This document shows positions 1-64,000 of a DNA stretch of 64,000 bases, in pieces. How positions within the stretch are numbered: the stretch's first letter is position 1; each line of letters opens with the position of its first letter. Under the pieces are notes generated by a model. It was not told the DNA's origin. It was given only the letters and a program-made list of their open reading frames with translations, and made no database searches. A program made the translations under genes and the position numbers. The stretch is from an uncultured virus (IMG/VR IMGVR_UViG_3300025771_003046) (lineage: Duplodnaviria > Heunggongvirae > Uroviricota > Caudoviricetes): the IMG/VR virus record IMGVR_UViG_3300025771_003046. One strand, written 5' to 3'.

Positions 1-1
1 C

Positions 2-673
2 CCATGGTTCATCTGATGATTTTCCCATCCAGTCAAATGCATATATGAAGTCACCATTTTTTAAAGATTCAGGATTATCGGGTGTACCTCGAAATCTGTT
101 AAAAGTAGTCCACCCAGCTTTTAATGGATTGTTATCATAACTTTCAAAACGCATAGCAGGTTGTTTAAAGTTTCCTGTTTGTGCAATAAGTATACCTGTG
201 CTAGTTGTGTTTATTGTTATAGGGACCGGATAACTAAAATCTGTTCCTCCGGAAAGCCACCAAGGTTTTGATTTATCACGTTGCGCCACACTATTAAGAG
301 TGTGTTCTATTATAATTCCTTTTGGTTTAATAATACCTTTAGAATTTATTGTAACAAAGTCTCCTGTTGCAACACTGTTAATAGATCCTAATAAAAGTTC
401 TGCATCTATAGTTTTTTGCCCAAAACTAGGAGTTTCACTTGCTATTGCACTTATAAATGCAGCATTTCCATAAGGTTCGCCAGCAGCGCCTGTATATGCG
501 TTAAACTTTAAAGTACCTAATTGATCTCCTTGCTGTACTATCTGGGGATTTTCATGAGTGCCGCGGGCTGCTCCAATTTTTATACTAGGTTGATTTTTCT
601 TAAACCCACTAGTAAGTCCTTTTACGAAAAGAGGTGTATTGTTACCATCTGTTTCTATAATATGTTCTATCAT
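2..673 (-). CDS. Partial tail-fibre-like protein running off the left edge; absent from the ORF track
   Basis: ATG at 673 overlaps the TGA of the 670..1326 ORF (ATGA) and the frame is open to the window edge (MIEHIIETDGNNTPLFVKG...). It has two copies of a motif typical of phage tail-fibre shafts: RGTHENPQIVQQGDQLGTLKFNAY and RGTPDNPESLKNGDFIYAFDWMG. Confidence 0.65.
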   Translation of the reverse strand, partial: MIEHIIETDGNNTPLFVKGLTSGFKKNQPSIKIGAARGTHENPQIVQQGDQLGTLKFNAYTGAAGEPYGNAAFISAIASETPSFGQKTIDAELLLGSINSVATGDFVTINSKGIIKPKGIIIEHTLNSVAQRDKSKPWWLSGGTDFSYPVPITINTTSTGILIAQTGNFKQPAMRFESYDNNPLKAGWTTFNRFRGTPDNPESLKNGDFIYAFDWMGKSSDEPW

Positions 674-1326
674 AATTCTCCCCAGACTATTATCATTCCA
701 AAACCATCTAATGCAGAAGGTTGATATTCAACATTTAAGTCTAAACCAAGATTATATAATTGTCCTTGTACTTCTTCTTTAGTAAATGCAGCATGTAAAC
801 TATTATAAAAGTCATTTTGAAAATATCTCGATTCGTTACTACTATAATATTCTACAACTTTACTCGGACTTGTTTTAGGTCTTGCTAAATCAATTACTAG
901 TACACTTGTGCCTTTTTTAGAATGATGTTTTAAGGTAATCCAAAAGTCCTTAGGATTGTGAAAATGATGCAAACTATTTACGCATACTATAAGATCATAT
1001 TTTTTATCAGTGATAAAAGGTAAATGTAAATTATGCAGTTGAATACAATGATCTAAACCGCTTTCTTCTATATTTGTTTTTGCAATATCTAGCATAGGAG
1101 ACGAACCATCAATTGCATCAATTTGACAGTATAACATTTCTGCTAGGTCTATTGTGTACTGGGCAGGCCCGCAACACAAATCTAAAACATTATTAAACGT
1201 TTTAGGACTAAAATAGTCGTCTAGTAATTTTAAAAATAATTTTCGTGTAGGAGTTTTATCTGCTTCTGCAAATGCTTTTACACTATAATCTTTAAGCATC
1301 AATTGGGGTTCTAAACGCCGCTGCAT
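670..1326 (-). CDS. Class I SAM-dependent methyltransferase
   Basis: Motif I VLDLCCGPAQ, motif II AIDGS, and YDLIVCVNSLHH. Confidence 0.9.
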   Translation of the reverse strand: MQRRLEPQLMLKDYSVKAFAEADKTPTRKLFLKLLDDYFSPKTFNNVLDLCCGPAQYTIDLAEMLYCQIDAIDGSSPMLDIAKTNIEESGLDHCIQLHNLHLPFITDKKYDLIVCVNSLHHFHNPKDFWITLKHHSKKGTSVLVIDLARPKTSPSKVVEYYSSNESRYFQNDFYNSLHAAFTKEEVQGQLYNLGLDLNVEYQPSALDGFGMIIVWGEL

Positions 1327-1928
1327 ATATTTGCACCAATCATTATTCGTTGTTCAGTTGATTTATTAGGAAGCGTTTTATGATTTAACCATCCTGGAAA
1401 TAATACAATATCACCTGTTTCTGCATTTATTTCATTTTCAAAAAGTGTATGATATGTTTCTTTATCAATGCTATAAGGTTGGTGTTTGAGTAACGTAGAT
1501 AAAGGATTTTCAAATACAAGATTACTATTGTTTAATTGTTTTTTTATATAAAAACTACAAGTTGTAACCATAGGAGAGTGATTATGTAAATCTATATGGC
1601 TATCCGTGTTGTAAATGTTAAACCACATTTCTTTTATAATAGGAATATATTTTGAATTAAATCCGCAATTTTTCCAATATTCTTTACAACTATTTGTAAT
1701 AAATTCTACTACATCAGAAAACCTTGGATCGTATTGTAAATCTCTTTTATGGACGTAAGAACATATACCATTGCCTCTCATTGATCCTTGATTGTTCTTT
1801 AATACTTGATCGAAATTCACTACTTCAAAGAGCACACTTTCTATATCTTTTATACTTTTATTGTATCTTGCTTTATATATTTTAGTTGCAAAGATGTCAA
1901 TGTCGAATGTCTCGGATTGTAGGTTCAT
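1311..1928 (-). CDS. Putative 2OG-Fe(II) oxygenase (TIGR02466-like phage family)
   Basis: WFNIY...HNH, LVFENP, GDIVLFPGWLNHK and the terminal RIMIGAN give the HxH...H...R pattern of this family. Confidence 0.85.
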   Translation of the reverse strand: MNLQSETFDIDIFATKIYKARYNKSIKDIESVLFEVVNFDQVLKNNQGSMRGNGICSYVHKRDLQYDPRFSDVVEFITNSCKEYWKNCGFNSKYIPIIKEMWFNIYNTDSHIDLHNHSPMVTTCSFYIKKQLNNSNLVFENPLSTLLKHQPYSIDKETYHTLFENEINAETGDIVLFPGWLNHKTLPNKSTEQRIMIGANICSGV

Positions 1929-1944
1929 ATAAATATTTATATGA
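1925..1944. promoter_or_regulatory. Bidirectional T4-like late promoter within a perfect 20-bp palindrome
   Basis: TCATATAAATATTTATATGA is self-complementary. It carries TATAAATA on + (1928-1935) and on - (1941-1934), between divergent genes. Confidence 0.75.
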
Positions 1945-1978
1945 CGGAAATATCTCTCTATGCTAGGATTGGCAGTTT

Positions 1979-3415
1979 ATGAGCCACGGTCTATTATTCA
2001 GTATTACAAGTTTACCAACAGTTAGGAGAATGTTAGGTCCTCATCGTGTTGCTTCTTTCTTGCGAGAACAAGAATGGGATATAGAAGTTTTAGATTTTGT
2101 AGAGCAATTTAGCATCGAAGAAATAAAAGAATACTGTGCTTTACGAATAACCTCGGCAACAAAATTTTGCGGATTTAGTGCATTTTTTGGCGTTTGGACA
2201 AAAACTTACGAGTCTATTACTACCTGGATTAAGGAAACATATCCTGATGTAAAGATAATTTGGGGTAGTCATTCTTATCCTTGGTTTGACTCTAATAGTA
2301 TAGATTACTATGTTGTAGGTTACGGAGAAAATGCAATAGTAAAACTTTTATCAAATAGCGAAGTAAAATTTGATGAAAGATTTAAAGATAAAAAAGTTGT
2401 TTCTGCATTAGATGTTTACACATCATACCCAATGAAGTCTCTTAATGTTATATACCAAGATAGAGATTTTATAGAATCCTGGGAGTGGTTAAGTATAGAA
2501 CTATCTCGTGGATGCAAATTTAAATGTAAATTTTGTAATTTTCCTATACTAGGAGTCAGAAGCGATTATAGTAGGGATGCCGAAGACTTTGGTGTGCAAC
2601 TAAAGGATGCCTACGAAAGATTTGGTGTAACTAATTATTATGTTGCTGACGAAACTTTTAATGATAGTACAGACAAATTAGAAAAATTTGCAAGTGTTGC
2701 CGATACACTAAAATTTAAACCTAGAATGCACGGATTTATAAGAGCTGATTTATTAGTAGCGCAAAAGCAACAGTGGGAACCTTTAAATAGGTTAGGGTTT
2801 TATGGCCACTACTACGGGGTTGAAACATTTAATCAAAAATCTGGTAGTAGTATTGGCAAAGGAATGCATCCTGATAAATTAAAAAATGGCTTGCTAGAAG
2901 CACGGGAATGGTTTAAGTCGAATGACACTTATCGAGGAGTAATAAGTTTAATATGCGGATTGCCACATGAAAGCATAGACTCATTTAATGCAGGAGTAGA
3001 TTGGTGCTACGATAATTGGAAGGGAGAAAATACAACTATATTTTCTTTAGATATTCCTACTGACGATAAGGATGTAAAATTGTCGTACATATCTCTTAAC
3101 TATGAAAAATTAGGCTATAGAGAAGCAACAGTACCTTATCATAAAAATATAGAACAAAACTTTGGGTACGGTCGATCTTTACTAAATTGGGAAAACGATT
3201 ATATGAATTTAGAAACTGCCGATGAAATTGTTAGTATAGCAAATAAAAGAATTTCATCAGTAAATGGTATAAATATGTGGCAGTTCGGAGATTACGGATT
3301 AGTTACAGATGATCTAAATAAGATATCAAAATTAAATAAAAGTTCTAACCCTAGTCCGAATAGAGAATTAGAATCATTTTACGAAAGATATAAACGGAAT
3401 AAAATAAACTTATGA
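1979..3415 (+). CDS. B12-binding-domain radical SAM protein, paralog 1
   Basis: ELSRGCKFKCKFC (CxxxCxxC), ADETFN, GVETFN; the N-terminal domain (GPHRVASFLR...IIWGSH...VGYGE) resembles the cobalamin-binding domain of class B radical SAM enzymes. Confidence 0.85.
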   Translation: MSHGLLFSITSLPTVRRMLGPHRVASFLREQEWDIEVLDFVEQFSIEEIKEYCALRITSATKFCGFSAFFGVWTKTYESITTWIKETYPDVKIIWGSHSYPWFDSNSIDYYVVGYGENAIVKLLSNSEVKFDERFKDKKVVSALDVYTSYPMKSLNVIYQDRDFIESWEWLSIELSRGCKFKCKFCNFPILGVRSDYSRDAEDFGVQLKDAYERFGVTNYYVADETFNDSTDKLEKFASVADTLKFKPRMHGFIRADLLVAQKQQWEPLNRLGFYGHYYGVETFNQKSGSSIGKGMHPDKLKNGLLEAREWFKSNDTYRGVISLICGLPHESIDSFNAGVDWCYDNWKGENTTIFSLDIPTDDKDVKLSYISLNYEKLGYREATVPYHKNIEQNFGYGRSLLNWENDYMNLETADEIVSIANKRISSVNGINMWQFGDYGLVTDDLNKISKLNKSSNPSPNRELESFYERYKRNKINL

Positions 3416-4893
3416 ATAAATGTATAATTTTTAGCGTTCATCGTGCCGGAACACATCGTCCTTTAGGTCCTCATAGAATATGTACATTTCTAAGACAAGA
3501 AGGATGGGATGCAGAAGTTGTAGATTATTCTTACTATTTTACTTTAGACGAACTAAAAAGTTTAGTTGAAAATAGAATGGACGAAAACATAAAGTTTTTT
3601 GGTTTCGGAGCATGGTTCGGAACATGGCCCGATGAAATAGTAACATTTACAGTATGGCTTAAAGAAACTTACCCGCACATTCCTTTAGTATATGGTAGTA
3701 TGTCTTCTCCTCACACAAGAGAATCACCTATAGATTATTATAGTGTAGGATACGGCGAAGAGTCTATATTAGAAATTGTAAAGGACATTTTAGGAAAACC
3801 ATGTAATTTAAAATTTTCTCCTAGATGGAAAGGCAAAGAAGTTATTGACGCTAATGAAGACTATCCTGCATGGCCTAGGAAGACGTATGCAGCATACTAC
3901 GAAGATAGAGACTTTTTAGAGGAATGGGAATGGCTTACTATAGAGTTGTCAAGAGGTTGTAAATTTAAATGTCAATTCTGTAATTTTCCCATTCTAGGTA
4001 TTAAAGAAGATCATAGTATAAGTGCAGAAAATTTTAGAAAACAAATTGAAGATGCTTATAATAGATTTGGCATTACGAATTATTACATTGCTGACGAAAC
4101 AATAAATCAAGATAAAGAAATGATGAGAAAGTTTGCAAATGTTGCAAACACTTGGGATTTTAAATTACAAGCACATGGATTTATGCGAGCTGATTTAATG
4201 ATTGCACAACCCGATACTTGGCAAATGATGGTTGATACTGGAATTACCGGTCATCATTATGGCATAGAAACTTTTAATCGAAAGTCAGGTGCTACTATAG
4301 GTAAAGGAATGAAAACTGAAAAATTACAAGAAGGCTTAATAAAAATTAAAGATTATTTTAGGGCTAATAGTATTTATAGAGGTCATATTAGTATGATTGT
4401 TGGACTACCGTATGAATCTAAAGAAACTTTTTGGAAAGGTGTAGACTGGTTAAAAGAGAATTGGGCAGGTGAATTCTCTGCATTTAACAGACTAGAAATT
4501 CCTTTACCTACTGGTGATGCAAAGCCGAGTTTATTTACACGAAGTTGGAAGGATATGGGTTACCGAGATAGAAAGACAAAGTTACAAAGCGGAACTGAAC
4601 AAAAGAAGTTACTGACTATGGGCGGTGGTATGTTTACTGAAGACTTGTTAGACTGGGAAAATGATTATATGGATATAGAATGGGCTATATGGGCAATGGG
4701 GGAAGCATACCGTGTTTTAAAACCCACAAACGGTGTAGGTTCTTGGCACTTTAGCGATTATAGTTTACTTTTGAAAAATGATAATAGGGCTATATCTAAA
4801 ATAATAAAATCAGATTTACACCATAACCAAAACGGTGTTGTTGATGCATTTTACGAAAGATATAAAAAGAAAAAAATAGCCTGGGGAACATAA
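3412..4893 (+). CDS. B12-binding-domain radical SAM protein, paralog 2
   Basis: ELSRGCKFKCQFC; colinear with paralog 1; ATGA-like overlap at the start. Confidence 0.85.
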   Translation: MNKCIIFSVHRAGTHRPLGPHRICTFLRQEGWDAEVVDYSYYFTLDELKSLVENRMDENIKFFGFGAWFGTWPDEIVTFTVWLKETYPHIPLVYGSMSSPHTRESPIDYYSVGYGEESILEIVKDILGKPCNLKFSPRWKGKEVIDANEDYPAWPRKTYAAYYEDRDFLEEWEWLTIELSRGCKFKCQFCNFPILGIKEDHSISAENFRKQIEDAYNRFGITNYYIADETINQDKEMMRKFANVANTWDFKLQAHGFMRADLMIAQPDTWQMMVDTGITGHHYGIETFNRKSGATIGKGMKTEKLQEGLIKIKDYFRANSIYRGHISMIVGLPYESKETFWKGVDWLKENWAGEFSAFNRLEIPLPTGDAKPSLFTRSWKDMGYRDRKTKLQSGTEQKKLLTMGGGMFTEDLLDWENDYMDIEWAIWAMGEAYRVLKPTNGVGSWHFSDYSLLLKNDNRAISKIIKSDLHHNQNGVVDAFYERYKKKKIAWGT

Positions 4894-6347
4894 TGGACCA
4901 TGCATTAATATTCGGTGTACACGATATGATGCCCCATCGATTCCTAGGACCGCATCGTATTGCACATTACCTTAGGAATAATGGATGGGATATAGAAGTT
5001 GTAGACTTTGCTAGTTTTTGGACTTTAGAACAACTAAAAAATTTTATTAAATCACGAATACATAAAAAAACAAAGTTTATAGGATTTGGGTGTTGGTTTG
5101 GTAACTGGCCAGAGAATATAGATATGTTATCACATTGGATCAAAGATTATTATCCAGAAATAAAAATTATTTACGGCAGTCATACATATCCTAAATTTAA
5201 TAACGAATCAATAGATTATTATACTGTAGGTTATGCAGAAAAAGCAATAATACAATTAGCTAATTATTTTCAAAACAACGGAACTATCAAGTTTGACACA
5301 AGATGGGAAAATAAAAAAATTATTCTTGCTAATGACACTTACCCTGCATTTCCGATGAACGAACTAGGTGTTATATACGAACATAGAGATCTTATAGAAC
5401 CTTGGGAGTGGCTTACCATAGAATTTACAAGAGGTTGTAAATTTTCCTGCAAATTTTGCAATTATCCTATATTAGGCGTAAAAGACGATCACTCAACTGC
5501 TGCTTCTGACTTTGAGTACACTGTTAGAGATGCTTATGATAAATTTGGTGTGACAAATTATTATACAGCAGACGAAACATTAAATCAAGATAAATCTATG
5601 ATAGAAAAATATGCAAATGTAGCTGATACATTAAATTTTAAATTAAGAATGCACGGATTTATGAGAGCAGATTTATTAATTGCTAATAAAGATACATGGG
5701 ATCCATTGTCTCGGTTAGGTGTATTTGGGCATATGTATGGTATAGAAACGTTTAATAAAAAAACTGGCTCTAGTGTAGGGAAAGGAATGGATCCATTAAA
5801 AGTAAAAGAAGGCTTACTCGAAATACGAGAATGGTTTGATGCAATAGAACCATATCGAGGCAATATTAATATGGTGTGTGGATTACCGTTTGAAACTAAA
5901 GAAACTTGGGAAAGTGGCATTGAATGGCTTATGAAAAATTGGACATCTAAAGGAGACATAAGTGCTACTTATGCATTAGAAATACCGTTAAGTAGTATGG
6001 ATTCAAAATTAAGTTTTATAAGTAATAATTGGAAAGCATTAGGATACAGAAGAAGAAAAACACCTTCTGAATCTTTACATGCTGTGAGTTCTCTAAAATA
6101 TGCTGACGAATTATTAGATTGGGAAAATGATTACATGGATCTTGACTGGGCAGTAAAAAGTTGTAATACAATATATAAACAGTATAAAGTTGATATGGGC
6201 GTTAGTGTTTGGCACTGGGGAGATCATGGATTAATGAATTTAAGTTTTAAAGATCTTCAAAAAAAACAAAAACATTATAATCAATGGCCTAACAAAGAAC
6301 TGGAAGATTTTTTACAACGCTATATTAAAAAGAAAATAGAATTATGA
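4893..6347 (+). CDS. B12-binding-domain radical SAM protein, paralog 3
   Basis: EFTRGCKFSCKFC; colinear with paralogs 1 and 2; TAATG overlap. Confidence 0.85.
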   Translation: MDHALIFGVHDMMPHRFLGPHRIAHYLRNNGWDIEVVDFASFWTLEQLKNFIKSRIHKKTKFIGFGCWFGNWPENIDMLSHWIKDYYPEIKIIYGSHTYPKFNNESIDYYTVGYAEKAIIQLANYFQNNGTIKFDTRWENKKIILANDTYPAFPMNELGVIYEHRDLIEPWEWLTIEFTRGCKFSCKFCNYPILGVKDDHSTAASDFEYTVRDAYDKFGVTNYYTADETLNQDKSMIEKYANVADTLNFKLRMHGFMRADLLIANKDTWDPLSRLGVFGHMYGIETFNKKTGSSVGKGMDPLKVKEGLLEIREWFDAIEPYRGNINMVCGLPFETKETWESGIEWLMKNWTSKGDISATYALEIPLSSMDSKLSFISNNWKALGYRRRKTPSESLHAVSSLKYADELLDWENDYMDLDWAVKSCNTIYKQYKVDMGVSVWHWGDHGLMNLSFKDLQKKQKHYNQWPNKELEDFLQRYIKKKIEL

Positions 6348-7414
6348 GTATATATACAAACTGGGATCCTTTAGAATTATGTATTGTTGGAAATTGTCTA
6401 ACTGAAGTGCCAGACACTTGGAGTATCGATCCTAAGGCAAAACCATTATTAGAAAAAATATTAAAAGAAACAAAAGAAGACTTAGACAATTTAGCAGCAC
6501 TAATTTCATCATTTAACACAAAAGTTTTGAGACCAACACCTAAAATATTTCCACAAAAGTCTAATTTACATAATTTTAGTATTTTAAACGCAACTAATCC
6601 TATTGTCCCGAGAGATCAATATTTTGTATACGATAAAACTATATATCAAACATACACTAGTTTACCAGATAGGTACTTTGACGGATTTAATTACTATAGC
6701 CTATTTAAAGATTTGTTTAAGCAAGGGCATAATTGGTTAAGTCTTCCGCCGCCGATTTTAAACAATCTAAATAATAACGAAAAATGGTATCTAGACGGGC
6801 AGGACATTTACCATAATCGTTTAAACTACACATTATTATGGCATACTGCTACAATGTTTAAAGCAGGCAAAGATATTATTGTAAATAATCAAGGTCCGGG
6901 CACTCAGTTAGGGTTAGAATGGATAAAACGTAACGTTGATGCTGAATTTATACACAATGAAGATACATATGTCGATAGTTGGGGTCATATAGATCACGGA
7001 TTTTACATGCCTAACGATAACACTGTAATATGTATGGACGAACATTGGGTTCCGCAATGCCTACGTAATAAAGAATTAATATTACTAGATGGATTATTTG
7101 AAAGATTCGATTATAAAAATTTTATAGAAGAAACTAACAATAAAGTAGATCCGTTTTCTTATAATTGGTTAGAAGATTGGTTTGATCAATGGACAGGATA
7201 TTGTCAAGAAGTAGCGTTTGAAGCAAATGTTTTAGTAGTAGATCCAAATAATATTATATTTGCAACCGAACAGCCAGAAGTGTTTGCTAAATTAGGAGAA
7301 TATAATATTAACTGTCACGTAAGTAAACTACGTCACGGAATGTTTTGGGCAGGAGGAATACATTGTATGACATTAGATATTAAACGTAGTGGTCTAAAGC
7401 GTTGCGTAATCTAG
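6344..7414 (+). CDS. Pentein-family amidinotransferase (glycine/inosamine-phosphate amidinotransferase-like)
   Basis: NWDPLELCIVG, PRD, GHID and the C-terminal GGIHCMTLDIKR with catalytic Cys. Confidence 0.85.
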   Translation: MSIYTNWDPLELCIVGNCLTEVPDTWSIDPKAKPLLEKILKETKEDLDNLAALISSFNTKVLRPTPKIFPQKSNLHNFSILNATNPIVPRDQYFVYDKTIYQTYTSLPDRYFDGFNYYSLFKDLFKQGHNWLSLPPPILNNLNNNEKWYLDGQDIYHNRLNYTLLWHTATMFKAGKDIIVNNQGPGTQLGLEWIKRNVDAEFIHNEDTYVDSWGHIDHGFYMPNDNTVICMDEHWVPQCLRNKELILLDGLFERFDYKNFIEETNNKVDPFSYNWLEDWFDQWTGYCQEVAFEANVLVVDPNNIIFATEQPEVFAKLGEYNINCHVSKLRHGMFWAGGIHCMTLDIKRSGLKRCVI

Positions 7415-8591
7415 TATCTAATTGATTAAAATATTCATTGTCTGCGGTCAATGGAATTACAACACGTAAACCTTTCCATTCGTAGTTTTGTATACCTACA
7501 TTTAAACCGTTTTCAAAGAATTTTTTTTGTGCTAACGGTATGTTATCTACAGGAAAAAATTTTAAGTTATAATATAAACCGTACGAAGTATAACTTTCAA
7601 CAATACCGTCTTCTACTAGTTGACTAAACATAAGATTGCTTTTTGGTTTTAAATACTTATAGTTTTCAAATATACTTTCTTTTTCGATAATTTCTAAATA
7701 TTTTAATGTGCTATATATACCAGTTAAACTAAAACTATATGTGAAGCCATGACTCCAAAATTCATCTTTTACTGTATTAAAAACTTCTTTAGTCATTAAA
7801 CACGAACTAAGAGGAAAGTAACCACCACTCAAACTTTTCCCCATTACAAATATATCAGGGTCTACATTAAATCCTTTTAGTTTTCCTAATTTTCCAGCAC
7901 ACATAGCAATATCATCAATAATTAACAAAATATCTTTTGACTTACATAACAATTTAAGAGATTTCCAAAAGTTGTCACTGTATGGTGTTACACCTCCAAG
8001 CCAACTACAACTTTCCATAACAACACAACTTATGTCATCTGCATCTAATGCATTTTGTAAATTATTAAATAAAATGTTTTCATTATCATCTCTATATACA
8101 CTTTTACAAAATTGATTGCGTCCTAGTGTGCGAGTCATAAAACTACCGCCACTTATACTAGAACTAAGATAAGTGCTACCATGATAACTTTCTGTTACTC
8201 CGATAATCTTATTTTTTTGCATATTACCGTTACATTGATGATATAATGCTGCTAATTTTACAGCACCCTCAACTGCATCACTACCTGATAAACTATAAAA
8301 ACTGTAATATCCATCTGTCATATCGTATAACTTTTGTGAAAGTTCTAACACTGCATCAGTTGTACTTAGGTATTCCCCACTTACAAATGGTATTTCTTTT
8401 GAACGGTTGGATACATAATCAATAATGTCAGTTCTATCAAATCCTAACATAAAACTACCACAACTACCAAGACTTGTGTCTAAGAAGTCCTTTCCGTCTT
8501 TAATATAACCAAACTTTGTATATCTCGAAACAATATTATAGTCAGAATTATTGTTATTTTCTGTAAAGGGAAAAAATATTTTTGGGGTCAT
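7380..8591 (-). CDS. PLP-dependent aminotransferase class III
   Basis: SGSDAVEGAVKLA, SYHGST, IIDDIA, PDIFVMGKSLSGGYFPLS (PLP Lys). Start moved to ATG 8591, which follows a GGAG. Confidence 0.88.
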   Translation of the reverse strand: MTPKIFFPFTENNNNSDYNIVSRYTKFGYIKDGKDFLDTSLGSCGSFMLGFDRTDIIDYVSNRSKEIPFVSGEYLSTTDAVLELSQKLYDMTDGYYSFYSLSGSDAVEGAVKLAALYHQCNGNMQKNKIIGVTESYHGSTYLSSSISGGSFMTRTLGRNQFCKSVYRDDNENILFNNLQNALDADDISCVVMESCSWLGGVTPYSDNFWKSLKLLCKSKDILLIIDDIAMCAGKLGKLKGFNVDPDIFVMGKSLSGGYFPLSSCLMTKEVFNTVKDEFWSHGFTYSFSLTGIYSTLKYLEIIEKESIFENYKYLKPKSNLMFSQLVEDGIVESYTSYGLYYNLKFFPVDNIPLAQKKFFENGLNVGIQNYEWKGLRVVIPLTADNEYFNQLDTRLRNALDHYV

Positions 8592-8608
8592 ATATAATAT
8601 CTCCAACG

Positions 8609-8624
8609 TATTTAACACTAAATA
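8609..8624. promoter_or_regulatory. Divergent TAAATA late-promoter boxes
   Basis: TATTTA at 8609-8614 (TAAATA on -) and TAAATA at 8619-8624 (+), between divergent genes. Confidence 0.55.
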
Positions 8625-8630
8625 CTGTTG

Positions 8631-10550
8631 ATGAAAAAAAATGTTTATCTATTTCAACCAGAAATATCTTCAGGCACACGACCCGAACATTACTTACCGT
8701 ATAGTGTAGGATGTATTTGGGCGTATTGTAATCAATTTGAAGATATACAGAATAATTACGAGTTAAAAGATGTAATATGGAAACGTGAGCGACAAAAAGA
8801 CGTACTGGATAGAATAGAAGATCCGGTAGTGTGTGCTTTTAGTTGTTATGTATGGAATGAAAATTGGAATCTTACTTGTGCTAAAAGAATTAAAGAACGC
8901 TGGCCCGAATGTATCATTGTATTTGGTGGTCCAAGTGTAAACGAAAATTGGACAAAACACGAATTTATCGATGTAGCAATGTTCGGTGAGGGCGAAGAAA
9001 AATGGGCAGAGTTGTTACATAAAATTTTAAACAACGAAGCTCTAGATAGATATTGGAATAATCCGAGACAAAAAGAAATTGAAGATTATCCTAGTCCGTA
9101 TGTTACTGGATTTTTTGATAAAATAATTGCTGACAATCCTGGCGTGTTTTGGTTTATGATGTTAGAAACAAATAGAGGATGTCCTTATCATTGTACGTTC
9201 TGCGGATGGGGTGCATCTTATTTAAATAAATTAAAAACTTTTGCCTTTGAAAGAGTACAAGCAGATATAGAATGGGCAATAACTCATAATATACATTGGA
9301 TCTTTCCTATTGATGCAAATAGCGGTATATTACGAGAACGTGATGTAGAGATAGCACATCTAATACGTAAAGCAATATTAGATCCAAGAAGTAACATTCG
9401 ACGTGTAACATTTAACCATGCAAAAAATCTTAATCCAGCGTGTTTTGAAATGGAAAAAATAATTCAAGAATGGACTTATGGTTTAGAAGTTGCTATACAA
9501 AGTTTAAACGTTGACACACTAAAGGCTGTTAAAAGATTTAATATGGGTCTAAATAATATCGAAAAAACCTATGCTGAATGTAATAAACACGGAATACGTC
9601 ATTATACCGAACTAGTTCTAGGATTACCCTATGAAACTAAAGATACATATATTAATGGTCTTATGAAACTTTTAGAGTTAGGACAACATAACAGTGTAAA
9701 AACATATCTAGCAACTGTTATACCTAATAGCGAAATGGATGACCCTGCATATCAAGAAAAATACGGAATAAAGCTTATACATCCTAAAGACCTATATAGA
9801 CGTCCTGAAGAAAGGATTTGGGACGAAGAAGACGGTAGTGAAGAAGTAATTGCAATGGTTAGTGCTACTAATACAGCATCTTCACAAGATCTTGCAGATT
9901 GTTTAAGTTTTAGTTGGGTTTTAACTCAATTTCATTATGCAGGATATAGTCAAATAGTTGCACAATATCTTAACAATATTGCAGGTGTTTCTTATAGAGA
10001 ATTTTACGATTTTATGTACGAAGAAATAAAATCAGACGAATGGATCGGAGGTTTACAAAAAGATGTGGAAGAAATAATGCTTGCATATCTAGTAAACGGA
10101 GAAATTCCTCCAGAGAGTAAGTGGGGAAATATTGTAGCCCTTACGTTACCAGAAAGTTATGGTACTCAAGAGTTCTTTGCTCATAAAGATTATGTGATTA
10201 ATTTAGTAATTAAGATTGCAAATAAATTAATTCAGTTACCTAAGTGTATAGAAGATTTACAATATGCATTTATGAAAGACGAAAATAAAGAGTATCCGTA
10301 CTTTGTAAATAGTACCGTTGATATTGATAGATGGACTGAATATGATTGCGTATACGAAGTTAGAGATAGATCAAAAGTAAGCCATCAAACAGATCAAATG
10401 TATAAAAAGTTTTTACATAAGACCGATCTATATAATACCACCAATCCCTATAAGCACATAAGTACAAGTGAGATTACTAAAGAACAAGAAAAATCATTAC
10501 AGCCAGTAAGTTTAGTAGACAGTAAGGTAGAGGAAGGTAGTTTTCATTGA
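8631..10550 (+). CDS. B12-binding-domain radical SAM protein (long form)
   Basis: LPYSVG, FSCYVWN, VFGGP, GEGE, ETNRGCPYHCTFC, DANSG, ELVLGLPYET. Confidence 0.9.
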   Translation: MKKNVYLFQPEISSGTRPEHYLPYSVGCIWAYCNQFEDIQNNYELKDVIWKRERQKDVLDRIEDPVVCAFSCYVWNENWNLTCAKRIKERWPECIIVFGGPSVNENWTKHEFIDVAMFGEGEEKWAELLHKILNNEALDRYWNNPRQKEIEDYPSPYVTGFFDKIIADNPGVFWFMMLETNRGCPYHCTFCGWGASYLNKLKTFAFERVQADIEWAITHNIHWIFPIDANSGILRERDVEIAHLIRKAILDPRSNIRRVTFNHAKNLNPACFEMEKIIQEWTYGLEVAIQSLNVDTLKAVKRFNMGLNNIEKTYAECNKHGIRHYTELVLGLPYETKDTYINGLMKLLELGQHNSVKTYLATVIPNSEMDDPAYQEKYGIKLIHPKDLYRRPEERIWDEEDGSEEVIAMVSATNTASSQDLADCLSFSWVLTQFHYAGYSQIVAQYLNNIAGVSYREFYDFMYEEIKSDEWIGGLQKDVEEIMLAYLVNGEIPPESKWGNIVALTLPESYGTQEFFAHKDYVINLVIKIANKLIQLPKCIEDLQYAFMKDENKEYPYFVNSTVDIDRWTEYDCVYEVRDRSKVSHQTDQMYKKFLHKTDLYNTTNPYKHISTSEITKEQEKSLQPVSLVDSKVEEGSFH

Positions 10551-11725
10551 CACAATTTACAGAACAAGCCATTGATCAAATCTTTAAGTACATTGGTAAC
10601 AGAAAAATATTAGATCCTACAGTTTCACTTTGTCATCATTGCCATAGTCATATTCCTGCCTATAGGATGGAAGAAGACGGAATGATTTATCTAGTTAAAT
10701 ATTGTAATGAACATGGGGTTCAAAAATATATAATAGAAACTAGTGCAGAATTTTATTATGGTTTGATGAAATCTATGGAAGATCCTAGGTTTAATATGTC
10801 TGGAGGTTTATTAATAGAAACAACAGACAGATGTAATTTAGATTGTCCCCATTGCTATCATTTGCCTGATAACGATTCAGCAGATGTAAATAGACAAATA
10901 TTAATAGATACAATTAAAACATTTCCCATAGATAAACCAGGAGACGGTATACATAGAATTATATTAGCAGGAGCTGAACCTACTTTACGTCCAGACTTTC
11001 CACAACTGTGTGCAGAAGTAAGCGAAATACACGAAACTCTGCATCCGGCTGTAATGACCAATGGCATTCGATTTAATAATACAAGATGGCTTAAAGAATC
11101 AAAAGCAGCAGGATTAGTTTCTGTAAACGTAGGATTAAATCATCCTTCATACCATAATCATAAAGTAATTAGAAATAAACAAGAAACTGCAATTAACAAT
11201 ATCTTTGAACAAGATTTAGATATGGGGTACATTAGTTATACAATGATAGAAATGAACGAATTACCTGATATCCTACAAGAAATTATTAATTCACCGTGGC
11301 ATCCCCAAACTTTCAGAGTGCGCTTAGGAAGCGAAATAGGCAGAAATGCAACACAGAATGTTTATAGACTAAGCACCTTATATTATGCTGCTAAGGAATG
11401 GTGCGAAAAAAACAATAAAAGCTTTATTGATATAAACCCTGCAGATAACAATATCTACCATATGATGGTAGACATTGAAGGAAAAATAGTAAGACTAATA
11501 CAATGGTGTGACGAAACTAATATAGATATGGAAGAATTACGCACAGGGCCTTGGAATTATTTTGTTCCACATGATGGTATAACAAATTTCCTACATCAAA
11601 TAATACGTAGAGATACTGCAACTAACAAAGGTTTAGAACTTCCAGATAAAGTTCCTGCTAGATATAATTATAAACCTAACATCGAATACGATAAGTCAAA
11701 ACCTGATTTACTAAAATTGTATTAA
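10547..11725 (+). CDS. Radical SAM protein with Tes/MJ0619-like N-terminal metal site
   Basis: N-terminal CHHC-x20-CNEH, then IETTDRCNLDCPHCY, AGAEPT, MTNG. TTG start overlaps the upstream TGA and follows a GAGGAAGG. Confidence 0.8.
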   Translation: MTQFTEQAIDQIFKYIGNRKILDPTVSLCHHCHSHIPAYRMEEDGMIYLVKYCNEHGVQKYIIETSAEFYYGLMKSMEDPRFNMSGGLLIETTDRCNLDCPHCYHLPDNDSADVNRQILIDTIKTFPIDKPGDGIHRIILAGAEPTLRPDFPQLCAEVSEIHETLHPAVMTNGIRFNNTRWLKESKAAGLVSVNVGLNHPSYHNHKVIRNKQETAINNIFEQDLDMGYISYTMIEMNELPDILQEIINSPWHPQTFRVRLGSEIGRNATQNVYRLSTLYYAAKEWCEKNNKSFIDINPADNNIYHMMVDIEGKIVRLIQWCDETNIDMEELRTGPWNYFVPHDGITNFLHQIIRRDTATNKGLELPDKVPARYNYKPNIEYDKSKPDLLKLY

Positions 11726-11731
11726 CCATAA

Positions 11732-11739
11732 TATAAATA
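11732..11739 (+). promoter_or_regulatory. T4-like late promoter TATAAATA
   Basis: Exact TATAAATA 4 nt before ATG 11744. Confidence 0.65.
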
Positions 11740-11743
11740 TTTT

Positions 11744-12613
11744 ATGATGGAAAAAATAGTCATTTCAGGTTGCAGCGTAACTGCTGGTATAGAACTTTGG
11801 GAAGAAAAAAATATTCCAGAATATTCTAAATTATCAACACCTGAAAATCAAAAAGTAAATTTTTCACACAAAAAAGGTAGTGTTGTATTTGACAAATTAA
11901 ATGCATTTAATACTAAAAATATTAAACAGAATGTACCTCGAGAAGAAATTGTTGCGTATAACAAAAAATTTGCATATCCGTCATTGTTAAGTAAAAACTT
12001 ACAAGTACCAGTCGATAATATTGCTGAGCAAGGAATTTCTAACAAAGAAATTGCTCTTCGAACATTAAAATATTTTCCTAAAGATTATTACACAAATACT
12101 ATAGCAATTATACAAATAACAACCCATAATCGAATGTTGTTGACTTATTCTCAAACTGAAGCTGGAAGTGTTGTTTTACAACCTACTCAACCTATTCATT
12201 TTTTATCTAGAACGCAAAATAATATTTTGCAAGAATACTTTTTTGAGTTTTTTAGCGAATCTCTAACTATGCAAGAAGACTATATGTCTATACTTTACAC
12301 AATACATAAATTAAATTTAAAAAATATAATTTGTTATGTATTGCCGATTTCATCGTCTAAACTAAATCAACCACATGGCGAATATCATTATAAAGTTAAC
12401 GACAATATTACAATAACACATACAGATAATTCTTTTGATTTAAGTTCAGTAGAAAATATGTTACTTAATGATATGAATCATTTTAAATTATCAGAGCAGT
12501 CTTTAGAAGAAATTAGTAATTATTGCTATTTGCCTCATTACCATTTTTCACATAATGCTCATAAGTTAATAAGCGAACACATATCTGAAAGAATAAAATG
12601 TTTGCATTTTTAA
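11744..12613 (+). CDS. SGNH/GDSL-like protein (GCS variant), paralog 1
   Basis: ISGCSVTAG, GISN and C-terminal HYHFSHNAH, motifs shared with the 17866 and 24677 ORFs. Confidence 0.6.
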   Translation: MMEKIVISGCSVTAGIELWEEKNIPEYSKLSTPENQKVNFSHKKGSVVFDKLNAFNTKNIKQNVPREEIVAYNKKFAYPSLLSKNLQVPVDNIAEQGISNKEIALRTLKYFPKDYYTNTIAIIQITTHNRMLLTYSQTEAGSVVLQPTQPIHFLSRTQNNILQEYFFEFFSESLTMQEDYMSILYTIHKLNLKNIICYVLPISSSKLNQPHGEYHYKVNDNITITHTDNSFDLSSVENMLLNDMNHFKLSEQSLEEISNYCYLPHYHFSHNAHKLISEHISERIKCLHF

Positions 12614-12690
12614 AATCAATATATTTAAGAATTAAATATAGAAAAAAAATTAAATCTCTTAAGAAAAGAACAAGATATATTTATAAATAG
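12598..12690 (+). CDS. 30-aa highly basic peptide (not in the ORF track)
   Basis: MFAFLKSIYLRIKYRKKIKSLKKRTRYIYK*; overlaps the upstream gene and fills an otherwise empty gap. Confidence 0.55.
   Translation: MFAFLKSIYLRIKYRKKIKSLKKRTRYIYK
12682..12689 (+). promoter_or_regulatory. T4-like late promoter TATAAATA
   Basis: Exact box upstream of the AAGGA SD and TTG start at 12716. Confidence 0.55.
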
Positions 12691-12715
12691 ACTTGTTAAA
12701 TTTAAAGGAAAAGAA

Positions 12716-13387
12716 TTGTTTAACAATATTGCATACTTGCCAATCGACATAGAAGTTGATTTACCTAACGAATCTGAAATATTAGAACATTTTCATGCAA
12801 TAGGAGCTATTTCAGATCACATGCCGTGTGCTAGTGGATTATGGAAAACTTATCCTATATTTGGAAGAATGCTAAGAGACGAATGGAATGACGTCGATAT
12901 ATATCAATACCATAAAAAACATTCAAGTGTATTAATGGATAGCATTGGACAATACTACGATAGTTTTGATACTAAATTTCCGCAAATTGCTTCCGTTATA
13001 GATCAATTACCGTATAAACAACTAAGTTTAGTAATGGCATTAGAACAAACAAGTGATGTACCGATTCATAAAGATAGAGAAGATTTTGAAATAGTCGACG
13101 ATGATACAAAATTATTAGACCCAAAGCGTTATAATATACTACTTACAAAACACGAATACAAAAGTTTTTTTCTTTCTGAAAATGATAACGGTGATAAAAT
13201 TTATCCTAAAATAGATAAAGGTAATCCTGTGTTTTGTTTATCACACGACAAATACTATCACGGTGCTACAATGGCTGGGCCAGGAAAGGTCATGGTAGCA
13301 ATCGGTGGAATAATTGATGTGGAAAAACATAATGCGCTATTAGAACAAAGTTTTAACAAATTTAAAGATCAATCTATTACTTTTTGA
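12716..13387 (+). CDS. Hypothetical protein, possible Fe(II)/2OG oxygenase-like (DSBH) fold
   Basis: VPIHKD...YYHGA suggests an HxD...H facial triad. Confidence 0.5.
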   Translation: MFNNIAYLPIDIEVDLPNESEILEHFHAIGAISDHMPCASGLWKTYPIFGRMLRDEWNDVDIYQYHKKHSSVLMDSIGQYYDSFDTKFPQIASVIDQLPYKQLSLVMALEQTSDVPIHKDREDFEIVDDDTKLLDPKRYNILLTKHEYKSFFLSENDNGDKIYPKIDKGNPVFCLSHDKYYHGATMAGPGKVMVAIGGIIDVEKHNALLEQSFNKFKDQSITF

Positions 13388-13971
13388 CCAATAAGCATAA
13401 ATCTTTTATACTTTTCAGTTTGCAACTCTGCTTTCCATGTAACATAAATCTTACTCATTTCTACGAAGTCTTCTAAGTCAGTAGCACATCTTATATGCTC
13501 ATCTAAATCAAAATAGTCGTTACTCTGTAATACTATCATAGCCTGTTCTGGTATGTTACTTAACCAAGTTTCATACTGCTGTTGATTAATATGTTCACAA
13601 CTTGTGTTGATTACTAAATGTGCATCGTACTTGTAGTTGCACATGTCAGCGGTTACTGCTTTGAATTTGCCTTCCATTTCATAACGCTTGTTTACAGTGT
13701 TTGCAATTTCTTCGCAAGTAGGATCTATATCAACGCTAATAATACTTTTAATATCCGGACGAGCATTAAAAAGAATACTTGCCAACACTCCGTTCCACCC
13801 TCCGAATATTACTATATCTTTTAAACCTATGTACCAATTGTTTAAATGATCACTAAGCCAAACTTTACTTCGAACTTGTCCTTTCCAAAAACTTTCGAGT
13901 GTGCGATATCTATCTTCGCTATTACGGATTGCATCCATCCAAAACAATACATCTTCTATTTCAACTTTCAT
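13369..13971 (-). CDS. Class I SAM-dependent methyltransferase-like protein
   Basis: IVIFGGWNG, SVDID, VTADM, LVINTSCEH. Confidence 0.75.
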   Translation of the reverse strand: MKVEIEDVLFWMDAIRNSEDRYRTLESFWKGQVRSKVWLSDHLNNWYIGLKDIVIFGGWNGVLASILFNARPDIKSIISVDIDPTCEEIANTVNKRYEMEGKFKAVTADMCNYKYDAHLVINTSCEHINQQQYETWLSNIPEQAMIVLQSNDYFDLDEHIRCATDLEDFVEMSKIYVTWKAELQTEKYKRFMLIGQKVID

Positions 13972-14966
13972 ATTTTTACCTTAGGAATCTTTGAGTCAGC
14001 ACTGCTTACACAAGTATCAGTAACACATTTAGATGGTGCCTTAAACAGCGTAAAACCGTCTTGTAGTGTGCCTAACGGTTCTTCACTACAACTATAACTC
14101 CGCTTTACTTCATTACCTCTTATAACGCATCCTTGATATCCTGCATTACAAGTCCATCCTTTAAACTTATTAAAACCAAAGGCATTGAATCGCTCGGCTT
14201 GATCAACATTATATATGTTACCTGCATCATCTTGTAATTCTACTTGGTATAAAGGAATTATTTTTTTATATCTATCTGGGATTCTTTGGGGGAATCCTGT
14301 TTGCATCTGTCTAAGTTGGCTTGGTGTATATCCATGTACCACGAAGGAGGCAGTGGGGTCGGATTGTGGTTTGAGAGTGACATTAATACCTCGGGCGGCA
14401 AATCGTTCACAGCGTTCGTAAAGTTCCTCAAACCTTTCTGGCACCATGACTTGATTGATTGTAACAAATACTTCATTATCAGCTAATAAGAGACACTTAT
14501 CTCCAAACTCCTGTTCATTAGCAAACTCAGCGTGGTAACTCGCTGTGATGCTTTTTCTTTGCAGTGTGTCTGTGTTAAGTATCCACTTGTTCCACCATTT
14601 CACACCTGGTGATAGATTTGTGGTCATATGAATACTTTGGTATTCGGGTGCTGTATCCCTACAGTAATGATCTATGATCTCCCCAAAGTATTTATACGCT
14701 GTAGGCTCGCCTCCGCTGAACGAAAAATGAAAATCTGTAAAACCGTTGTCTCTTGCCTGTGCCTTGATACTATCTAGTGTGTGTAAGTACAATTCTAGAT
14801 CTTGGTGGTCAGGGGTACTAGATCTAGCGTATGGCCAGCAATAACTGCATGAATAATTACAAAATCTAGCCAGTATCCAAGAAACTGTGAAAAGATGGCT
14901 CTTTAGGAGTGTCTTCTGTCCAAATTGGGTAATTTTATCCCAGGGTATTGTTTGAAAATTGTTCAT
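13968..14966 (-). CDS. Radical SAM protein with C-terminal Twitch/SPASM-like Cys cluster
   Basis: FCNYSCSYCW, FSGGEPT, MTTN, and C-terminal CNAG...C...C...C. Start taken at ATG 14966. Confidence 0.88.
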   Translation of the reverse strand: MNNFQTIPWDKITQFGQKTLLKSHLFTVSWILARFCNYSCSYCWPYARSSTPDHQDLELYLHTLDSIKAQARDNGFTDFHFSFSGGEPTAYKYFGEIIDHYCRDTAPEYQSIHMTTNLSPGVKWWNKWILNTDTLQRKSITASYHAEFANEQEFGDKCLLLADNEVFVTINQVMVPERFEELYERCERFAARGINVTLKPQSDPTASFVVHGYTPSQLRQMQTGFPQRIPDRYKKIIPLYQVELQDDAGNIYNVDQAERFNAFGFNKFKGWTCNAGYQGCVIRGNEVKRSYSCSEEPLGTLQDGFTLFKAPSKCVTDTCVSSADSKIPKVKI

Positions 14967-15621
14967 ACAACCAATCAAAATCATTTATTCTACGCAAATC
15001 TTGCGGTGATTGTGCGTGTTTTTCTCCGTATTCTCTGCCTTCTTGGGCGCCGCGTTTTGCTTCATTTCTATAAAGTGCATCTGAAATAGGATTTAGCCAC
15101 GCCGCCAATCGGTCTTCAGTTTCAATATTAAGTTGTCCTTGTATAGACTTACTTGATAATTTTGCACATTCTCTAAATGCACTTTTCCAAGTGTTAAACG
15201 GATCTGTATTAAATGCAGTAATGTTACTTATTTCGTTCATTACTCGAAAATTGTCGCTAATACTTGTAGTCATGTCAGGCTTACTTGTATCCATGTTTAT
15301 TGTCATACGTCTAGGAAAAAGTTTTACACCGCCGTAGCCGTACTCTAAACCATTTATAGGATTCTTACTGCGCCAAACGTGTACATGATCTAACTGATGA
15401 TCTGGAACTTCATAATCAAAATTAAAGGAATCTAAAACCTGTGCATCACCGTCAACAATCCAAAACATTTTAGTAAAACATTTCTTTGCAGCAGCAATGT
15501 GTGCCTGATGTATTCCTTTTACTCCGTCAACAGGCTTAGTCATAGGAAATCGTTCTTTTAGTGCAGCATAATTTTCAGCAGCATTAGGTTCTTTATAACT
15601 TATAAAAACAATGTCATACAT
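14935..15621 (-). CDS. Putative GT-A fold glycosyltransferase (paralog of the 28658 ORF)
   Basis: YDIVFISYKEPNA, GIHQAH, WIVDGD (DxD), YGYGGVKL, AFRECAK. Confidence 0.7.
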   Translation of the reverse strand: MYDIVFISYKEPNAAENYAALKERFPMTKPVDGVKGIHQAHIAAAKKCFTKMFWIVDGDAQVLDSFNFDYEVPDHQLDHVHVWRSKNPINGLEYGYGGVKLFPRRMTINMDTSKPDMTTSISDNFRVMNEISNITAFNTDPFNTWKSAFRECAKLSSKSIQGQLNIETEDRLAAWLNPISDALYRNEAKRGAQEGREYGEKHAQSPQDLRRINDFDWLYEQFSNNTLG

Positions 15622-15901
15622 CAAATATCCAGTCAGCTTTGTCGTCTACCCACACATCATAATGAGGTTTTTGCATCCACAAATTATGATACTTAACTCC
15701 CCAAGAAAACAACTGTTCTTTAGTTAATGCTGTCCAGTCTATACCTGAATTAGCTCCTCGGGCTGTCCAATAAACTATTGTATGTCCGTCCATATATAAT
15801 TCGTTAATCTTAGTTATATGTTCGTAGTTAGGTTTTGAGTTATAGTAATCACTGTCTTTAGTGTAGCATATTGTTCCGTCAATGTCAACTACATATTTCA
15901 T
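15614..15901 (-). CDS. Small HAD-family phosphatase (capsule-biosynthesis phosphatase-like)
   Basis: VDIDGT (DxD), WTARG, KP..D.WVDDK. Confidence 0.85.
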   Translation of the reverse strand: MKYVVDIDGTICYTKDSDYYNSKPNYEHITKINELYMDGHTIVYWTARGANSGIDWTALTKEQLFSWGVKYHNLWMQKPHYDVWVDDKADWIFDV

Positions 15902-16257
15902 TTTTGACTATCTCCTTTGGCAACTCTGTAATTATCTTCAACACTGTCTGGTGTACTAACCTCTACTAGTGTACCTGCTTCTAAACAAATTATTTGATGC
16001 GGTAGCAATGGAGGATTATGCCACGAATCTCCTACACGTAATTCATGTACCTCTATATCAGCTGTTCTAGTATCAATCGTACGGACTTCAAAATGTCCTG
16101 ATAGTACATGCCAAGTTTCGTCCTTTTCTCGATGAAAATGCATACTAAACTTTGCACCTGTGTTAAAATTTAATAACTTACCGCAGTATAAGTCGTTAGT
16201 AGCAAATATTAATTCACTACCCCAACCCTTTTCTACATGTCCTTTTAGTCTTTGCAT
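15898..16257 (-). CDS. Cupin, sugar/mannose-6-phosphate isomerase-like
   Basis: KGWGSE, SMHFHREKDETW, PLLPHQ, EVST. Confidence 0.8.
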   Translation of the reverse strand: MQRLKGHVEKGWGSELIFATNDLYCGKLLNFNTGAKFSMHFHREKDETWHVLSGHFEVRTIDTRTADIEVHELRVGDSWHNPPLLPHQIICLEAGTLVEVSTPDSVEDNYRVAKGDSQK

Positions 16258-17012
16258 ATTTCTTCCAATCTCGGAGCATATACGCCTCTATGTTGTACAG
16301 AAATTTGGCTAGACTTTATTGCAAATTCTATTGCCTTTTCTTTATTATCAGTTAACATATAATATGTAACAAAGGCTGCAAAAAAACTATCTCCTGCACC
16401 GGTTACATCGGCTATTTCTATTGGTTCTACATGATGAGTAGATGTTGTTTTACCATTTTCTATAACAAGCACATCTTTGTCAGCTCGGGTTACAACTAAA
16501 CTTTCTGCTTCTGATATAGCATCATTATACTCATGTTCGTTTATTTTTACTATACAATTTCTAAATCTTGCAAGATCAGGTTTCTTAGTATCAATAAATA
16601 TCGGAACAGTTGCATTATTAGTTATTTCTTCTATTAAATCATAAGGAACTAACCCTTTGTCATAATCTGGTATTACTATACAGTCATATACGCCAGCATA
16701 CGACAACTTTACTTCTTGACTCTTAACCTTTTCATCAACTCTGTAAACTTGCCTATAGGATCCTTTTTCAATATACCTATGTTTGTTTTCTACAACATAA
16801 GTTTGCAAATTAATATTCTTTACGCCCAATGCTTTAAAGTTTTCTGCAACATTGTAACTCATGCCGTATGCACTTTCAGTATACATAAGATCAAAAATAG
16901 GCACAGGTGCTTCTTGGCTTATACGAGTTACTTTGCCGTAATGATTTAGATCACAACAACCGTCACCTATTATTAATACGTTCAATGACCTTTGTTGAAG
17001 AATATCTTGCAT
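16245..17012 (-). CDS. rfaE1: PfkB-family kinase, HldE/RfaE domain I-like (heptose-7-phosphate kinase)
   Basis: IIGD...G.VTRISQEAPVPI, DYDKG, DVTGAGDSF. Confidence 0.82.
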   Translation of the reverse strand: MQDILQQRSLNVLIIGDGCCDLNHYGKVTRISQEAPVPIFDLMYTESAYGMSYNVAENFKALGVKNINLQTYVVENKHRYIEKGSYRQVYRVDEKVKSQEVKLSYAGVYDCIVIPDYDKGLVPYDLIEEITNNATVPIFIDTKKPDLARFRNCIVKINEHEYNDAISEAESLVVTRADKDVLVIENGKTTSTHHVEPIEIADVTGAGDSFFAAFVTYYMLTDNKEKAIEFAIKSSQISVQHRGVYAPRLEEICKD

Positions 17013-17358
17013 CTCTTTCAAAGAAAAACAGTTCTTTTGCATATTCGCTTCCTATAACTCTTTTATTTACATAGTCTGATCCAACTATCATTAAATCTGG
17101 ACCATATTCTTTTACAGTACTTATGAGCTCGTCGTCTGTTCCAAACAAACTAACTTCGTCAATGAATTTAATGCATTCTAGCATACGCCTGCGTATGTCT
17201 TGGTTATTAACAGGTCTGTCGAAACCTTTGTTTACTTTTATCCTCTCGTCAGTATCTATTGCTACTTTTAAATAGTCGCCTTGGGATTTTGCATATTCAA
17301 ATAATGCCATGTGTCCCGGATGCAGTATATCAAAAGTTCCGTTTACAAAAATTTTCAT
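16963..17358 (-). CDS. rfaE2: Cytidylyltransferase-family nucleotidyltransferase, HldE/RfaE domain II-like
   Basis: NGTFDILHPGH (HIGH-like), KGFDRPVN, GSDY, YSST; adjacent to the RfaE-I-like kinase. Confidence 0.8.
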   Translation of the reverse strand: MKIFVNGTFDILHPGHMALFEYAKSQGDYLKVAIDTDERIKVNKGFDRPVNNQDIRRRMLECIKFIDEVSLFGTDDELISTVKEYGPDLMIVGSDYVNKRVIGSEYAKELFFFERDARYSSTKVIERINNR

Positions 17359-17876
17359 ACAGAATATAATTGCGGATATTCTAACATTAGATGCATGCCG
17401 CCCTTCTCGTATGCGTTTTTATATACATCAAATATCTGTTCGCTAGATGTAAATTCATAAAATGTTGTGTTTGGACATAACGACTTAAATTGTTCAAAAT
17501 AATTACCCTTATGTTGATGTCCGGGATCTAATGGCTCATCGGCGCCTTTGCCTACTCTAATAATAACCGTAGCTGTGCTTCCTGTCATCAGTTCATACTT
17601 ATCTATATGGTTAACAAGTTGATTTGTTGCACTTATTAAGAAGTCCCATCTAGGATAAATGGTAACTACTTTCATTCCGGTCATTGCCATACCTAGACTT
17701 ATCCCCATTTGAACTTCTTCCATTACTGGAGTTTCTATCATTTTATCTTTGTTGACATTATCGAGTGTAGCACTCATTGGATTACCAGGAAAAACAATTT
17801 GTTGTCCGATAAACTTTGTATCATTTTTATCACCTAAAAAGGTCATTGCCTTTGTTAGTTCTTCTTTATAACTCAT
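17355..17876 (-). CDS. TPP-dependent enzyme beta subunit (PYR domain only; PDH E1beta/transketolase-like)
   Basis: FIGQ, IETPVMEEVQMGISLGMAMTG, DFLISATNQLVN, PGHQH. Confidence 0.85.
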   Translation of the reverse strand: MSYKEELTKAMTFLGDKNDTKFIGQQIVFPGNPMSATLDNVNKDKMIETPVMEEVQMGISLGMAMTGMKVVTIYPRWDFLISATNQLVNHIDKYELMTGSTATVIIRVGKGADEPLDPGHQHKGNYFEQFKSLCPNTTFYEFTSSEQIFDVYKNAYEKGGMHLMLEYPQLYSV

Positions 17877-18783
17877 TTTGATAAATTCCTTGTTTTATGT
17901 TAACATGTAGTAACGGCGAAAACGACGGTAAATTAGTAAACGGCTGTAACAAATTTCTATCTTCTATAGTTTTAATAACGTTTTCAGCCATTACATGATG
18001 GCACAACATTGATGGATGGTCATCTAAGGGCGGTTGATTAAAATAGTCATAATCGGATCTTATTGTTAATTCTTGATTACCAGGTTGATGTTCGTCCATC
18101 ATGTCTGCCATGCTTTGGTATTCTATTCCTTTATAAGTCAATGTCATTAACCGTTCATTCATCCAAGGATTATTTCTAATCCATTCTAAATTTTCATTTG
18201 GCCATGATAGTAACAGTGTAGGTATACCCTTATCTTCACAAGTGCGTAAAAAATGTTCTATAGGTCTTAGACTATAATCAATATACCATTTTACATAATC
18301 ATCAGGTGTTTTGATATCATGTATCTTCATAAAACGTTTTAATTTAGGAATATCATTGTACAATTCATTAAAAGCAATACCCGGTCCTTCAAAAGCAATA
18401 CAATCTCTATGAGGTTGAGTAAGTTGCATTACTACTAAACCAATATCTTCTAAAGGAATATCTGTCCTTCCGTGTCCATCCACAAAATTAGTATCACTAA
18501 AAAAACAGGTATTCCACCACTTTAAAATACTCTGATGACTGCCGCCGTTAACTCTATCTACTATTTCTGATGTATTAAAGTAATTTGCAACCAGTCTTGG
18601 AAATCTCATTCTTGCAGCGTGTTCAATTTGTGTGTGATTTACTAGTCGGTGATCGTAGGTGTTCCACGGTTGTTCAACTATGCTAGGAAGTCCTGTATAA
18701 TAATACAGACCTTGTCCCCAAGTAAAACTACATCCTGCAAATAAAATAGATTTATTTACTTTTTCTGTTTTTCGTTTTATCAC
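17866..18783 (-). CDS. SGNH/GDSL-like protein, paralog 2
   Basis: FAGCSFTWG, NGGS, C-terminal DDHPS...H. Confidence 0.6.
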   Translation of the reverse strand: MIKRKTEKVNKSILFAGCSFTWGQGLYYYTGLPSIVEQPWNTYDHRLVNHTQIEHAARMRFPRLVANYFNTSEIVDRVNGGSHQSILKWWNTCFFSDTNFVDGHGRTDIPLEDIGLVVMQLTQPHRDCIAFEGPGIAFNELYNDIPKLKRFMKIHDIKTPDDYVKWYIDYSLRPIEHFLRTCEDKGIPTLLLSWPNENLEWIRNNPWMNERLMTLTYKGIEYQSMADMMDEHQPGNQELTIRSDYDYFNQPPLDDHPSMLCHHVMAENVIKTIEDRNLLQPFTNLPSFSPLLHVNIKQGIYQNEL

Positions 18784-19207
18784 TTTGTCCTCCTTTCGGC
18801 CAACTTATTTCCCAGTCTTTAAAATCTGCTGCTAAACAGTCTACTTTATAATCTTTTCTTCCACCAATTAGTTCTTGTATAATATTCTTACTTGTATTTC
18901 TAATTCCGTTCAGACCATGAGTAAGTTCAAGATTTCCTTCTTTTTCGCCTCTACGAAACTTTGATTCATTTTGCCAGATATGCAAATTCATTTGTGCGCA
19001 AACTATTATAGCTCTAATAGTTTTTGCATCAACTACTGAATTATTTTCATCTAGTATAAGTTGTATGTCGTGTACAATATCATCAATCTCTTGTGCGTAC
19101 TCGTCTTTGTATTCTGGTATAAAGACTTCTTTTAATTGTACAATAGAAAGTCTATCAATTAATTCACTTAGTGTTTGTAAATATCTTCTTTCTGATTTGT
19201 ATGTCAT
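18752..19207 (-). CDS. Hypothetical helical protein (DUF6165/DUF4254-like)
   Basis: SELIDRLSIVQLK...MNLHIWQNE...LNGIRN..KN.I resembles small proteins found in polysaccharide loci. Confidence 0.5.
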   Translation of the reverse strand: MTYKSERRYLQTLSELIDRLSIVQLKEVFIPEYKDEYAQEIDDIVHDIQLILDENNSVVDAKTIRAIIVCAQMNLHIWQNESKFRRGEKEGNLELTHGLNGIRNTSKNIIQELIGGRKDYKVDCLAADFKDWEISWPKGGQSDKTKNRKSK

Positions 19208-20136
19208 AGGTTCGTAAAACTCCTGTTGTTGTGCGTAACTACAATACTATATGCTTCAATAAGTTGTTTTATACCATAATCTAAATCATACAAAGGTTTC
19301 CAACCTAGTGATTCTATTTTATCATTACTTACAATATAGTTTCGTTTATCAAAGTCTTGTTTAAATTCGTCCTGCTTAATAACTAAACCAGGTATGTGTT
19401 CTTTTATTTTTTCTGCAAGTTCCATTTTACTTAGATTAGCAGTAGACAATCCTACATTAAATGCTTCGCCTGAACATTTTTCATAGTTTTCTATTACAAA
19501 CTCAAATGCTCTTGCAATGTCTTGTACATGTATATAGTTGCGTTTAAAATGCGCTTCAAACAAAACGAGATATCCATCCGTAAAAGATTTATAAACAAAA
19601 TCATTTACTAACAGGTCTTGGCGCATTCTAGGACTAATTCCAAAAACAGTAGCAAGTCTTAGTGCAACACCGCCGCTAGCAATAACTGTATCTTCTGCGT
19701 CACACTTTGTTTTAGCATACAAACTAAGAGGTTTGAATGGACTTTCTTCTGTGATAATTTCTTCACTAGAACCATACTGGCTGTTTGTGTTAGGCATAAT
19801 CAATTTCTGTTTTGCTGTTAACACTTGTGCAATGTGCTTTATCTGTTCGTAGTTAACTTCTACTGTAAGTTGAGGATTATCTTTACATGCTGGCATTCCT
19901 ACAATAGCAGCTAAGGGAATTATTACATCGTGATCTTTAACTAATTCTTGCAATAGTTCTTTGTTGCGTACATCGCCTTTTACAAAACAAAAGTTGTCGT
20001 TTTTAAATAGATGCAAAAGAGACAATTGCTTGTACATAAGATTGTCTAATACTGTAACAGCATATCCTTTAGATAACAAATATTCTGCTGCTGTAGAACC
20101 TAAGTATCCGGCTCCGCCTGTGATTAATATTTTCAT
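19204..20136 (-). CDS. NAD-dependent epimerase/dehydratase (extended SDR)
   Basis: ITGGAGYLG, LAAIVG, YAKTK (YxxxK), LRLATVFG. Confidence 0.92.
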   Translation of the reverse strand: MKILITGGAGYLGSTAAEYLLSKGYAVTVLDNLMYKQLSLLHLFKNDNFCFVKGDVRNKELLQELVKDHDVIIPLAAIVGMPACKDNPQLTVEVNYEQIKHIAQVLTAKQKLIMPNTNSQYGSSEEIITEESPFKPLSLYAKTKCDAEDTVIASGGVALRLATVFGISPRMRQDLLVNDFVYKSFTDGYLVLFEAHFKRNYIHVQDIARAFEFVIENYEKCSGEAFNVGLSTANLSKMELAEKIKEHIPGLVIKQDEFKQDFDKRNYIVSNDKIESLGWKPLYDLDYGIKQLIEAYSIVVTHNNRSFTNL

Positions 20137-20141
20137 ATATT

Positions 20142-21239
20142 TTATCCCTTTAAAGCATTTATAAACTTTGATGTTAATACCATATCGTCATCTTGTGTAA
20201 TCATACGAATTAATTTTTCATAATTTTTTTCTATTTTTTCACCATAATTGTCTAGTAAATATTTTTGAACATTATGATTAGTTTTATATTTTTCTTTTAG
20301 ATCGATTAGATATTTGCAAGTGCTATATATAGAATTTTGTGCGTCATCTTGTGTAATCTCATTTAAATTTTCAGGAAGAAATTTAAAATTTAGTAACCAA
20401 AATCCATTGTCAATAAGCCATTTATATTGATCTTGAGTCGTATATAGCATAAAAAATATTTTTGCTTTACCATATAACAAACATTTTAATGTTTTTTCCG
20501 ATATATGTTGTCTGTGAAATCTACTGTCTGTATCGACACCATCAGCCCAATTGTGACCTACATCGTTACCTATTGTTTCCCATAACATATTAACAACACT
20601 AGTTTGGTAATCTGTATAAGATGATATGTGATTATGTTCCCAAACTCCGAATATTTCATAACTATTAATAACATCAGAAATATTACTACTATGCGATTTG
20701 TAAATTTTAAGATCTTCTTTTAATATTTCTTTCATATTATCATAGATCATATGTCTAGTCTGAGACAATTTTCCGTTTATATGGAAAGGTCTGTGATAAC
20801 ATCCAACAAGATTATTTTTTATGTCAGATGGATAAAAATTTAAAAATTCATGACCAAAATAATAATAAAAATAAAATAAAGTTAATCTATAATCATTTAT
20901 AGCATTTTTATGATCAAAAGAATATTTTGCGCCAGAAAGATATATATTACCGTTATCTAAAAATCTTTTTATATCATTATCTGAAAAGCTAGGACCTATC
21001 TTTTCGCCAGGAGTTGATAAAACTATTTTACTTTTATTTTCTTGATTAATAAGATCAATGCTGTTAGAACATTCTAAGTATTTTTTTTTAGGCCAAGATT
21101 TGCCAAAATAGAACAAATCATTGTTAAGTTTAACACTAAAGCTACCTCGCTCTCCTACATTAACCTTGCCATTTTTTAAAAAATACATAATGTACCCTAT
21201 TTCATTCCAACGGCTATACTTAAAATAATACTTGGACAT
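20142..21239 (-). CDS. Hypothetical protein, divergent member of the ET...(S/T)EK putative glycosyltransferase group
   Basis: DYQTSVVNMLWET...HISEKTLK matches the motif in the 22741 and 25904 ORFs; TGATG-coupled start. Confidence 0.5.
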   Translation of the reverse strand: MSKYYFKYSRWNEIGYIMYFLKNGKVNVGERGSFSVKLNNDLFYFGKSWPKKKYLECSNSIDLINQENKSKIVLSTPGEKIGPSFSDNDIKRFLDNGNIYLSGAKYSFDHKNAINDYRLTLFYFYYYFGHEFLNFYPSDIKNNLVGCYHRPFHINGKLSQTRHMIYDNMKEILKEDLKIYKSHSSNISDVINSYEIFGVWEHNHISSYTDYQTSVVNMLWETIGNDVGHNWADGVDTDSRFHRQHISEKTLKCLLYGKAKIFFMLYTTQDQYKWLIDNGFWLLNFKFLPENLNEITQDDAQNSIYSTCKYLIDLKEKYKTNHNVQKYLLDNYGEKIEKNYEKLIRMITQDDDMVLTSKFINALKG

Positions 21240-22741
21240 CAATCACCTAATAATTTTCTTTTTAAAGTTTTCTTTCTTGTATTACGCAATTGCTCTACTG
21301 CATGAAATCCAAATCTTTTTTCTAATAGTCTCTCATATTCTGGTAAGCTATTGTATCTATCCCATGCATAATCTCTAAATCTTAAAACTTCTGCTGCTGA
21401 CAAATAATCTGTTGGCAAGTTTTGTGTTTCATATGCGTGTTGCGAGTAACCTATATACTGGTCAGGAAGTTTTACTCCATTTGCTTTTGACTGTCTATAT
21501 AACGGCGATCCTGGATAAGCCATAGCACAGTAAAAACTAGCCATTTCAGTTAAGTTTTCTTTAGCAAACTGTAAGGTATTTTCCATACTTTTCTGCGTGT
21601 CTCCTGGTAATCCAAATATGTAATTTCCTGCTACTGCAATACCATGCGATTGAATATTTGCAATCAATGTAGTAATGTTTACATCTTCAAACCCTTCTTT
21701 GTATATAATTTTTCTAGCTTCTATATCAGGATTCTCAATTCCTAATGCGAGCCATTTAACACCTGCACGTCTTAGTATTTCTAAATGCTCTGGTTTACAA
21801 GTGTCTACTCTAGCATATGCCCATATGTTAAAGTCATAGCCTCGTTCAATGATTAACTCACATATTCTTACAAAATGTCTAGGATTAAGAACAAACAGTT
21901 CATCTGCAAATTTAATATTTTTAACACCTTTAGCTGCTAGTATACCAAGTTGATTAACTGTAAATTCCGGAGACCAAAATCTAAAGCCATTCATATGAGA
22001 TGCGTCGAGTTGATCATTGCTAGATCTATTAATAATATTAATCATACAAAAGGAACACTTATACGGACATCCTAAACTAGTATATATAGATGCAAAAGGT
22101 TCTTTTATTGAATTATTAGTCCAACTATGCCAGCCAGCTGTTCTATACCCACTGTTAGGATCTATTTTATTCCAATTTATTCCAGGCAAGATAATATCAA
22201 GGTTGCTTCTAGAAACAGGAATAGATGCTTCATTTAAATGTACACCTTCTGCATCCCTATATGCTATACCTTTGATGTAGGACAAGGACTTTGTTAAGTC
22301 CGAAGCTTGACTTAAATCGTGTAATGCTTGTACACCTTCATTTGTAAATGCAATGTCAATAAAAGAATGTAACTCAAGTGTTTCGACAGGCAATGCACTT
22401 ACATGCCCGCCTACGAATCCTATTTTAATATTAGCATCTAATTGTTTTACAAGTTCTGCAACTTCTATTGCTCCGGTCATATTTTGCGAAGAAGCGCTCG
22501 GTTGTGCTCCATAGACAATAAAAACTGCCATTTCACATCTAGAGTCTTGTATCCTTGCCGCTGACTGTTCTGCAGTCAATCCTAAGACTTCGCAATCTAA
22601 TATTTCTGTTCCTATACCTGCTGTTGATAGACTATTTTCTAAGAGTCCTGCCCAAATAGGTGTCTCTATAGCACTATCGGATGATGCTAAAGACTGAAAT
22701 ACTCTTTTTGCAGAATTTGCATGAATAAGCAAAAATTTCAT
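21239..22741 (-). CDS. B12-binding-domain (class B-like) radical SAM protein
   Basis: FVGGH, NEG, TSLGCPYKCSFC, FADELF, WAYARVD, YIFGLPGDT, YPGSPL. Confidence 0.9.
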   Translation of the reverse strand: MKFLLIHANSAKRVFQSLASSDSAIETPIWAGLLENSLSTAGIGTEILDCEVLGLTAEQSAARIQDSRCEMAVFIVYGAQPSASSQNMTGAIEVAELVKQLDANIKIGFVGGHVSALPVETLELHSFIDIAFTNEGVQALHDLSQASDLTKSLSYIKGIAYRDAEGVHLNEASIPVSRSNLDIILPGINWNKIDPNSGYRTAGWHSWTNNSIKEPFASIYTSLGCPYKCSFCMINIINRSSNDQLDASHMNGFRFWSPEFTVNQLGILAAKGVKNIKFADELFVLNPRHFVRICELIIERGYDFNIWAYARVDTCKPEHLEILRRAGVKWLALGIENPDIEARKIIYKEGFEDVNITTLIANIQSHGIAVAGNYIFGLPGDTQKSMENTLQFAKENLTEMASFYCAMAYPGSPLYRQSKANGVKLPDQYIGYSQHAYETQNLPTDYLSAAEVLRFRDYAWDRYNSLPEYERLLEKRFGFHAVEQLRNTRKKTLKRKLLGD

Positions 22742-24054
22742 TACCGATATAGTTCCTCAATTTTTTCAAACAACTCTATATAAGGATTAGTATCTATAAA
22801 AGTTTTAAGATGTTCTTGATTATATAAAAGTATATCCTTACAATTATAATACAGATCATGCATGGTGTCAAGAGACATATTACCCAGTCTTCTAATTTCT
22901 TTCATCATTAATTGAACACGCTTCTTCTTGTTATCTTCTCTAGTATATGCTTCGTCAATATACGGTTCAAAAGTTTTAAAACCTAACTCGTGCAACAGTT
23001 GTATTGCACCAATATTTCCGTAGTGTATAAACGGATGTAAATTTACAAATGGTCTAAACGTTTTTTCAGAATTAAAAGGATAATCGTTATTGATAAAATC
23101 TGTTTCAGATACAATACTTACATAACTATCAGTATACCACTGTTTATTAGTTTGGTTTGATGGAAATCCTGTTTTGTCATCAAAATGATTAGTGTCAAGT
23201 TCTATTGGAATCATTGCATTAGCTTTATCAATTACGTCCTTAGGCATATCAGCACCGTAATGTTCATAAAGCCAATTTTGTACAATGTCTGTTTCTTCCT
23301 GCATAGGTGAAATAAAACTTGCTAAACTTTTTTCTAATAAACCTGTACGCACTAATTCGTATAATAGATAATATCTATGCTTTCGATTTGCCCTATTTAA
23401 AGTTAAAAAGTGCTTACTACGTTTAGATCCATCTAGGTCTGCCTCTCTTACTATATCAGCAGTATAATTTAGACTACCAACAAACGGAAAGTTCATCATT
23501 TCTTTTGCACTTTCGTGTGCAAAGAACGTCGAACTTTCGATAACATGCATTTCTGTATTTTTTTGAATATTGCCAGCAACCATAATTAAATTTTTTAAAT
23601 CCATTCCATAAGATCTAAAATAGTCTTCTATTTTTCGTATACCGTCTAACATAATCGGATCATGCGTAAGATTAATTATAATCTTAACCTTTCCTGATAG
23701 AATTAAATTACGCATCTTAGTTGACAGTGTATCCATAAGAGAATAATGAATATTAGTATTTTTTGTATAACTGCCCTTCCATAAAACTTCAAAATGCAAA
23801 ATCTCTAAAGGAAATAAGTAAGTTTCATTATCGTTAACATCTACTTCATCTGGACTTACTTGTTTTAATAGTCCTGGTTTAATTGTATATCGATGAAAAT
23901 TATCGTGCCATCTAAAAGATACACCGACAGTCTCTTCTATTCTTTTTCTAATTTCTTCTTCATTAAAAAGATTAGAAGTTTCATATAAACAGGACTGATG
24001 TAACCCATTAGGTAATGCAATTCCATTTACCCATTTATCAAAAACAACTTTCAT
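22741..24054 (-). CDS. Putative glycosyltransferase (GT10/exostosin-like C-terminal motif)
   Basis: FLTLNR...HR, YVSIVSET...SEKTFRPF..LHPF...LGFKTF.PYIDE.Y. Confidence 0.55.
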   Translation of the reverse strand: MKVVFDKWVNGIALPNGLHQSCLYETSNLFNEEEIRKRIEETVGVSFRWHDNFHRYTIKPGLLKQVSPDEVDVNDNETYLFPLEILHFEVLWKGSYTKNTNIHYSLMDTLSTKMRNLILSGKVKIIINLTHDPIMLDGIRKIEDYFRSYGMDLKNLIMVAGNIQKNTEMHVIESSTFFAHESAKEMMNFPFVGSLNYTADIVREADLDGSKRSKHFLTLNRANRKHRYYLLYELVRTGLLEKSLASFISPMQEETDIVQNWLYEHYGADMPKDVIDKANAMIPIELDTNHFDDKTGFPSNQTNKQWYTDSYVSIVSETDFINNDYPFNSEKTFRPFVNLHPFIHYGNIGAIQLLHELGFKTFEPYIDEAYTREDNKKKRVQLMMKEIRRLGNMSLDTMHDLYYNCKDILLYNQEHLKTFIDTNPYIELFEKIEELYR

Positions 24055-24684
24055 TTAGAAAACTACCCATTTACCAGTACCGTAATGAGGATATTTAGAT
24101 TTATAGTTATAATGTATAACATCATTAGGTAAATCTCTTGTTTTATTCCATGTTGCTACAGTCGGAGTTCTTGTACTAACTTCGTTATCTTCTACTACAA
24201 AGTATAATGGTAGATCGAAATTACGTGCGTACTTATGGACTTCATAAAATAGCCCAGTTTCAAAACACATATCTCCTATAAAGCACCAAACTTTATCATC
24301 AGTTCCGTTATCTTTGATAGACTTAGCAACACCTAATGCTATTGAAAGAGGTCCACCGACGATTGCACTACTATAGAATTTTTCATCGATGTTACAAACT
24401 GTAATAGATTTACCATCAAGTATTTCTTGTTCTAACCAATTAGGACTTAGACCTTTTAACAAAGCATGATAATGACTACGCCATGTAGAAAATACCCAGT
24501 CGCTTGTTTTAATTCTTTTAAATATTTCTATCAACGAATCTTCATTACCGTTACTTAAATGAACAGGTCCTCTAATCTTAGCACTTTCCCAATGTTCTAT
24601 TATTTTATTTTCAAACTCAATTAGATCTTGTGCTGTAAAAATGCTTTCTCTCACCTGAGGATACTGTTCTAAATTTTTAATCAT
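24055..24684 (-). CDS. TPP-dependent enzyme alpha subunit (PDH E1alpha-like, short)
   Basis: PVHLSNGNE, STWRSHYHAL, AIVGG, and the TPP motif IGD...VVEDN. Confidence 0.88.
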   Translation of the reverse strand: MIKNLEQYPQVRESIFTAQDLIEFENKIIEHWESAKIRGPVHLSNGNEDSLIEIFKRIKTSDWVFSTWRSHYHALLKGLSPNWLEQEILDGKSITVCNIDEKFYSSAIVGGPLSIALGVAKSIKDNGTDDKVWCFIGDMCFETGLFYEVHKYARNFDLPLYFVVEDNEVSTRTPTVATWNKTRDLPNDVIHYNYKSKYPHYGTGKWVVF

Positions 24685-25387
24685 AATATTTTCCTAAATG
24701 ACTATGTATGTGTTCTGCTACTACTCTGTGACCATCGACTGAAAAATGTGAATCATCTATAGGATAATTTGGTAAGTCTAATAATCTATATTTATTAGTT
24801 GAAATATATCGACATAAATCAATGTTGTAATGAATGTTATCAAATGTCATCATGGTTTTACTTTCATCAGGCACTTCGTCTGCATCGTACAGAATCCACA
24901 ATACATCAATTTTTTTGTTTTGTAGATATACAGTATATAAGTCAATATTTTTCATAAGGGTATTGAATTCGACTGTTCTGTTGTAAAAATATTTTTGATA
25001 CAAGGTGTAGTATCGCTTGATATTTTTATCGTCAATTTCTAAATTGTTAACTGTAACAAAATCTTCTATTTGATTTGAGTAAATCATTATACGTGGCAAC
25101 AGAGTTGTTTGCATAGTAACTAGAATATTGCTACCATCCTTAATATCTTTTGTGTGCTCATATACGTTCTTAAAAATTAAATCGTTCGATGCTCTTGGAA
25201 CTCCGTGATTTTCTACTTCACAATTTAGCATTTTTGCTAGTTGTGTAGGATATGCATTGGCATACATATAATTTCCATATTCATTAGGAGGATGCTTTTT
25301 TAACCACCTATGATACTCTGGTGAATTAAGGCCTGCGCCTTGTGTAAAACTACAACCAAAAGATAAAAGTTTATCGTATTGTTTCAT
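24677..25387 (-). CDS. SGNH/GDSL-like protein, paralog 3
   Basis: SFGCSFTQG, NHGVPRASN, DDSHFSVDGH. Confidence 0.62.
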   Translation of the reverse strand: MKQYDKLLSFGCSFTQGAGLNSPEYHRWLKKHPPNEYGNYMYANAYPTQLAKMLNCEVENHGVPRASNDLIFKNVYEHTKDIKDGSNILVTMQTTLLPRIMIYSNQIEDFVTVNNLEIDDKNIKRYYTLYQKYFYNRTVEFNTLMKNIDLYTVYLQNKKIDVLWILYDADEVPDESKTMMTFDNIHYNIDLCRYISTNKYRLLDLPNYPIDDSHFSVDGHRVVAEHIHSHLGKYYD

Positions 25388-25914
25388 CTATCTCTTTCTT
25401 GTAAAATAGGATCTGTTGTAGGCCACTCTATTCTAAATCGAGGATCGTTCCACTTAATAACACCTTGATTCTTTTCGTCTACATAGTCGCCTTCGTAGAA
25501 CATATTATAATGGAATATACAATCTGTTAGTGCATAGTGACCGTTAGCGTACCCAGGAGGTATTAAAACTTGATCTCTAGTCTTTTCTGATAGTATATAA
25601 GATTCCCACTTACCTGTTTTAAGATCAAGAACAACTAAATAGATATCACCTACAAGAGCTTGTACAAGTTTATAAGTCTTATCATCATAATGCAAGCCTC
25701 TTAATACACCTTTGTAAGACTTACTAAATCTTCCGTGAACTTCGCTGTCTTTAGAAATAATTTCTGTTACAGGATGGTCGCTAGAATGATAAGTTGTAAA
25801 AATTTCTCCTCTGTATTCACGATATACAGAAGGTTTATAAATTGGAACTTGTTTGCCAAACGTATTAAGATGCGAAACTATCCATTCGTTCCATTTTTGA
25901 TTTTTATAGCTCAT
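25384..25914 (-). CDS. rmlC: dTDP-4-dehydrorhamnose 3,5-epimerase-like protein
   Basis: RGEIF, KGVLRGLHY, KLV, VLDL, IPPGYANG, IKWNDP..IEWP. Confidence 0.88.
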   Translation of the reverse strand: MSYKNQKWNEWIVSHLNTFGKQVPIYKPSVYREYRGEIFTTYHSSDHPVTEIISKDSEVHGRFSKSYKGVLRGLHYDDKTYKLVQALVGDIYLVVLDLKTGKWESYILSEKTRDQVLIPPGYANGHYALTDCIFHYNMFYEGDYVDEKNQGVIKWNDPRFRIEWPTTDPILQERDR

Positions 25915-27280
25915 TTGCTTTTGCTTCCAAGAAATTTACAAAGTCTTTAGTTAAAGGCTCTGACTCGTAAATCTTTATTAAGTGCTCTCTATTGTGTTCT
26001 AAAATATCTTGCATTTCCCAATACCATGTATATATTTCATCTTCGGACATTTCGCATAATCGTTTGACTTCTGAAACTATCATTTTTAAACGCTTGTGTG
26101 CAACTTTTTCATTATCATACGACTCGTCTATCCAAGGACTAAAAGTTTTAAATCCTAAATCTCTTAAATGCTGTAATGCACCCTTGAAAGAAAAGAAAAA
26201 GAAAGGATGATAGTTTCCTATCGGTTTAAAAACTTTTTCAGTTAATGATTTATGATCTCCATGATAGTATGTTTCTGTGCATATATAAAAATAACTATTT
26301 CTATAAGGTTCTCGTGTTCGATCAGTCCATGCACTTACAGTATTCATAGTAGTATCGGGCTCGTCGGCAAGTTTTTTTGGAAATAAATTAACCAATGACT
26401 CTGTTTCGACATCGTAATCTAAACTCCATTCAATCTTAACATGTTTTAACATTTGATCATTTAGCGAGGTTTTTTCAGATAGATAACTCCAATCACCGCG
26501 ATCTAAAATTTGTTCACAATATAAAGAATACAGAAGTGCTTGTCGATGATTTCTAGGACTTTTTATTTTCATTAAAAATCTAAAAGGACGTTTTCTACTT
26601 TTTTCTAACTCTGAATCCCATCGACCAGTTTTTGAATAATATTTACTACTGTTCCACATAACAAACGGCCAATCACGCACTTGAATCTTTCGTTCATGGG
26701 GTTCAAACCATTCATCGTATATCTTATGGCCATTATGTGTATTAAACACTAAAATAATTTGACTCGGTGGAATATAGGACGATTCTAAACATTTATGTAA
26801 ATTTTCATATTCATGTTTTTCGATATAATTTTCCTGAGCTAAATCTAGAATTATAGTACATTTTTTGTTTTGAGCATCTTCTAATGCTTCTTGCGACATA
26901 TACTTCCAAAAATAATTACCATTAAGTTTTGAAAATTGCCTAACTCCATGTGCTGCAAACTGATCTAAATGAGGACTTATCTTAACAACATAAAAATAAT
27001 GACTACACTTTTGTTTTCCTTCGAATAATGAAGTATGTTTTATACTAGTTACTTCTTCTAAAGCATTTAAATTTGTTACTGTCCAACTGTTAGGCCAGTC
27101 TCCTAACTGATTATTAAATATCTGTCTACTAATATTAGATTCGCTAGGGTCAGTATAGGCGTTAAATCCGTTGCTTATATTATGTTGAGAGTGCATGTAA
27201 TTCAACACAGCATGATTACTTTCTAAAGCATTAGGTAAAAAATATCCCGGAAAAACATAGTCATATAAAAAGTATATCAT
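25904..27280 (-). CDS. Putative glycosyltransferase (paralog of the 22741 ORF)
   Basis: FLMKIK.PRNHR, YFYICTET...TEKVFKPI..YHPF...LGFKTFSPWIDESY; ATGA-coupled start at 27280. Confidence 0.55.
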   Translation of the reverse strand: MIYFLYDYVFPGYFLPNALESNHAVLNYMHSQHNISNGFNAYTDPSESNISRQIFNNQLGDWPNSWTVTNLNALEEVTSIKHTSLFEGKQKCSHYFYVVKISPHLDQFAAHGVRQFSKLNGNYFWKYMSQEALEDAQNKKCTIILDLAQENYIEKHEYENLHKCLESSYIPPSQIILVFNTHNGHKIYDEWFEPHERKIQVRDWPFVMWNSSKYYSKTGRWDSELEKSRKRPFRFLMKIKSPRNHRQALLYSLYCEQILDRGDWSYLSEKTSLNDQMLKHVKIEWSLDYDVETESLVNLFPKKLADEPDTTMNTVSAWTDRTREPYRNSYFYICTETYYHGDHKSLTEKVFKPIGNYHPFFFFSFKGALQHLRDLGFKTFSPWIDESYDNEKVAHKRLKMIVSEVKRLCEMSEDEIYTWYWEMQDILEHNREHLIKIYESEPLTKDFVNFLEAKANEL

Positions 27281-28668
27281 ATAGTATTTTTCCATTTATG
27301 ATATTCTTCTTCCATTTCAGGAAACGTTTTAAGAAAATTAGTTCCACGTCTTCTATCATGCTCATCAACAAATCTAATTAAATTTTTTCTATGATTAATT
27401 ACATGGGGTTTTGTTTCGTGTTCTTCGTCGATGTATGTTGTTATTTCATATATACGTCTAAACTTTTCGGCTTCCCAATTAAAGAATTTCCTATTAGCTG
27501 ATTCGTACCAGCCGTTGTTTTCTATGTTATCGTATACTAAAGAAACCTGATCATATATATATCTTCTAAACTTTGCAGGCATAATATCAACTGCTTGATA
27601 TCCAGGATGTCTCAAATAAGGAACATCAAGTATCATAGGCATGTGCTTAGCCTGCCAACCGCCGTATGTATCTTTAATTTCTAATATATCTTTAATAAGA
27701 TTTTTAAAACTAAACAAACTTAAAAAGTTATATGTTGCCATATTAGTAAATGTACAATTTGGAACTTCAGTTAATACTTTGTTTATATTATCTAACCATT
27801 TGTTGTAGTCTAGTCCGTGTCTAATGTATTCTGCTTGTGCTCCTGTAGCTTCAGCACTTGTAAATATTTTAAATTTCTTAACCTTGCCTTCGCTACAGAT
27901 TATTTTAATTTTTTCCATAAAGCGATTAAACACTCCGTCTGGAACACACATATTACTGTTGACAGCAAACTCTAGGTCTGGTCTAGGATTTTCTATAAGA
28001 TCGTCTAGTACTCGAAATGTATCTTTAGAAAGTAATGGCTCGCCGCCTGTAATACGGAAATGTTTGAGATCCTTTGATACATCGGGCCACCATTTCCAAA
28101 ATGCTTCTACATAAGGATTGTAATCTTTATTTGGAATAGGCATAACACCTTGATCTTTAAGCCAATCAATACCGCCATGCGCAGTTGTAGTTGGATACGG
28201 TCCGTATTTCTGAACTTCTTCCATCCATTTACTACTAACTTGTGGTGAACAGTATGAGCATTTGAAATTACACACACTACTAAAACTTACTTCTAAATAA
28301 CTAGGATTAACATTATCATCCCAAGGTTTTTGAATAATTTCTGGAATATAAGATTCAGCCCAGGGTTCTTTGGACTTATATGTTCTATCACTTATTTCGT
28401 TATTGTCTTCTACACGCCAACAATAGTCACACTCTTTAGGCCTATCACCTTCGAGCATTTGCTTACGTTGTAACTTCTTAAATTTTGTATTATGTAATGC
28501 ACTAGAATTACCTTCTAATTCTTCAACAGGTATTTTGTGAGGTACTGGATGATGACAACTATGCGTCTGTCCGGTATGTAGGTGTAGTGTAACTTGTTTC
28601 CACTTAGCTACACAAAAACTGCAACTAACAGGATCTAGATTTTCTTTTTTCCATACTTCAGGTGTCAT
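27277..28668 (-). CDS. Radical SAM protein with N-terminal Twitch-like Cys cluster
   Basis: FCVAKW...SCHH...ECDYCW precede VCNFKCSYC and ITGGEPLL; GAGGA before ATG 28668. Confidence 0.9.
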   Translation of the reverse strand: MTPEVWKKENLDPVSCSFCVAKWKQVTLHLHTGQTHSCHHPVPHKIPVEELEGNSSALHNTKFKKLQRKQMLEGDRPKECDYCWRVEDNNEISDRTYKSKEPWAESYIPEIIQKPWDDNVNPSYLEVSFSSVCNFKCSYCSPQVSSKWMEEVQKYGPYPTTTAHGGIDWLKDQGVMPIPNKDYNPYVEAFWKWWPDVSKDLKHFRITGGEPLLSKDTFRVLDDLIENPRPDLEFAVNSNMCVPDGVFNRFMEKIKIICSEGKVKKFKIFTSAEATGAQAEYIRHGLDYNKWLDNINKVLTEVPNCTFTNMATYNFLSLFSFKNLIKDILEIKDTYGGWQAKHMPMILDVPYLRHPGYQAVDIMPAKFRRYIYDQVSLVYDNIENNGWYESANRKFFNWEAEKFRRIYEITTYIDEEHETKPHVINHRKNLIRFVDEHDRRRGTNFLKTFPEMEEEYHKWKNTI

Positions 28669-29587
28669 TATTATCCTCAATTAAAAATGGTTCTTTGTTT
28701 ATTCTTTTTGGCACTTGATAAACTGTTTTAAAAAATTTACTTTGTTGATCACTTAGTGGAGATATTGATATCGGAATATTTAATTCTTTTATCAAAGTTT
28801 TACCTAAATCCTGTATTGTAGACATTAGTGTTTCATCAGTAACTTCTAATTGGTTCCAAAAATTATTCAAATACGAAAAGTCACGTACATTTATAAAGTT
28901 CCAGTCTGTACACATTGTCATATACAACCCCTGTCTTGCACCAAATATCGCCCATAGTCCGTTTTCTACATCTGCACCGATCATTTGCCAAATATAAAGT
29001 CTATGTAAATTTTGCCAATATCCGTCATACAGTTTACTTGTATCAGGCTTCATTCCCTGATCAAGTGACATCTTAACACCTTCACGAAAACCAGCACGCC
29101 ATGCTTGCTGTGGAGTTGCATTATTATACACATCACTAAAAGTAGTATTCATTTGGATATAGCGCATGTCCCAACAAAAGTCAACTTGACCTTGCGGATT
29201 TCCTGGTTCAGCATTTTCATGTGTACGCATATTGAGAACATAACTCTTTGGCCAACATTTAAGTCCGCCATTTCCATATACTAATCCGTTTATAACATTT
29301 TTTCCACACCAGCTAACAACACTATGATCTAACTGTGCTTCAGGTTTAAAATTTATAATTTGTTGTATATAATTAGCATATACTATATTGTCAGCATCTA
29401 CAGTTATAAATCTATCAGTTTCGCTTAATTCTGCGCAAGCCTTGTGTGCAGCATCCGAGCCTTCTACTCCGTGGACACGTTTAGCCCATGGTATTTTACT
29501 ACACAAGTCTGCATAGTTTTTTTCTGCGTTGGGCTCGTCGTAACTTAAAAAGATAACATCATAGTCTGCTACTTTAATTGAATTCAT
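28658..29587 (-). CDS. Putative GT-A fold glycosyltransferase
   Basis: YDVIFLSYDEPNA, GSDAAH, ITVDAD (DxD), YGNGGLK, AGFREGVK. Confidence 0.7.
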   Translation of the reverse strand: MNSIKVADYDVIFLSYDEPNAEKNYADLCSKIPWAKRVHGVEGSDAAHKACAELSETDRFITVDADNIVYANYIQQIINFKPEAQLDHSVVSWCGKNVINGLVYGNGGLKCWPKSYVLNMRTHENAEPGNPQGQVDFCWDMRYIQMNTTFSDVYNNATPQQAWRAGFREGVKMSLDQGMKPDTSKLYDGYWQNLHRLYIWQMIGADVENGLWAIFGARQGLYMTMCTDWNFINVRDFSYLNNFWNQLEVTDETLMSTIQDLGKTLIKELNIPISISPLSDQQSKFFKTVYQVPKRINKEPFLIEDNNDT

Positions 29588-30471
29588 TTTACTACCTCAT
29601 ATCTATAATTACGATAAAGTCGTGGTGTAAATATCGAAAGATTTTCTTCTTCTGATTTGTACATGTACGGAAATATGCACTTTGTCTTGTCTATTAAATC
29701 TTTAATTGGTATTTCAATAGTCCGAATTAGTATGTTAGGATCATCGGGCTCAGTGATAAAAAACATAACAACCTTATCAGTAATTTCCTTGTCTAACAAT
29801 TTTTCATTTACAACAATATCTTTAGTGCTATAAAATTGCCATTGTTTTGCAATATCATTTTTAAAAATATATACACTAGTGTCATCAGACGAATTTATCA
29901 TATACAACTGATTGTCAACTAAAACTTTATGTCCTTTTCTATTTTTTCGTGCCATTAAAGGAATAGATTTTTTATCTACTGATACTATATTTTCAAGAAA
30001 TAGTTCAGCAGTGTCTAACGTATCTTCAACAGTAAAATCTTTATGAAGTTTGTATACATTATTATTAGCCCAAACGTGATCGCCTTTATAAAACAAATCA
30101 GTTGCGTTATGTTTTCTAAAATCTATACCAACGTATATCTTTTCTAGGTTGTCAAATGTATTACCTTTAAATGGAATTTGATAAAGGTAATCTTCAACTG
30201 ATTTTAAAAAACTAGTTGCAACCTCTCTAGCGATTACGTATTCTCTAAGTTGATGATTATATTTTACTACATATTCGCTAATTTTTGCTCTACCTAAAAA
30301 ATATTCTTTTACTTCGTCATGATTAACTTCAATAACATCATAATCGCTATCTATAGGGTTATTTGTAATGTCAAAGACTTCGCCATGTGTTTTTTCAAAA
30401 TACACATAACTTATATCTCCTTGTGCTATTAAACTGTTTAATTTTGTTATTGCATTAATTAAATTAGACAT
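29584..30471 (-). CDS. Hypothetical protein carrying one CBM5/12-like module
   Basis: Internal YVGIDF...FYKGDHVWANNNVYK...GHKVLVDNQLY unit, shared with the insert in the 30464 ORF. Confidence 0.55.
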   Translation of the reverse strand: MSNLINAITKLNSLIAQGDISYVYFEKTHGEVFDITNNPIDSDYDVIEVNHDEVKEYFLGRAKISEYVVKYNHQLREYVIAREVATSFLKSVEDYLYQIPFKGNTFDNLEKIYVGIDFRKHNATDLFYKGDHVWANNNVYKLHKDFTVEDTLDTAELFLENIVSVDKKSIPLMARKNRKGHKVLVDNQLYMINSSDDTSVYIFKNDIAKQWQFYSTKDIVVNEKLLDKEITDKVVMFFITEPDDPNILIRTIEIPIKDLIDKTKCIFPYMYKSEEENLSIFTPRLYRNYRYEVVK

Positions 30472-31897
30472 AAGTTATTTCCTTGTATTTGTTAAATACT
30501 TTTTCGACAAAGTCTTTTTCGGTATAATGCAATATACCATTTTGTACAAAATTTCCTAACTTTAAATTACAATTGTCATCTAAATATACGCCTAATTTAT
30601 CTTGCCACCTATCTGGCGGATTGTTCCAGCCTTGTATCATCGGCTTTAAGTGTGTAAATGTAAGAATATTGTTTTTCTTATTTGTAACTTCTTCTTCTAT
30701 ATTAAGTATTTTTATTGCAATTGCTGCTGCGACATCTATACTCAAATGTCCGGGTGTTTGATTAGGTAGAAACTCTTTCCAAAACTCTTTCCAATTCTTA
30801 CAAATAATTTCTAGTAAATTATAAAAGTTTTTTGCTAGATCTGATTGTTTAAAATAATGTACCCCAACGTATGTGTTAGGCAAATAGTTTTCGGTAAATG
30901 TCTTTCGGTAAAAATCATTTTCAATTACGTTATTATTAAATGTTCTTACTTCAGATGTAAAGAATAAATCTGAATCACTTAACATATTCCACGTACTAGT
31001 AAGATCATTAAACACCATCATATCAGTGTCCATTACAATTGTTTCATCATACGGACTACAGTGATAGATTTTCCATCTATTTTCAACTTTCCAAATAGTT
31101 GTTTCAGCATCATCACCAAAGGGAATAGGAATAATTTTGTCAAACAATATCTCATAATCTGCAGGAACAATATCGTTAGTAATAATTGATATTTTTTCAT
31201 TAGGACTATTTTTACTTAGAGACAGTGCTAATAACACAGCCTGTTTAACATAGTCTACTTGTAGTACAGGATCAACTGTATATAAATTATTATAATAACA
31301 CACTAAATTGCCCGGCCGTGGGTTTTCGAATACTAAACTTTTGTTACTGTCTGCATACAATTTAACTTCTTGATCAATAATAGGCTCGTAATCGTCTTCA
31401 GTAAACTCACTATTTGCTGGTACGTCAACTAAAGCACGCCACACTCTGTTATTATGCCAAACATGTTGACCTGCTAAATGTAAAACTTCTTTATACCAAA
31501 TATCAATGTTAACTCCTTCAAATTGAGGAGTCAGTGTATATAATTGTGTTTCATCTTCTTTACGCACTTCGTAAATATTATTATCAGATAATACAATATT
31601 ATTCTTTTTACACAAGTGATGTACAACAAGATCGTTTTTGTCATAGTGTATATAGACTTCAGGTATTACTAATTTTACATCATCATAATTAAATGTTTTA
31701 GACTGTAAACAAGTATTAACAAATCTAAAGACTTTATTATCATACCAAACATGCTGACCAGATATATAGTCGAGATCCGGATACCATATATCTACATGAA
31801 TACCTCTGTATTGCTCTTCGAGGAAATGATTAGGTATTTGTCTCGATACTCTTTCATAACTATTTTGTGCTAAAACTATTATACCTCTATTGCTCAT
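30464..31897 (-). CDS. GT8-like glycosyltransferase with an inserted tandem repeat
   Basis: DYVKQA, FDKIIP, SPYDETIVMDTDM (DxD), HLKP; about 200-aa insert relative to the 31887 ORF. Confidence 0.7.
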   Translation of the reverse strand: MSNRGIIVLAQNSYERVSRQIPNHFLEEQYRGIHVDIWYPDLDYISGQHVWYDNKVFRFVNTCLQSKTFNYDDVKLVIPEVYIHYDKNDLVVHHLCKKNNIVLSDNNIYEVRKEDETQLYTLTPQFEGVNIDIWYKEVLHLAGQHVWHNNRVWRALVDVPANSEFTEDDYEPIIDQEVKLYADSNKSLVFENPRPGNLVCYYNNLYTVDPVLQVDYVKQAVLLALSLSKNSPNEKISIITNDIVPADYEILFDKIIPIPFGDDAETTIWKVENRWKIYHCSPYDETIVMDTDMMVFNDLTSTWNMLSDSDLFFTSEVRTFNNNVIENDFYRKTFTENYLPNTYVGVHYFKQSDLAKNFYNLLEIICKNWKEFWKEFLPNQTPGHLSIDVAAAIAIKILNIEEEVTNKKNNILTFTHLKPMIQGWNNPPDRWQDKLGVYLDDNCNLKLGNFVQNGILHYTEKDFVEKVFNKYKEITYV

Positions 31898-32729
31898 TAA
31901 TTACTCTTTCTAGACTAAATTTATTCATTATATGAACACTTTTTCCTTTAGTACTTAATGCTAGATATTCTCCTAAGTATTTTGGTCGTTCAACCAAAAA
32001 TTGCATATAATCATCATTAATTTCTAAACATATATCTTTATCAATTGTATAATAATGCGTACCTGGTAATTCTTGTACACAACTATCAAGTCCATCAAAA
32101 CCATTAAGAATATGTGCTGCAATACTAAATGCAAAGTCATTTCTAAATAACGGAGAGTCAATTTGATACACTCGCCTGTAATGAGGCCAATTATCTTGTA
32201 TGTGTGAAATTAGATCAAAGAATATTTTATTTGATTCAGTCTTTGTAAAATATACTACAGTTGCCCAATAAAAATCAACACCACACTCACTTATGTACTT
32301 AAACTCTGCTTCACTACGTGTTCCTGATAAATCTTTTGCATTTTTAAACATCATTAAATCATATTGACTGTCAAAACAGGATTTAAATAAATCATTAGAA
32401 ATAATATAATCTGTATCTAATAACAATGTGCTATCGTATGGAGATAGATCATATGCTTGTGCTCTGCCTGCATTTTTAAAAGGAAGTTTTTTGTGTGTTA
32501 AAGTACCATCAAAGTAAAATCTATTATTCTGGACAACTTCCCATGCTGTAGGAATAATCTTATCAAATATTCCTCGGTCAAAACTTTCTACTAAGTAGTC
32601 TGGAGAATCAGTAACTATACTAGTAGGAATATTTAAATACTTCTGTATACGTTTTGCTAAAAATTGTGCTTGATTTACATAATCAAGCGATCCGTTATTT
32701 CTTGCAAATAGTAATGCGCCTTTAGTCAT
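31887..32729 (-). CDS. GT8-like glycosyltransferase
   Basis: DYVNQA, FDKIIP, SPYDSTLLLDTDY, FRNDFAFSIA, HIMNK. Confidence 0.7.
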   Translation of the reverse strand: MTKGALLFARNNGSLDYVNQAQFLAKRIQKYLNIPTSIVTDSPDYLVESFDRGIFDKIIPTAWEVVQNNRFYFDGTLTHKKLPFKNAGRAQAYDLSPYDSTLLLDTDYIISNDLFKSCFDSQYDLMMFKNAKDLSGTRSEAEFKYISECGVDFYWATVVYFTKTESNKIFFDLISHIQDNWPHYRRVYQIDSPLFRNDFAFSIAAHILNGFDGLDSCVQELPGTHYYTIDKDICLEINDDYMQFLVERPKYLGEYLALSTKGKSVHIMNKFSLERVINEQ

Positions 32730-33075
32730 TTTCTATTAATTTTTCTACCGAACGTTTTTTACCCAATGCTACATAACTGTTATGATAATCGTTAGAAGCT
32801 TCAAAGTAAATATCTAAAATATCTTCTAAAAACTTAGACAAGTCTGGTATCATTACTGGACGATCGTTGTCATCAGTCAAAACAACGTCAGTATCTGCAC
32901 CTTGCTTTACTAGTAAATCTATAAATGTAATTAACTCTCGTGTAATAGTAAACTGAGAACCTTCAGTAAAATATATTAAACTTTCTTTAAACTTTTCTTG
33001 AAGAATACGTTTTTGATTATTGATCGTAACCATATACTTGCTAAAGTCAAGGGCTTTTTCTAATCTTTCGTCCAT
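32722..33075 (-). CDS. Hypothetical protein, possibly a tail-fibre assembly chaperone
   Basis: AGGAGG SD before ATG 33075 (MDERLEKAL...); small acidic helical protein right after the tail genes. Function inferred from position only. Confidence 0.5.
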   Translation of the reverse strand: MDERLEKALDFSKYMVTINNQKRILQEKFKESLIYFTEGSQFTITRELITFIDLLVKQGADTDVVLTDDNDRPVMIPDLSKFLEDILDIYFEASNDYHNSYVALGKKRSVEKLIEND

Positions 33076-33095
33076 ACTACCTCCTGTTAGTGTTA

Positions 33096-33124
33096 AGTAT
33101 AACACAGATTGTTTAGTAAGTCAA
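33096..33124 (-). promoter_or_regulatory. Sigma70-type promoter
   Basis: Minus strand TTGACT-17 nt-TATACT with a TG extended -10, followed by AGGAGG and ATG. Confidence 0.8.
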
Positions 33125-33141
33125 TATGAATATACTTATTA

Positions 33142-34089
33142 TTACAGGTTGCTTGTAGAGTTGTAAGTTGGTGCTGCTACACTTACAGTGGTGACTGTGT
33201 TAGACCCTATTACCATTGTACCATTTGCTCTCAGTACAGACGGTTGTACTGTTAACGTGCCCTGGACGTCTTCGTCAACATCAGTACCTTGTCCATCAAC
33301 GCCGCCTGTATTAACATCGTCAAACACTACGTTAAATCTAATTCTAGAAGTGTTATCTTCTTTTGCTTGAATATAAAAAATGTTACCTGTATACGTTGAT
33401 GCTGTTTTTTGCCATATAGTTTGGTAAGTACTAGTAAGATCATAGTTACCAATACTCGAAGCAGTACCATAGCCTGTGCTGTGTATAGTGCTTGTATAAC
33501 CAAACTCAACGTGTCCAGTTCCGATTATACCCGACCATTCTTGACCCTTTGTAGAGTTATCGCCTGTTTGTGTAGAATCTATTTTCACTCTACTACCTGC
33601 ATTAAAAAATTCTCTACGTGCAGCAGCGTCTGCAAATGTTAGTGTGAATTCATGATTTACAGCACCATTCCATGGAGTTGTTCTGCTATTACTCGAATAT
33701 GAAGTTTCAGAACGTTGACTAGTATGTAGGTCAAATCTATTATTTTCGCAATCAGTCATTAAACCTTCAAGATATATTATGTGAGCTTCTTCAATTTTAT
33801 CAGTATTAGTTGTGTTTGCAAGGTAATCACCAGTTACATAAGGACTTTCAATTGTCCCAAAAGCGGTTGTTCCAATCTGGTGTACTCTTGCTCTTACAAT
33901 ATCGCTATAAATATCTAAATACTGTTGTTCACTAATCAAATCACCGCTAGATGTTGCTGCTACTGTTGTAGAATCAATACTGTTTCCGTAGCCATATGTT
34001 TCGTTAGCACCTGAAGAAGAATCTCCCATTACTGATAATATTCGAGAACGTAGATTGTTATATCGCGTGGCTGTAATAAAGGTAGGCAT
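33142..34089 (-). CDS. Virion structural protein (paralog of the 34134 ORF)
   Basis: ITATRYN.LR.RI..VMG, RARVHQIG, RREFFNAG, IGNYDLT.TYQ; AGGAG before ATG 34089; lies in the tail module. Confidence 0.7.
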   Translation of the reverse strand: MPTFITATRYNNLRSRILSVMGDSSSGANETYGYGNSIDSTTVAATSSGDLISEQQYLDIYSDIVRARVHQIGTTAFGTIESPYVTGDYLANTTNTDKIEEAHIIYLEGLMTDCENNRFDLHTSQRSETSYSSNSRTTPWNGAVNHEFTLTFADAAARREFFNAGSRVKIDSTQTGDNSTKGQEWSGIIGTGHVEFGYTSTIHSTGYGTASSIGNYDLTSTYQTIWQKTASTYTGNIFYIQAKEDNTSRIRFNVVFDDVNTGGVDGQGTDVDEDVQGTLTVQPSVLRANGTMVIGSNTVTTVSVAAPTYNSTSNL

Positions 34090-34133
34090 TGGGACTCCTG
34101 TCAAACTATATCATTATATATAGTTTATTTACT

Positions 34134-35120
34134 TTACAGTGTTGTTATGTTTTGGTAAACTGGTGCAGGAACTTCGATATAAAAGTCAATTAAATCATCA
34201 CCAGTTAGAGTACTTTTTGCTCTTAAATGATTTACACTACTCTTTAAAGTTCCGTCAATTAAATCATCTTCTGCGCCGCTTTCCAAATCATCAAATACAA
34301 TTTTAAATTGTATTTCAGAATCAGAAACTTCTTTTGCATATATTTCCATTAAATTTTGATTATATGTAGGATATATTCCACCATTGCTTAATTTAGTATA
34401 AATTAATTGATAAGAAGTTGTTAAATCATAGTTGCCGATTGCAGAAGGTGTTCCCTGGTCAGTTGTACTAGTATCACTATGGTTAAACTTAACTATACCT
34501 GCTCGTTGTAATAGAACACTCCAGTCATTGCCTTTAGGGGTTGCATAACCTAAATTAGATGTTTCTATTCTAAGTTCACCGCCTGAGTTAAAAAAATGTC
34601 TACGATGACCAGAATTATTAAAAGAAACTTTTACTTCATGTATAAGTTGTCCATTCCATTGAGAAGTTCTAGTGGAAGAAGTACCCAATTCGACTACTGA
34701 CTGAGTCGAATCAACTAAGAATTTATCAGTTTCGATTCTATCCATCATTCTTTCTAGATCAGCAATACCTTTAAATTCAGCATCAGCTCCTGTGCCAGTT
34801 GACTCTTCGCCTATAATATCAATTCCGGCTACAAATTCAAGATTTTTTATTTGATCAGTTATTTCAGAACTTAATAACCCAATTTGGTGTAATCTTGCTC
34901 TTATCAAGTCTTTGTATAAATTATTAAAAGACTGTGCAGTAACATTAACTTGCATATTGCCGCCTGGGATGTTTGTTACTTCTTCACTACTTATAGCACC
35001 ACCATAACCTGAAGCACCTTGTCCATATCCAGTTTGTCCAGCGCCAGTTCCTAAAACTGCTGCTATTCTGTTTTGCAATAGGTTAAACCTTGATGCTGTA
35101 ATTAAATCTCCGACGGCCAT
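34134..35120 (-). CDS. Virion structural protein (paralog of the 33142 ORF)
   Basis: ITASRFN.LQ.RI..VLG, RARLHQIG, RRHFFNSG, IGNYDLTTSYQ. Confidence 0.7.
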   Translation of the reverse strand: MAVGDLITASRFNLLQNRIAAVLGTGAGQTGYGQGASGYGGAISSEEVTNIPGGNMQVNVTAQSFNNLYKDLIRARLHQIGLLSSEITDQIKNLEFVAGIDIIGEESTGTGADAEFKGIADLERMMDRIETDKFLVDSTQSVVELGTSSTRTSQWNGQLIHEVKVSFNNSGHRRHFFNSGGELRIETSNLGYATPKGNDWSVLLQRAGIVKFNHSDTSTTDQGTPSAIGNYDLTTSYQLIYTKLSNGGIYPTYNQNLMEIYAKEVSDSEIQFKIVFDDLESGAEDDLIDGTLKSSVNHLRAKSTLTGDDLIDFYIEVPAPVYQNITTL

Positions 35121-35131
35121 TTATCTTTCCT

Positions 35132-36655
35132 TTATACCTTAAGAACACATTCTACTAATTTTTCGCCCTCATCGTTATTTGTTTCTAGTGCTATGCCTAC
35201 CATTGCCGTTGAAGCAATAGTTGTACATACACCTTCTGCCCAAGCATACACTGCCATACCCTTTGAAACTGGACCTTTTACTCTTACTGGTAAACGTCCT
35301 TTAAGTCCAATATATTGCCCTTCTGCTTCTGAATTCATCATAAGCGCAGGATCTGTTGATACAACACCAATACAGAATGAACTTGCGCTTGCTGGCTCTA
35401 CTTCATGATCCGGATGTCCACATACTGCAACTGCTGTGCCTGCTGGTAATTCTTCAGCAGTGGTATATTTCTCTGCAAGGTCAGCAAATTGTGCTTGTGT
35501 TGCTGTACCATGAAAAACATTTGCTGTAATGTCACCGCTTGCATCTCTTGCGGCAATTGTATTTCCGCCAGCAGTGACTGTTGCTGTTTGGTGACTAGGT
35601 GCGCCTGCTGCAGGATCATTTACTTTAAGATTAGTTGCTTTATCAGATTCGCCTCTAAAGTTTACAGCATGTACTTCTGCCCATTGTAATGTAGGCGATC
35701 CTAAATCAGTTACATTGTCTAATACCGGAACTACTGCTGGGTGTGTAATTTTTGCTACATCAGTTAGTGTACCTGAAGCGTTTGTTGTTTTAAAAATTAT
35801 TTCACTGTTACTACCATTATTGTTTGATAGTACACCAGCACCGCTTTGTGTAGATAGACCAAAAATTCCATCTATAGTTGCACTAGGTGCTGTTAGTGTT
35901 GCAGAAAAGTTAGCTGCGGCACTTAGTGCATATGCACTTGCTGCAACGCCACCTAGTTTTTCTGCATTAGAAGCAGTACCATGGTAAACATAATCATTTC
36001 CGGCTACATTAGTACTATTTGTAACACCGTTGTCTGAATCTAAAGTATATTTTAGGGTTGTACCTTTTTTAATTTTATCAAAGCCGGCAATAGGATTAAG
36101 TGATCCTAAAGTAAATTCTTCGTTACTTATAATATACGAAGTTTGATCATTAATTACAGCTTTAATAATAGTTTTTGTAGCACCTAACGTATCAATTACT
36201 TGTTCACTTACCATGTTAGTAATACCTGAACCAGCAGACTGAGGACCAACTAGGGTATATTGATTATCTCCTGCTGTACCGTTATGCACATATAACTGAT
36301 TGTTTACTTCGTCCCACCAAAAATCACCTTTAACAAGTGTACTAGGTGCACTTGATGCGATCTCAGAACCGCCTGTTGATTTCCAATATCCAATACCTGG
36401 TAATGCGCCAGGAGTAGCAACAAAATATTTTAGTTTACTATTTGTAGAATCGTACCATAACTGCCCTCTAATTGCTCTAGTTGGTGCGTTTCCGCCTGCA
36501 AAGTTTTCTAACAAGAACAATAAGTTCTCGTTTTGGATCTCTCCGTACCCTGCGTAGTTTTTACCAATAAATTTGATATTGGTTGTTTGATCTATAGTTC
36601 CATCTTCTACTGTTGTTAACAGTGAATTGTCGAATCTATCAATTTGATAAGCCAT
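35132..36655 (-). CDS. Tail fibre protein with C-terminal Peptidase_G2-like autocleaving chaperone
   Basis: Shared N-terminus GYG...LLENFA...GQLWYD; C-terminal ADLAEKY...IGVVSTDPA...GLKGRLPVRVKG. Confidence 0.8.
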   Translation of the reverse strand: MAYQIDRFDNSLLTTVEDGTIDQTTNIKFIGKNYAGYGEIQNENLLFLLENFAGGNAPTRAIRGQLWYDSTNSKLKYFVATPGALPGIGYWKSTGGSEIASSAPSTLVKGDFWWDEVNNQLYVHNGTAGDNQYTLVGPQSAGSGITNMVSEQVIDTLGATKTIIKAVINDQTSYIISNEEFTLGSLNPIAGFDKIKKGTTLKYTLDSDNGVTNSTNVAGNDYVYHGTASNAEKLGGVAASAYALSAAANFSATLTAPSATIDGIFGLSTQSGAGVLSNNNGSNSEIIFKTTNASGTLTDVAKITHPAVVPVLDNVTDLGSPTLQWAEVHAVNFRGESDKATNLKVNDPAAGAPSHQTATVTAGGNTIAARDASGDITANVFHGTATQAQFADLAEKYTTAEELPAGTAVAVCGHPDHEVEPASASSFCIGVVSTDPALMMNSEAEGQYIGLKGRLPVRVKGPVSKGMAVYAWAEGVCTTIASTAMVGIALETNNDEGEKLVECVLKV

Positions 36656-36680
36656 ATTCTGTACCCCTAAATGCTATTAT

Positions 36681-36687
36681 TATTTAT
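36681..36687 (-). promoter_or_regulatory. Late-promoter box ATAAATA
   Basis: Intergenic, upstream of ATG 36655. The same TAAATA core occurs at 34126-34131, 41581-41587, 59364-59370, 59837-59842 and 62831-62836. Confidence 0.6.
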
Positions 36688-36694
36688 CGTATCT

Positions 36695-38581
36695 TTATAA
36701 ACTTTCAAGACCTATGTTTACCCATTCAATTGTTGTAATATTAGTGACAGGATCAGTATTTGCCTGCACTTCATAAGTTAAAAGTTGTCTGTTTGGATTT
36801 GTGAATTCGATATTGTTAAACGCAATATCTCGAACCACTGGTTGATTTTCTGTACCATTTTTGTCAACAGCAACCGTTGAAATATTCTTTGCTGTTTCAA
36901 TATTAATTGTAACACTACTATAACTAGTTGTATGTATTCTTGCTATTTTACCAACGTTAACAGATTCAACTGGAAACAGTCCTGCTAAGTAAGAAGCAAC
37001 AATTTCTAGATATGCTAAGTTAGTATCGATACCTGTAACGTCTAATGCCATAGCTAATGGCTGTGTTAATGTTGTATTATCGACATATACTTTGTTAGCA
37101 GCATCACCTGGATTCTGTGGTGTAGCAATACCACTTATTCTAGCAACAGGGTTAATTTGTAACTGGCCGCCTGTAGTAAATGTAATATTACCTGTAGCTT
37201 GTAAATTTAAATTACCTGTTGCTAAAACAGTATTGCCGTCTATGTTAATGTTATCTACATCTAAATACACCAATGTACCTAGTCTAACTAAATCATCTGC
37301 AAAGTTAATGTTTTGTAAACTGTTTTCTGTTAATTTAATACTACCGTTAATTCTATAACTTAGCGATTCACTTGTTAAATTTAAATCTTTGTTTGATTCC
37401 CAAGCGTTTGAATCGTATTCCCATAAGAACGTTTTATCGCCCTGTGTAGATCTAACAATAATACCACCGCCGTCTGCAAATAAATCGTCTTGTGCTGTAC
37501 CGTCAGCAGTAACAGCAAGTTTTATCGATTTATCCAAAACTTGCAAGGTTGTAACTTCAACGCTTAATTGCTCACCTTCAACAATTAAGTTGCCTGTTAT
37601 TCGTGTATCACCTTCAACATCTAGCGTATATAACGGAAGTCGATCAATATTCATTATACCAACTCTACCTTCACTAGCATCAATGTATACAGCGTTAGTT
37701 AAGTTACCTAAGTTAGCCCCAGACACAACTCTTAATGCAAGGTCACTATTTGAGATAGGATTTTCGATAAAGAAATTAGCACCCTGTGGACGCATACTCA
37801 TAATCGTGTTAGTAGTATTTGAGAATATTAAACCGTTTGTGTTTCTTATTTCTAATCTACCAGTTGTTAAACTATCAATATCAGATCTAATAAACTGATC
37901 AGCATTGAGTAATTGTCCGTCAGTTGTTGCTAAGTTTGAAGTACTTTCAGCAGTACCAATAAACTTAAAATTTACTTTATCGTATACGTTAAACCCTTTG
38001 AATATAATACCATTAGGATTACTTGCTGATACAAGTGCTGGAATTCTAGCCACTACAGCAGGTGTAAATTCTATGTTACTAAATAAACCAACTTCTTCGT
38101 TATTGATGTATAGTTTTGCAATTGTAATCTCAACTTCTGTAATACTTTTAATAGTTTCAACGAAGAAACCTGTTTTACCTTGGTTTTTAGTAAAACTCGG
38201 TCCAATTAATAATGGATCGCCGCCGCCATCAAAAAAGTATAACTGGTCATCACTATTGTTAAACCAAAAGTCACCAGCTGCTAATCCAATAGGCTGTGTT
38301 GACTGAATAAACGGTTCGCCTGTTGATTTCCATTCTACACCAGTATAAATTTTTAACTGGTTGTTTGCGCTATCCCACCATAACTGCCCTGTCAACGGAT
38401 TGCTTGGTGCAGCAGTATTCGAAAAGTTTTCAAGCAATTTGATAAAGTTTTCATTAAAAACTTCACCGTAGCCCCTATACCCTCTACCTACAAGCGTTAA
38501 GTTTGTACTTGTAGTATCAATCTTTCCGTCAATTAAGTCTACTAGTACTGTACCGTTTGTTTTATTTAATTGATAGCTCAT
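36695..38581 (-). CDS. Tail fibre / baseplate-attached fibre protein
   Basis: Same N-terminal domain (LLENFS...GQLWWD); LDVEGDTRITGNLIVEG fibre-shaft motifs. Confidence 0.75.
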   Translation of the reverse strand: MSYQLNKTNGTVLVDLIDGKIDTTSTNLTLVGRGYRGYGEVFNENFIKLLENFSNTAAPSNPLTGQLWWDSANNQLKIYTGVEWKSTGEPFIQSTQPIGLAAGDFWFNNSDDQLYFFDGGGDPLLIGPSFTKNQGKTGFFVETIKSITEVEITIAKLYINNEEVGLFSNIEFTPAVVARIPALVSASNPNGIIFKGFNVYDKVNFKFIGTAESTSNLATTDGQLLNADQFIRSDIDSLTTGRLEIRNTNGLIFSNTTNTIMSMRPQGANFFIENPISNSDLALRVVSGANLGNLTNAVYIDASEGRVGIMNIDRLPLYTLDVEGDTRITGNLIVEGEQLSVEVTTLQVLDKSIKLAVTADGTAQDDLFADGGGIIVRSTQGDKTFLWEYDSNAWESNKDLNLTSESLSYRINGSIKLTENSLQNINFADDLVRLGTLVYLDVDNINIDGNTVLATGNLNLQATGNITFTTGGQLQINPVARISGIATPQNPGDAANKVYVDNTTLTQPLAMALDVTGIDTNLAYLEIVASYLAGLFPVESVNVGKIARIHTTSYSSVTINIETAKNISTVAVDKNGTENQPVVRDIAFNNIEFTNPNRQLLTYEVQANTDPVTNITTIEWVNIGLESL

Positions 38582-40947
38582 GTTGATGTTCCTGCGTATA
38601 TAATATAATTTAATGCCAAGTAGGGGTTCATAACATTAAGTGGTGAACCTAAGGCACCGCCTGTTTCTATACCTCCTGTAGTTGTTTTTCCTTGATAACC
38701 CGAGGCACCTGCTTCTATAGATATAGGAATACCGTCTGGATCGGTTAATAACTGCCCCGGGTTATCTGGATCCTGTGCTTTCTGACTGATAGCATAGAAT
38801 TGAGATTCGTCACCTTCTAAAGTATGATCATGGTCTGGTAAATTCTGTGTATTAATTGCATATGATTGATTTCCTTGTGATTGACCTATTGTATCTGGGC
38901 CGCCGCCTTCAAATGCAATACCTGTAAAGCTAAATGTAGCAATTCCACCTACAGTTAATGAGTTAATTGTAATTACTAGATCATGAGTAGGTGTAGCGCC
39001 GCCGAATATAACTCCAGAAATTGTAACTTTTTCTGCAACTGTATATCCAGTACCTGGATTAGTAACTTGTACATTATAATTTCCAGCATTAAGTTGTACA
39101 CTGAATACAGCGCCAGAACCAGTACCCGTTGTTGATGTTTGCTGAACGTTTGTAAAACTTGCAACTGATCCAGTAACACGGTTTGCTGCTTGGCCGCCCA
39201 TATTATCAACACCTAAAGGAAATCTACCTCTTAAATCAGGTAATCCGAATTTTAAATCTCCGCCATCGCTAACTAAACTTGCTGATTTAAAGTTATGTCC
39301 TATCACTTGCCATAGTTCGTTGTAGTCAGTTTTAAATACTTCTTGCCCTGTGCATAGTAACCAACCTGCAGGCGCTGTAACACCTGCATATGGCATAATA
39401 CTACCGACCGGTGTAATAGGCACAGATGACAATAAATCAACTTTGTTTACTTTATACAGTCCTGAATCTGCTCCTGTAGTTTTGTTAATTAACAGTTCGT
39501 CTGTGTTACTGATTAAATCAGCTCTAAGTCTTGTTTTACTAGCAACGATATCGTTTGATATTGAAACTTCAAATACCTTTTCAGATCCTGACTGTCCGTC
39601 AAACTCAAAACTATTACTTGTAAAATCGCCTTGCATTCTAAATGTAGTTGCATTAGTTAATTTATCAGCAGTAGTTGATCTACCAGTAACATTACCAGTA
39701 ACATTACCAGTAACATTTCCTAAAAATGATTCTGCATACATTCTCTTAAAAGGAGCATCTGACGATCCTATATCGTAAGAGTTAATTTCTAGTGCAGGCA
39801 ATATATGGGCATTTACTATAGTGCTTCCTGCAATGTTTATACTGCCGCCGATATGTAAATCTTGAGCAATCCCAGCGCCGCCTTTTACTACAAGAGAGCC
39901 TGAACTAAAGTTAATAGCATTTTCAGTATTACTAGCTTCTATTTTACCTGTGTTAGTAGGATCTGTTGTATCAACTGTTGCTTTAATATTACCTATAACA
40001 TCAAGTGCCTGACTTGGTGCAAGGTTATTAATGCCTACCCTTTCTTCACTATTGACTCTTAAAACAGTATTAAAAGATTGATCTACATCTTTAAGTATTA
40101 AATCGATTGAAGATATTTGGTTATTGTTTTTTAATTCAACTGACGTACCATTTACACCTATCTGGAATTGGCTATCTGTTCCAAGTTTAAATCCAGAGTT
40201 ATTATTGATTGTAAGTTGTTCGTTTAAAATTGCACGAGAATCAGTTCTTATAAATTTTTCAGCAGCAACTTCAACTGCGCCGCTACTTTCAACAACTATT
40301 AGTCCTTTAGCACTTTCAGCTACACCAATAAATTTTATAGGATTATCTATACTACCTTCATTACGTAAATTAAAACCTTTCTTAAGAGTACCAAACCCAC
40401 TGATAGCAGTTTTAGGTGTAAATTCTTCTGCACTTACAATAGCATATGGTATATCCTGTATATACATAATGAATATACTTTTGCTTAGATTATCAATGTC
40501 TAAAACAGTTTGTGCTCTGCCGCCTGTAAGTAGTCCTGTTCCTGCTTCAGGTCCAATTAACAACCAAGTATTTCCTGAAAAGATATATAATTGTTGGTTA
40601 ACTGTATCAACCCATAAGTCGCCCGGTGACGACTGATTAGATAATGGCTGTGAAGCTGCTTTTACAAATCCACTTGCCGTGCGCCATTGAGCACTATCAT
40701 ATATTTTTAATTGATCAATGCCGGCTGAAGTATCATACCATAATTGTCCTTCAACAGGGTTACTAGGTTCAGATGCACCTGCAAAGTTTTCTAGTAAATG
40801 TAGAAAATTATCAGCAATTGCTTGGCCATAACCAATTGCACCTTTACCTGGAAATTTTAAACTAGTATCGATTAAGTTAATTTCTCCGTCACTGATTTCA
40901 ATAGATCCCTTATTTACAAAGTCTGTAAATCTAACTATATAAGGCAT
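38578..40947 (-). CDS. Tail fibre protein with phage tail-collar domain (T4 gp12-like)
   Basis: Shared N-terminus; PVGSIMPYAG..APAGWLLCTG...LPDLRGRFPLG collar; LPDHDH; C-terminal MNPYLALNYIIY. Confidence 0.85.
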   Translation of the reverse strand: MPYIVRFTDFVNKGSIEISDGEINLIDTSLKFPGKGAIGYGQAIADNFLHLLENFAGASEPSNPVEGQLWYDTSAGIDQLKIYDSAQWRTASGFVKAASQPLSNQSSPGDLWVDTVNQQLYIFSGNTWLLIGPEAGTGLLTGGRAQTVLDIDNLSKSIFIMYIQDIPYAIVSAEEFTPKTAISGFGTLKKGFNLRNEGSIDNPIKFIGVAESAKGLIVVESSGAVEVAAEKFIRTDSRAILNEQLTINNNSGFKLGTDSQFQIGVNGTSVELKNNNQISSIDLILKDVDQSFNTVLRVNSEERVGINNLAPSQALDVIGNIKATVDTTDPTNTGKIEASNTENAINFSSGSLVVKGGAGIAQDLHIGGSINIAGSTIVNAHILPALEINSYDIGSSDAPFKRMYAESFLGNVTGNVTGNVTGRSTTADKLTNATTFRMQGDFTSNSFEFDGQSGSEKVFEVSISNDIVASKTRLRADLISNTDELLINKTTGADSGLYKVNKVDLLSSVPITPVGSIMPYAGVTAPAGWLLCTGQEVFKTDYNELWQVIGHNFKSASLVSDGGDLKFGLPDLRGRFPLGVDNMGGQAANRVTGSVASFTNVQQTSTTGTGSGAVFSVQLNAGNYNVQVTNPGTGYTVAEKVTISGVIFGGATPTHDLVITINSLTVGGIATFSFTGIAFEGGGPDTIGQSQGNQSYAINTQNLPDHDHTLEGDESQFYAISQKAQDPDNPGQLLTDPDGIPISIEAGASGYQGKTTTGGIETGGALGSPLNVMNPYLALNYIIYAGTST
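39681..39716. repeat. 12-bp tandem repeat x3 encoding GNVT repeats
   Basis: TACCAGTAACAT in three exact copies. Confidence 0.9.
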
Positions 40948-41561
40948 TATGCATTACCTCCTGACAAACTCTGTATTCTCACTGTATAGTCAATTTGTAT
41001 TAGTCTGTTTAATGATTTTTGTACAGGGTGAAAAATAACATGTGTAATCAGTTTACCTGATTCATTTGGATCACTTGATTTACTACGCAACCCTAATTCA
41101 TCAAATATATAATCACTAGACAAATTAGTAGCATTATCAAATGCTTCCTGTGCAACAGGCTCTGAATAGTCTAGTAAACAACTTACAAGTATGTCTGTAT
41201 AATTTGTTCCTGTAACGTGTCTAATTTCTAAATAATTGCTTTCTGGATTATTATTAAGCAGTCCGTCGTCAACTACAACTTTTGAATATGTTTGATTATA
41301 AAGACTTGCATTTGCGCCTGTACTGTTTGGTGTTAGATATGTAATAATACCTGTTGGATCAACACTTGTGCCGCCGTTGCCGAAGCTCATTTCGTATATA
41401 AATCCTTTACCCAAGTTTGCCATACTTTCTGCAAGAGCAACACTCATATTTTCGTAGTGTATTGCATTACGCTTTTGTACAAAAACTTCGCCATTGCTAG
41501 GATCGTATATCTTAATATGGCCCTGTACTGCTATTCCGTTTAAATCTGTTATACTGTTCAT
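40947..41561 (-). CDS. Baseplate/tail structural protein
   Basis: GHIKIYD...KRNAIH...FDELGL...THVIFHPVQK; lies between the giant protein and the fibres. Confidence 0.65.
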   Translation of the reverse strand: MNSITDLNGIAVQGHIKIYDPSNGEVFVQKRNAIHYENMSVALAESMANLGKGFIYEMSFGNGGTSVDPTGIITYLTPNSTGANASLYNQTYSKVVVDDGLLNNNPESNYLEIRHVTGTNYTDILVSCLLDYSEPVAQEAFDNATNLSSDYIFDELGLRSKSSDPNESGKLITHVIFHPVQKSLNRLIQIDYTVRIQSLSGGNA

Positions 41562-41586
41562 GTTGTCTTCCTATACAATGTATTTA

Positions 41587-44500
41587 TTAGTTTCCGGATC
41601 TCAGAAAGAACCCGATACTTGTTTCTGTTTCAGTTATTGATTCGCCTATTACGTTCCACATTGAGCCTTTTTTCCTAGTTACTACAATGTTTCTAGTAGC
41701 AAACTCTAGCAATGACGAATTAGTAATATCAATTATTGCTTGTACTGGTGTGTCGTTTTCAATTACATACGATAATGTAAAATCTGCTGCTACATCTTCA
41801 TCACCTTCAGGCGAGTCTTGTGCTATATTAGGATTATATAATTTAGACGTTTTACCAGTTAGTCTAATACCATTAATAAAGATTTCAAACTCATCGACAG
41901 AATTAGGTATAAACCCTAATTCAAATGTACTTGCAACTGAAGATACATCTGCACTATCAACTGTTTGTGTTTGCGTTACATCTTCATATGTAATATTTTT
42001 TGTTCTACTTTGATCATACACTGGTGTACCTAGTGGATGTACATCACGCACTCCTGTACCAAGCGTTCCTCGACGTATTAGTCTAAGTCTATTTTCATCC
42101 TTAACTAGGTATTCAATACGCTCCTTACCTATCCAAAGCACCCCAGGTAAATTTAATTCTCTATCTGGTTCTGGTAAGTTAGTTGCATCTTTAACTTCAA
42201 TTTGTAAATCATACTGCGTAAGTTCTTTTGAAAGTTTAGTTGTTGGGCTATCAATACGCTTATAAGTTGTATTATTTGTTATGTCTTTAAAGATTCTATA
42301 ACTATATACTGCACTATCTTCTCCTTTAGTAGTAACTTGCATATCGAGTGTATCTTGCACTTGTCCTGGAACTAGTTCTTCAACACTTTTTGCACTTTCA
42401 GGAGTAACAAAGTTATCACCATCAATTATAATGTCTTCAGGTCTTTGTCCACTTGCATTTAAATAGTTTAAATCACCACCACTAATATCAGTATCATAAG
42501 TTGCACCGTAAGGTAAAATACTACCATCGCTTGTAACTTTTCTTACAACAATCTTTACATATGATTCTCCTTCTCTAATTGCAGTCATTATTCCTAAGTC
42601 ATTTAGATTAATTACCTGTGTTTCACCGTCGCCGACTAATGTTTGACAAGTTGCGTTTAGATTAGATTGTTGGGCAGTACCAAAGTTTTCGTCATCGTGT
42701 CTAATGTTACTAAAGATATTATCATTAGAATCTATACCAATCCTGTAAATGTTATATGACACATCTAATTCTAGTGCTCTAGGTAATATTATACTTGTAC
42801 TAGAACCGTCAAGTTCTACAATTAGATCTTCTAATTCTTCATCAGTATCATAGTCAAAATCAGTCCATTCGCCGTTGCCCCAGCCACGTGCTGTTCCAAA
42901 ATCTAAAGTATCAATTTGTACACCAGCATAATCAATACCATCCATTAATTGTGCTGCATCTTTACTAATCATATTATCATTTGGATTATACGCAAACTTA
43001 ATTCTATCAATAGCATTTAATATTTCTAAACTTTTGTTATAGACAATAGTAACAGTATCGCCTACACCAGCCGGTGTACTTAATACAACTCGACCTTTAT
43101 ATCTTGTATAACCTTTGGACATATCTTGAATATTAGTTACTGAATATTGTCCTGATAATACCTCGGTATTGTTAATGTATACTACATAAGTACTATTTAA
43201 AACTTGCATCGGCCATTCTAAATCAAACACTGTTTGTGTTCCTGTTCCGGTAAACGATTGTGTGTGCTCTAATGTATTTACAGATTGGGTTAGTACTGGC
43301 CAATTTCTATCAAATTTAATTGTAGATCTAATTGTTCTAGGTTTACTTCTACCTAAGACAGGGTAAGCTGTTGCTTGAACTCCTTCTGAATTAGGAGGAG
43401 GTGCTATTTGAATAGTTGGTATTGATGTATAGCCTTCACCTGGATATACAATTTTTAATCCGGTAATATTCCCGTACCCAATAAATGCTTCTATTACTGC
43501 GCCGCTGCCGCCGCCGCCGATAACTTCGACTGCTGGCTTTGTTGTATATTCTGTGCCGCTATTTGTAATTTTAATATCGGTAATTTCAAAGCCAACATTA
43601 TCTAACCAATTACGTCTTGGATATTCTGTAATATTATCATCGGTTGTTACTATTTCTCCGTTTGTAATTTTAACATTATTAGGAACTATCTTTTCTTTTA
43701 TATCATCATAGTAAGTAGGTAAATCAAAATCAGTAACGGAAGTATTTGTTTCTTCTGTTTTTGTATGATTACTAATAAATTCTCTTAATACAGTTTTAAA
43801 AGGTTTTACTTCTTCTATATAAGACTTATAATTATCCAAATTATCAACATTAAATGTTATATCTTGTTCTAATGTACTTGCATGATGCTTTACTTTAACA
43901 AAACTTGTTTTAAAGAACCAGTCCACTGAACGCTGTTCGTTCAAGATATATCTTAATGACGAAATAAACAACTGGTTATATTCATTTTGCAAGTTTCCGA
44001 CAAATATATCGTCTCTAATTGCTTCTAATATTATTCTTAATTCAATTCTAGGATCTTTATCAAAACTAAAATTATCAAAACTTCTATTATCAAATCCTGT
44101 GCTAGAATTTACGCCATAAAGCGAAGGTAAAAGTTTAATTGTACCATTCTGTCTGCCAATAGTATCGTAAACTTGTGTAAAATCTTCATTATCTGTTGTA
44201 GACTTTCTTTTAAGCAATAACCAGCCCCCTGTGCCTACATTTTCAACTTTTATAATTTGACCTAATTTTGCATTAGTTCCTTCTATTTGATATGTGCCCT
44301 TTATGTAATGGTCAACCTTTGATAATGCATTATATCCAGCTGCATACCAATCAATATACTGCCAATATCTCGGAACAGAATAACTTTGTACTCTTGTTTT
44401 TTGCCATGTTTCTTCAGTAGAATTATATCTATAAATAGCCCAAGAATTATCAGATAGTGTATTATCAGTTATAACAAGAGCGCTATATGCTCTTACTGTA

Positions 44501-47500
44501 ATACTAGTATTATTATCATAGTTTGATCCATTGTTAGTAAGATTTACACGGGTTATTTGTCCTAGATTATTAATTTCTATTTCAAAATTAGCATCTTGTC
44601 CTATGCCGTTTATTGTATAAGTAGGAGGCACTTTATATCCTCTACCAGGATCTAATATCTGTACGTTAGTTATTTTACCGTTGGTTATAACTGGTTTTAA
44701 AATTGGTGTTTTTATTTTCGAGTTAATAGAAGTAAGTTCAGTTTCATTATTAAATGTAACATCAAATAATCCAGAATTAATAGTAGGTAATTCGTCAACT
44801 AAATTTAAACGTTGCATATCAATATTGTCAACTATATTATTGTTTTCTAGAACTATATTAACCCTATCAACAAGATTTTTTAAAGCCTCTACTCTATTTT
44901 TAAACATGCCTTGACGTGGATTATTTTGTATACCGTATCTGTTTTTCTCTAATAGTGCAGGATCGGGTATAGTCCTATCTGATTTATCAAAACCAATTAG
45001 ACTATCAAACCATTTTGTTTCGATAATTGGATGCGGTGCACTATTTTTTAAACCATCTGAAAGAATTTGATAAGCATCATGTTCATTTTGATTACGATTA
45101 TCCTGTATGTGATACCTAATATTTAAAACTATATCATCATTTGTAATTAAACTATCGCAATTATTTAAAGATATACCATTAGAACTTAAGAAACTTATAA
45201 ATCTATACCCCTGCTCTCTCGGTGTTGCAATTAATCTTGCAATATCTAAAGCGGAAATTGTTCTGTTAGTATCTGTTTTAGGAACACTATTTTTATTGCG
45301 CACCCAGTAGTAGTAAATTTCACTAAATGTCTGACTGTCATTGTCGTATATAAAGCGTTTACTAAACTGTGTATCGCCGTATAATGTTGTTCCAGAAATG
45401 CCGAGTGTCGAACCTTCTGGTAAATTTGATAATTCGTCCCATGTGCTAGGCAAATAAACAGATTCTACCCATTCATAAACATCTACTGATGCGTCAGGCT
45501 GTAATTCATTCCAATTATCTTTTTGGTATTGTATAGACTTTTGATATGGATATGTAAATTTACATTTAGATATATCCCACCAAATTTTTCCAACATGGTC
45601 ATCTGACCAAAATACTGTATCAGCAGCATCACCGACATTATACGATGCAGGATCATAAGGTGTTTTATAAGTAATATTCTTTTCTGCAGGTCCTGCAATC
45701 TTTCCTTGTATTGGATCAATAAAGTCTAGGTAAGAAACAATTTCATCACGGGTTTTATTATACAAAAATGCACTCTTAATTTTTTTAATATCTACAGGAT
45801 CTGATATTTGTCTAGTTACTGTCCAAGTCTTTGCATCGTAGGTTTTCCTATAATTAAAAAACTCACCTTGATACTGATTATTATCTTGAGCCGATGCACC
45901 AATATACAAATGATTTCCATTAATCTTTACATTTTGTTCAGCATTATCGTCGATTACTCCGTAGGTAATTCTTTCTGCAAAAATTAAGTTATTGTTAACT
46001 TCTTCATAATAATATACTACTCCTTGATCGTAAACTTCAGGAGTAAATATTCCGTTTACTATAAAATCAGTACTATCGTCAATAAACACCCTAGCATCTA
46101 AACTACCAATGGCTAAATTTTCTTCGCCAAAGGACAAAGTATATCCAAACTTTTTGGTTGTAAACACAGACGGTGGTGTAATAATTTGTGGATTGTTTAC
46201 ATCAAACTGTCCGCTAACAAAATTATATATGTGTACTGAACCAATTCCATCTAAAGTTCTCGAGACTGCTAATTTATTCCCTTGTGGATTTAATTTAAAA
46301 CTAGTTGCAAACCCTACATTGCCATCGGTATCATCTATAGTTTGTTGATATCTATACCTTCCATTATCAAGCACATAAACTACCAACGCAATAGAATTTC
46401 CTGTTTGTGAAATTTTTGTTATTAAAATATTTGCATTTTCACTAACAATAAAGTCATCACTAAACAATACTATATCAGTGTTATCAAACTGCGCATCGCC
46501 AGTTATTAGACTTGACGTTATCCAAGGAATATATCCAATATATTCCACGTTGTTATCAACTGCTGTCCAACTTGCATCAGTTGAAAGATCTCCGATAGTT
46601 GCCGAGGTAATTATATTTGTTTTTGCTTTATATAATCCATTGTTATACAGTACAACACTTCCTTTTCCATATTCTGAATTTATTGCGATAGTACCTCGGT
46701 ATTTTTCATCAGTAGTTCTCCTCCAACTAATATCTTCCCAACTATTGCTATCATCAATGTCATTATCAGAAGTTAATGTTGTTCTTGCTCTATAATATCT
46801 TCCTTCGTTGCTTACTGTTTCACCTATGACATAATTTTCATTAGAATTATATTTTCCTCTATAATTCGTTACATCTATAGGTCCATGTTCAAAGAAAGTT
46901 ATTATTCCTGAATTTTCTTCTGTGCCCGAACCTTTACTCGAAACACACAACTTATAACCATTATTAGAATTTAATATTTTAACCTTTTTACCAAAATTTT
47001 CATTTAATACGTTAAAGTTAAATTCACTTACTAAAACTTGATTAAGAACATAATTATTGATGCCTGACTTACTATAGATAGCCACGGCTCCTACACCATT
47101 TAAACTAGGATTACCTGCTTCGTTTGTTTCAATATGATAGATTTGAGACCAGTCTAAGTTTAAAGAACTCGGAGCGCTTGCAGTAATTTCTGAAGCAAGT
47201 GTCTGAGTAAGTACAGTATAAAAATAATATTCTTGATCAAAAATTTCGCTATATTGAGAATAAGCAAAATCATTATCAGCTTCGAATACTAAAAACTTTC
47301 CGGCATCGCCTGATGGTACAACAGTGTCTGCATTAAAATCGTTTATTTCACCTATAAGCCTGTTTACTTCTCTTACTGTGCCGTCAGTTGTTGTACCTGC
47401 TAGTCTAAGTATTTGAACTTGTGCAATATTTGGCTCTAAGTCCCACAATCCACTATTAATTTTAATATATACTCTTACCTTTTGAAAGTCAACACCTGTA

Positions 47501-50500
47501 TTTCTTTTTATATAGACAATAGTAGCTTCATGATCTGTTGGTGTTGGATTTGTGCTAGGTTGACCATTTATGTCTAGTGGTCGTTGCACATCTTGTATTA
47601 CATCACCAACCTTTAAACCGTATATTGTTCCTTCAAAATTAGTGTATCCAGAAAAATCAATATCAATGTACCCATCCCATACATCATATACAGTTTGAGT
47701 TTTATTAGTAATAGCATGTGTAATTCCGCTTGCAGATACATCAATAGCATTTTCATAATTATACATATAAAATTCGTATGACGGATTTGAACTACTACCG
47801 ATACCTACTAGATTACTACTTACACTGTTTGACAAATTAGTAGGTACTCGTACAATCCATTTATCTGATAAAACTATTCCGTTATCAGGATCGTTGTATG
47901 TTAATTGATCAATTATATTAACTCTATCTCTAGCTAGATTAACTTCTCCTATACTGTTTACTGTATCTAAGACATTAACATAGTCAATTCTTGTCTGAGT
48001 ACCTGCATTGTAATTACTTGCTTCTAATACATCAAGATATACTAATCCTTTTCCAGTTTCAAACGGAGTATTAGTAGAAGTGTATACTGGCGAGTCAATT
48101 AACCATAAGCCAAATTCTTCAGAAGTTTCACCTAACGTAACTTCAGTATATGTACCAATCGGTGCAGTTAGATCGTTTGCAAAATCATATAAATTTAAAA
48201 AATCAGTAGTATCAAAAGTTCCCTTTTCGTCTTTTAAATAAATCATAAGATCAGTTGACGTTGCTTTAACTTTTGCTACAGTTGCAGATCCAGTACTAGA
48301 TTGTACTATATCACCAGTATCAACTGTTCTTAAATAATCATTAATTATTATAATTCTAGTAATTTTTTCTTGTATGCGATGCCATCCAGAAACAAAGTCT
48401 GTAGATATACCAAATGTACTTAATGTATCATTCCATGGTTTATATACTGAAGTTAGTGAACCGTTAACGTATGATAATTCATTCCATTTTAGTCTTATAT
48501 AGTCTCCAGTTGTGGTGGCAATATGCTGAGCAAGAGGAGCTCTTACAAGAATATGATCATTACCGGACGTTGAGCCTAGTCCAGGATATGCTTGAGAAAG
48601 TAACGTTAAGTTTGTACTATCTTGATCTATTCTAGATTCTATGTTAATATAACTATCATATGTTTCAAAAGTCTGTGTTGTTCCTTCTTGTACAATATTT
48701 CTATTTGCACGCCATAACGACTCTTTATATTTTACAATATCTCTTTTAGAATACAATACATTAGATACATAGTCGCCTTTATATTTTGTTTTAATTTGAC
48801 TAGCCCCAGGAATACCTATTGCTAAAAATTCTCCATCATCACTAACAGATACAGACTTACCGTATTTGGCATTTTCTGTACTAAAAGGCAATTCTAAACT
48901 TGTAAAAGTTTGTACAAATTCATGTGCAGTATCTTCTCTATTTCGTGTATAGTAAAATACTTTACCATTACCGCTTTCAGGCGATGACAAAAATAAATCT
49001 TTATTATTGCTACTTATAGCAAAGTCACTTGCATAGTCTGTAAAAACTTCTAAGTTAGTGCTGTCTTCAGGATCTTCAGGATTAACAATTGACCCTAACA
49101 CCTTATAAGATGGTGTATTTTCTAATACTGCCCAGCGATTTTCTCCTGCATAGTTATCTATCCATACTCGCTGACTTTCAAACTTAGACTCTCTAGCAAT
49201 AGTATTAAATTCTTCAAAGTTACTAGCTCTTACTTTTTTAATTGTATAAATGTCAAAGTTTTCTGAATCAAAGTCAATTATGTTGTTGTCTTCAGATACT
49301 CTGATAAAAATTTGATTATCTATGTAACTTATTACTTCATAAAAAGAAAATACATTATAAAGTTGTGCACCTACAATAGCAACGTAGTCTCCTGATTCTA
49401 AATTAAATCCTTGATTCTCTGTAAGAGTTATAGTTGCATAATATTGATTAGATTCATCAGGAGTTGCAAATACAGAAAGACTAGCGGAGTTAACTTCAAG
49501 ATCTATAATTTGATATACATTCCAGTTATTTGGATTTTCGAATGTAACCCATATGTATTGTTCGATGTTCATTTGATTAATGTCAACATCTTTTAGGTCA
49601 GTTATTGCTGCTGTTTTAAAATCAATATCATCTTCATGAACATAACCACCAGATAAAATATATTCTTTATTAGTAGTAGTTGGGAATGTGTTTACATTAA
49701 AATCCTGCGGTTTATCTAAAAGATCAAACGGTCTTACTCTGTAAGTTTTGTCAAATGTTTCTTCAGGTAGATATTCTACAAATTCAATCGATTGCGGAGA
49801 CTCTCTTAAATTGCTTTGTGTTATAGGTATTTCTATCTGTTTAATATTATCTGTCGAACCGTACTTTCCTACCTGTAGTGCCCATTCTTCGTAAAACTCT
49901 AAACCTTGTCCTCTAATAGAATTAAACAATTTATCAAGAGCATTCATAGTTCCTTTATCTTGGATATAACCTTGATAAAATTTATATTGACTTACATCAT
50001 CTTGTATAATATTTGACAAGTATTCTCTTTTTTGGTAGCCAATTAAATGCTGTGCCATCTTTTGTTGTTCTAAATCAAAGTTATCAGTATCGAGATCATA
50101 GAAGTCAGCAAACTGATTAATTTTGTATTCAAAGTTAGCTATTAGTTTTGATTCAGGTTTTTCATTTAACCTTACCCAATTAGTAAATTCAAAATTATAC
50201 GACCCTGCTACTTCATTATTAGCAACATAATAGTACTCTTTGTATTTTACAACACTTCCGATGTTATAGTCTTGCCATCTTGTCCATTCAGTAACGTGAG
50301 TATCGTCGTATATAAATCCAGGTATATTTAATCCGCCTAACCAGTTGTCACTGCGATAACCTAGAACCTTTAAACGTTCTTGTCTATATCCAGTTCTCGG
50401 TTGATAAATTTTATCATTAAACACTGTTTCGTTATCAATTATTACAACATGTTCTTTTTGCACTAATGGCAGTGCTAAATTATAAATTCCGCTGTCAGTA

Positions 50501-53500
50501 TTTTTTGTTTTTAAACTAAAACTATTGTTGTCTCTTAAAATACTACTAAATTTTTGCCTTAACGGTAAACCTTGTTCTGATAATAACGAATAGTCGTAAA
50601 ACTCATCATATATATCATCTACTACTGCAAAATCTTTCTTAAATTCTAATGCATATGCTCCCGGGCTTAACGAAAGTATTGTACCAGAAGCCCAGCCTTC
50701 AGACGTCCAAATAACAAACTCTTGAAGTGCATTATTCCAATTTTCTATAGTATTAAATTTATCATTAAAATAGTCAAAAGTAAACCCTGTTGATTTTAAA
50801 TATTCTTGATATCCTAACAAGAAATCACAAACTTCCTGAGTACTTGTAAGTTTTGTGCCGTAGTTTAAATTAGAAATCTTTGTTTCAAACGTGGATTTAA
50901 TAACTACAGACTTTCCTCCGTTTACCGGTAGATTGTCTAGTTTAAAATGAACATTAGTATCAAAGACGCTATCACTAGTATAATTAGACGACACTCTATA
51001 ATATTCGTTTTTATACTTGACTACTTGTCCTTTTATATATTTTTTATTTTCAGTCCAATCTGTACTTGGCTCTGGATCACCACCAAATGTAAACTCTCTA
51101 TCGCCCTGTCTAGTTAATGGTTTAAAATATTTAAAATTAGGATTATTAAAGTTGTATCCTTTAACAATATATCCATCTGTTGCTTTTTCTATTATTACAC
51201 CACTATACACAATTACATCTATAGGTGAACTAGTATTTAAAAATACATCATAATTTTCTTGGGGAATAAAAATACCCGACGGTTGATCATTTGTAGGTGA
51301 TTTACTATCTAATATAATGCTTAGTTTGTCTTTGTCTGTAAATCCTGCTAATTTAAATCCTAACTGATTGTTTATATTTTTTAAATCATACTGATAATCA
51401 TCATACAATGCATATACATTTGATCCGATTAAATTATGCACAAAATTTACAAGTCCACTAGTAAACACACGTGAATTTTGATTTACTGTATTTGGTAATG
51501 ATAACGATGCTAAATTAACTTGTTTTTGAGTACTTAGATATACGTTTTGATTTGCATTATTTTTTACTGTTCTTGATGTATCAAAAGCCATAGACATAAA
51601 ATGTGCAGGTTTATTAAGTAGCATTGCTTTTACTAATGCAAAACAATAAGAACTACTTCTACGCCATGCAGTTTCTACTGGAGAATGATCACCAAATTTG
51701 AAAGGTTTGCCTAAATCTCTAAACACAATATTTTCAATATGACCTGATTCAGCCGGTGACTTTAATTTACCTTGAGAATCTACTGGTACAAAATTAAGTA
51801 GTCCGGGTCTAGCATATAAAGGATTTATTTTAGTACCATTAGGATCTTTTATAGTGCCTGTTTCTAAATCTTTCCACAATACTATGTTATCAGATGTATA
51901 AGGTGATGCACCATATTGTGTTTCCCACCATTCTGGCTTAATACTAAATCCTAACATTTCCCACGGATGTGTATGTGGACGGTCAGTGTCATATGCATTT
52001 ATGTAAACGCCTCTCCAAAATCCCTCTACCGACTTTCCATTTTGATTTACAGATGTGCTATAATTGTATGTAAACGTATTATCTACATTATAAAAGTCAT
52101 TTTTAGTATAATCGGATATATTAGATCCTTGCATCCATTGAATAAAATCTTTTATCAGTATGTCGTTAACTTTATCTGAATTAATATAACTGTTTCTATA
52201 TGATCCTGATATAAAATTGTGTATATTAACTAAGGTTTTAGTATAATCGATCTTAATATTATTATAGATACGTTTTTCAAAATCTAATAACAAGTTATCT
52301 CTAAAGTCTTTATATGCTCTAATAAAACTACCGTCGTGACCTCTTATTAATGCAATTACAGGATATTCTTCATAATCGGTATTTGGTGCTACGCCCTTTT
52401 TAACTAAAGACTTTGGTGCATAAAAGTATACTGGTAGACCGTTTAACTTTATTGTTTCTACTTCGCCATTGGCATCAGCATCTCTTGCTGTACTTCTATC
52501 AATATATAACGGATAAAACCATCCTTGTGTAGTATGATTATTTTCTAATTGTCCATAACATGTATAGGCTAAAGTTGTATTAATTTCATCATCATTAACA
52601 AATGTATCATCAATTGTAATTTCTGGATGATAACGAGGATACATTCCTAATTTTGTAGGTGTTGGCGGAACAAATGCTCCATCAGTATTGTCGTATTCAT
52701 ATATTTCTAATATATCACCTGTTTGCTGAACAGAATCTAGATTAATAAATCCTTCATCTGTAAAATTATAATCGAGATTATAAATTAATTGTTTTCCGTT
52801 AAGATAAACATTAACTGATTTTTCTGATAGATTCGATAAATTAAATTTCTTAGATAATCCGTAAAACTTATCATCTTTATCAAATATAGTATGTACAATT
52901 TTATTTGTTGTATTATATCCTAACATGTCTGAGAAATAGAAAGGCTGTGTTTCAGTTTTATCTTTATTAATTTCTTGTAAAACTTTATCTAAATGAAGTT
53001 TTGTTTCGCCGTCAAAGCCTAAATTAGTTGCAGTATTAATAACCTCTCTTTTAAACTTCTCATATTCTTTTGCATTATATTCTATAGCATTAACAATATT
53101 AAATTTCTTACTAGTTAAGTGATATAGCGGTAAATTTAAAGGACCTGTATGTTTAATAAATCTTTTTCCAAATTTATCAATATCTCCTAAATCTCGCAGA
53201 TTACTGTTACCTGGAAACACACCGTCAAATTCTTGCAAATCTTCTACCATTGATAAAACTTGATCAGCAACTTCGCCAAATGTAAAACTTGTAATTTCTT
53301 CATTTAACGGATTTTTTTCTAAATTTAAAGGTATTTCATAAAATCCATTGTCATTTTTATCAGCAGCAGAAGTAGTCTTTATTACAACACTGTCATTTTC
53401 GTTTAAGTCGTTAGTAAATATTACCGTTGCTTTAGAATCCTGTCTATAAATTGTATAATCGGTAATTTCTTTTTGTATATTATTATTAACAAATACACTT

Positions 53501-55758
53501 ACAACTAAATCATTTAAATCACCAGGAGCATTGTAAACATCAATAGCAAAATTATTTGCAGCATTAAGTGTAGCAATATAATGTCTAACTACTTTCTGAC
53601 GTGTTTCCATAGGTGTACTTGACCAACCATTTGCATATTCAAATTTGTCTAAAGCAGAATATTTTTTAAGGAAAGATGTATCTGTACTAAGTGTTACAAC
53701 CGATTCACCGTCCTCGTAACTAAAGGTGTCTGTTAGTAGATTAAAATCAAATACAATATCGCCGCTATTTTCTATGTTACGATATGTAAGAGGAAATCCT
53801 AACTCTGGGTCTGCTGTTCCTCTACCTTCTTTATATGAGAATATTTTTGTTCCTTGGAATGTACTACTATTAAATAATTCTAAGTCACCATAATACTTTC
53901 CATCAGCATCATATAGACAGAATAAAGGTTGTTGGTTAGTTTTTGTTTTTTGTTGTGTTTTAATCCAATCTGTTCCATTATAATAGTAAACAATACCCTT
54001 GTTATTACTTCCAGATTTTATAAGTACATTTTCATCTAATAAAGGTGCAGTATCTTCTGATTCTATAAGTGTAATCAAAACATCATTATCTATCTTAACT
54101 TTTTTAACTTCAAATATTTTGTCTTTTACTAGTTTGTCTGTATCTTTTGTAAAGATAATTCTCATACCCTCTACAATATTCACACCATCAATATTATATC
54201 CTAATGAACCTTCAACCTCGCTAAAAACATCAGTAGTAAACGTATCTATTAGATCTACATCTTTTTTAATTTTTGTGCCAAATTTAAATAATCTTAGCCC
54301 TGGCTCAAATTCGATGATAGGTCTTTTTGCTTTACCCGACTCGTCGATTGCTTCATTAGAATGATTGTATTCGTTTGTCTTTTGTAAAACGGTCTTATGA
54401 AACCATCTGTTTGCTCTTGACCAACTGTTTCCGTCAATACTTTGTCTGCCAATTACAATATAATCTTTTGTTGTTGAATAATTTTCAGCATTATCGAACG
54501 GTAACTCATCAAAATCGTTTTTATCAAAGTCTAAAGGACGATCTGTAGAATTTGTTTGAATTACATTAAGAGACTCCTGTGGTACTAGCTTAATTGCAGA
54601 ACCTACTCCTTCTACATAATAATTGCCTTCAGCGTATTTTTCAGGACTAGTTTGTCCTCTAAAATTAACTTTTAATCCGTTTGTAAATTCTATTCCATTG
54701 GCACTAGTGTATTTTCTTGTGCCGATAATATCATCTTCAACATCTAAGAATGTGTTTTCCTCAATGTCGTAAATTCTTATTACACCACTTACATTTATAT
54801 CATTTTTTGATATGTAGTAAAGTCTATCAGGAGAGTTAAACGGAATTGTAAATTCTATTTTACCTTTTTCAAGATAAACGTTTGCAACTTCTTCGCCATT
54901 TTCTCCTAACTTACGAATACCGTCAGGGTATAATGTTGAAACACTTTCGTCATCTTCAAACGTTACACTACCTTCATTTGGTAATACTAACCAATCGCCG
55001 GTGTCATATGTTGATCCGAATAAATCAACTCCAAATTTACCATCATCTTTGATGCCTTCTGTTGTAGCAACTACAACTGCTTCACCTGGCTTAAAACTTT
55101 TTGTTAGAGCAAATGCTAACGGATGTCCTTCTGTATCTATTTCAAAAGTATATTTTTGACCTCTATATAATCTTAGTGTAGGATTTCTTTCCAACTTAGT
55201 ATTAAACTGAAACGATGCATCACCGTCAGCATCATCAACTGTAATAGTATATGTACTTTGAACTTCTCTAGACTGGCCTTGTACAGCAACCGAATTTGGT
55301 CCATCAGGTAACCAGTAGTATTCTCTAAAATTAACAAATTTGTCCCAATCAATATTTGGGTTCCACGGATAACTTACTTGTGCATTAATATTACTGTGAT
55401 TACTAGTATCTACATTATAATATTTTAGTTGGTTTATATAGTCATTATAATCTTTATAAAAAGTTACATTATCTAAACTGTCTTTGATAACAGTTGCTGG
55501 TTCTAATTGGTAGTTTTCTCTATCTTTACTAGCAGGATCGCCGATGTAATTATCTGTAGATAAAAAACTTTTAGCAACTTTACGTCCAAAGTATCCACTA
55601 ATCTTTTCTGCAACTCCAGGTTGTATAAGTTGATCCACAGTAGATTGTAAAAACTTTTGATTTGCTTCTGAACGAAAAAATCTAGGTAAAAATCTAGCAC
55701 TCTGTCTTTTATCGTCATCTGGAGTAGGTAGTCCAAATTCTCCTTGTATATCGGCCAT
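41587..55758 (-). CDS. Giant (4723 aa) virion/baseplate structural protein
   Basis: Uninterrupted 14.2-kb ORF coupled to the gp6-like gene; contains FG-GAP-like propeller blades, CBM5/12-like modules and ITxxxIxxxGxxY repeats. Confidence 0.8.
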   Translation of the reverse strand: MADIQGEFGLPTPDDDKRQSARFLPRFFRSEANQKFLQSTVDQLIQPGVAEKISGYFGRKVAKSFLSTDNYIGDPASKDRENYQLEPATVIKDSLDNVTFYKDYNDYINQLKYYNVDTSNHSNINAQVSYPWNPNIDWDKFVNFREYYWLPDGPNSVAVQGQSREVQSTYTITVDDADGDASFQFNTKLERNPTLRLYRGQKYTFEIDTEGHPLAFALTKSFKPGEAVVVATTEGIKDDGKFGVDLFGSTYDTGDWLVLPNEGSVTFEDDESVSTLYPDGIRKLGENGEEVANVYLEKGKIEFTIPFNSPDRLYYISKNDINVSGVIRIYDIEENTFLDVEDDIIGTRKYTSANGIEFTNGLKVNFRGQTSPEKYAEGNYYVEGVGSAIKLVPQESLNVIQTNSTDRPLDFDKNDFDELPFDNAENYSTTKDYIVIGRQSIDGNSWSRANRWFHKTVLQKTNEYNHSNEAIDESGKAKRPIIEFEPGLRLFKFGTKIKKDVDLIDTFTTDVFSEVEGSLGYNIDGVNIVEGMRIIFTKDTDKLVKDKIFEVKKVKIDNDVLITLIESEDTAPLLDENVLIKSGSNNKGIVYYYNGTDWIKTQQKTKTNQQPLFCLYDADGKYYGDLELFNSSTFQGTKIFSYKEGRGTADPELGFPLTYRNIENSGDIVFDFNLLTDTFSYEDGESVVTLSTDTSFLKKYSALDKFEYANGWSSTPMETRQKVVRHYIATLNAANNFAIDVYNAPGDLNDLVVSVFVNNNIQKEITDYTIYRQDSKATVIFTNDLNENDSVVIKTTSAADKNDNGFYEIPLNLEKNPLNEEITSFTFGEVADQVLSMVEDLQEFDGVFPGNSNLRDLGDIDKFGKRFIKHTGPLNLPLYHLTSKKFNIVNAIEYNAKEYEKFKREVINTATNLGFDGETKLHLDKVLQEINKDKTETQPFYFSDMLGYNTTNKIVHTIFDKDDKFYGLSKKFNLSNLSEKSVNVYLNGKQLIYNLDYNFTDEGFINLDSVQQTGDILEIYEYDNTDGAFVPPTPTKLGMYPRYHPEITIDDTFVNDDEINTTLAYTCYGQLENNHTTQGWFYPLYIDRSTARDADANGEVETIKLNGLPVYFYAPKSLVKKGVAPNTDYEEYPVIALIRGHDGSFIRAYKDFRDNLLLDFEKRIYNNIKIDYTKTLVNIHNFISGSYRNSYINSDKVNDILIKDFIQWMQGSNISDYTKNDFYNVDNTFTYNYSTSVNQNGKSVEGFWRGVYINAYDTDRPHTHPWEMLGFSIKPEWWETQYGASPYTSDNIVLWKDLETGTIKDPNGTKINPLYARPGLLNFVPVDSQGKLKSPAESGHIENIVFRDLGKPFKFGDHSPVETAWRRSSSYCFALVKAMLLNKPAHFMSMAFDTSRTVKNNANQNVYLSTQKQVNLASLSLPNTVNQNSRVFTSGLVNFVHNLIGSNVYALYDDYQYDLKNINNQLGFKLAGFTDKDKLSIILDSKSPTNDQPSGIFIPQENYDVFLNTSSPIDVIVYSGVIIEKATDGYIVKGYNFNNPNFKYFKPLTRQGDREFTFGGDPEPSTDWTENKKYIKGQVVKYKNEYYRVSSNYTSDSVFDTNVHFKLDNLPVNGGKSVVIKSTFETKISNLNYGTKLTSTQEVCDFLLGYQEYLKSTGFTFDYFNDKFNTIENWNNALQEFVIWTSEGWASGTILSLSPGAYALEFKKDFAVVDDIYDEFYDYSLLSEQGLPLRQKFSSILRDNNSFSLKTKNTDSGIYNLALPLVQKEHVVIIDNETVFNDKIYQPRTGYRQERLKVLGYRSDNWLGGLNIPGFIYDDTHVTEWTRWQDYNIGSVVKYKEYYYVANNEVAGSYNFEFTNWVRLNEKPESKLIANFEYKINQFADFYDLDTDNFDLEQQKMAQHLIGYQKREYLSNIIQDDVSQYKFYQGYIQDKGTMNALDKLFNSIRGQGLEFYEEWALQVGKYGSTDNIKQIEIPITQSNLRESPQSIEFVEYLPEETFDKTYRVRPFDLLDKPQDFNVNTFPTTTNKEYILSGGYVHEDDIDFKTAAITDLKDVDINQMNIEQYIWVTFENPNNWNVYQIIDLEVNSASLSVFATPDESNQYYATITLTENQGFNLESGDYVAIVGAQLYNVFSFYEVISYIDNQIFIRVSEDNNIIDFDSENFDIYTIKKVRASNFEEFNTIARESKFESQRVWIDNYAGENRWAVLENTPSYKVLGSIVNPEDPEDSTNLEVFTDYASDFAISSNNKDLFLSSPESGNGKVFYYTRNREDTAHEFVQTFTSLELPFSTENAKYGKSVSVSDDGEFLAIGIPGASQIKTKYKGDYVSNVLYSKRDIVKYKESLWRANRNIVQEGTTQTFETYDSYINIESRIDQDSTNLTLLSQAYPGLGSTSGNDHILVRAPLAQHIATTTGDYIRLKWNELSYVNGSLTSVYKPWNDTLSTFGISTDFVSGWHRIQEKITRIIIINDYLRTVDTGDIVQSSTGSATVAKVKATSTDLMIYLKDEKGTFDTTDFLNLYDFANDLTAPIGTYTEVTLGETSEEFGLWLIDSPVYTSTNTPFETGKGLVYLDVLEASNYNAGTQTRIDYVNVLDTVNSIGEVNLARDRVNIIDQLTYNDPDNGIVLSDKWIVRVPTNLSNSVSSNLVGIGSSSNPSYEFYMYNYENAIDVSASGITHAITNKTQTVYDVWDGYIDIDFSGYTNFEGTIYGLKVGDVIQDVQRPLDINGQPSTNPTPTDHEATIVYIKRNTGVDFQKVRVYIKINSGLWDLEPNIAQVQILRLAGTTTDGTVREVNRLIGEINDFNADTVVPSGDAGKFLVFEADNDFAYSQYSEIFDQEYYFYTVLTQTLASEITASAPSSLNLDWSQIYHIETNEAGNPSLNGVGAVAIYSKSGINNYVLNQVLVSEFNFNVLNENFGKKVKILNSNNGYKLCVSSKGSGTEENSGIITFFEHGPIDVTNYRGKYNSNENYVIGETVSNEGRYYRARTTLTSDNDIDDSNSWEDISWRRTTDEKYRGTIAINSEYGKGSVVLYNNGLYKAKTNIITSATIGDLSTDASWTAVDNNVEYIGYIPWITSSLITGDAQFDNTDIVLFSDDFIVSENANILITKISQTGNSIALVVYVLDNGRYRYQQTIDDTDGNVGFATSFKLNPQGNKLAVSRTLDGIGSVHIYNFVSGQFDVNNPQIITPPSVFTTKKFGYTLSFGEENLAIGSLDARVFIDDSTDFIVNGIFTPEVYDQGVVYYYEEVNNNLIFAERITYGVIDDNAEQNVKINGNHLYIGASAQDNNQYQGEFFNYRKTYDAKTWTVTRQISDPVDIKKIKSAFLYNKTRDEIVSYLDFIDPIQGKIAGPAEKNITYKTPYDPASYNVGDAADTVFWSDDHVGKIWWDISKCKFTYPYQKSIQYQKDNWNELQPDASVDVYEWVESVYLPSTWDELSNLPEGSTLGISGTTLYGDTQFSKRFIYDNDSQTFSEIYYYWVRNKNSVPKTDTNRTISALDIARLIATPREQGYRFISFLSSNGISLNNCDSLITNDDIVLNIRYHIQDNRNQNEHDAYQILSDGLKNSAPHPIIETKWFDSLIGFDKSDRTIPDPALLEKNRYGIQNNPRQGMFKNRVEALKNLVDRVNIVLENNNIVDNIDMQRLNLVDELPTINSGLFDVTFNNETELTSINSKIKTPILKPVITNGKITNVQILDPGRGYKVPPTYTINGIGQDANFEIEINNLGQITRVNLTNNGSNYDNNTSITVRAYSALVITDNTLSDNSWAIYRYNSTEETWQKTRVQSYSVPRYWQYIDWYAAGYNALSKVDHYIKGTYQIEGTNAKLGQIIKVENVGTGGWLLLKRKSTTDNEDFTQVYDTIGRQNGTIKLLPSLYGVNSSTGFDNRSFDNFSFDKDPRIELRIILEAIRDDIFVGNLQNEYNQLFISSLRYILNEQRSVDWFFKTSFVKVKHHASTLEQDITFNVDNLDNYKSYIEEVKPFKTVLREFISNHTKTEETNTSVTDFDLPTYYDDIKEKIVPNNVKITNGEIVTTDDNITEYPRRNWLDNVGFEITDIKITNSGTEYTTKPAVEVIGGGGSGAVIEAFIGYGNITGLKIVYPGEGYTSIPTIQIAPPPNSEGVQATAYPVLGRSKPRTIRSTIKFDRNWPVLTQSVNTLEHTQSFTGTGTQTVFDLEWPMQVLNSTYVVYINNTEVLSGQYSVTNIQDMSKGYTRYKGRVVLSTPAGVGDTVTIVYNKSLEILNAIDRIKFAYNPNDNMISKDAAQLMDGIDYAGVQIDTLDFGTARGWGNGEWTDFDYDTDEELEDLIVELDGSSTSIILPRALELDVSYNIYRIGIDSNDNIFSNIRHDDENFGTAQQSNLNATCQTLVGDGETQVINLNDLGIMTAIREGESYVKIVVRKVTSDGSILPYGATYDTDISGGDLNYLNASGQRPEDIIIDGDNFVTPESAKSVEELVPGQVQDTLDMQVTTKGEDSAVYSYRIFKDITNNTTYKRIDSPTTKLSKELTQYDLQIEVKDATNLPEPDRELNLPGVLWIGKERIEYLVKDENRLRLIRRGTLGTGVRDVHPLGTPVYDQSRTKNITYEDVTQTQTVDSADVSSVASTFELGFIPNSVDEFEIFINGIRLTGKTSKLYNPNIAQDSPEGDEDVAADFTLSYVIENDTPVQAIIDITNSSLLEFATRNIVVTRKKGSMWNVIGESITETETSIGFFLRSGN

Positions 55759-58700
55759 TAGTAACTATATCCTCCGCCATTTGAATTATTCGAACTTCCA
55801 GAGTTAGGCGAACTTACACTACTACTCGAACTTGAATTACCGGTGCTTGTTGCACTTGTGTTTGCTGTATTTGATGTAGTAGATACAGTTCTACTTTGTA
55901 CTTCAGATGTTGACGTAGTAATAGTTGTTACTACATTTCCTGATGCTTGTAAATTATCAGCTGTTAGTTTGTCAACAATTTCTATATTATCAACTGTGGC
56001 AGCACTAATAAATATTTCGTCTGATTCGGCACTTATTTCAAATAAACTACCAAATGTCTGTGTCGATCTTTTTGGTACAACAACTATACTCAACAAAGTT
56101 GGACTTAACACATTCATTATATAAGAACTAAGTTCTTGGAAGTAAAATGTGTCTCCAAAATCCCAATTTTCAATTTGAAAAAATTGATTTATTAAATCAA
56201 TAATTTTACTCTTTAGTTCATTGTTGTTAATGGCAATTCTATCATTTTTTACAATTTTAAATGTTACTTGAAGATCTTCGTTAGCTTTATCGCCAAACAG
56301 CATTTTATACTTTACTGGATGAAATACAACTTCGTCACTTATACTTTTTATTTGATAAATTTCAGACCCGTAGTTTCTAAATAACTCGTCAGTGCTAGGT
56401 GGTAAAGGCTTTACACTAAGACCACCGTTAATATATGCTCGCATTGCTTGATCATACGATTTAACAAGCAAAAACGTATCTAAAATATTAGAAGTTGCTG
56501 GATCAATTCTATAATTAGAATCAGAAACATGTACATAATGAAATTTTAAATTATCTCTACCTATAAATGCTTTATAGTCATTTATAATACTAAGATTATT
56601 TTGAGTTTTATTTAATACCTTAAATAAATCAAAATCAGAAAAGTAAAAAATCTGTCCATCATCAAAATTTACATAAGAACCTAATTCTGAGTCATTAGCA
56701 AATTCAGTATTAATAGTACCATTGCTATTATCAAAATATCGTTGTGAAATGATGTTATCTTTTTTAGTAATTTTCTGGAATATATATTTGTCATTGCCGA
56801 TAATATCATTGAACACTCCTAGATTATCAGCTATACCATCCGAATCACTGTCAACAAATTTTAACTGTATTTTAGTATTATCAACGTAGCCAAACGAGTC
56901 AGTATATGAATCAGAAATATGCCAAACAAAATCGTTATTAAATGCTATATTGTTTAATTGATCAGGTTGTGTGTTAATATTTAAAACAGTAATTTTGTCT
57001 TGTTGTACTTGATTAGTCTTAGGATCGTATACTTTGTTATTACCATCATAGAAGAATTTTATTTCGTCTTTGCTTTCAAAAATATATCTTATGTTTCTAT
57101 AATTAACTGTATATTGTTGTCCGTTAGTTTTAAAATAAAATATCCAGCTCGAATCTAAGTTAGATGAAAGAGTACTACCGGCGTTTTGCAAACCAAATTT
57201 AGAAGTTGTATTAATGTCTTCTGATTTTATAAGTTTCCATTGAGCACTATTTTGATCATATCGTATGCCAAAATCTTTGTAAGAAAATGCTCTATCTATT
57301 ATTTGAGTTTTTAAATCTGCAGATAATGCTAATGCATATTTTGGCAGTATTTCTACTAATAAAGAACCATTAGGAATTACGTCATTAAATGTAATAGGTC
57401 CTTGACCTGTTATTGTGTTTAGCGTCCCGTCAGCATCGACTGATTGTACCGAAACCCATTTATATGTAGAGGAACCTGGATGGTCAGCTGTACCTGCCAT
57501 TATTGTATCGCCCATAAAGTGATACCCTGTAGGTGCTTCAAATTTACACAATGCTCCTGCTTGTAAATTTTTAAGTGCATTTACTGTGTAAGTTCCTACT
57601 GGGTAAATGTTATCATTGTCGACGTTGTTTCCGCTAGGTGTAGAAAATATTTCGCCGCTGTCAAGAGTCTTTTCAAAATAACCAGTAGATGCATTTGTAG
57701 TTGATGTAACTTGTTTCCAATATGCTTGTAAATCGATTGTGCTTTGTTTAAAGAAATTTGCAATATAAAAATTTCTTATATTTGGAGACTTAATCCTAGG
57801 TTCAATGTCACTATATAATATGCCTTCAATATCAGATTGTGTTACAAACGAAAAATTAAAACTATCTGTGAATTCTTCTTTATATAATACTCCGTCATTA
57901 CCGTATAAATTTGTTGCTGAGTACTTACCGCTTGGATCTCGTAAATCTAAATACCTACTTATTCCACTTGATATTCTATTTACAGTTCGTGTTTTAATAA
58001 TATCCTGATCAATCCCTAAAGGACCAATATTATAGTCTTCAGCAGTTATTAGTCTGTTTTGTGTATAGTAAGTTGCTGGAGCATTTTGTTTTATATCTGC
58101 ATCTGTTTCAGACGGTCTTGCATTAGTTACAGAAGTTTTTAATCCTAGTGTAATTGTCAGTGTTTCTTGTCTATTAATTTTACTTACGTAAGGAATTTCG
58201 ATTGTTACATTACTAATAGTGTTAGGGTTAATTACCATATTTCTATTATCACTAGTTCTATAATACAAACGAAATTTACCTGCAGGTAAATTACCAAATA
58301 CACCATCACTAAACACAAGATTTACTCTGTCATTTACTCGAGTAGTAACTGCATAAACATTTTTGTTATTAGCAAATAAACTGTTATAAATTATGTTGTT
58401 ACCTTCAACCGAATCAAGTTTTGTCCATAAATCAAGTTCAAAACCATTGGTGTCAATACCATATAGCCATAAATCAGAATTATTAATATTTGAATTATCA
58501 ATAGCAACAGTTTGATTTGGAATTGGGTTAGTAATATCAAACACAGCACTATCCATTGTACCTTGTCTAAAGTGCATAAAAAATCCTGTATTTGAACTTC
58601 CGGCGCCTTGACCGTCATTTCTATACACAAACGATGGACTAACTCCAGGTAATGGTGGTTCTTCAATTATTGAATCTTCGCTTATAATTGTACTTGTAAC

Positions 58701-59339
58701 TTCGAATTTAGTAGATATACCCTCTACTACAGCTTCAAAATTATATATCGGAACATCTGCATTTAACGCATTAAATGTATATTGCTCAGTAGTAATATTT
58801 TGTAAATTTGCAATGTTAGATGGATTTCCAATAGAGTTTTCACCTGGCAATGCAGAATTTAAAATTTTATTAAATTGTTCAAAATAATTAGGATTTGATC
58901 TGTCATTCCATACTACAGTTTTATTGGCTAAATTATTACCGTTAGTATCAATAATACCTTCAGTAGTTGATACACTATCAAACTTTAATAGTCCGTTGGC
59001 TGCTTTGTTCCTTGTAGGATTATACGAAATTAATCTAGCTAATCTTAGAACACTTTCTCGACGTTCTGCTGTTTCTAAAAAGTTTTCTCTAGCATTTAAG
59101 TCAATTCTGAAGGATAAGTTTTGTCCTAAAAATGCAATTAAATCGATTAGCGCAAGATATTCTGAACTTTCAATATAATCATTAAAGTCTTCTGGGTAAT
59201 TTTGACGTAGGTAATTAATCATTGTCCTACGTAAGTTGTCAAAGTCGTAACTTTGAAAGTCTGCATTACGAAAAGACTGATAAACTCGTTTCCAATCTTC
59301 TGTTGCTAATAATCGCGATTGCCTATCAGTTGATGACAT
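55758..59339 (-). CDS. Baseplate wedge subunit, T4 gp6-like
   Basis: YDFDNLR...FNDY...ENFLETAERRESVLRLARLISYNP and ETDADIKQNAP..YYTQNRLITAEDY; AAGGA before ATG 59339. Confidence 0.88.
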   Translation of the reverse strand: MSSTDRQSRLLATEDWKRVYQSFRNADFQSYDFDNLRRTMINYLRQNYPEDFNDYIESSEYLALIDLIAFLGQNLSFRIDLNARENFLETAERRESVLRLARLISYNPTRNKAANGLLKFDSVSTTEGIIDTNGNNLANKTVVWNDRSNPNYFEQFNKILNSALPGENSIGNPSNIANLQNITTEQYTFNALNADVPIYNFEAVVEGISTKFEVTSTIISEDSIIEEPPLPGVSPSFVYRNDGQGAGSSNTGFFMHFRQGTMDSAVFDITNPIPNQTVAIDNSNINNSDLWLYGIDTNGFELDLWTKLDSVEGNNIIYNSLFANNKNVYAVTTRVNDRVNLVFSDGVFGNLPAGKFRLYYRTSDNRNMVINPNTISNVTIEIPYVSKINRQETLTITLGLKTSVTNARPSETDADIKQNAPATYYTQNRLITAEDYNIGPLGIDQDIIKTRTVNRISSGISRYLDLRDPSGKYSATNLYGNDGVLYKEEFTDSFNFSFVTQSDIEGILYSDIEPRIKSPNIRNFYIANFFKQSTIDLQAYWKQVTSTTNASTGYFEKTLDSGEIFSTPSGNNVDNDNIYPVGTYTVNALKNLQAGALCKFEAPTGYHFMGDTIMAGTADHPGSSTYKWVSVQSVDADGTLNTITGQGPITFNDVIPNGSLLVEILPKYALALSADLKTQIIDRAFSYKDFGIRYDQNSAQWKLIKSEDINTTSKFGLQNAGSTLSSNLDSSWIFYFKTNGQQYTVNYRNIRYIFESKDEIKFFYDGNNKVYDPKTNQVQQDKITVLNINTQPDQLNNIAFNNDFVWHISDSYTDSFGYVDNTKIQLKFVDSDSDGIADNLGVFNDIIGNDKYIFQKITKKDNIISQRYFDNSNGTINTEFANDSELGSYVNFDDGQIFYFSDFDLFKVLNKTQNNLSIINDYKAFIGRDNLKFHYVHVSDSNYRIDPATSNILDTFLLVKSYDQAMRAYINGGLSVKPLPPSTDELFRNYGSEIYQIKSISDEVVFHPVKYKMLFGDKANEDLQVTFKIVKNDRIAINNNELKSKIIDLINQFFQIENWDFGDTFYFQELSSYIMNVLSPTLLSIVVVPKRSTQTFGSLFEISAESDEIFISAATVDNIEIVDKLTADNLQASGNVVTTITTSTSEVQSRTVSTTSNTANTSATSTGNSSSSSSVSSPNSGSSNNSNGGGYSY

Positions 59340-59394
59340 AAAAATTTCCTTCAATAATGTTTATATTTATGCAAGGAAATAATAGTATCTGTTA

Positions 59395-59832
59395 TTAATC
59401 TTTAGTACTTTGTTGATCAAATCGAAACAATAATTGCTCTGAAATATTGTAAGGCAGATAGGATAATAAACAACTTACTTCAATACCTGATTCATAAGTA
59501 TCAACAAATACATTCTCAACTTGAACTCTCGGATCATAGTTTACAATATTTGTAACATTCTCTAATATAGCATCTCGCACATCATCAGTAAATGGTTCCC
59601 ATAATAGATCCCAAATTACACATCCAAAATACGGATCACTTAGTTTTTCGCCACGTTGTATATGGAAATGATTAATAATGTCTTGTTTAATAAGCTCAAA
59701 ATCATATAATGCAAATCCTTCGGTATTTTCGTTAATACTAGAGAATCCTCTATAAGATCTTCCAACTGATGATGGCGTCGGTTTACCTTGTACAGTAACC
59801 CTTTTGTATAGATTTTTTTCTAATGAACTCAT
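59395..59832 (-). CDS. Baseplate wedge subunit, T4 gp25-like (GPW/gp25 family)
   Basis: YRGFS, IKQDIINHF.IQRGEK..DP.FG...DLLWEP, NYDPRV. Confidence 0.9.
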   Translation of the reverse strand: MSSLEKNLYKRVTVQGKPTPSSVGRSYRGFSSINENTEGFALYDFELIKQDIINHFHIQRGEKLSDPYFGCVIWDLLWEPFTDDVRDAILENVTNIVNYDPRVQVENVFVDTYESGIEVSCLLSYLPYNISEQLLFRFDQQSTKD

Positions 59833-59844
59833 ACTGTATTTACC

Positions 59845-62808
59845 TTATGCAAATGCTGATCGAATACGAGTATTTTGCTGAGCTCTACCACTAGATATTT
59901 TAGAAGCCCATGTTGCTGTTTGATTATACCAAGAAAAGCCGCCGCCTCTGTCATTTCCAACAATATCTACGTGTATATTACTAGGCCAAGACATATAAGG
60001 TCTACCATTCTTTTTGTAGCCACCTACAGCACTACTTCCGCCGTATTTAATAAACAGTCTTCCAAATTCTGCACCTAACGCAGTATTCCATAATATTTGA
60101 TTTTCTGGACTTACTGAGTTTTCATAAATTCTAATATCAGCAGCAGATCCAAAATTGTGTCTAGGCGAACCCGTGCCTACTAATATGTCAGGTTCAGATG
60201 GATGTATCCAGCCTTTTTGACCGCCGATATACCCTTCCCAGCCGCCTTCTGATAGGCACTGATCTTTTGGCATTTGCCCGCCGCTAAAGATTTCTACTTT
60301 TACATCTAATTCTAGTGCAACTTTAATTAATAAATCTTCAAGTCGTTGTTCGCATCTAAGCCTGCGAGCCTTACCTTTACAATCATAGTATAACGGATCT
60401 CTGTTTACTCCTTCTTCACCGTACTTTACTTTGCCGTATGCTTTTCCAGTTCCCGAATATGGACGATAATCAGGATCAGTTGCAGGTGGAGTTTGTGAAC
60501 TTGGTGTTCGATCAATCGGCATAGTATCAGCATCGTCGTTTTCGCCACTGTTAGGTATAGTACTGCTAGTAATATTACCGCCTGTGCCTAATACTCTGAT
60601 AGAACTAGCAGATGATTTACCTTTATCAAACGCATCAGGAGAAACAAACACATCAGTACTTGTAAGTGTACCAATCGATTCTCTGTCTGTTTTGTCTCTT
60701 TTAAATTCTACAGGGTTTAAATTCTCATGATGTGGCCAAGGCTCGTGCTGCGGTGCTCTTGGTACAATAGTTTGGTACGGAACTGGAGTAGGATTACCTG
60801 GAAATACATATGGAAGTGTATGAGTACTTAAAGGCGTAACGTTACCATATCCTCCGCTATCTCCATTAGCCTTACCTCCATTATCTCCTCCAGATGATAA
60901 TCCAGGATTTGCGTTTACTAACGCACCTGATGCAGTTTTATTAGGTAACGGTAACTTCGTATTTTTTGCTAACGCCGCAGGTATTGATGTTGGTTCTGAT
61001 CCTGAAAAACTAAAACTATGCGAATTTAATTTTTGATCATCGCCGGATCCAGTATCAGACCATACACCGCCGGCAGTTGTTCCGTTAACACTACCTGCTG
61101 TTAGGGCTGAAACATCTGTTGTTAATTTAACTTGTAAATTTCCATCAATATAACTATCAGTTGCTTTTATATTAACTAGACTAGATTCTATATCTAATTC
61201 GCCTATACTTTTATGATGAATTGTTCCTGCTGACAGATTGCTAATCTTAGAAGTATCAGCAGTTAATGTTTCGTTAACAATATTCTTTTGTGCAACATTT
61301 TGTATATCACCAACTATAGTTTTGTTTAATATATTTTGTCCAGCTGTTGTGTTTATAGTGTTACCAACTTTGGTGTTTATATCCTCGCCAATATTAAAGT
61401 TTGCAAATTCACCGTCTAAGTGATAAATTCCTTCTACAAAATCATACATATTAGACCCAGATGTTCTATAAAAACTATTCGCTGACTTTAAATGTATGTC
61501 GCCTTCAGACTCTAAATAAATATGTTTTGCTTTAATACTTAATATTTCATTTTGTGAGAAATTATTAGCGCCGCCTGCAGAAGTATTGTTATTACCTTTT
61601 ACAGCAACATTGTAATCTCGTTCTGCAAGAATATTTGTATCGAATAAACTTTCAATTTGCACTCGGCCACTTTCAATACCGGCTTCACTTGCCTTATAAT
61701 CACTCCAACGTGCAGACGCTTTAACATTTACATTTCTACCTGCTTCCATATTGATATCACGTTCGGCAGTAAAATTCAAGTCAGTATCTGTCATTATCGA
61801 AATACTGTCTTGAGCATGTATATCTATTTTACCGTCTGACGATAATTCAATCCAAGCAGTACCTCTTGAATTAGCAATATAGATTAAATCTTCTGAATTA
61901 TGTAATAAAATCTGATGTCCGGTTCTAGTTCTAAAACGCATTAATTCATTATGAGGAATAGTTTCGTCGCCGCCTTCTTCTAGTCGCTGTCTATTAATAT
62001 ATATAGGCGGTCCATCCTCAGCATGTGTTGCTCTTATTAACTTATCGTCTCCGTCATCCATTACAAAACTACTACCACCGAGTCTATTAAACGGTACTTC
62101 AACGCCCCCGTCGGTTTCGCCATAATGAGATTTAGGACTACCCTGACGCTTATCCATCGGTCCTGGAGTAGAAAGTCCAAATACCATACTTGGTACTTCT
62201 CTTACTGCGCTTGTTGTAGTTGTTCCTCTTGCTTCGTCTTCAAGTAATCCCTGAATCTGTAAAACACTTGTAAAATCTTTATTATATGGTCTAGCAAACT
62301 GTGACGGATTTGTCTTTTCACCTGTTTCAAACGCTTTATTATATTCGCCTACAGGTAGTTTTTTACCTCTTAATTCTTTTGGAGTTCTTTCTGTAGTATT
62401 TTTTGTGCTAGGACGTCCGTCTGGTATTGAAAAATTCATATTTTGATCAGGTATACATCCAATCCAATAACCATTACTAGAATTTCCTTCTGCAAATATA
62501 ACCAATACTCTAGTTCCATAATCTGGTGGAACTGCCCACATACCATAACTTTTTTGAGAATTTTCAAAACCGTCTTTAGCCTTTAAATTATTTACTGGTG
62601 TTACTCCATAAAAAGGAGATAGGTATTTTACCTTTACTAGTTGTCCACTACGTTGCGGTGTATTACTGGCTGCATTATGTCGTAAAATTTCAACCTCTAA
62701 CGACCCTTGATAATGAGGATCTAAATGGTTTATAATTATGGCTTCAAACGGGCCAGGGCCTCGTAGATTTGCATTTTTTAAAAGTCTAGTTCTTTTATAA
62801 CTTAACAT
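59845..62808 (-). CDS. Baseplate hub/central spike, gp5/VgrG-like, with C-terminal M15-type peptidase
   Basis: N-terminal OB-fold motifs (DP..QG.LEV, PPDYGTRVLVIF..G), RTRTGHQI, 8-residue beta-helix repeats, HEPWPHHE, then SPRHNFGSAADI...IHVD. Confidence 0.82.
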   Translation of the reverse strand: MLSYKRTRLLKNANLRGPGPFEAIIINHLDPHYQGSLEVEILRHNAASNTPQRSGQLVKVKYLSPFYGVTPVNNLKAKDGFENSQKSYGMWAVPPDYGTRVLVIFAEGNSSNGYWIGCIPDQNMNFSIPDGRPSTKNTTERTPKELRGKKLPVGEYNKAFETGEKTNPSQFARPYNKDFTSVLQIQGLLEDEARGTTTTSAVREVPSMVFGLSTPGPMDKRQGSPKSHYGETDGGVEVPFNRLGGSSFVMDDGDDKLIRATHAEDGPPIYINRQRLEEGGDETIPHNELMRFRTRTGHQILLHNSEDLIYIANSRGTAWIELSSDGKIDIHAQDSISIMTDTDLNFTAERDINMEAGRNVNVKASARWSDYKASEAGIESGRVQIESLFDTNILAERDYNVAVKGNNNTSAGGANNFSQNEILSIKAKHIYLESEGDIHLKSANSFYRTSGSNMYDFVEGIYHLDGEFANFNIGEDINTKVGNTINTTAGQNILNKTIVGDIQNVAQKNIVNETLTADTSKISNLSAGTIHHKSIGELDIESSLVNIKATDSYIDGNLQVKLTTDVSALTAGSVNGTTAGGVWSDTGSGDDQKLNSHSFSFSGSEPTSIPAALAKNTKLPLPNKTASGALVNANPGLSSGGDNGGKANGDSGGYGNVTPLSTHTLPYVFPGNPTPVPYQTIVPRAPQHEPWPHHENLNPVEFKRDKTDRESIGTLTSTDVFVSPDAFDKGKSSASSIRVLGTGGNITSSTIPNSGENDDADTMPIDRTPSSQTPPATDPDYRPYSGTGKAYGKVKYGEEGVNRDPLYYDCKGKARRLRCEQRLEDLLIKVALELDVKVEIFSGGQMPKDQCLSEGGWEGYIGGQKGWIHPSEPDILVGTGSPRHNFGSAADIRIYENSVSPENQILWNTALGAEFGRLFIKYGGSSAVGGYKKNGRPYMSWPSNIHVDIVGNDRGGGFSWYNQTATWASKISSGRAQQNTRIRSAFA

Positions 62809-62833
62809 TTTTACTACCTATATTTGTCATTAT

Positions 62834-64000
62834 TTAAAATGTAATTAATTCTGTTGTGCCGTCTGCTCTTAATATTTCATAATTTATATATACATTTGAT
62901 TCAGTAAGATAACCTGTAAACAAATCTCCTTCATTTAAATTATTTTCTACATCAGGAAAGTCTGCTGGTACATAAAAACCAGTTATTGTACGGCCTGGAG
63001 CATTTATTTGTGCTCTGCCATCGGAGTTAGTAGAAATACTAGATACTAATTCATCATAATCTGATGAAGTGAATCGAATGTTTTCTGCTAGACGCTTTTT
63101 AGCTTCAACTTTGTTGCTGTATGTGTTTCTTTTTATCTTTTCAAAAGAATTTTCCATAGCGCCAGAACCGTTATACATAAATTCATACCCTGGTTTAGTA
63201 ACTATAACCTCTCCCGTGTTTGAATATGATATGTCAGTATCTTTAGGTGCTTCGCCTATTACTGCACCTGTTGTTGCATCGATAATTTGTCCGTCACTTT
63301 CTACTGTTTCGTAAGATGCTAAAGCTTCGAGGAATTCGTCGTCGTTTGCTGGAGGCAAATAACCCGATGACTGTTTCTTAGACACTATATCACGTTTCCA
63401 TTCTGTAATTGAAGTGGAAGATCTACTAATAGTTTTTGTTGTTGGTAAAGGTTTTTCAGACAACCCTACGGTACCGGCTGGCCTGTTATTAAATGTTTCG
63501 CTATAATAAGAAACTGGATTAGACAAGTTTGTCTCAATAGTATTCTGTCTATCGGGTGAATAAAATTCGTCTTTAAATTTATCAGATCGTTTTTTTAAAT
63601 TGTTAATATTCTCTATTTCCCTAGGATCATTTAGGTCAATTCCTTTTGTTGCAACATAAGTGTTTCTCATACTTGTAAGATCATATACACTAGATGCTTC
63701 TTTATAATAACTAGCAGTAATTTTAGCACCTATCGTAGGGTCATATACAAGGTCAGGCGTTGATACTAAATCTACGCCGATTTTGTCTGACATTTTTCTA
63801 TAATTATCTTCTCCGGCTAACCCAATAAATCCTCTAGGTTTAAATGCAGAGCCGCCAGCGTATGCATAAATTTCATCAAAGAATAAATCAGGATCTCCTT
63901 TTATAGCATCTAAAGTTGAATCAGTAATATTTTCTGCTAATGGTCCGTATTCGTATCTTATTTGTTCATTTGAGAAACCTGCAACACTTTTAGTTGCGTT
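62834..64000 (-). CDS. Partial tail-associated protein with GH19 lysozyme/chitinase-like segment (5' end outside the window)
   Basis: The frame stays open from 63793 to 64000 and reads GGSAFKPRGFIGLAGEDNYRKMSDKIGVDLVSTPDL, resembling the GH19 signature YxGRGxIQLTGxxNY...IGxDLVxxPDL. Confidence 0.65.
   Translation of the reverse strand, partial: NATKSVAGFSNEQIRYEYGPLAENITDSTLDAIKGDPDLFFDEIYAYAGGSAFKPRGFIGLAGEDNYRKMSDKIGVDLVSTPDLVYDPTIGAKITASYYKEASSVYDLTSMRNTYVATKGIDLNDPREIENINNLKKRSDKFKDEFYSPDRQNTIETNLSNPVSYYSETFNNRPAGTVGLSEKPLPTTKTISRSSTSITEWKRDIVSKKQSSGYLPPANDDEFLEALASYETVESDGQIIDATTGAVIGEAPKDTDISYSNTGEVIVTKPGYEFMYNGSGAMENSFEKIKRNTYSNKVEAKKRLAENIRFTSSDYDELVSSISTNSDGRAQINAPGRTITGFYVPADFPDVENNLNEGDLFTGYLTESNVYINYEILRADGTTELITF

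Follow-up and report, generated by a model that had tools for sequence, protein, structure and literature searches.

A large phage enzyme island behind tail-fibre genes, tentatively assigned to the glycosylation of virion fibre proteins

The window analysed here, 64,000 nucleotides from an uncultured tailed phage (IMG/VR IMGVR_UViG_3300025771_003046), is part of an 88-kb fragment of a Rak2/Atu_ph07-like jumbo myophage, with a baseplate protein 33–35% identical to those of Rak2/Atu_ph07-like phages. Between 670 and 33105, it carries 35 non-nested ORFs of at least 80 aa, with 27 of the 30 same-strand neighbour pairs overlapping or abutting; Pfam (E ≤ 0.01) matched 22 of these ORFs and left 13 unnamed. 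The ~33-kb block of ~36 ORFs announced by the original prediction is real and bigger than first reported: the announced inventory largely held but the borders did not, the enzyme island totalling ~54 kb, of which ~21 kb lie past the left end of the window and bring six further radical SAM genes (14 in all), a dioxygenase-like array, a QueC-like ORF and a nitroreductase. Fibre genes, expected on both sides, were recovered on the right but not on the immediate left, where ORF 2–673 had no match in family, PHROG or PDB searches and a fibre-type (Mtd_N) ORF lies ~21–23 kb left of window base 1. GC content (32.2% in the island versus 33.4% in the structural genes) and codon frequencies (r = 0.91) are close to those of the structural genes, supporting an island native to the phage.

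Most of the block is a 24-gene, translationally coupled operon running leftward on the minus strand from 33075 to 13369. It starts with a conserved cassette (a small protein, two GT8-like proteins, one GT-A protein and an N-twitch radical SAM enzyme) and ends with another conserved piece, where a GT-A paralog is joined by a radical SAM enzyme and a protein resembling methyltransferases; between the two lie 15 swappable cargo genes. The first core gene encodes O127 (32722–33075), a small acidic helical protein which in fact starts with the ATG at 33075 (preceded by AGGAGG) and whose stop overlaps the start of N280. The latter (31887–32729) is a GT8-like, glycogenin-like transferase with an invariant DxD and a weak profile match to glycogenin in the PDB (0.0063). 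It is followed at 29584–31897 by the repeat protein L295 and by M477, which combines N-terminal W..Y..G..V.Y repeats with a GT8-like C-terminal domain (residues 213–407 matched by the N280 profile at 1.2e-21). K309 (28658–29587), a transferase of the GT-A fold, has a C-terminal helical domain and an invariant DxD (AF2 pLDDT 88.4; VIA Z 10.2), although nucleotidyltransferases also fall within its fold at Z 9–10. Its best Foldseek matches, SunS and ThuS (6e-5 to 2e-4; SunS 6.3e-5) and PBCV-1 A64R (5.6e-4), are peptide- or capsid-directed transferases, with low TM scores (~0.3). The hallmark of the core is the N-twitch radical SAM enzyme (27277–28680; NF033640, 336.6 bits, cut-off 170), which displays CxxxCxxC and N-terminal Cys motifs and whose nearest solved relatives by profile, MoaA (2.4e-5) and BlsE (3.4e-3), are both distant. 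The conserved tail piece comprises the GT-A paralog E229 (14935–15624; 44% identical to RsoM2USA_348; K309 profile 1.6e-37), a radical SAM enzyme assigned to this piece by synteny (13968–14984) and D200 (13369–13971), recognized by eye as methyltransferase-like and 27.5% identical to RsoM2USA_347.

The cargo, on the same strand, holds the predicted donor-synthesis set, which Pfam, PHROG and NCBIfam matches bore out throughout. It includes a heptose-type module at 15614–17358 (HAD phosphatase, cupin, PfkB/RfaE-I-like kinase and RfaE-II-like nucleotidyltransferase; PHROG 6.7e-27, 3.7e-39, 3.9e-65 and 2.6e-42, with TIGR02198 and TIGR02199 matches under their cut-offs), an SDR nucleotide-sugar epimerase/dehydratase (19204–20136; Epimerase 1.7e-32), an RmlC-like 3,5-epimerase (25384–25914; dTDP_sugar_isom 2.6e-28) and a split TPP enzyme. 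The E1-beta-like, transketolase pyrimidine-binding half of the latter (17355–17876; Transket_pyr 8.6e-7) and its E1-alpha-like, TPP-binding half (24055–24684; E1_dh 4.2e-12; TIGR03182 2.9e-23, under cut-off) match one shared family, phrog_34187. A B12-binding, HpnJ-like radical SAM enzyme lies at 21239–22741 (TIGR03471 1.9e-39, under cut-off). Two of the three announced SGNH-like ORFs also belong to the cargo, at 17866–18783 and 24677–25387, the third being at 11744–12613 on the plus strand. All three share a GCSxTxG block seen by eye, but Pfam matched only the second, weakly (Lipase_GDSL 0.0025), and this ORF is missing from a 92%-identical relative. The first shares the stretch 17866–19207 with an unnamed 151-aa ORF, with no PDB match.

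Three proteins of the cargo join K309, E229, N280 and M477 in a group of seven transferase-like ORFs, which fall into three types and all lack a Pfam match. I437 (22741–24054) is probably a GT-B-fold transferase, its model (AF2 pLDDT 62) aligning nearly exclusively to GT-B transferases (VIA Z 9.7–7.8; best Foldseek E 6.6e-3), and its paralog J463 (25904–27295; 2.8e-30) probably shares this fold through kinship with the I437 model. The 366-aa ORF at 20142–21242, whose nearest named Atlas clusters are GT10 (0.80–0.81), is a lead only towards a GT10-like transferase, and hhalign against the I437 family gave no signal. Six of the ~7 predicted glycosyltransferases thus stand by fold or profile, the seventh remaining a weak lead.

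Left of the operon, shorter units occupy both strands. On the minus strand, a SAM methyltransferase (670–1326; Methyltransf_25 3.5e-14) adjoins a TIGR02466-type 2OG-Fe(II) oxygenase (1311–1928; 2OG-FeII_Oxy_5 4.4e-15; 70.9 bits for a cut-off of 62.5). On the plus strand, three B12-binding radical SAM paralogs in tandem (1979–3415, 3412–4893 and 4893–6347; Pfam Radical_SAM and B12-binding), 44–49% identical to one another and with weak PhpK/ladderane-type NCBIfam matches far under cut-offs, are candidate C-methyltransferases. They are followed by an amidinotransferase (6344–7414, plus strand) without Pfam match, recognized by phmmer against the PDB (HsvA 9e-23, StrB1 4.7e-18, AGAT 1.9e-15), and by a class III (PLP) aminotransferase (7380–8618, minus strand; Aminotran_3 7.5e-42), a pair which the original prediction had named correctly. 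Downstream on the plus strand are a KedN5-like B12 radical SAM C-methyltransferase (8628–10550; NF033712 2.7e-45, 154.7 bits where the cut-off is 700), a radical SAM enzyme carrying a zinc ribbon at its N-terminus (10547–11725; Zn_ribbon_HMPTM 1.8e-13), the SGNH-like ORF at 11744–12613 and an oxygenase-like ORF with an HxD...H motif (12716–13387), the last two each with its own TATAAATA box and no family match. Pfam upheld one of the two predicted oxygenases and one of the two predicted methyltransferases, the other members (12716–13387 and D200) being recognized by eye. All eight predicted radical SAM genes were retained, five over the Pfam cut-off and three through NCBIfam or paralogy.

Promoter motifs separate these left units from the operon. 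Back-to-back TATAAATA boxes at 1928–1941, in the divergent gap between the units starting at 1928 (minus) and 1979 (plus), are candidate late-type promoters for both, and further late-type boxes occur at 11732 and 12682 on the plus strand. ATAAATA is present in 17 copies in the window, seven of which lie at most 80 nt upstream of starts (0.48 expected), four of them ahead of island units, the other three ahead of structural genes; this rare box is common to the left units and the baseplate/fibre genes. The predicted sharing of late boxes with structural genes holds for the left units (four copies) but not for the right-hand operon, which is preceded by a sigma-70-type promoter candidate (TTGACT-N17-TATACT with TG, 33096–33124, minus strand). 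This site was kept in 13 of 22 related core upstream sequences (background 0.5% per 120 nt) and the late box in only four of the 22, which weakens, for the core, the argument of co-expression with fibres.

Directly upstream of the core, on the minus strand, P320 and Q328 (33142–35120) are paralogous Ser/Thr-rich proteins that travel with fibres and core; they had no PDB or Pfam match and are candidate glycan acceptors. Three tail-fibre paralogs with common N-termini follow (35132–40947, minus strand; PHROG tail-fibre families), one of them bearing a tail-collar domain (Collar 4.1e-15). As a hint of transcription, RNA-library contigs at least 99% alike covered K309 in three of four runs and the fibres in all four, DNA carry-over being possible.

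The linkage of core and fibres, as predicted, extends across phages. Here the core directly follows fibre genes, as does the cargo-free core of the cultured jumbo phage RsoM2USA, the only phage record matched by K309 and N280 in tblastn. Among 74 related uncultured loci, with denominators set by the upstream length available, K309 adjoins the radical SAM gene in 45 of 68 (at least 1.5 kb upstream), K309 and N280 occur together in 41 of 60 (at least 5 kb), and 34 of 52 (at least 8 kb) have an upstream homolog of the fibre-region proteins of the window. The middle of the operon varies between relatives, with SDR, RmlC, E1-alpha and an I437-type ORF recurring with the radical SAM gene in four viral loci (L069, L074, L077 and L080), partially in L076, and with a J463- or I437-type ORF in genome-bin loci L099 and L124; almost none of the left units recur among 80 related loci. 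The fibre region of such phages is described as a hypervariable hotspot (available part of PMC7029224), and mere tolerance of inserted genes, instead of a functional tie, may account for the core–fibre linkage.

The N-twitch family has a wider distribution. Three copies exceed the curated NF033640 (N_Twi_rSAM) cut-off (336–396 bits versus 170) and share its CxxxCxxC motif and N-terminal Cys-rich domain, but here the member sits inside a glycan cassette; we found no tested function for this family. Tblastn with this enzyme matched three phage records, one of them full-length. In a second, unrelated core type, an S74 fibre, a methyltransferase, GT2 and GT7-lectin fusions precede a member of this family, with the transferase cassette in four of six scanned loci and the S74 fibre in two of those four. 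In cellular genomes, 7 of 25 scanned loci place the family next to glycosyltransferases, with an S74 fibre adjoining once and two flagellin genes adjoining once, while the other 18 had no Pfam transferase nearby. Of 79 genome loci, only 3 have an S74-like ORF within 10 kb, and the family also occurs away from fibres in two of the six scanned phage loci and in most bacterial loci.

Similar islands in aquatic myophages are already in print, their function likewise read from genes. The host recognition cluster (HRC) that Zaragoza-Solas et al. (2020, PMC7029224) described in pelagimyophages and cyanomyophages is also a large hypervariable island of the structural region, with tail fibres, glycosyltransferases (GT8 named), rfaE and radical SAM cassettes. 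It belongs, however, to T4-like pelagiphages and averages 44.6 kb (~54 kb here), while 14 radical SAM genes and natural-product-type tailoring characterize the present island, whose conserved core and promoter are absent from the available part of the HRC description (PMC7029224). The large T4-like cyanophage P-SSM2 (NC_006883) carries the same nucleotidyltransferase/kinase/HAD/cupin module between two annotated tail-fibre genes (kinase 34–38% identical), and S-SCSM2R combines 13 transferases, RmlC, epimerases, an amidinotransferase and a radical SAM enzyme (accessible text of PMC12801897); both are "LPS" or cell-wall gene sets. In tblastn, neither K309 nor N280 nor the N-twitch enzyme of the present core matched any cyanophage record. 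Cytoplasmic glycosylation of virion proteins by soluble virus-encoded transferases is exemplified by chlorovirus PBCV-1 A64R (PDB 2p6w), matched by K309 in Foldseek at 5.6e-4, and by the system behind the glycans on mycobacteriophage capsids and tail tubes (Freeman et al. 2023, as cited in the consulted part of PMC12619734). The island's soluble transferases would likewise be directed at structural proteins, and sequence identity is 11–15%. To our knowledge, both lack radical SAM tailoring and have far fewer genes. Bacterial routes to the branched or otherwise modified deoxy-sugars and the heptoses found in O-antigens and antibiotics use RmlC, SDR, E1-like TPP two-carbon branching and HldE/GmhB. 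The island's cargo draws on these same deoxy-sugar and heptose enzyme families, but it scores far under the curated equivalog cut-offs, has a cupin in place of a SIS-type GmhA and is accompanied by no membrane or export genes in the island.

The enzyme logic first proposed for the block (donor synthesis, ~7 transferases, and tailoring with radical SAM enzymes and with methyl, amino and amidino groups) is sustained by these assignments. None of the 35 ORFs has a membrane helix (19-residue stretch, Kyte-Doolittle mean ≥ 1.6), and flippase, polymerase, ligase and polyprenyl-phosphate transferase families had no Pfam or NCBIfam match among the island ORFs. With no membrane step encoded, a soluble acceptor would carry the glycan while it is built up in the cytoplasm. 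The cargo would supply donor sugars: the kinase, nucleotidyltransferase, phosphatase and cupin module may yield a heptose-type NDP-sugar, the SDR and RmlC-like enzymes would bring 4-keto and epimerisation chemistry, and the split TPP enzyme may add a two-carbon branch. Three GT-B-like transferases and the SGNH-like esterases could work on the growing glycan, which may further be C-methylated (B12 radical SAM), aminated, amidinated, methylated and hydroxylated by the separate late-promoter units on the left.

Heptose and GT8 are traditionally associated with LPS, and peripheral LPS transferases likewise have no membrane helices. The main rival to fibre glycosylation, which we consider rather unlikely, is that the soluble transferases edit LPS core or lipid-linked O-antigen/capsule units at the cytoplasmic face of the host envelope. 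Host export would then display an altered glycan masking the receptor of the neighbouring fibres, blocking superinfection and keeping progeny from sticking to infected cells; helix-free transferases are compatible with this, and the co-variation with fibres would also be expected were their receptor the target. The ADP-heptose-like module 15614–17358, the early-like sigma-70-type core promoter, the LPS-type GT8 family (PMC7029224) and two published readings of similar gene sets (PMC7029224 and PMC12801897, as far as their available parts go) all favour host-surface modification. Against it, Pfam, NCBIfam and hydropathy revealed no island gene that would serve a membrane step, export or ligation, the core is common to phages of hosts with unlike envelopes (Ralstonia phage RsoM2USA and aquatic uncultured phages), the best fold matches of K309 are peptide- or capsid-directed enzymes, and late-type boxes on the left units would be late timing for surface remodelling. 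A diffusible or intracellular small glycoside, aminoglycoside- or pseudo-oligosaccharide-like and unattached to any macromolecule, that might act against competitors or host defences, is improbable. The amidinotransferase nearest HsvA and StrB1, the class III aminotransferase, the E1-like TPP pair and the KedN5/AprD4/PhpK-type B12 radical SAM matches point in this direction, as do the label "antibiotic synthesis genes" given to the three kinds of gene in the accessible text of a cyanophage paper (PMC12801897) and the secondary metabolites proposed by Iyer et al. for cyanophage dioxygenase arrays (PMC2938197). Yet no scaffold-forming enzyme (cyclitol synthase, NRPS or PKS), exporter or self-resistance gene was matched in the island and left extension, every NCBIfam natural-product match is far under cut-off, seven transferase-like proteins are many for one small molecule, and the conserved place behind fibres would be left unexplained.

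Slightly more doubtful still is a mosaic hotspot, in which independent modules with differing targets (fibres, host glycans, tRNA, DNA) would have gathered where insertions are tolerated. The variable middle, the gene present or absent between 92%-identical phages, the left units with their own promoters in both orientations and almost no recurrence in the 80 loci, and the QueC-like ORF and nitroreductase of the left extension would all suit such a mosaic. By contrast, neighbours are tightly packed (27/30), the SDR/RmlC/E1-alpha/I437-type sub-cassette recurs with the radical SAM gene in four viral loci, and in many loci identical conserved pieces enclose the cargo at head and tail, pointing to cargo that serves the core. 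A role of the edited sugars in hypermodifying phage DNA, as an escape from host restriction, appears very improbable: the early-like core promoter and the GTP cyclohydrolase I and QueC-like genes of the same phage are in line with it, but the alignment of the I437 model to T4 beta- and alpha-glucosyltransferases (Z 9.5–9.2) is equalled by dozens of other GT-B enzymes at a model pLDDT of 62, the island lies among fibre genes in many lineages, and no thymidylate-synthase-like hydroxymethylase was found in 127.6 kb of phage sequence, only ~1/3 of the genome.

We therefore tentatively favour, at somewhat less than even confidence, a cytoplasmic pathway that glycosylates the fibre proteins of the virion, its acceptor, chemistry and order of steps being inferred from gene content and setting. 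O127 would open its conserved cassette as a small adaptor-like protein, and the acceptor would most likely be the phage's own fibre proteins, encoded adjacent to the core.

Family searches of Pfam, NCBIfam, PHROGs and PDB sequences supported most of the enzymes originally predicted for the sugar-gene island beside the tail fibres, and extended its limits. Within 670-33105 we counted 35 non-nested ORFs, tightly packed (27 of 30 same-strand neighbour pairs overlap or abut), 13 of them without a Pfam match at E ≤ 0.01. The expected eight radical SAM genes of the window, the module of kinase, nucleotidyltransferase, HAD and cupin proteins, the RmlC, SDR and split E1-alpha/beta-like TPP enzymes and the class III aminotransferase were all recovered, together with an amidinotransferase (6344-7414) matching HsvA (9e-23), StrB1 (4.7e-18), AGAT (1.9e-15) and SxtG (9.7e-13). 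Two methyltransferases and two oxygenases had been proposed, and the searches back one methyltransferase and one 2OG oxygenase; the three SGNH-like ORFs do share a GCSxTxG block and an SGNH-like look, but Pfam matches one of them, weakly.

The predicted start of the block at 670 had to be abandoned. The island goes on left of the window, where the sequence furthest out was read via a second record of the same phage (G001; 127,599 bases, 99.97% identity over 21.4 kb, ~33% complete). This left extension (locus L002, G000:C1:1-16300) adds six radical SAM genes, two of them of the N-twitch type, a nitroreductase, a QueC-like ORF (3257-3928) and an array of 6-7 tandem dioxygenase-like paralogs of ~180 aa with an HxD...H...R motif; the available text of PMC2938197 (2010) already describes cyanophage dioxygenases in tandem. 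The left border is an Mtd_N-domain fibre-type ORF ~21-23 kb left of base 1, giving a whole island of ~54.4 kb with 14 radical SAM genes. Flanking of the block by fibre genes was confirmed for the right side (35132-40947) but could not be confirmed for the left flank inside the window, where ORF 2-673 had no match in Pfam, PHROGs or PDB sequences. The left-border ORF (485 aa; 11746-15248 of locus L089, G001:C1:18001-37500) carries the major tropism determinant domain and is followed, at the far-left edge, by a sulfotransferase-like ORF and then a fatty-acid-desaturase-family ORF; hydroxylation followed by sulfation of tail-collar proteins has been predicted for bacterial operons in the accessible part of Iyer et al. 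(PMC2938197). The same locus encodes GTP cyclohydrolase I and a weak radical SAM ORF (1077-3462), and with the QueC-like ORF in view a 7-deazaguanine-type base for DNA or tRNA may be another product of the phage.

The window corresponds to positions 15530-79529 in a virus record of 88,136 bases (CheckV completeness ~24%) and has a GC content of ~32%. According to Pfam and PHROGs, its right half encodes three tail-fibre paralogs (35132-40947), the wedge and hub proteins of the baseplate, and a virion protein of 4723 aa. The 4723-aa protein is a single ORF (41587-55758, minus strand) of virion structural family phrog_10938 (1097 bits), flanked by the fibre genes on one side and the gene for the baseplate wedge on the other. 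The wedge protein shares 33-35% identity with its counterparts in jumbo myophages such as Atu_ph07, PA5oct and the Rak2-like phages, with every one of its 113 matching records below 60% identity, and sequence similarity thus places the phage as a Rak2/Atu_ph07-like jumbo phage. Megablast returned no close cultured relative, and no match to 14000-34000 among phage records. Another, small sugar gene set, comprising phosphomannomutase-like, UDP-glucose/GDP-mannose dehydrogenase-like, epimerase and weak GT61-like ORFs, lies near the DNA polymerase gene (9692-16602 of locus L088, G001:C1:1-19000). Fourteen DNA runs (13 coded studies) contain at least 97% of the words sampled from 27300-37000, and some of these runs may be the source sample; their labels are seawater, marine, estuary, marsh, salt marsh and freshwater.

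The nucleotide-sugar module is common to 35 phage records, 26 of them from Synechococcus or Prochlorococcus phages, and in P-SSM2 it lies between two fibre genes. Judged by sequence, its kinase and nucleotidyltransferase proteins are relatives of HldE rather than equivalogs, as the equivalog cut-offs were missed (TIGR02198, 99.6 vs 345; TIGR02199, 92.9 vs 181.5). No match to the SIS family, to which the sedoheptulose-7-phosphate isomerase GmhA belongs, was found among the window ORFs, and the module has a 119-aa cupin instead.

Pfam recognised none of the transferase ORFs of the window, even at E ≤ 5, and the unnamed ORFs were therefore examined by fold and profile methods. K309 (28658-29587) was modelled with an AF2 pLDDT of 88.4 as a GT-A domain followed by a helical domain. 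Its best VIA alignment reached Z 10.2 (rmsd 3.3, 138 residues aligned, residues 4-177), with 136 chains at Z ≥ 8, in a fold class that also takes in nucleotidyltransferases up to Z 9.4. Foldseek returned 10 rows at E ≤ 0.001, the best being the peptide S-glycosyltransferases SunS and ThuS and the PBCV-1 capsid transferase A64R. Two aspartates of the DxD motif (D64 and D66) are invariant across 21 sequences, and profile comparison identified E229 (14935-15624), with DGD at residue 58, as a K309 paralog. Neither protein matched a named Pfam transferase family at E ≤ 5, and the K309 profile found no match among PDB sequences. The profile of N280 (31887-32729) reached glycogenin weakly (E 0.0063, 19.5 bits, query positions 16-120 only), with D105 and D107 of its DxD motif invariant across 22 sequences. 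The C-terminal half of M477 (encoded with L295 in 29584-31897) belongs to the same family, with DTD at 290; no Pfam Glyco_transf_8 match was obtained for N280 or M477. A reading of M477 as a dioxygenase-transferase fusion (Pfam 2OG-Fe_Oxy_2, E 0.07) was rejected, its N-terminus being a tandem W..Y..G..V.Y repeat common with L295, which may resemble the carbohydrate-binding CBM5/12 repeats. The paralogs I437 (22741-24054) and J463 (25904-27295) form another type: the I437 model is of low confidence (pLDDT 62.2, residues 1-105 under 50) and gave no Foldseek row at E ≤ 0.001, and nearly all of its 50 VIA rows (Z 9.7-7.8) are GT-B transferases. For ORF 20142-21242, GT10 is an Atlas lead only; together with ORF 17866-18783 it yielded nothing usable against PDB sequences and no hhalign signal against the I437 family. 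On this fold and profile evidence, of uneven strength, the original count of about seven transferases of three types is a fair description, even if Pfam recognises none of them.

The radical SAM gene at 27277-28680 scored 336.6 bits against NF033640 (N_Twi_rSAM; cut-off 170), and two further copies left of the window scored 396.2 and 326.1 bits. The protein combines the CxxxCxxC motif (CNFKCSYC at 137-144) with the N-terminal (permuted) Cys-rich twitch/SPASM-like domain of the family, in which C23, C42, C84 and C87 are invariant; Pfam SPASM was also found at the N-terminus of two upstream N-twitch paralogs. Its nearest solved relatives, MoaA (2.4e-5) and BlsE (3.4e-3), both act on nucleotides or nucleoside sugars, an analogy that mildly favours a sugar over a peptide as the substrate. 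The family is concentrated in Bdellovibrionota-type predators, to whose genomes 62 of the 79 cellular loci with N-twitch relatives (L097-L175) belong by record title. Near the N-twitch gene, 7 of the 25 loci scanned have Pfam transferases, 3 of 79 have S74 fibres and one has flagellins, suggesting that such neighbours are anecdotes rather than a rule. Tandem arrays of the gene are frequent in the cellular loci, with seven consecutive copies in L108; the L139 gene lies among GT2 genes and behind an S74 fibre that carries a signal peptide, and in L153 the gene adjoins two flagellin genes. Available portions of the Bdellovibrio fibre paper are silent on glycosylation and on radical SAM enzymes (PMC10769870).

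At least 632 IMG/VR stretches encode a relative, and we compared the window with Ralstonia phage RsoM2USA and 80 IMG/VR loci. A conserved order emerged: fibres, the paralogous Ser/Thr-rich proteins P320/Q328 (33142-35120), O127 (32722-33075), N280, M477, sometimes L295, K309 and the N-twitch radical SAM gene, then variable genes, and finally E229, the methyltransferase-like D200 (13369-13971) and a radical SAM gene (13968-14984). The head and tail pieces of this core are contiguous in RsoM2USA, and in the window 15 cargo genes (15614-27295) separate them. After leaving out six near-identical loci, 74 remained for neighbourhood counts: of the 68 loci with enough upstream DNA, 45 have K309 adjoining the N-twitch radical SAM gene; K309 and N280 are both present in 41 of 60, and 34 of 52 have a homolog of the window's fibre-region proteins upstream. 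For six loci without this core, 74 of 146 listed ORFs were Pfam-scanned. In four, another transferase cassette precedes the N-twitch radical SAM family, two of these with an S74 fibre ahead; in the remaining two, its neighbours include DNA ligase and ClpP genes but no visible fibre gene, so that the fibre link is strong but not universal. This second core type (L065, L072, L074, L079) runs DUF6734, Methyltransf_24 and GT2, followed by two or three GT7-like transferases that carry a fused concanavalin-like lectin domain, with a tail sheath gene downstream in L072. In a 92%-identical relative (L056), 860 bp of the window (24621-25481) with an SGNH-like gene are replaced by 153 unrelated bases, a single-gene presence/absence difference inside the operon. 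O127 was discarded as a glycosylated acceptor peptide, being helical with no invariant Ser, Thr or Cys, and the profile of the candidate acceptors P320/Q328 retrieved nothing usable from PDB sequences.

Two promoter classes were distinguished. The motif ATAAATA has only 17 copies in 64 kb on both strands, of which seven lie on the coding strand within 80 nt upstream of starts (0.48 expected): three on the structural side (baseplate wedge gene, ORF at 41561, one fibre gene) and four before left island units (1979, 1928, 11744 and 12716). Sharing of late boxes between island and structural genes, as predicted, therefore applies to the left units and not to the 24-gene right-hand operon, which has no ATAAATA box. 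To the right of the baseplate genes (6256-7104 of locus L003, G000:C1:79000-88136) the phage encodes a late sigma factor of the gp55-like kind (phrog_12791, 7.6e-81), which fits these late boxes. The sequence TATAAATA is overall rarer than chance (10 copies vs 18.4 expected), and its position alone is informative. O127 really starts at the ATG at 33075, after AGGAGG, and is preceded by TTGACT-N17-TATACT. Of 22 distinct related sequences, 13 have such a sigma-70-type site ahead of the O127 ortholog (background 0.5% per 120 nt), four have TATAAATA instead and five have neither. Sigma-70 and terminator scans of 13000-42000 gave counts at chance level, and the weight placed on the site before O127 comes from its conservation among relatives. 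Going by T4-type phages, the host sigma-70 holoenzyme likely transcribes the core, and does so early. Among contigs at least 99% alike from metatranscriptome libraries, in which DNA carry-over is possible, the fibres were covered in all four runs, and K309 with part of the radical SAM gene in three of four. One run covers 33007-41000 only and nothing of 21001-33006, a gap that is not evidence, and the poor coverage of N280 and M477 in all four runs is likewise not evidence of absence.

From their enzyme families, the cargo genes would produce a heptose-type NDP-sugar, carry out 4-keto and epimerisation chemistry and add a TPP-dependent two-carbon branch, steps for which precedents exist. On the best reading, quite possible if somewhat short of probable, the phage glycosylates its own fibre-region proteins in the cytoplasm and then edits the glycan by radical SAM, methyl, amino and amidino chemistry. 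Remodelling of the host envelope, a somewhat unlikely reading, would suit the early-like promoter of the core and the LPS flavour of heptose and GT8, and is favoured by opinions in the available text of PMC7029224 and PMC12801897. O-antigen, capsule and Gtr-type surface glycan systems are recognised by membrane components, of which the searches gave no sign: no membrane helix candidates were found among its ORFs in the window, and no Pfam or NCBIfam match to a flippase, polymerase, ligase, polyprenyl-phosphate/lipid-carrier transferase or ABC exporter in the window and left extension.

Natural-product-type enzymes would also be compatible with a free small glycoside, which we consider quite unlikely. 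That the island is simply a mosaic hotspot, in keeping with its variable content and the single-gene indel, seems very doubtful. Modification of the phage DNA has little support and is highly improbable. No PF00303 match to a pyrimidine hydroxymethylase/thymidylate-synthase-like gene was obtained in the 127.6-kb record, which is only ~33% complete. Returning to decoration of the fibres, a broader and rather unlikely proposal is that N-twitch radical SAM enzymes and novel GT-A transferases form the centre of an unstudied 'adhesin glyco-editing' toolkit, common to phages of several lineages and predatory Bdellovibrionota. In this phage it would place a heptose-derived, C-branched, C-methylated, amidino-bearing glycan on the tail fibres, the swappable cargo giving host range and defence evasion a second layer of specificity that is not made of protein.

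Publications since at least 2020 have catalogued sugar or 'LPS' genes next to the tail fibres in large aquatic phages, with no more than guesses at what they do. According to the accessible portion of PMC7029224, pelagimyophages and cyanomyophages carry islands linked to fibres that hold transferases, rfaE and radical SAM cassettes, and the present island resembles the host recognition cluster described there, a hypervariable structural-region island with fibres, transferases and radical SAM cassettes: it has fibres at right, the Mtd_N ORF far left and a middle that varies among relatives. Similar gene sets are listed for the S-SCSM2R cyanophage in the part of PMC12801897 consulted. The available text on RsoM2USA leaves the core genes unannotated, and its virion mass spectrometry covers abundant gel bands only (PMC8504454). 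We found no published functional test of such islands. The island is a variant of a known, functionally unexplained kind that stands out for how large it is, for cargo with heptose, branching and amidino functions, and for having two promoter classes. Its richness is unusual: 14 radical SAM genes are joined by seven transferase-like proteins and by heptose, amidino and two-carbon branching steps. Its architecture is clear too, a conserved head and tail bracketing exchangeable cargo under two promoter classes, and the bare core carried by one cultured phage makes the question testable. If the fibres are indeed decorated, abundant environmental phages would have a glycan layer in host recognition that sequence-based host prediction ignores, and new sugar chemistry by radical SAM enzymes would be there to draw from the island.
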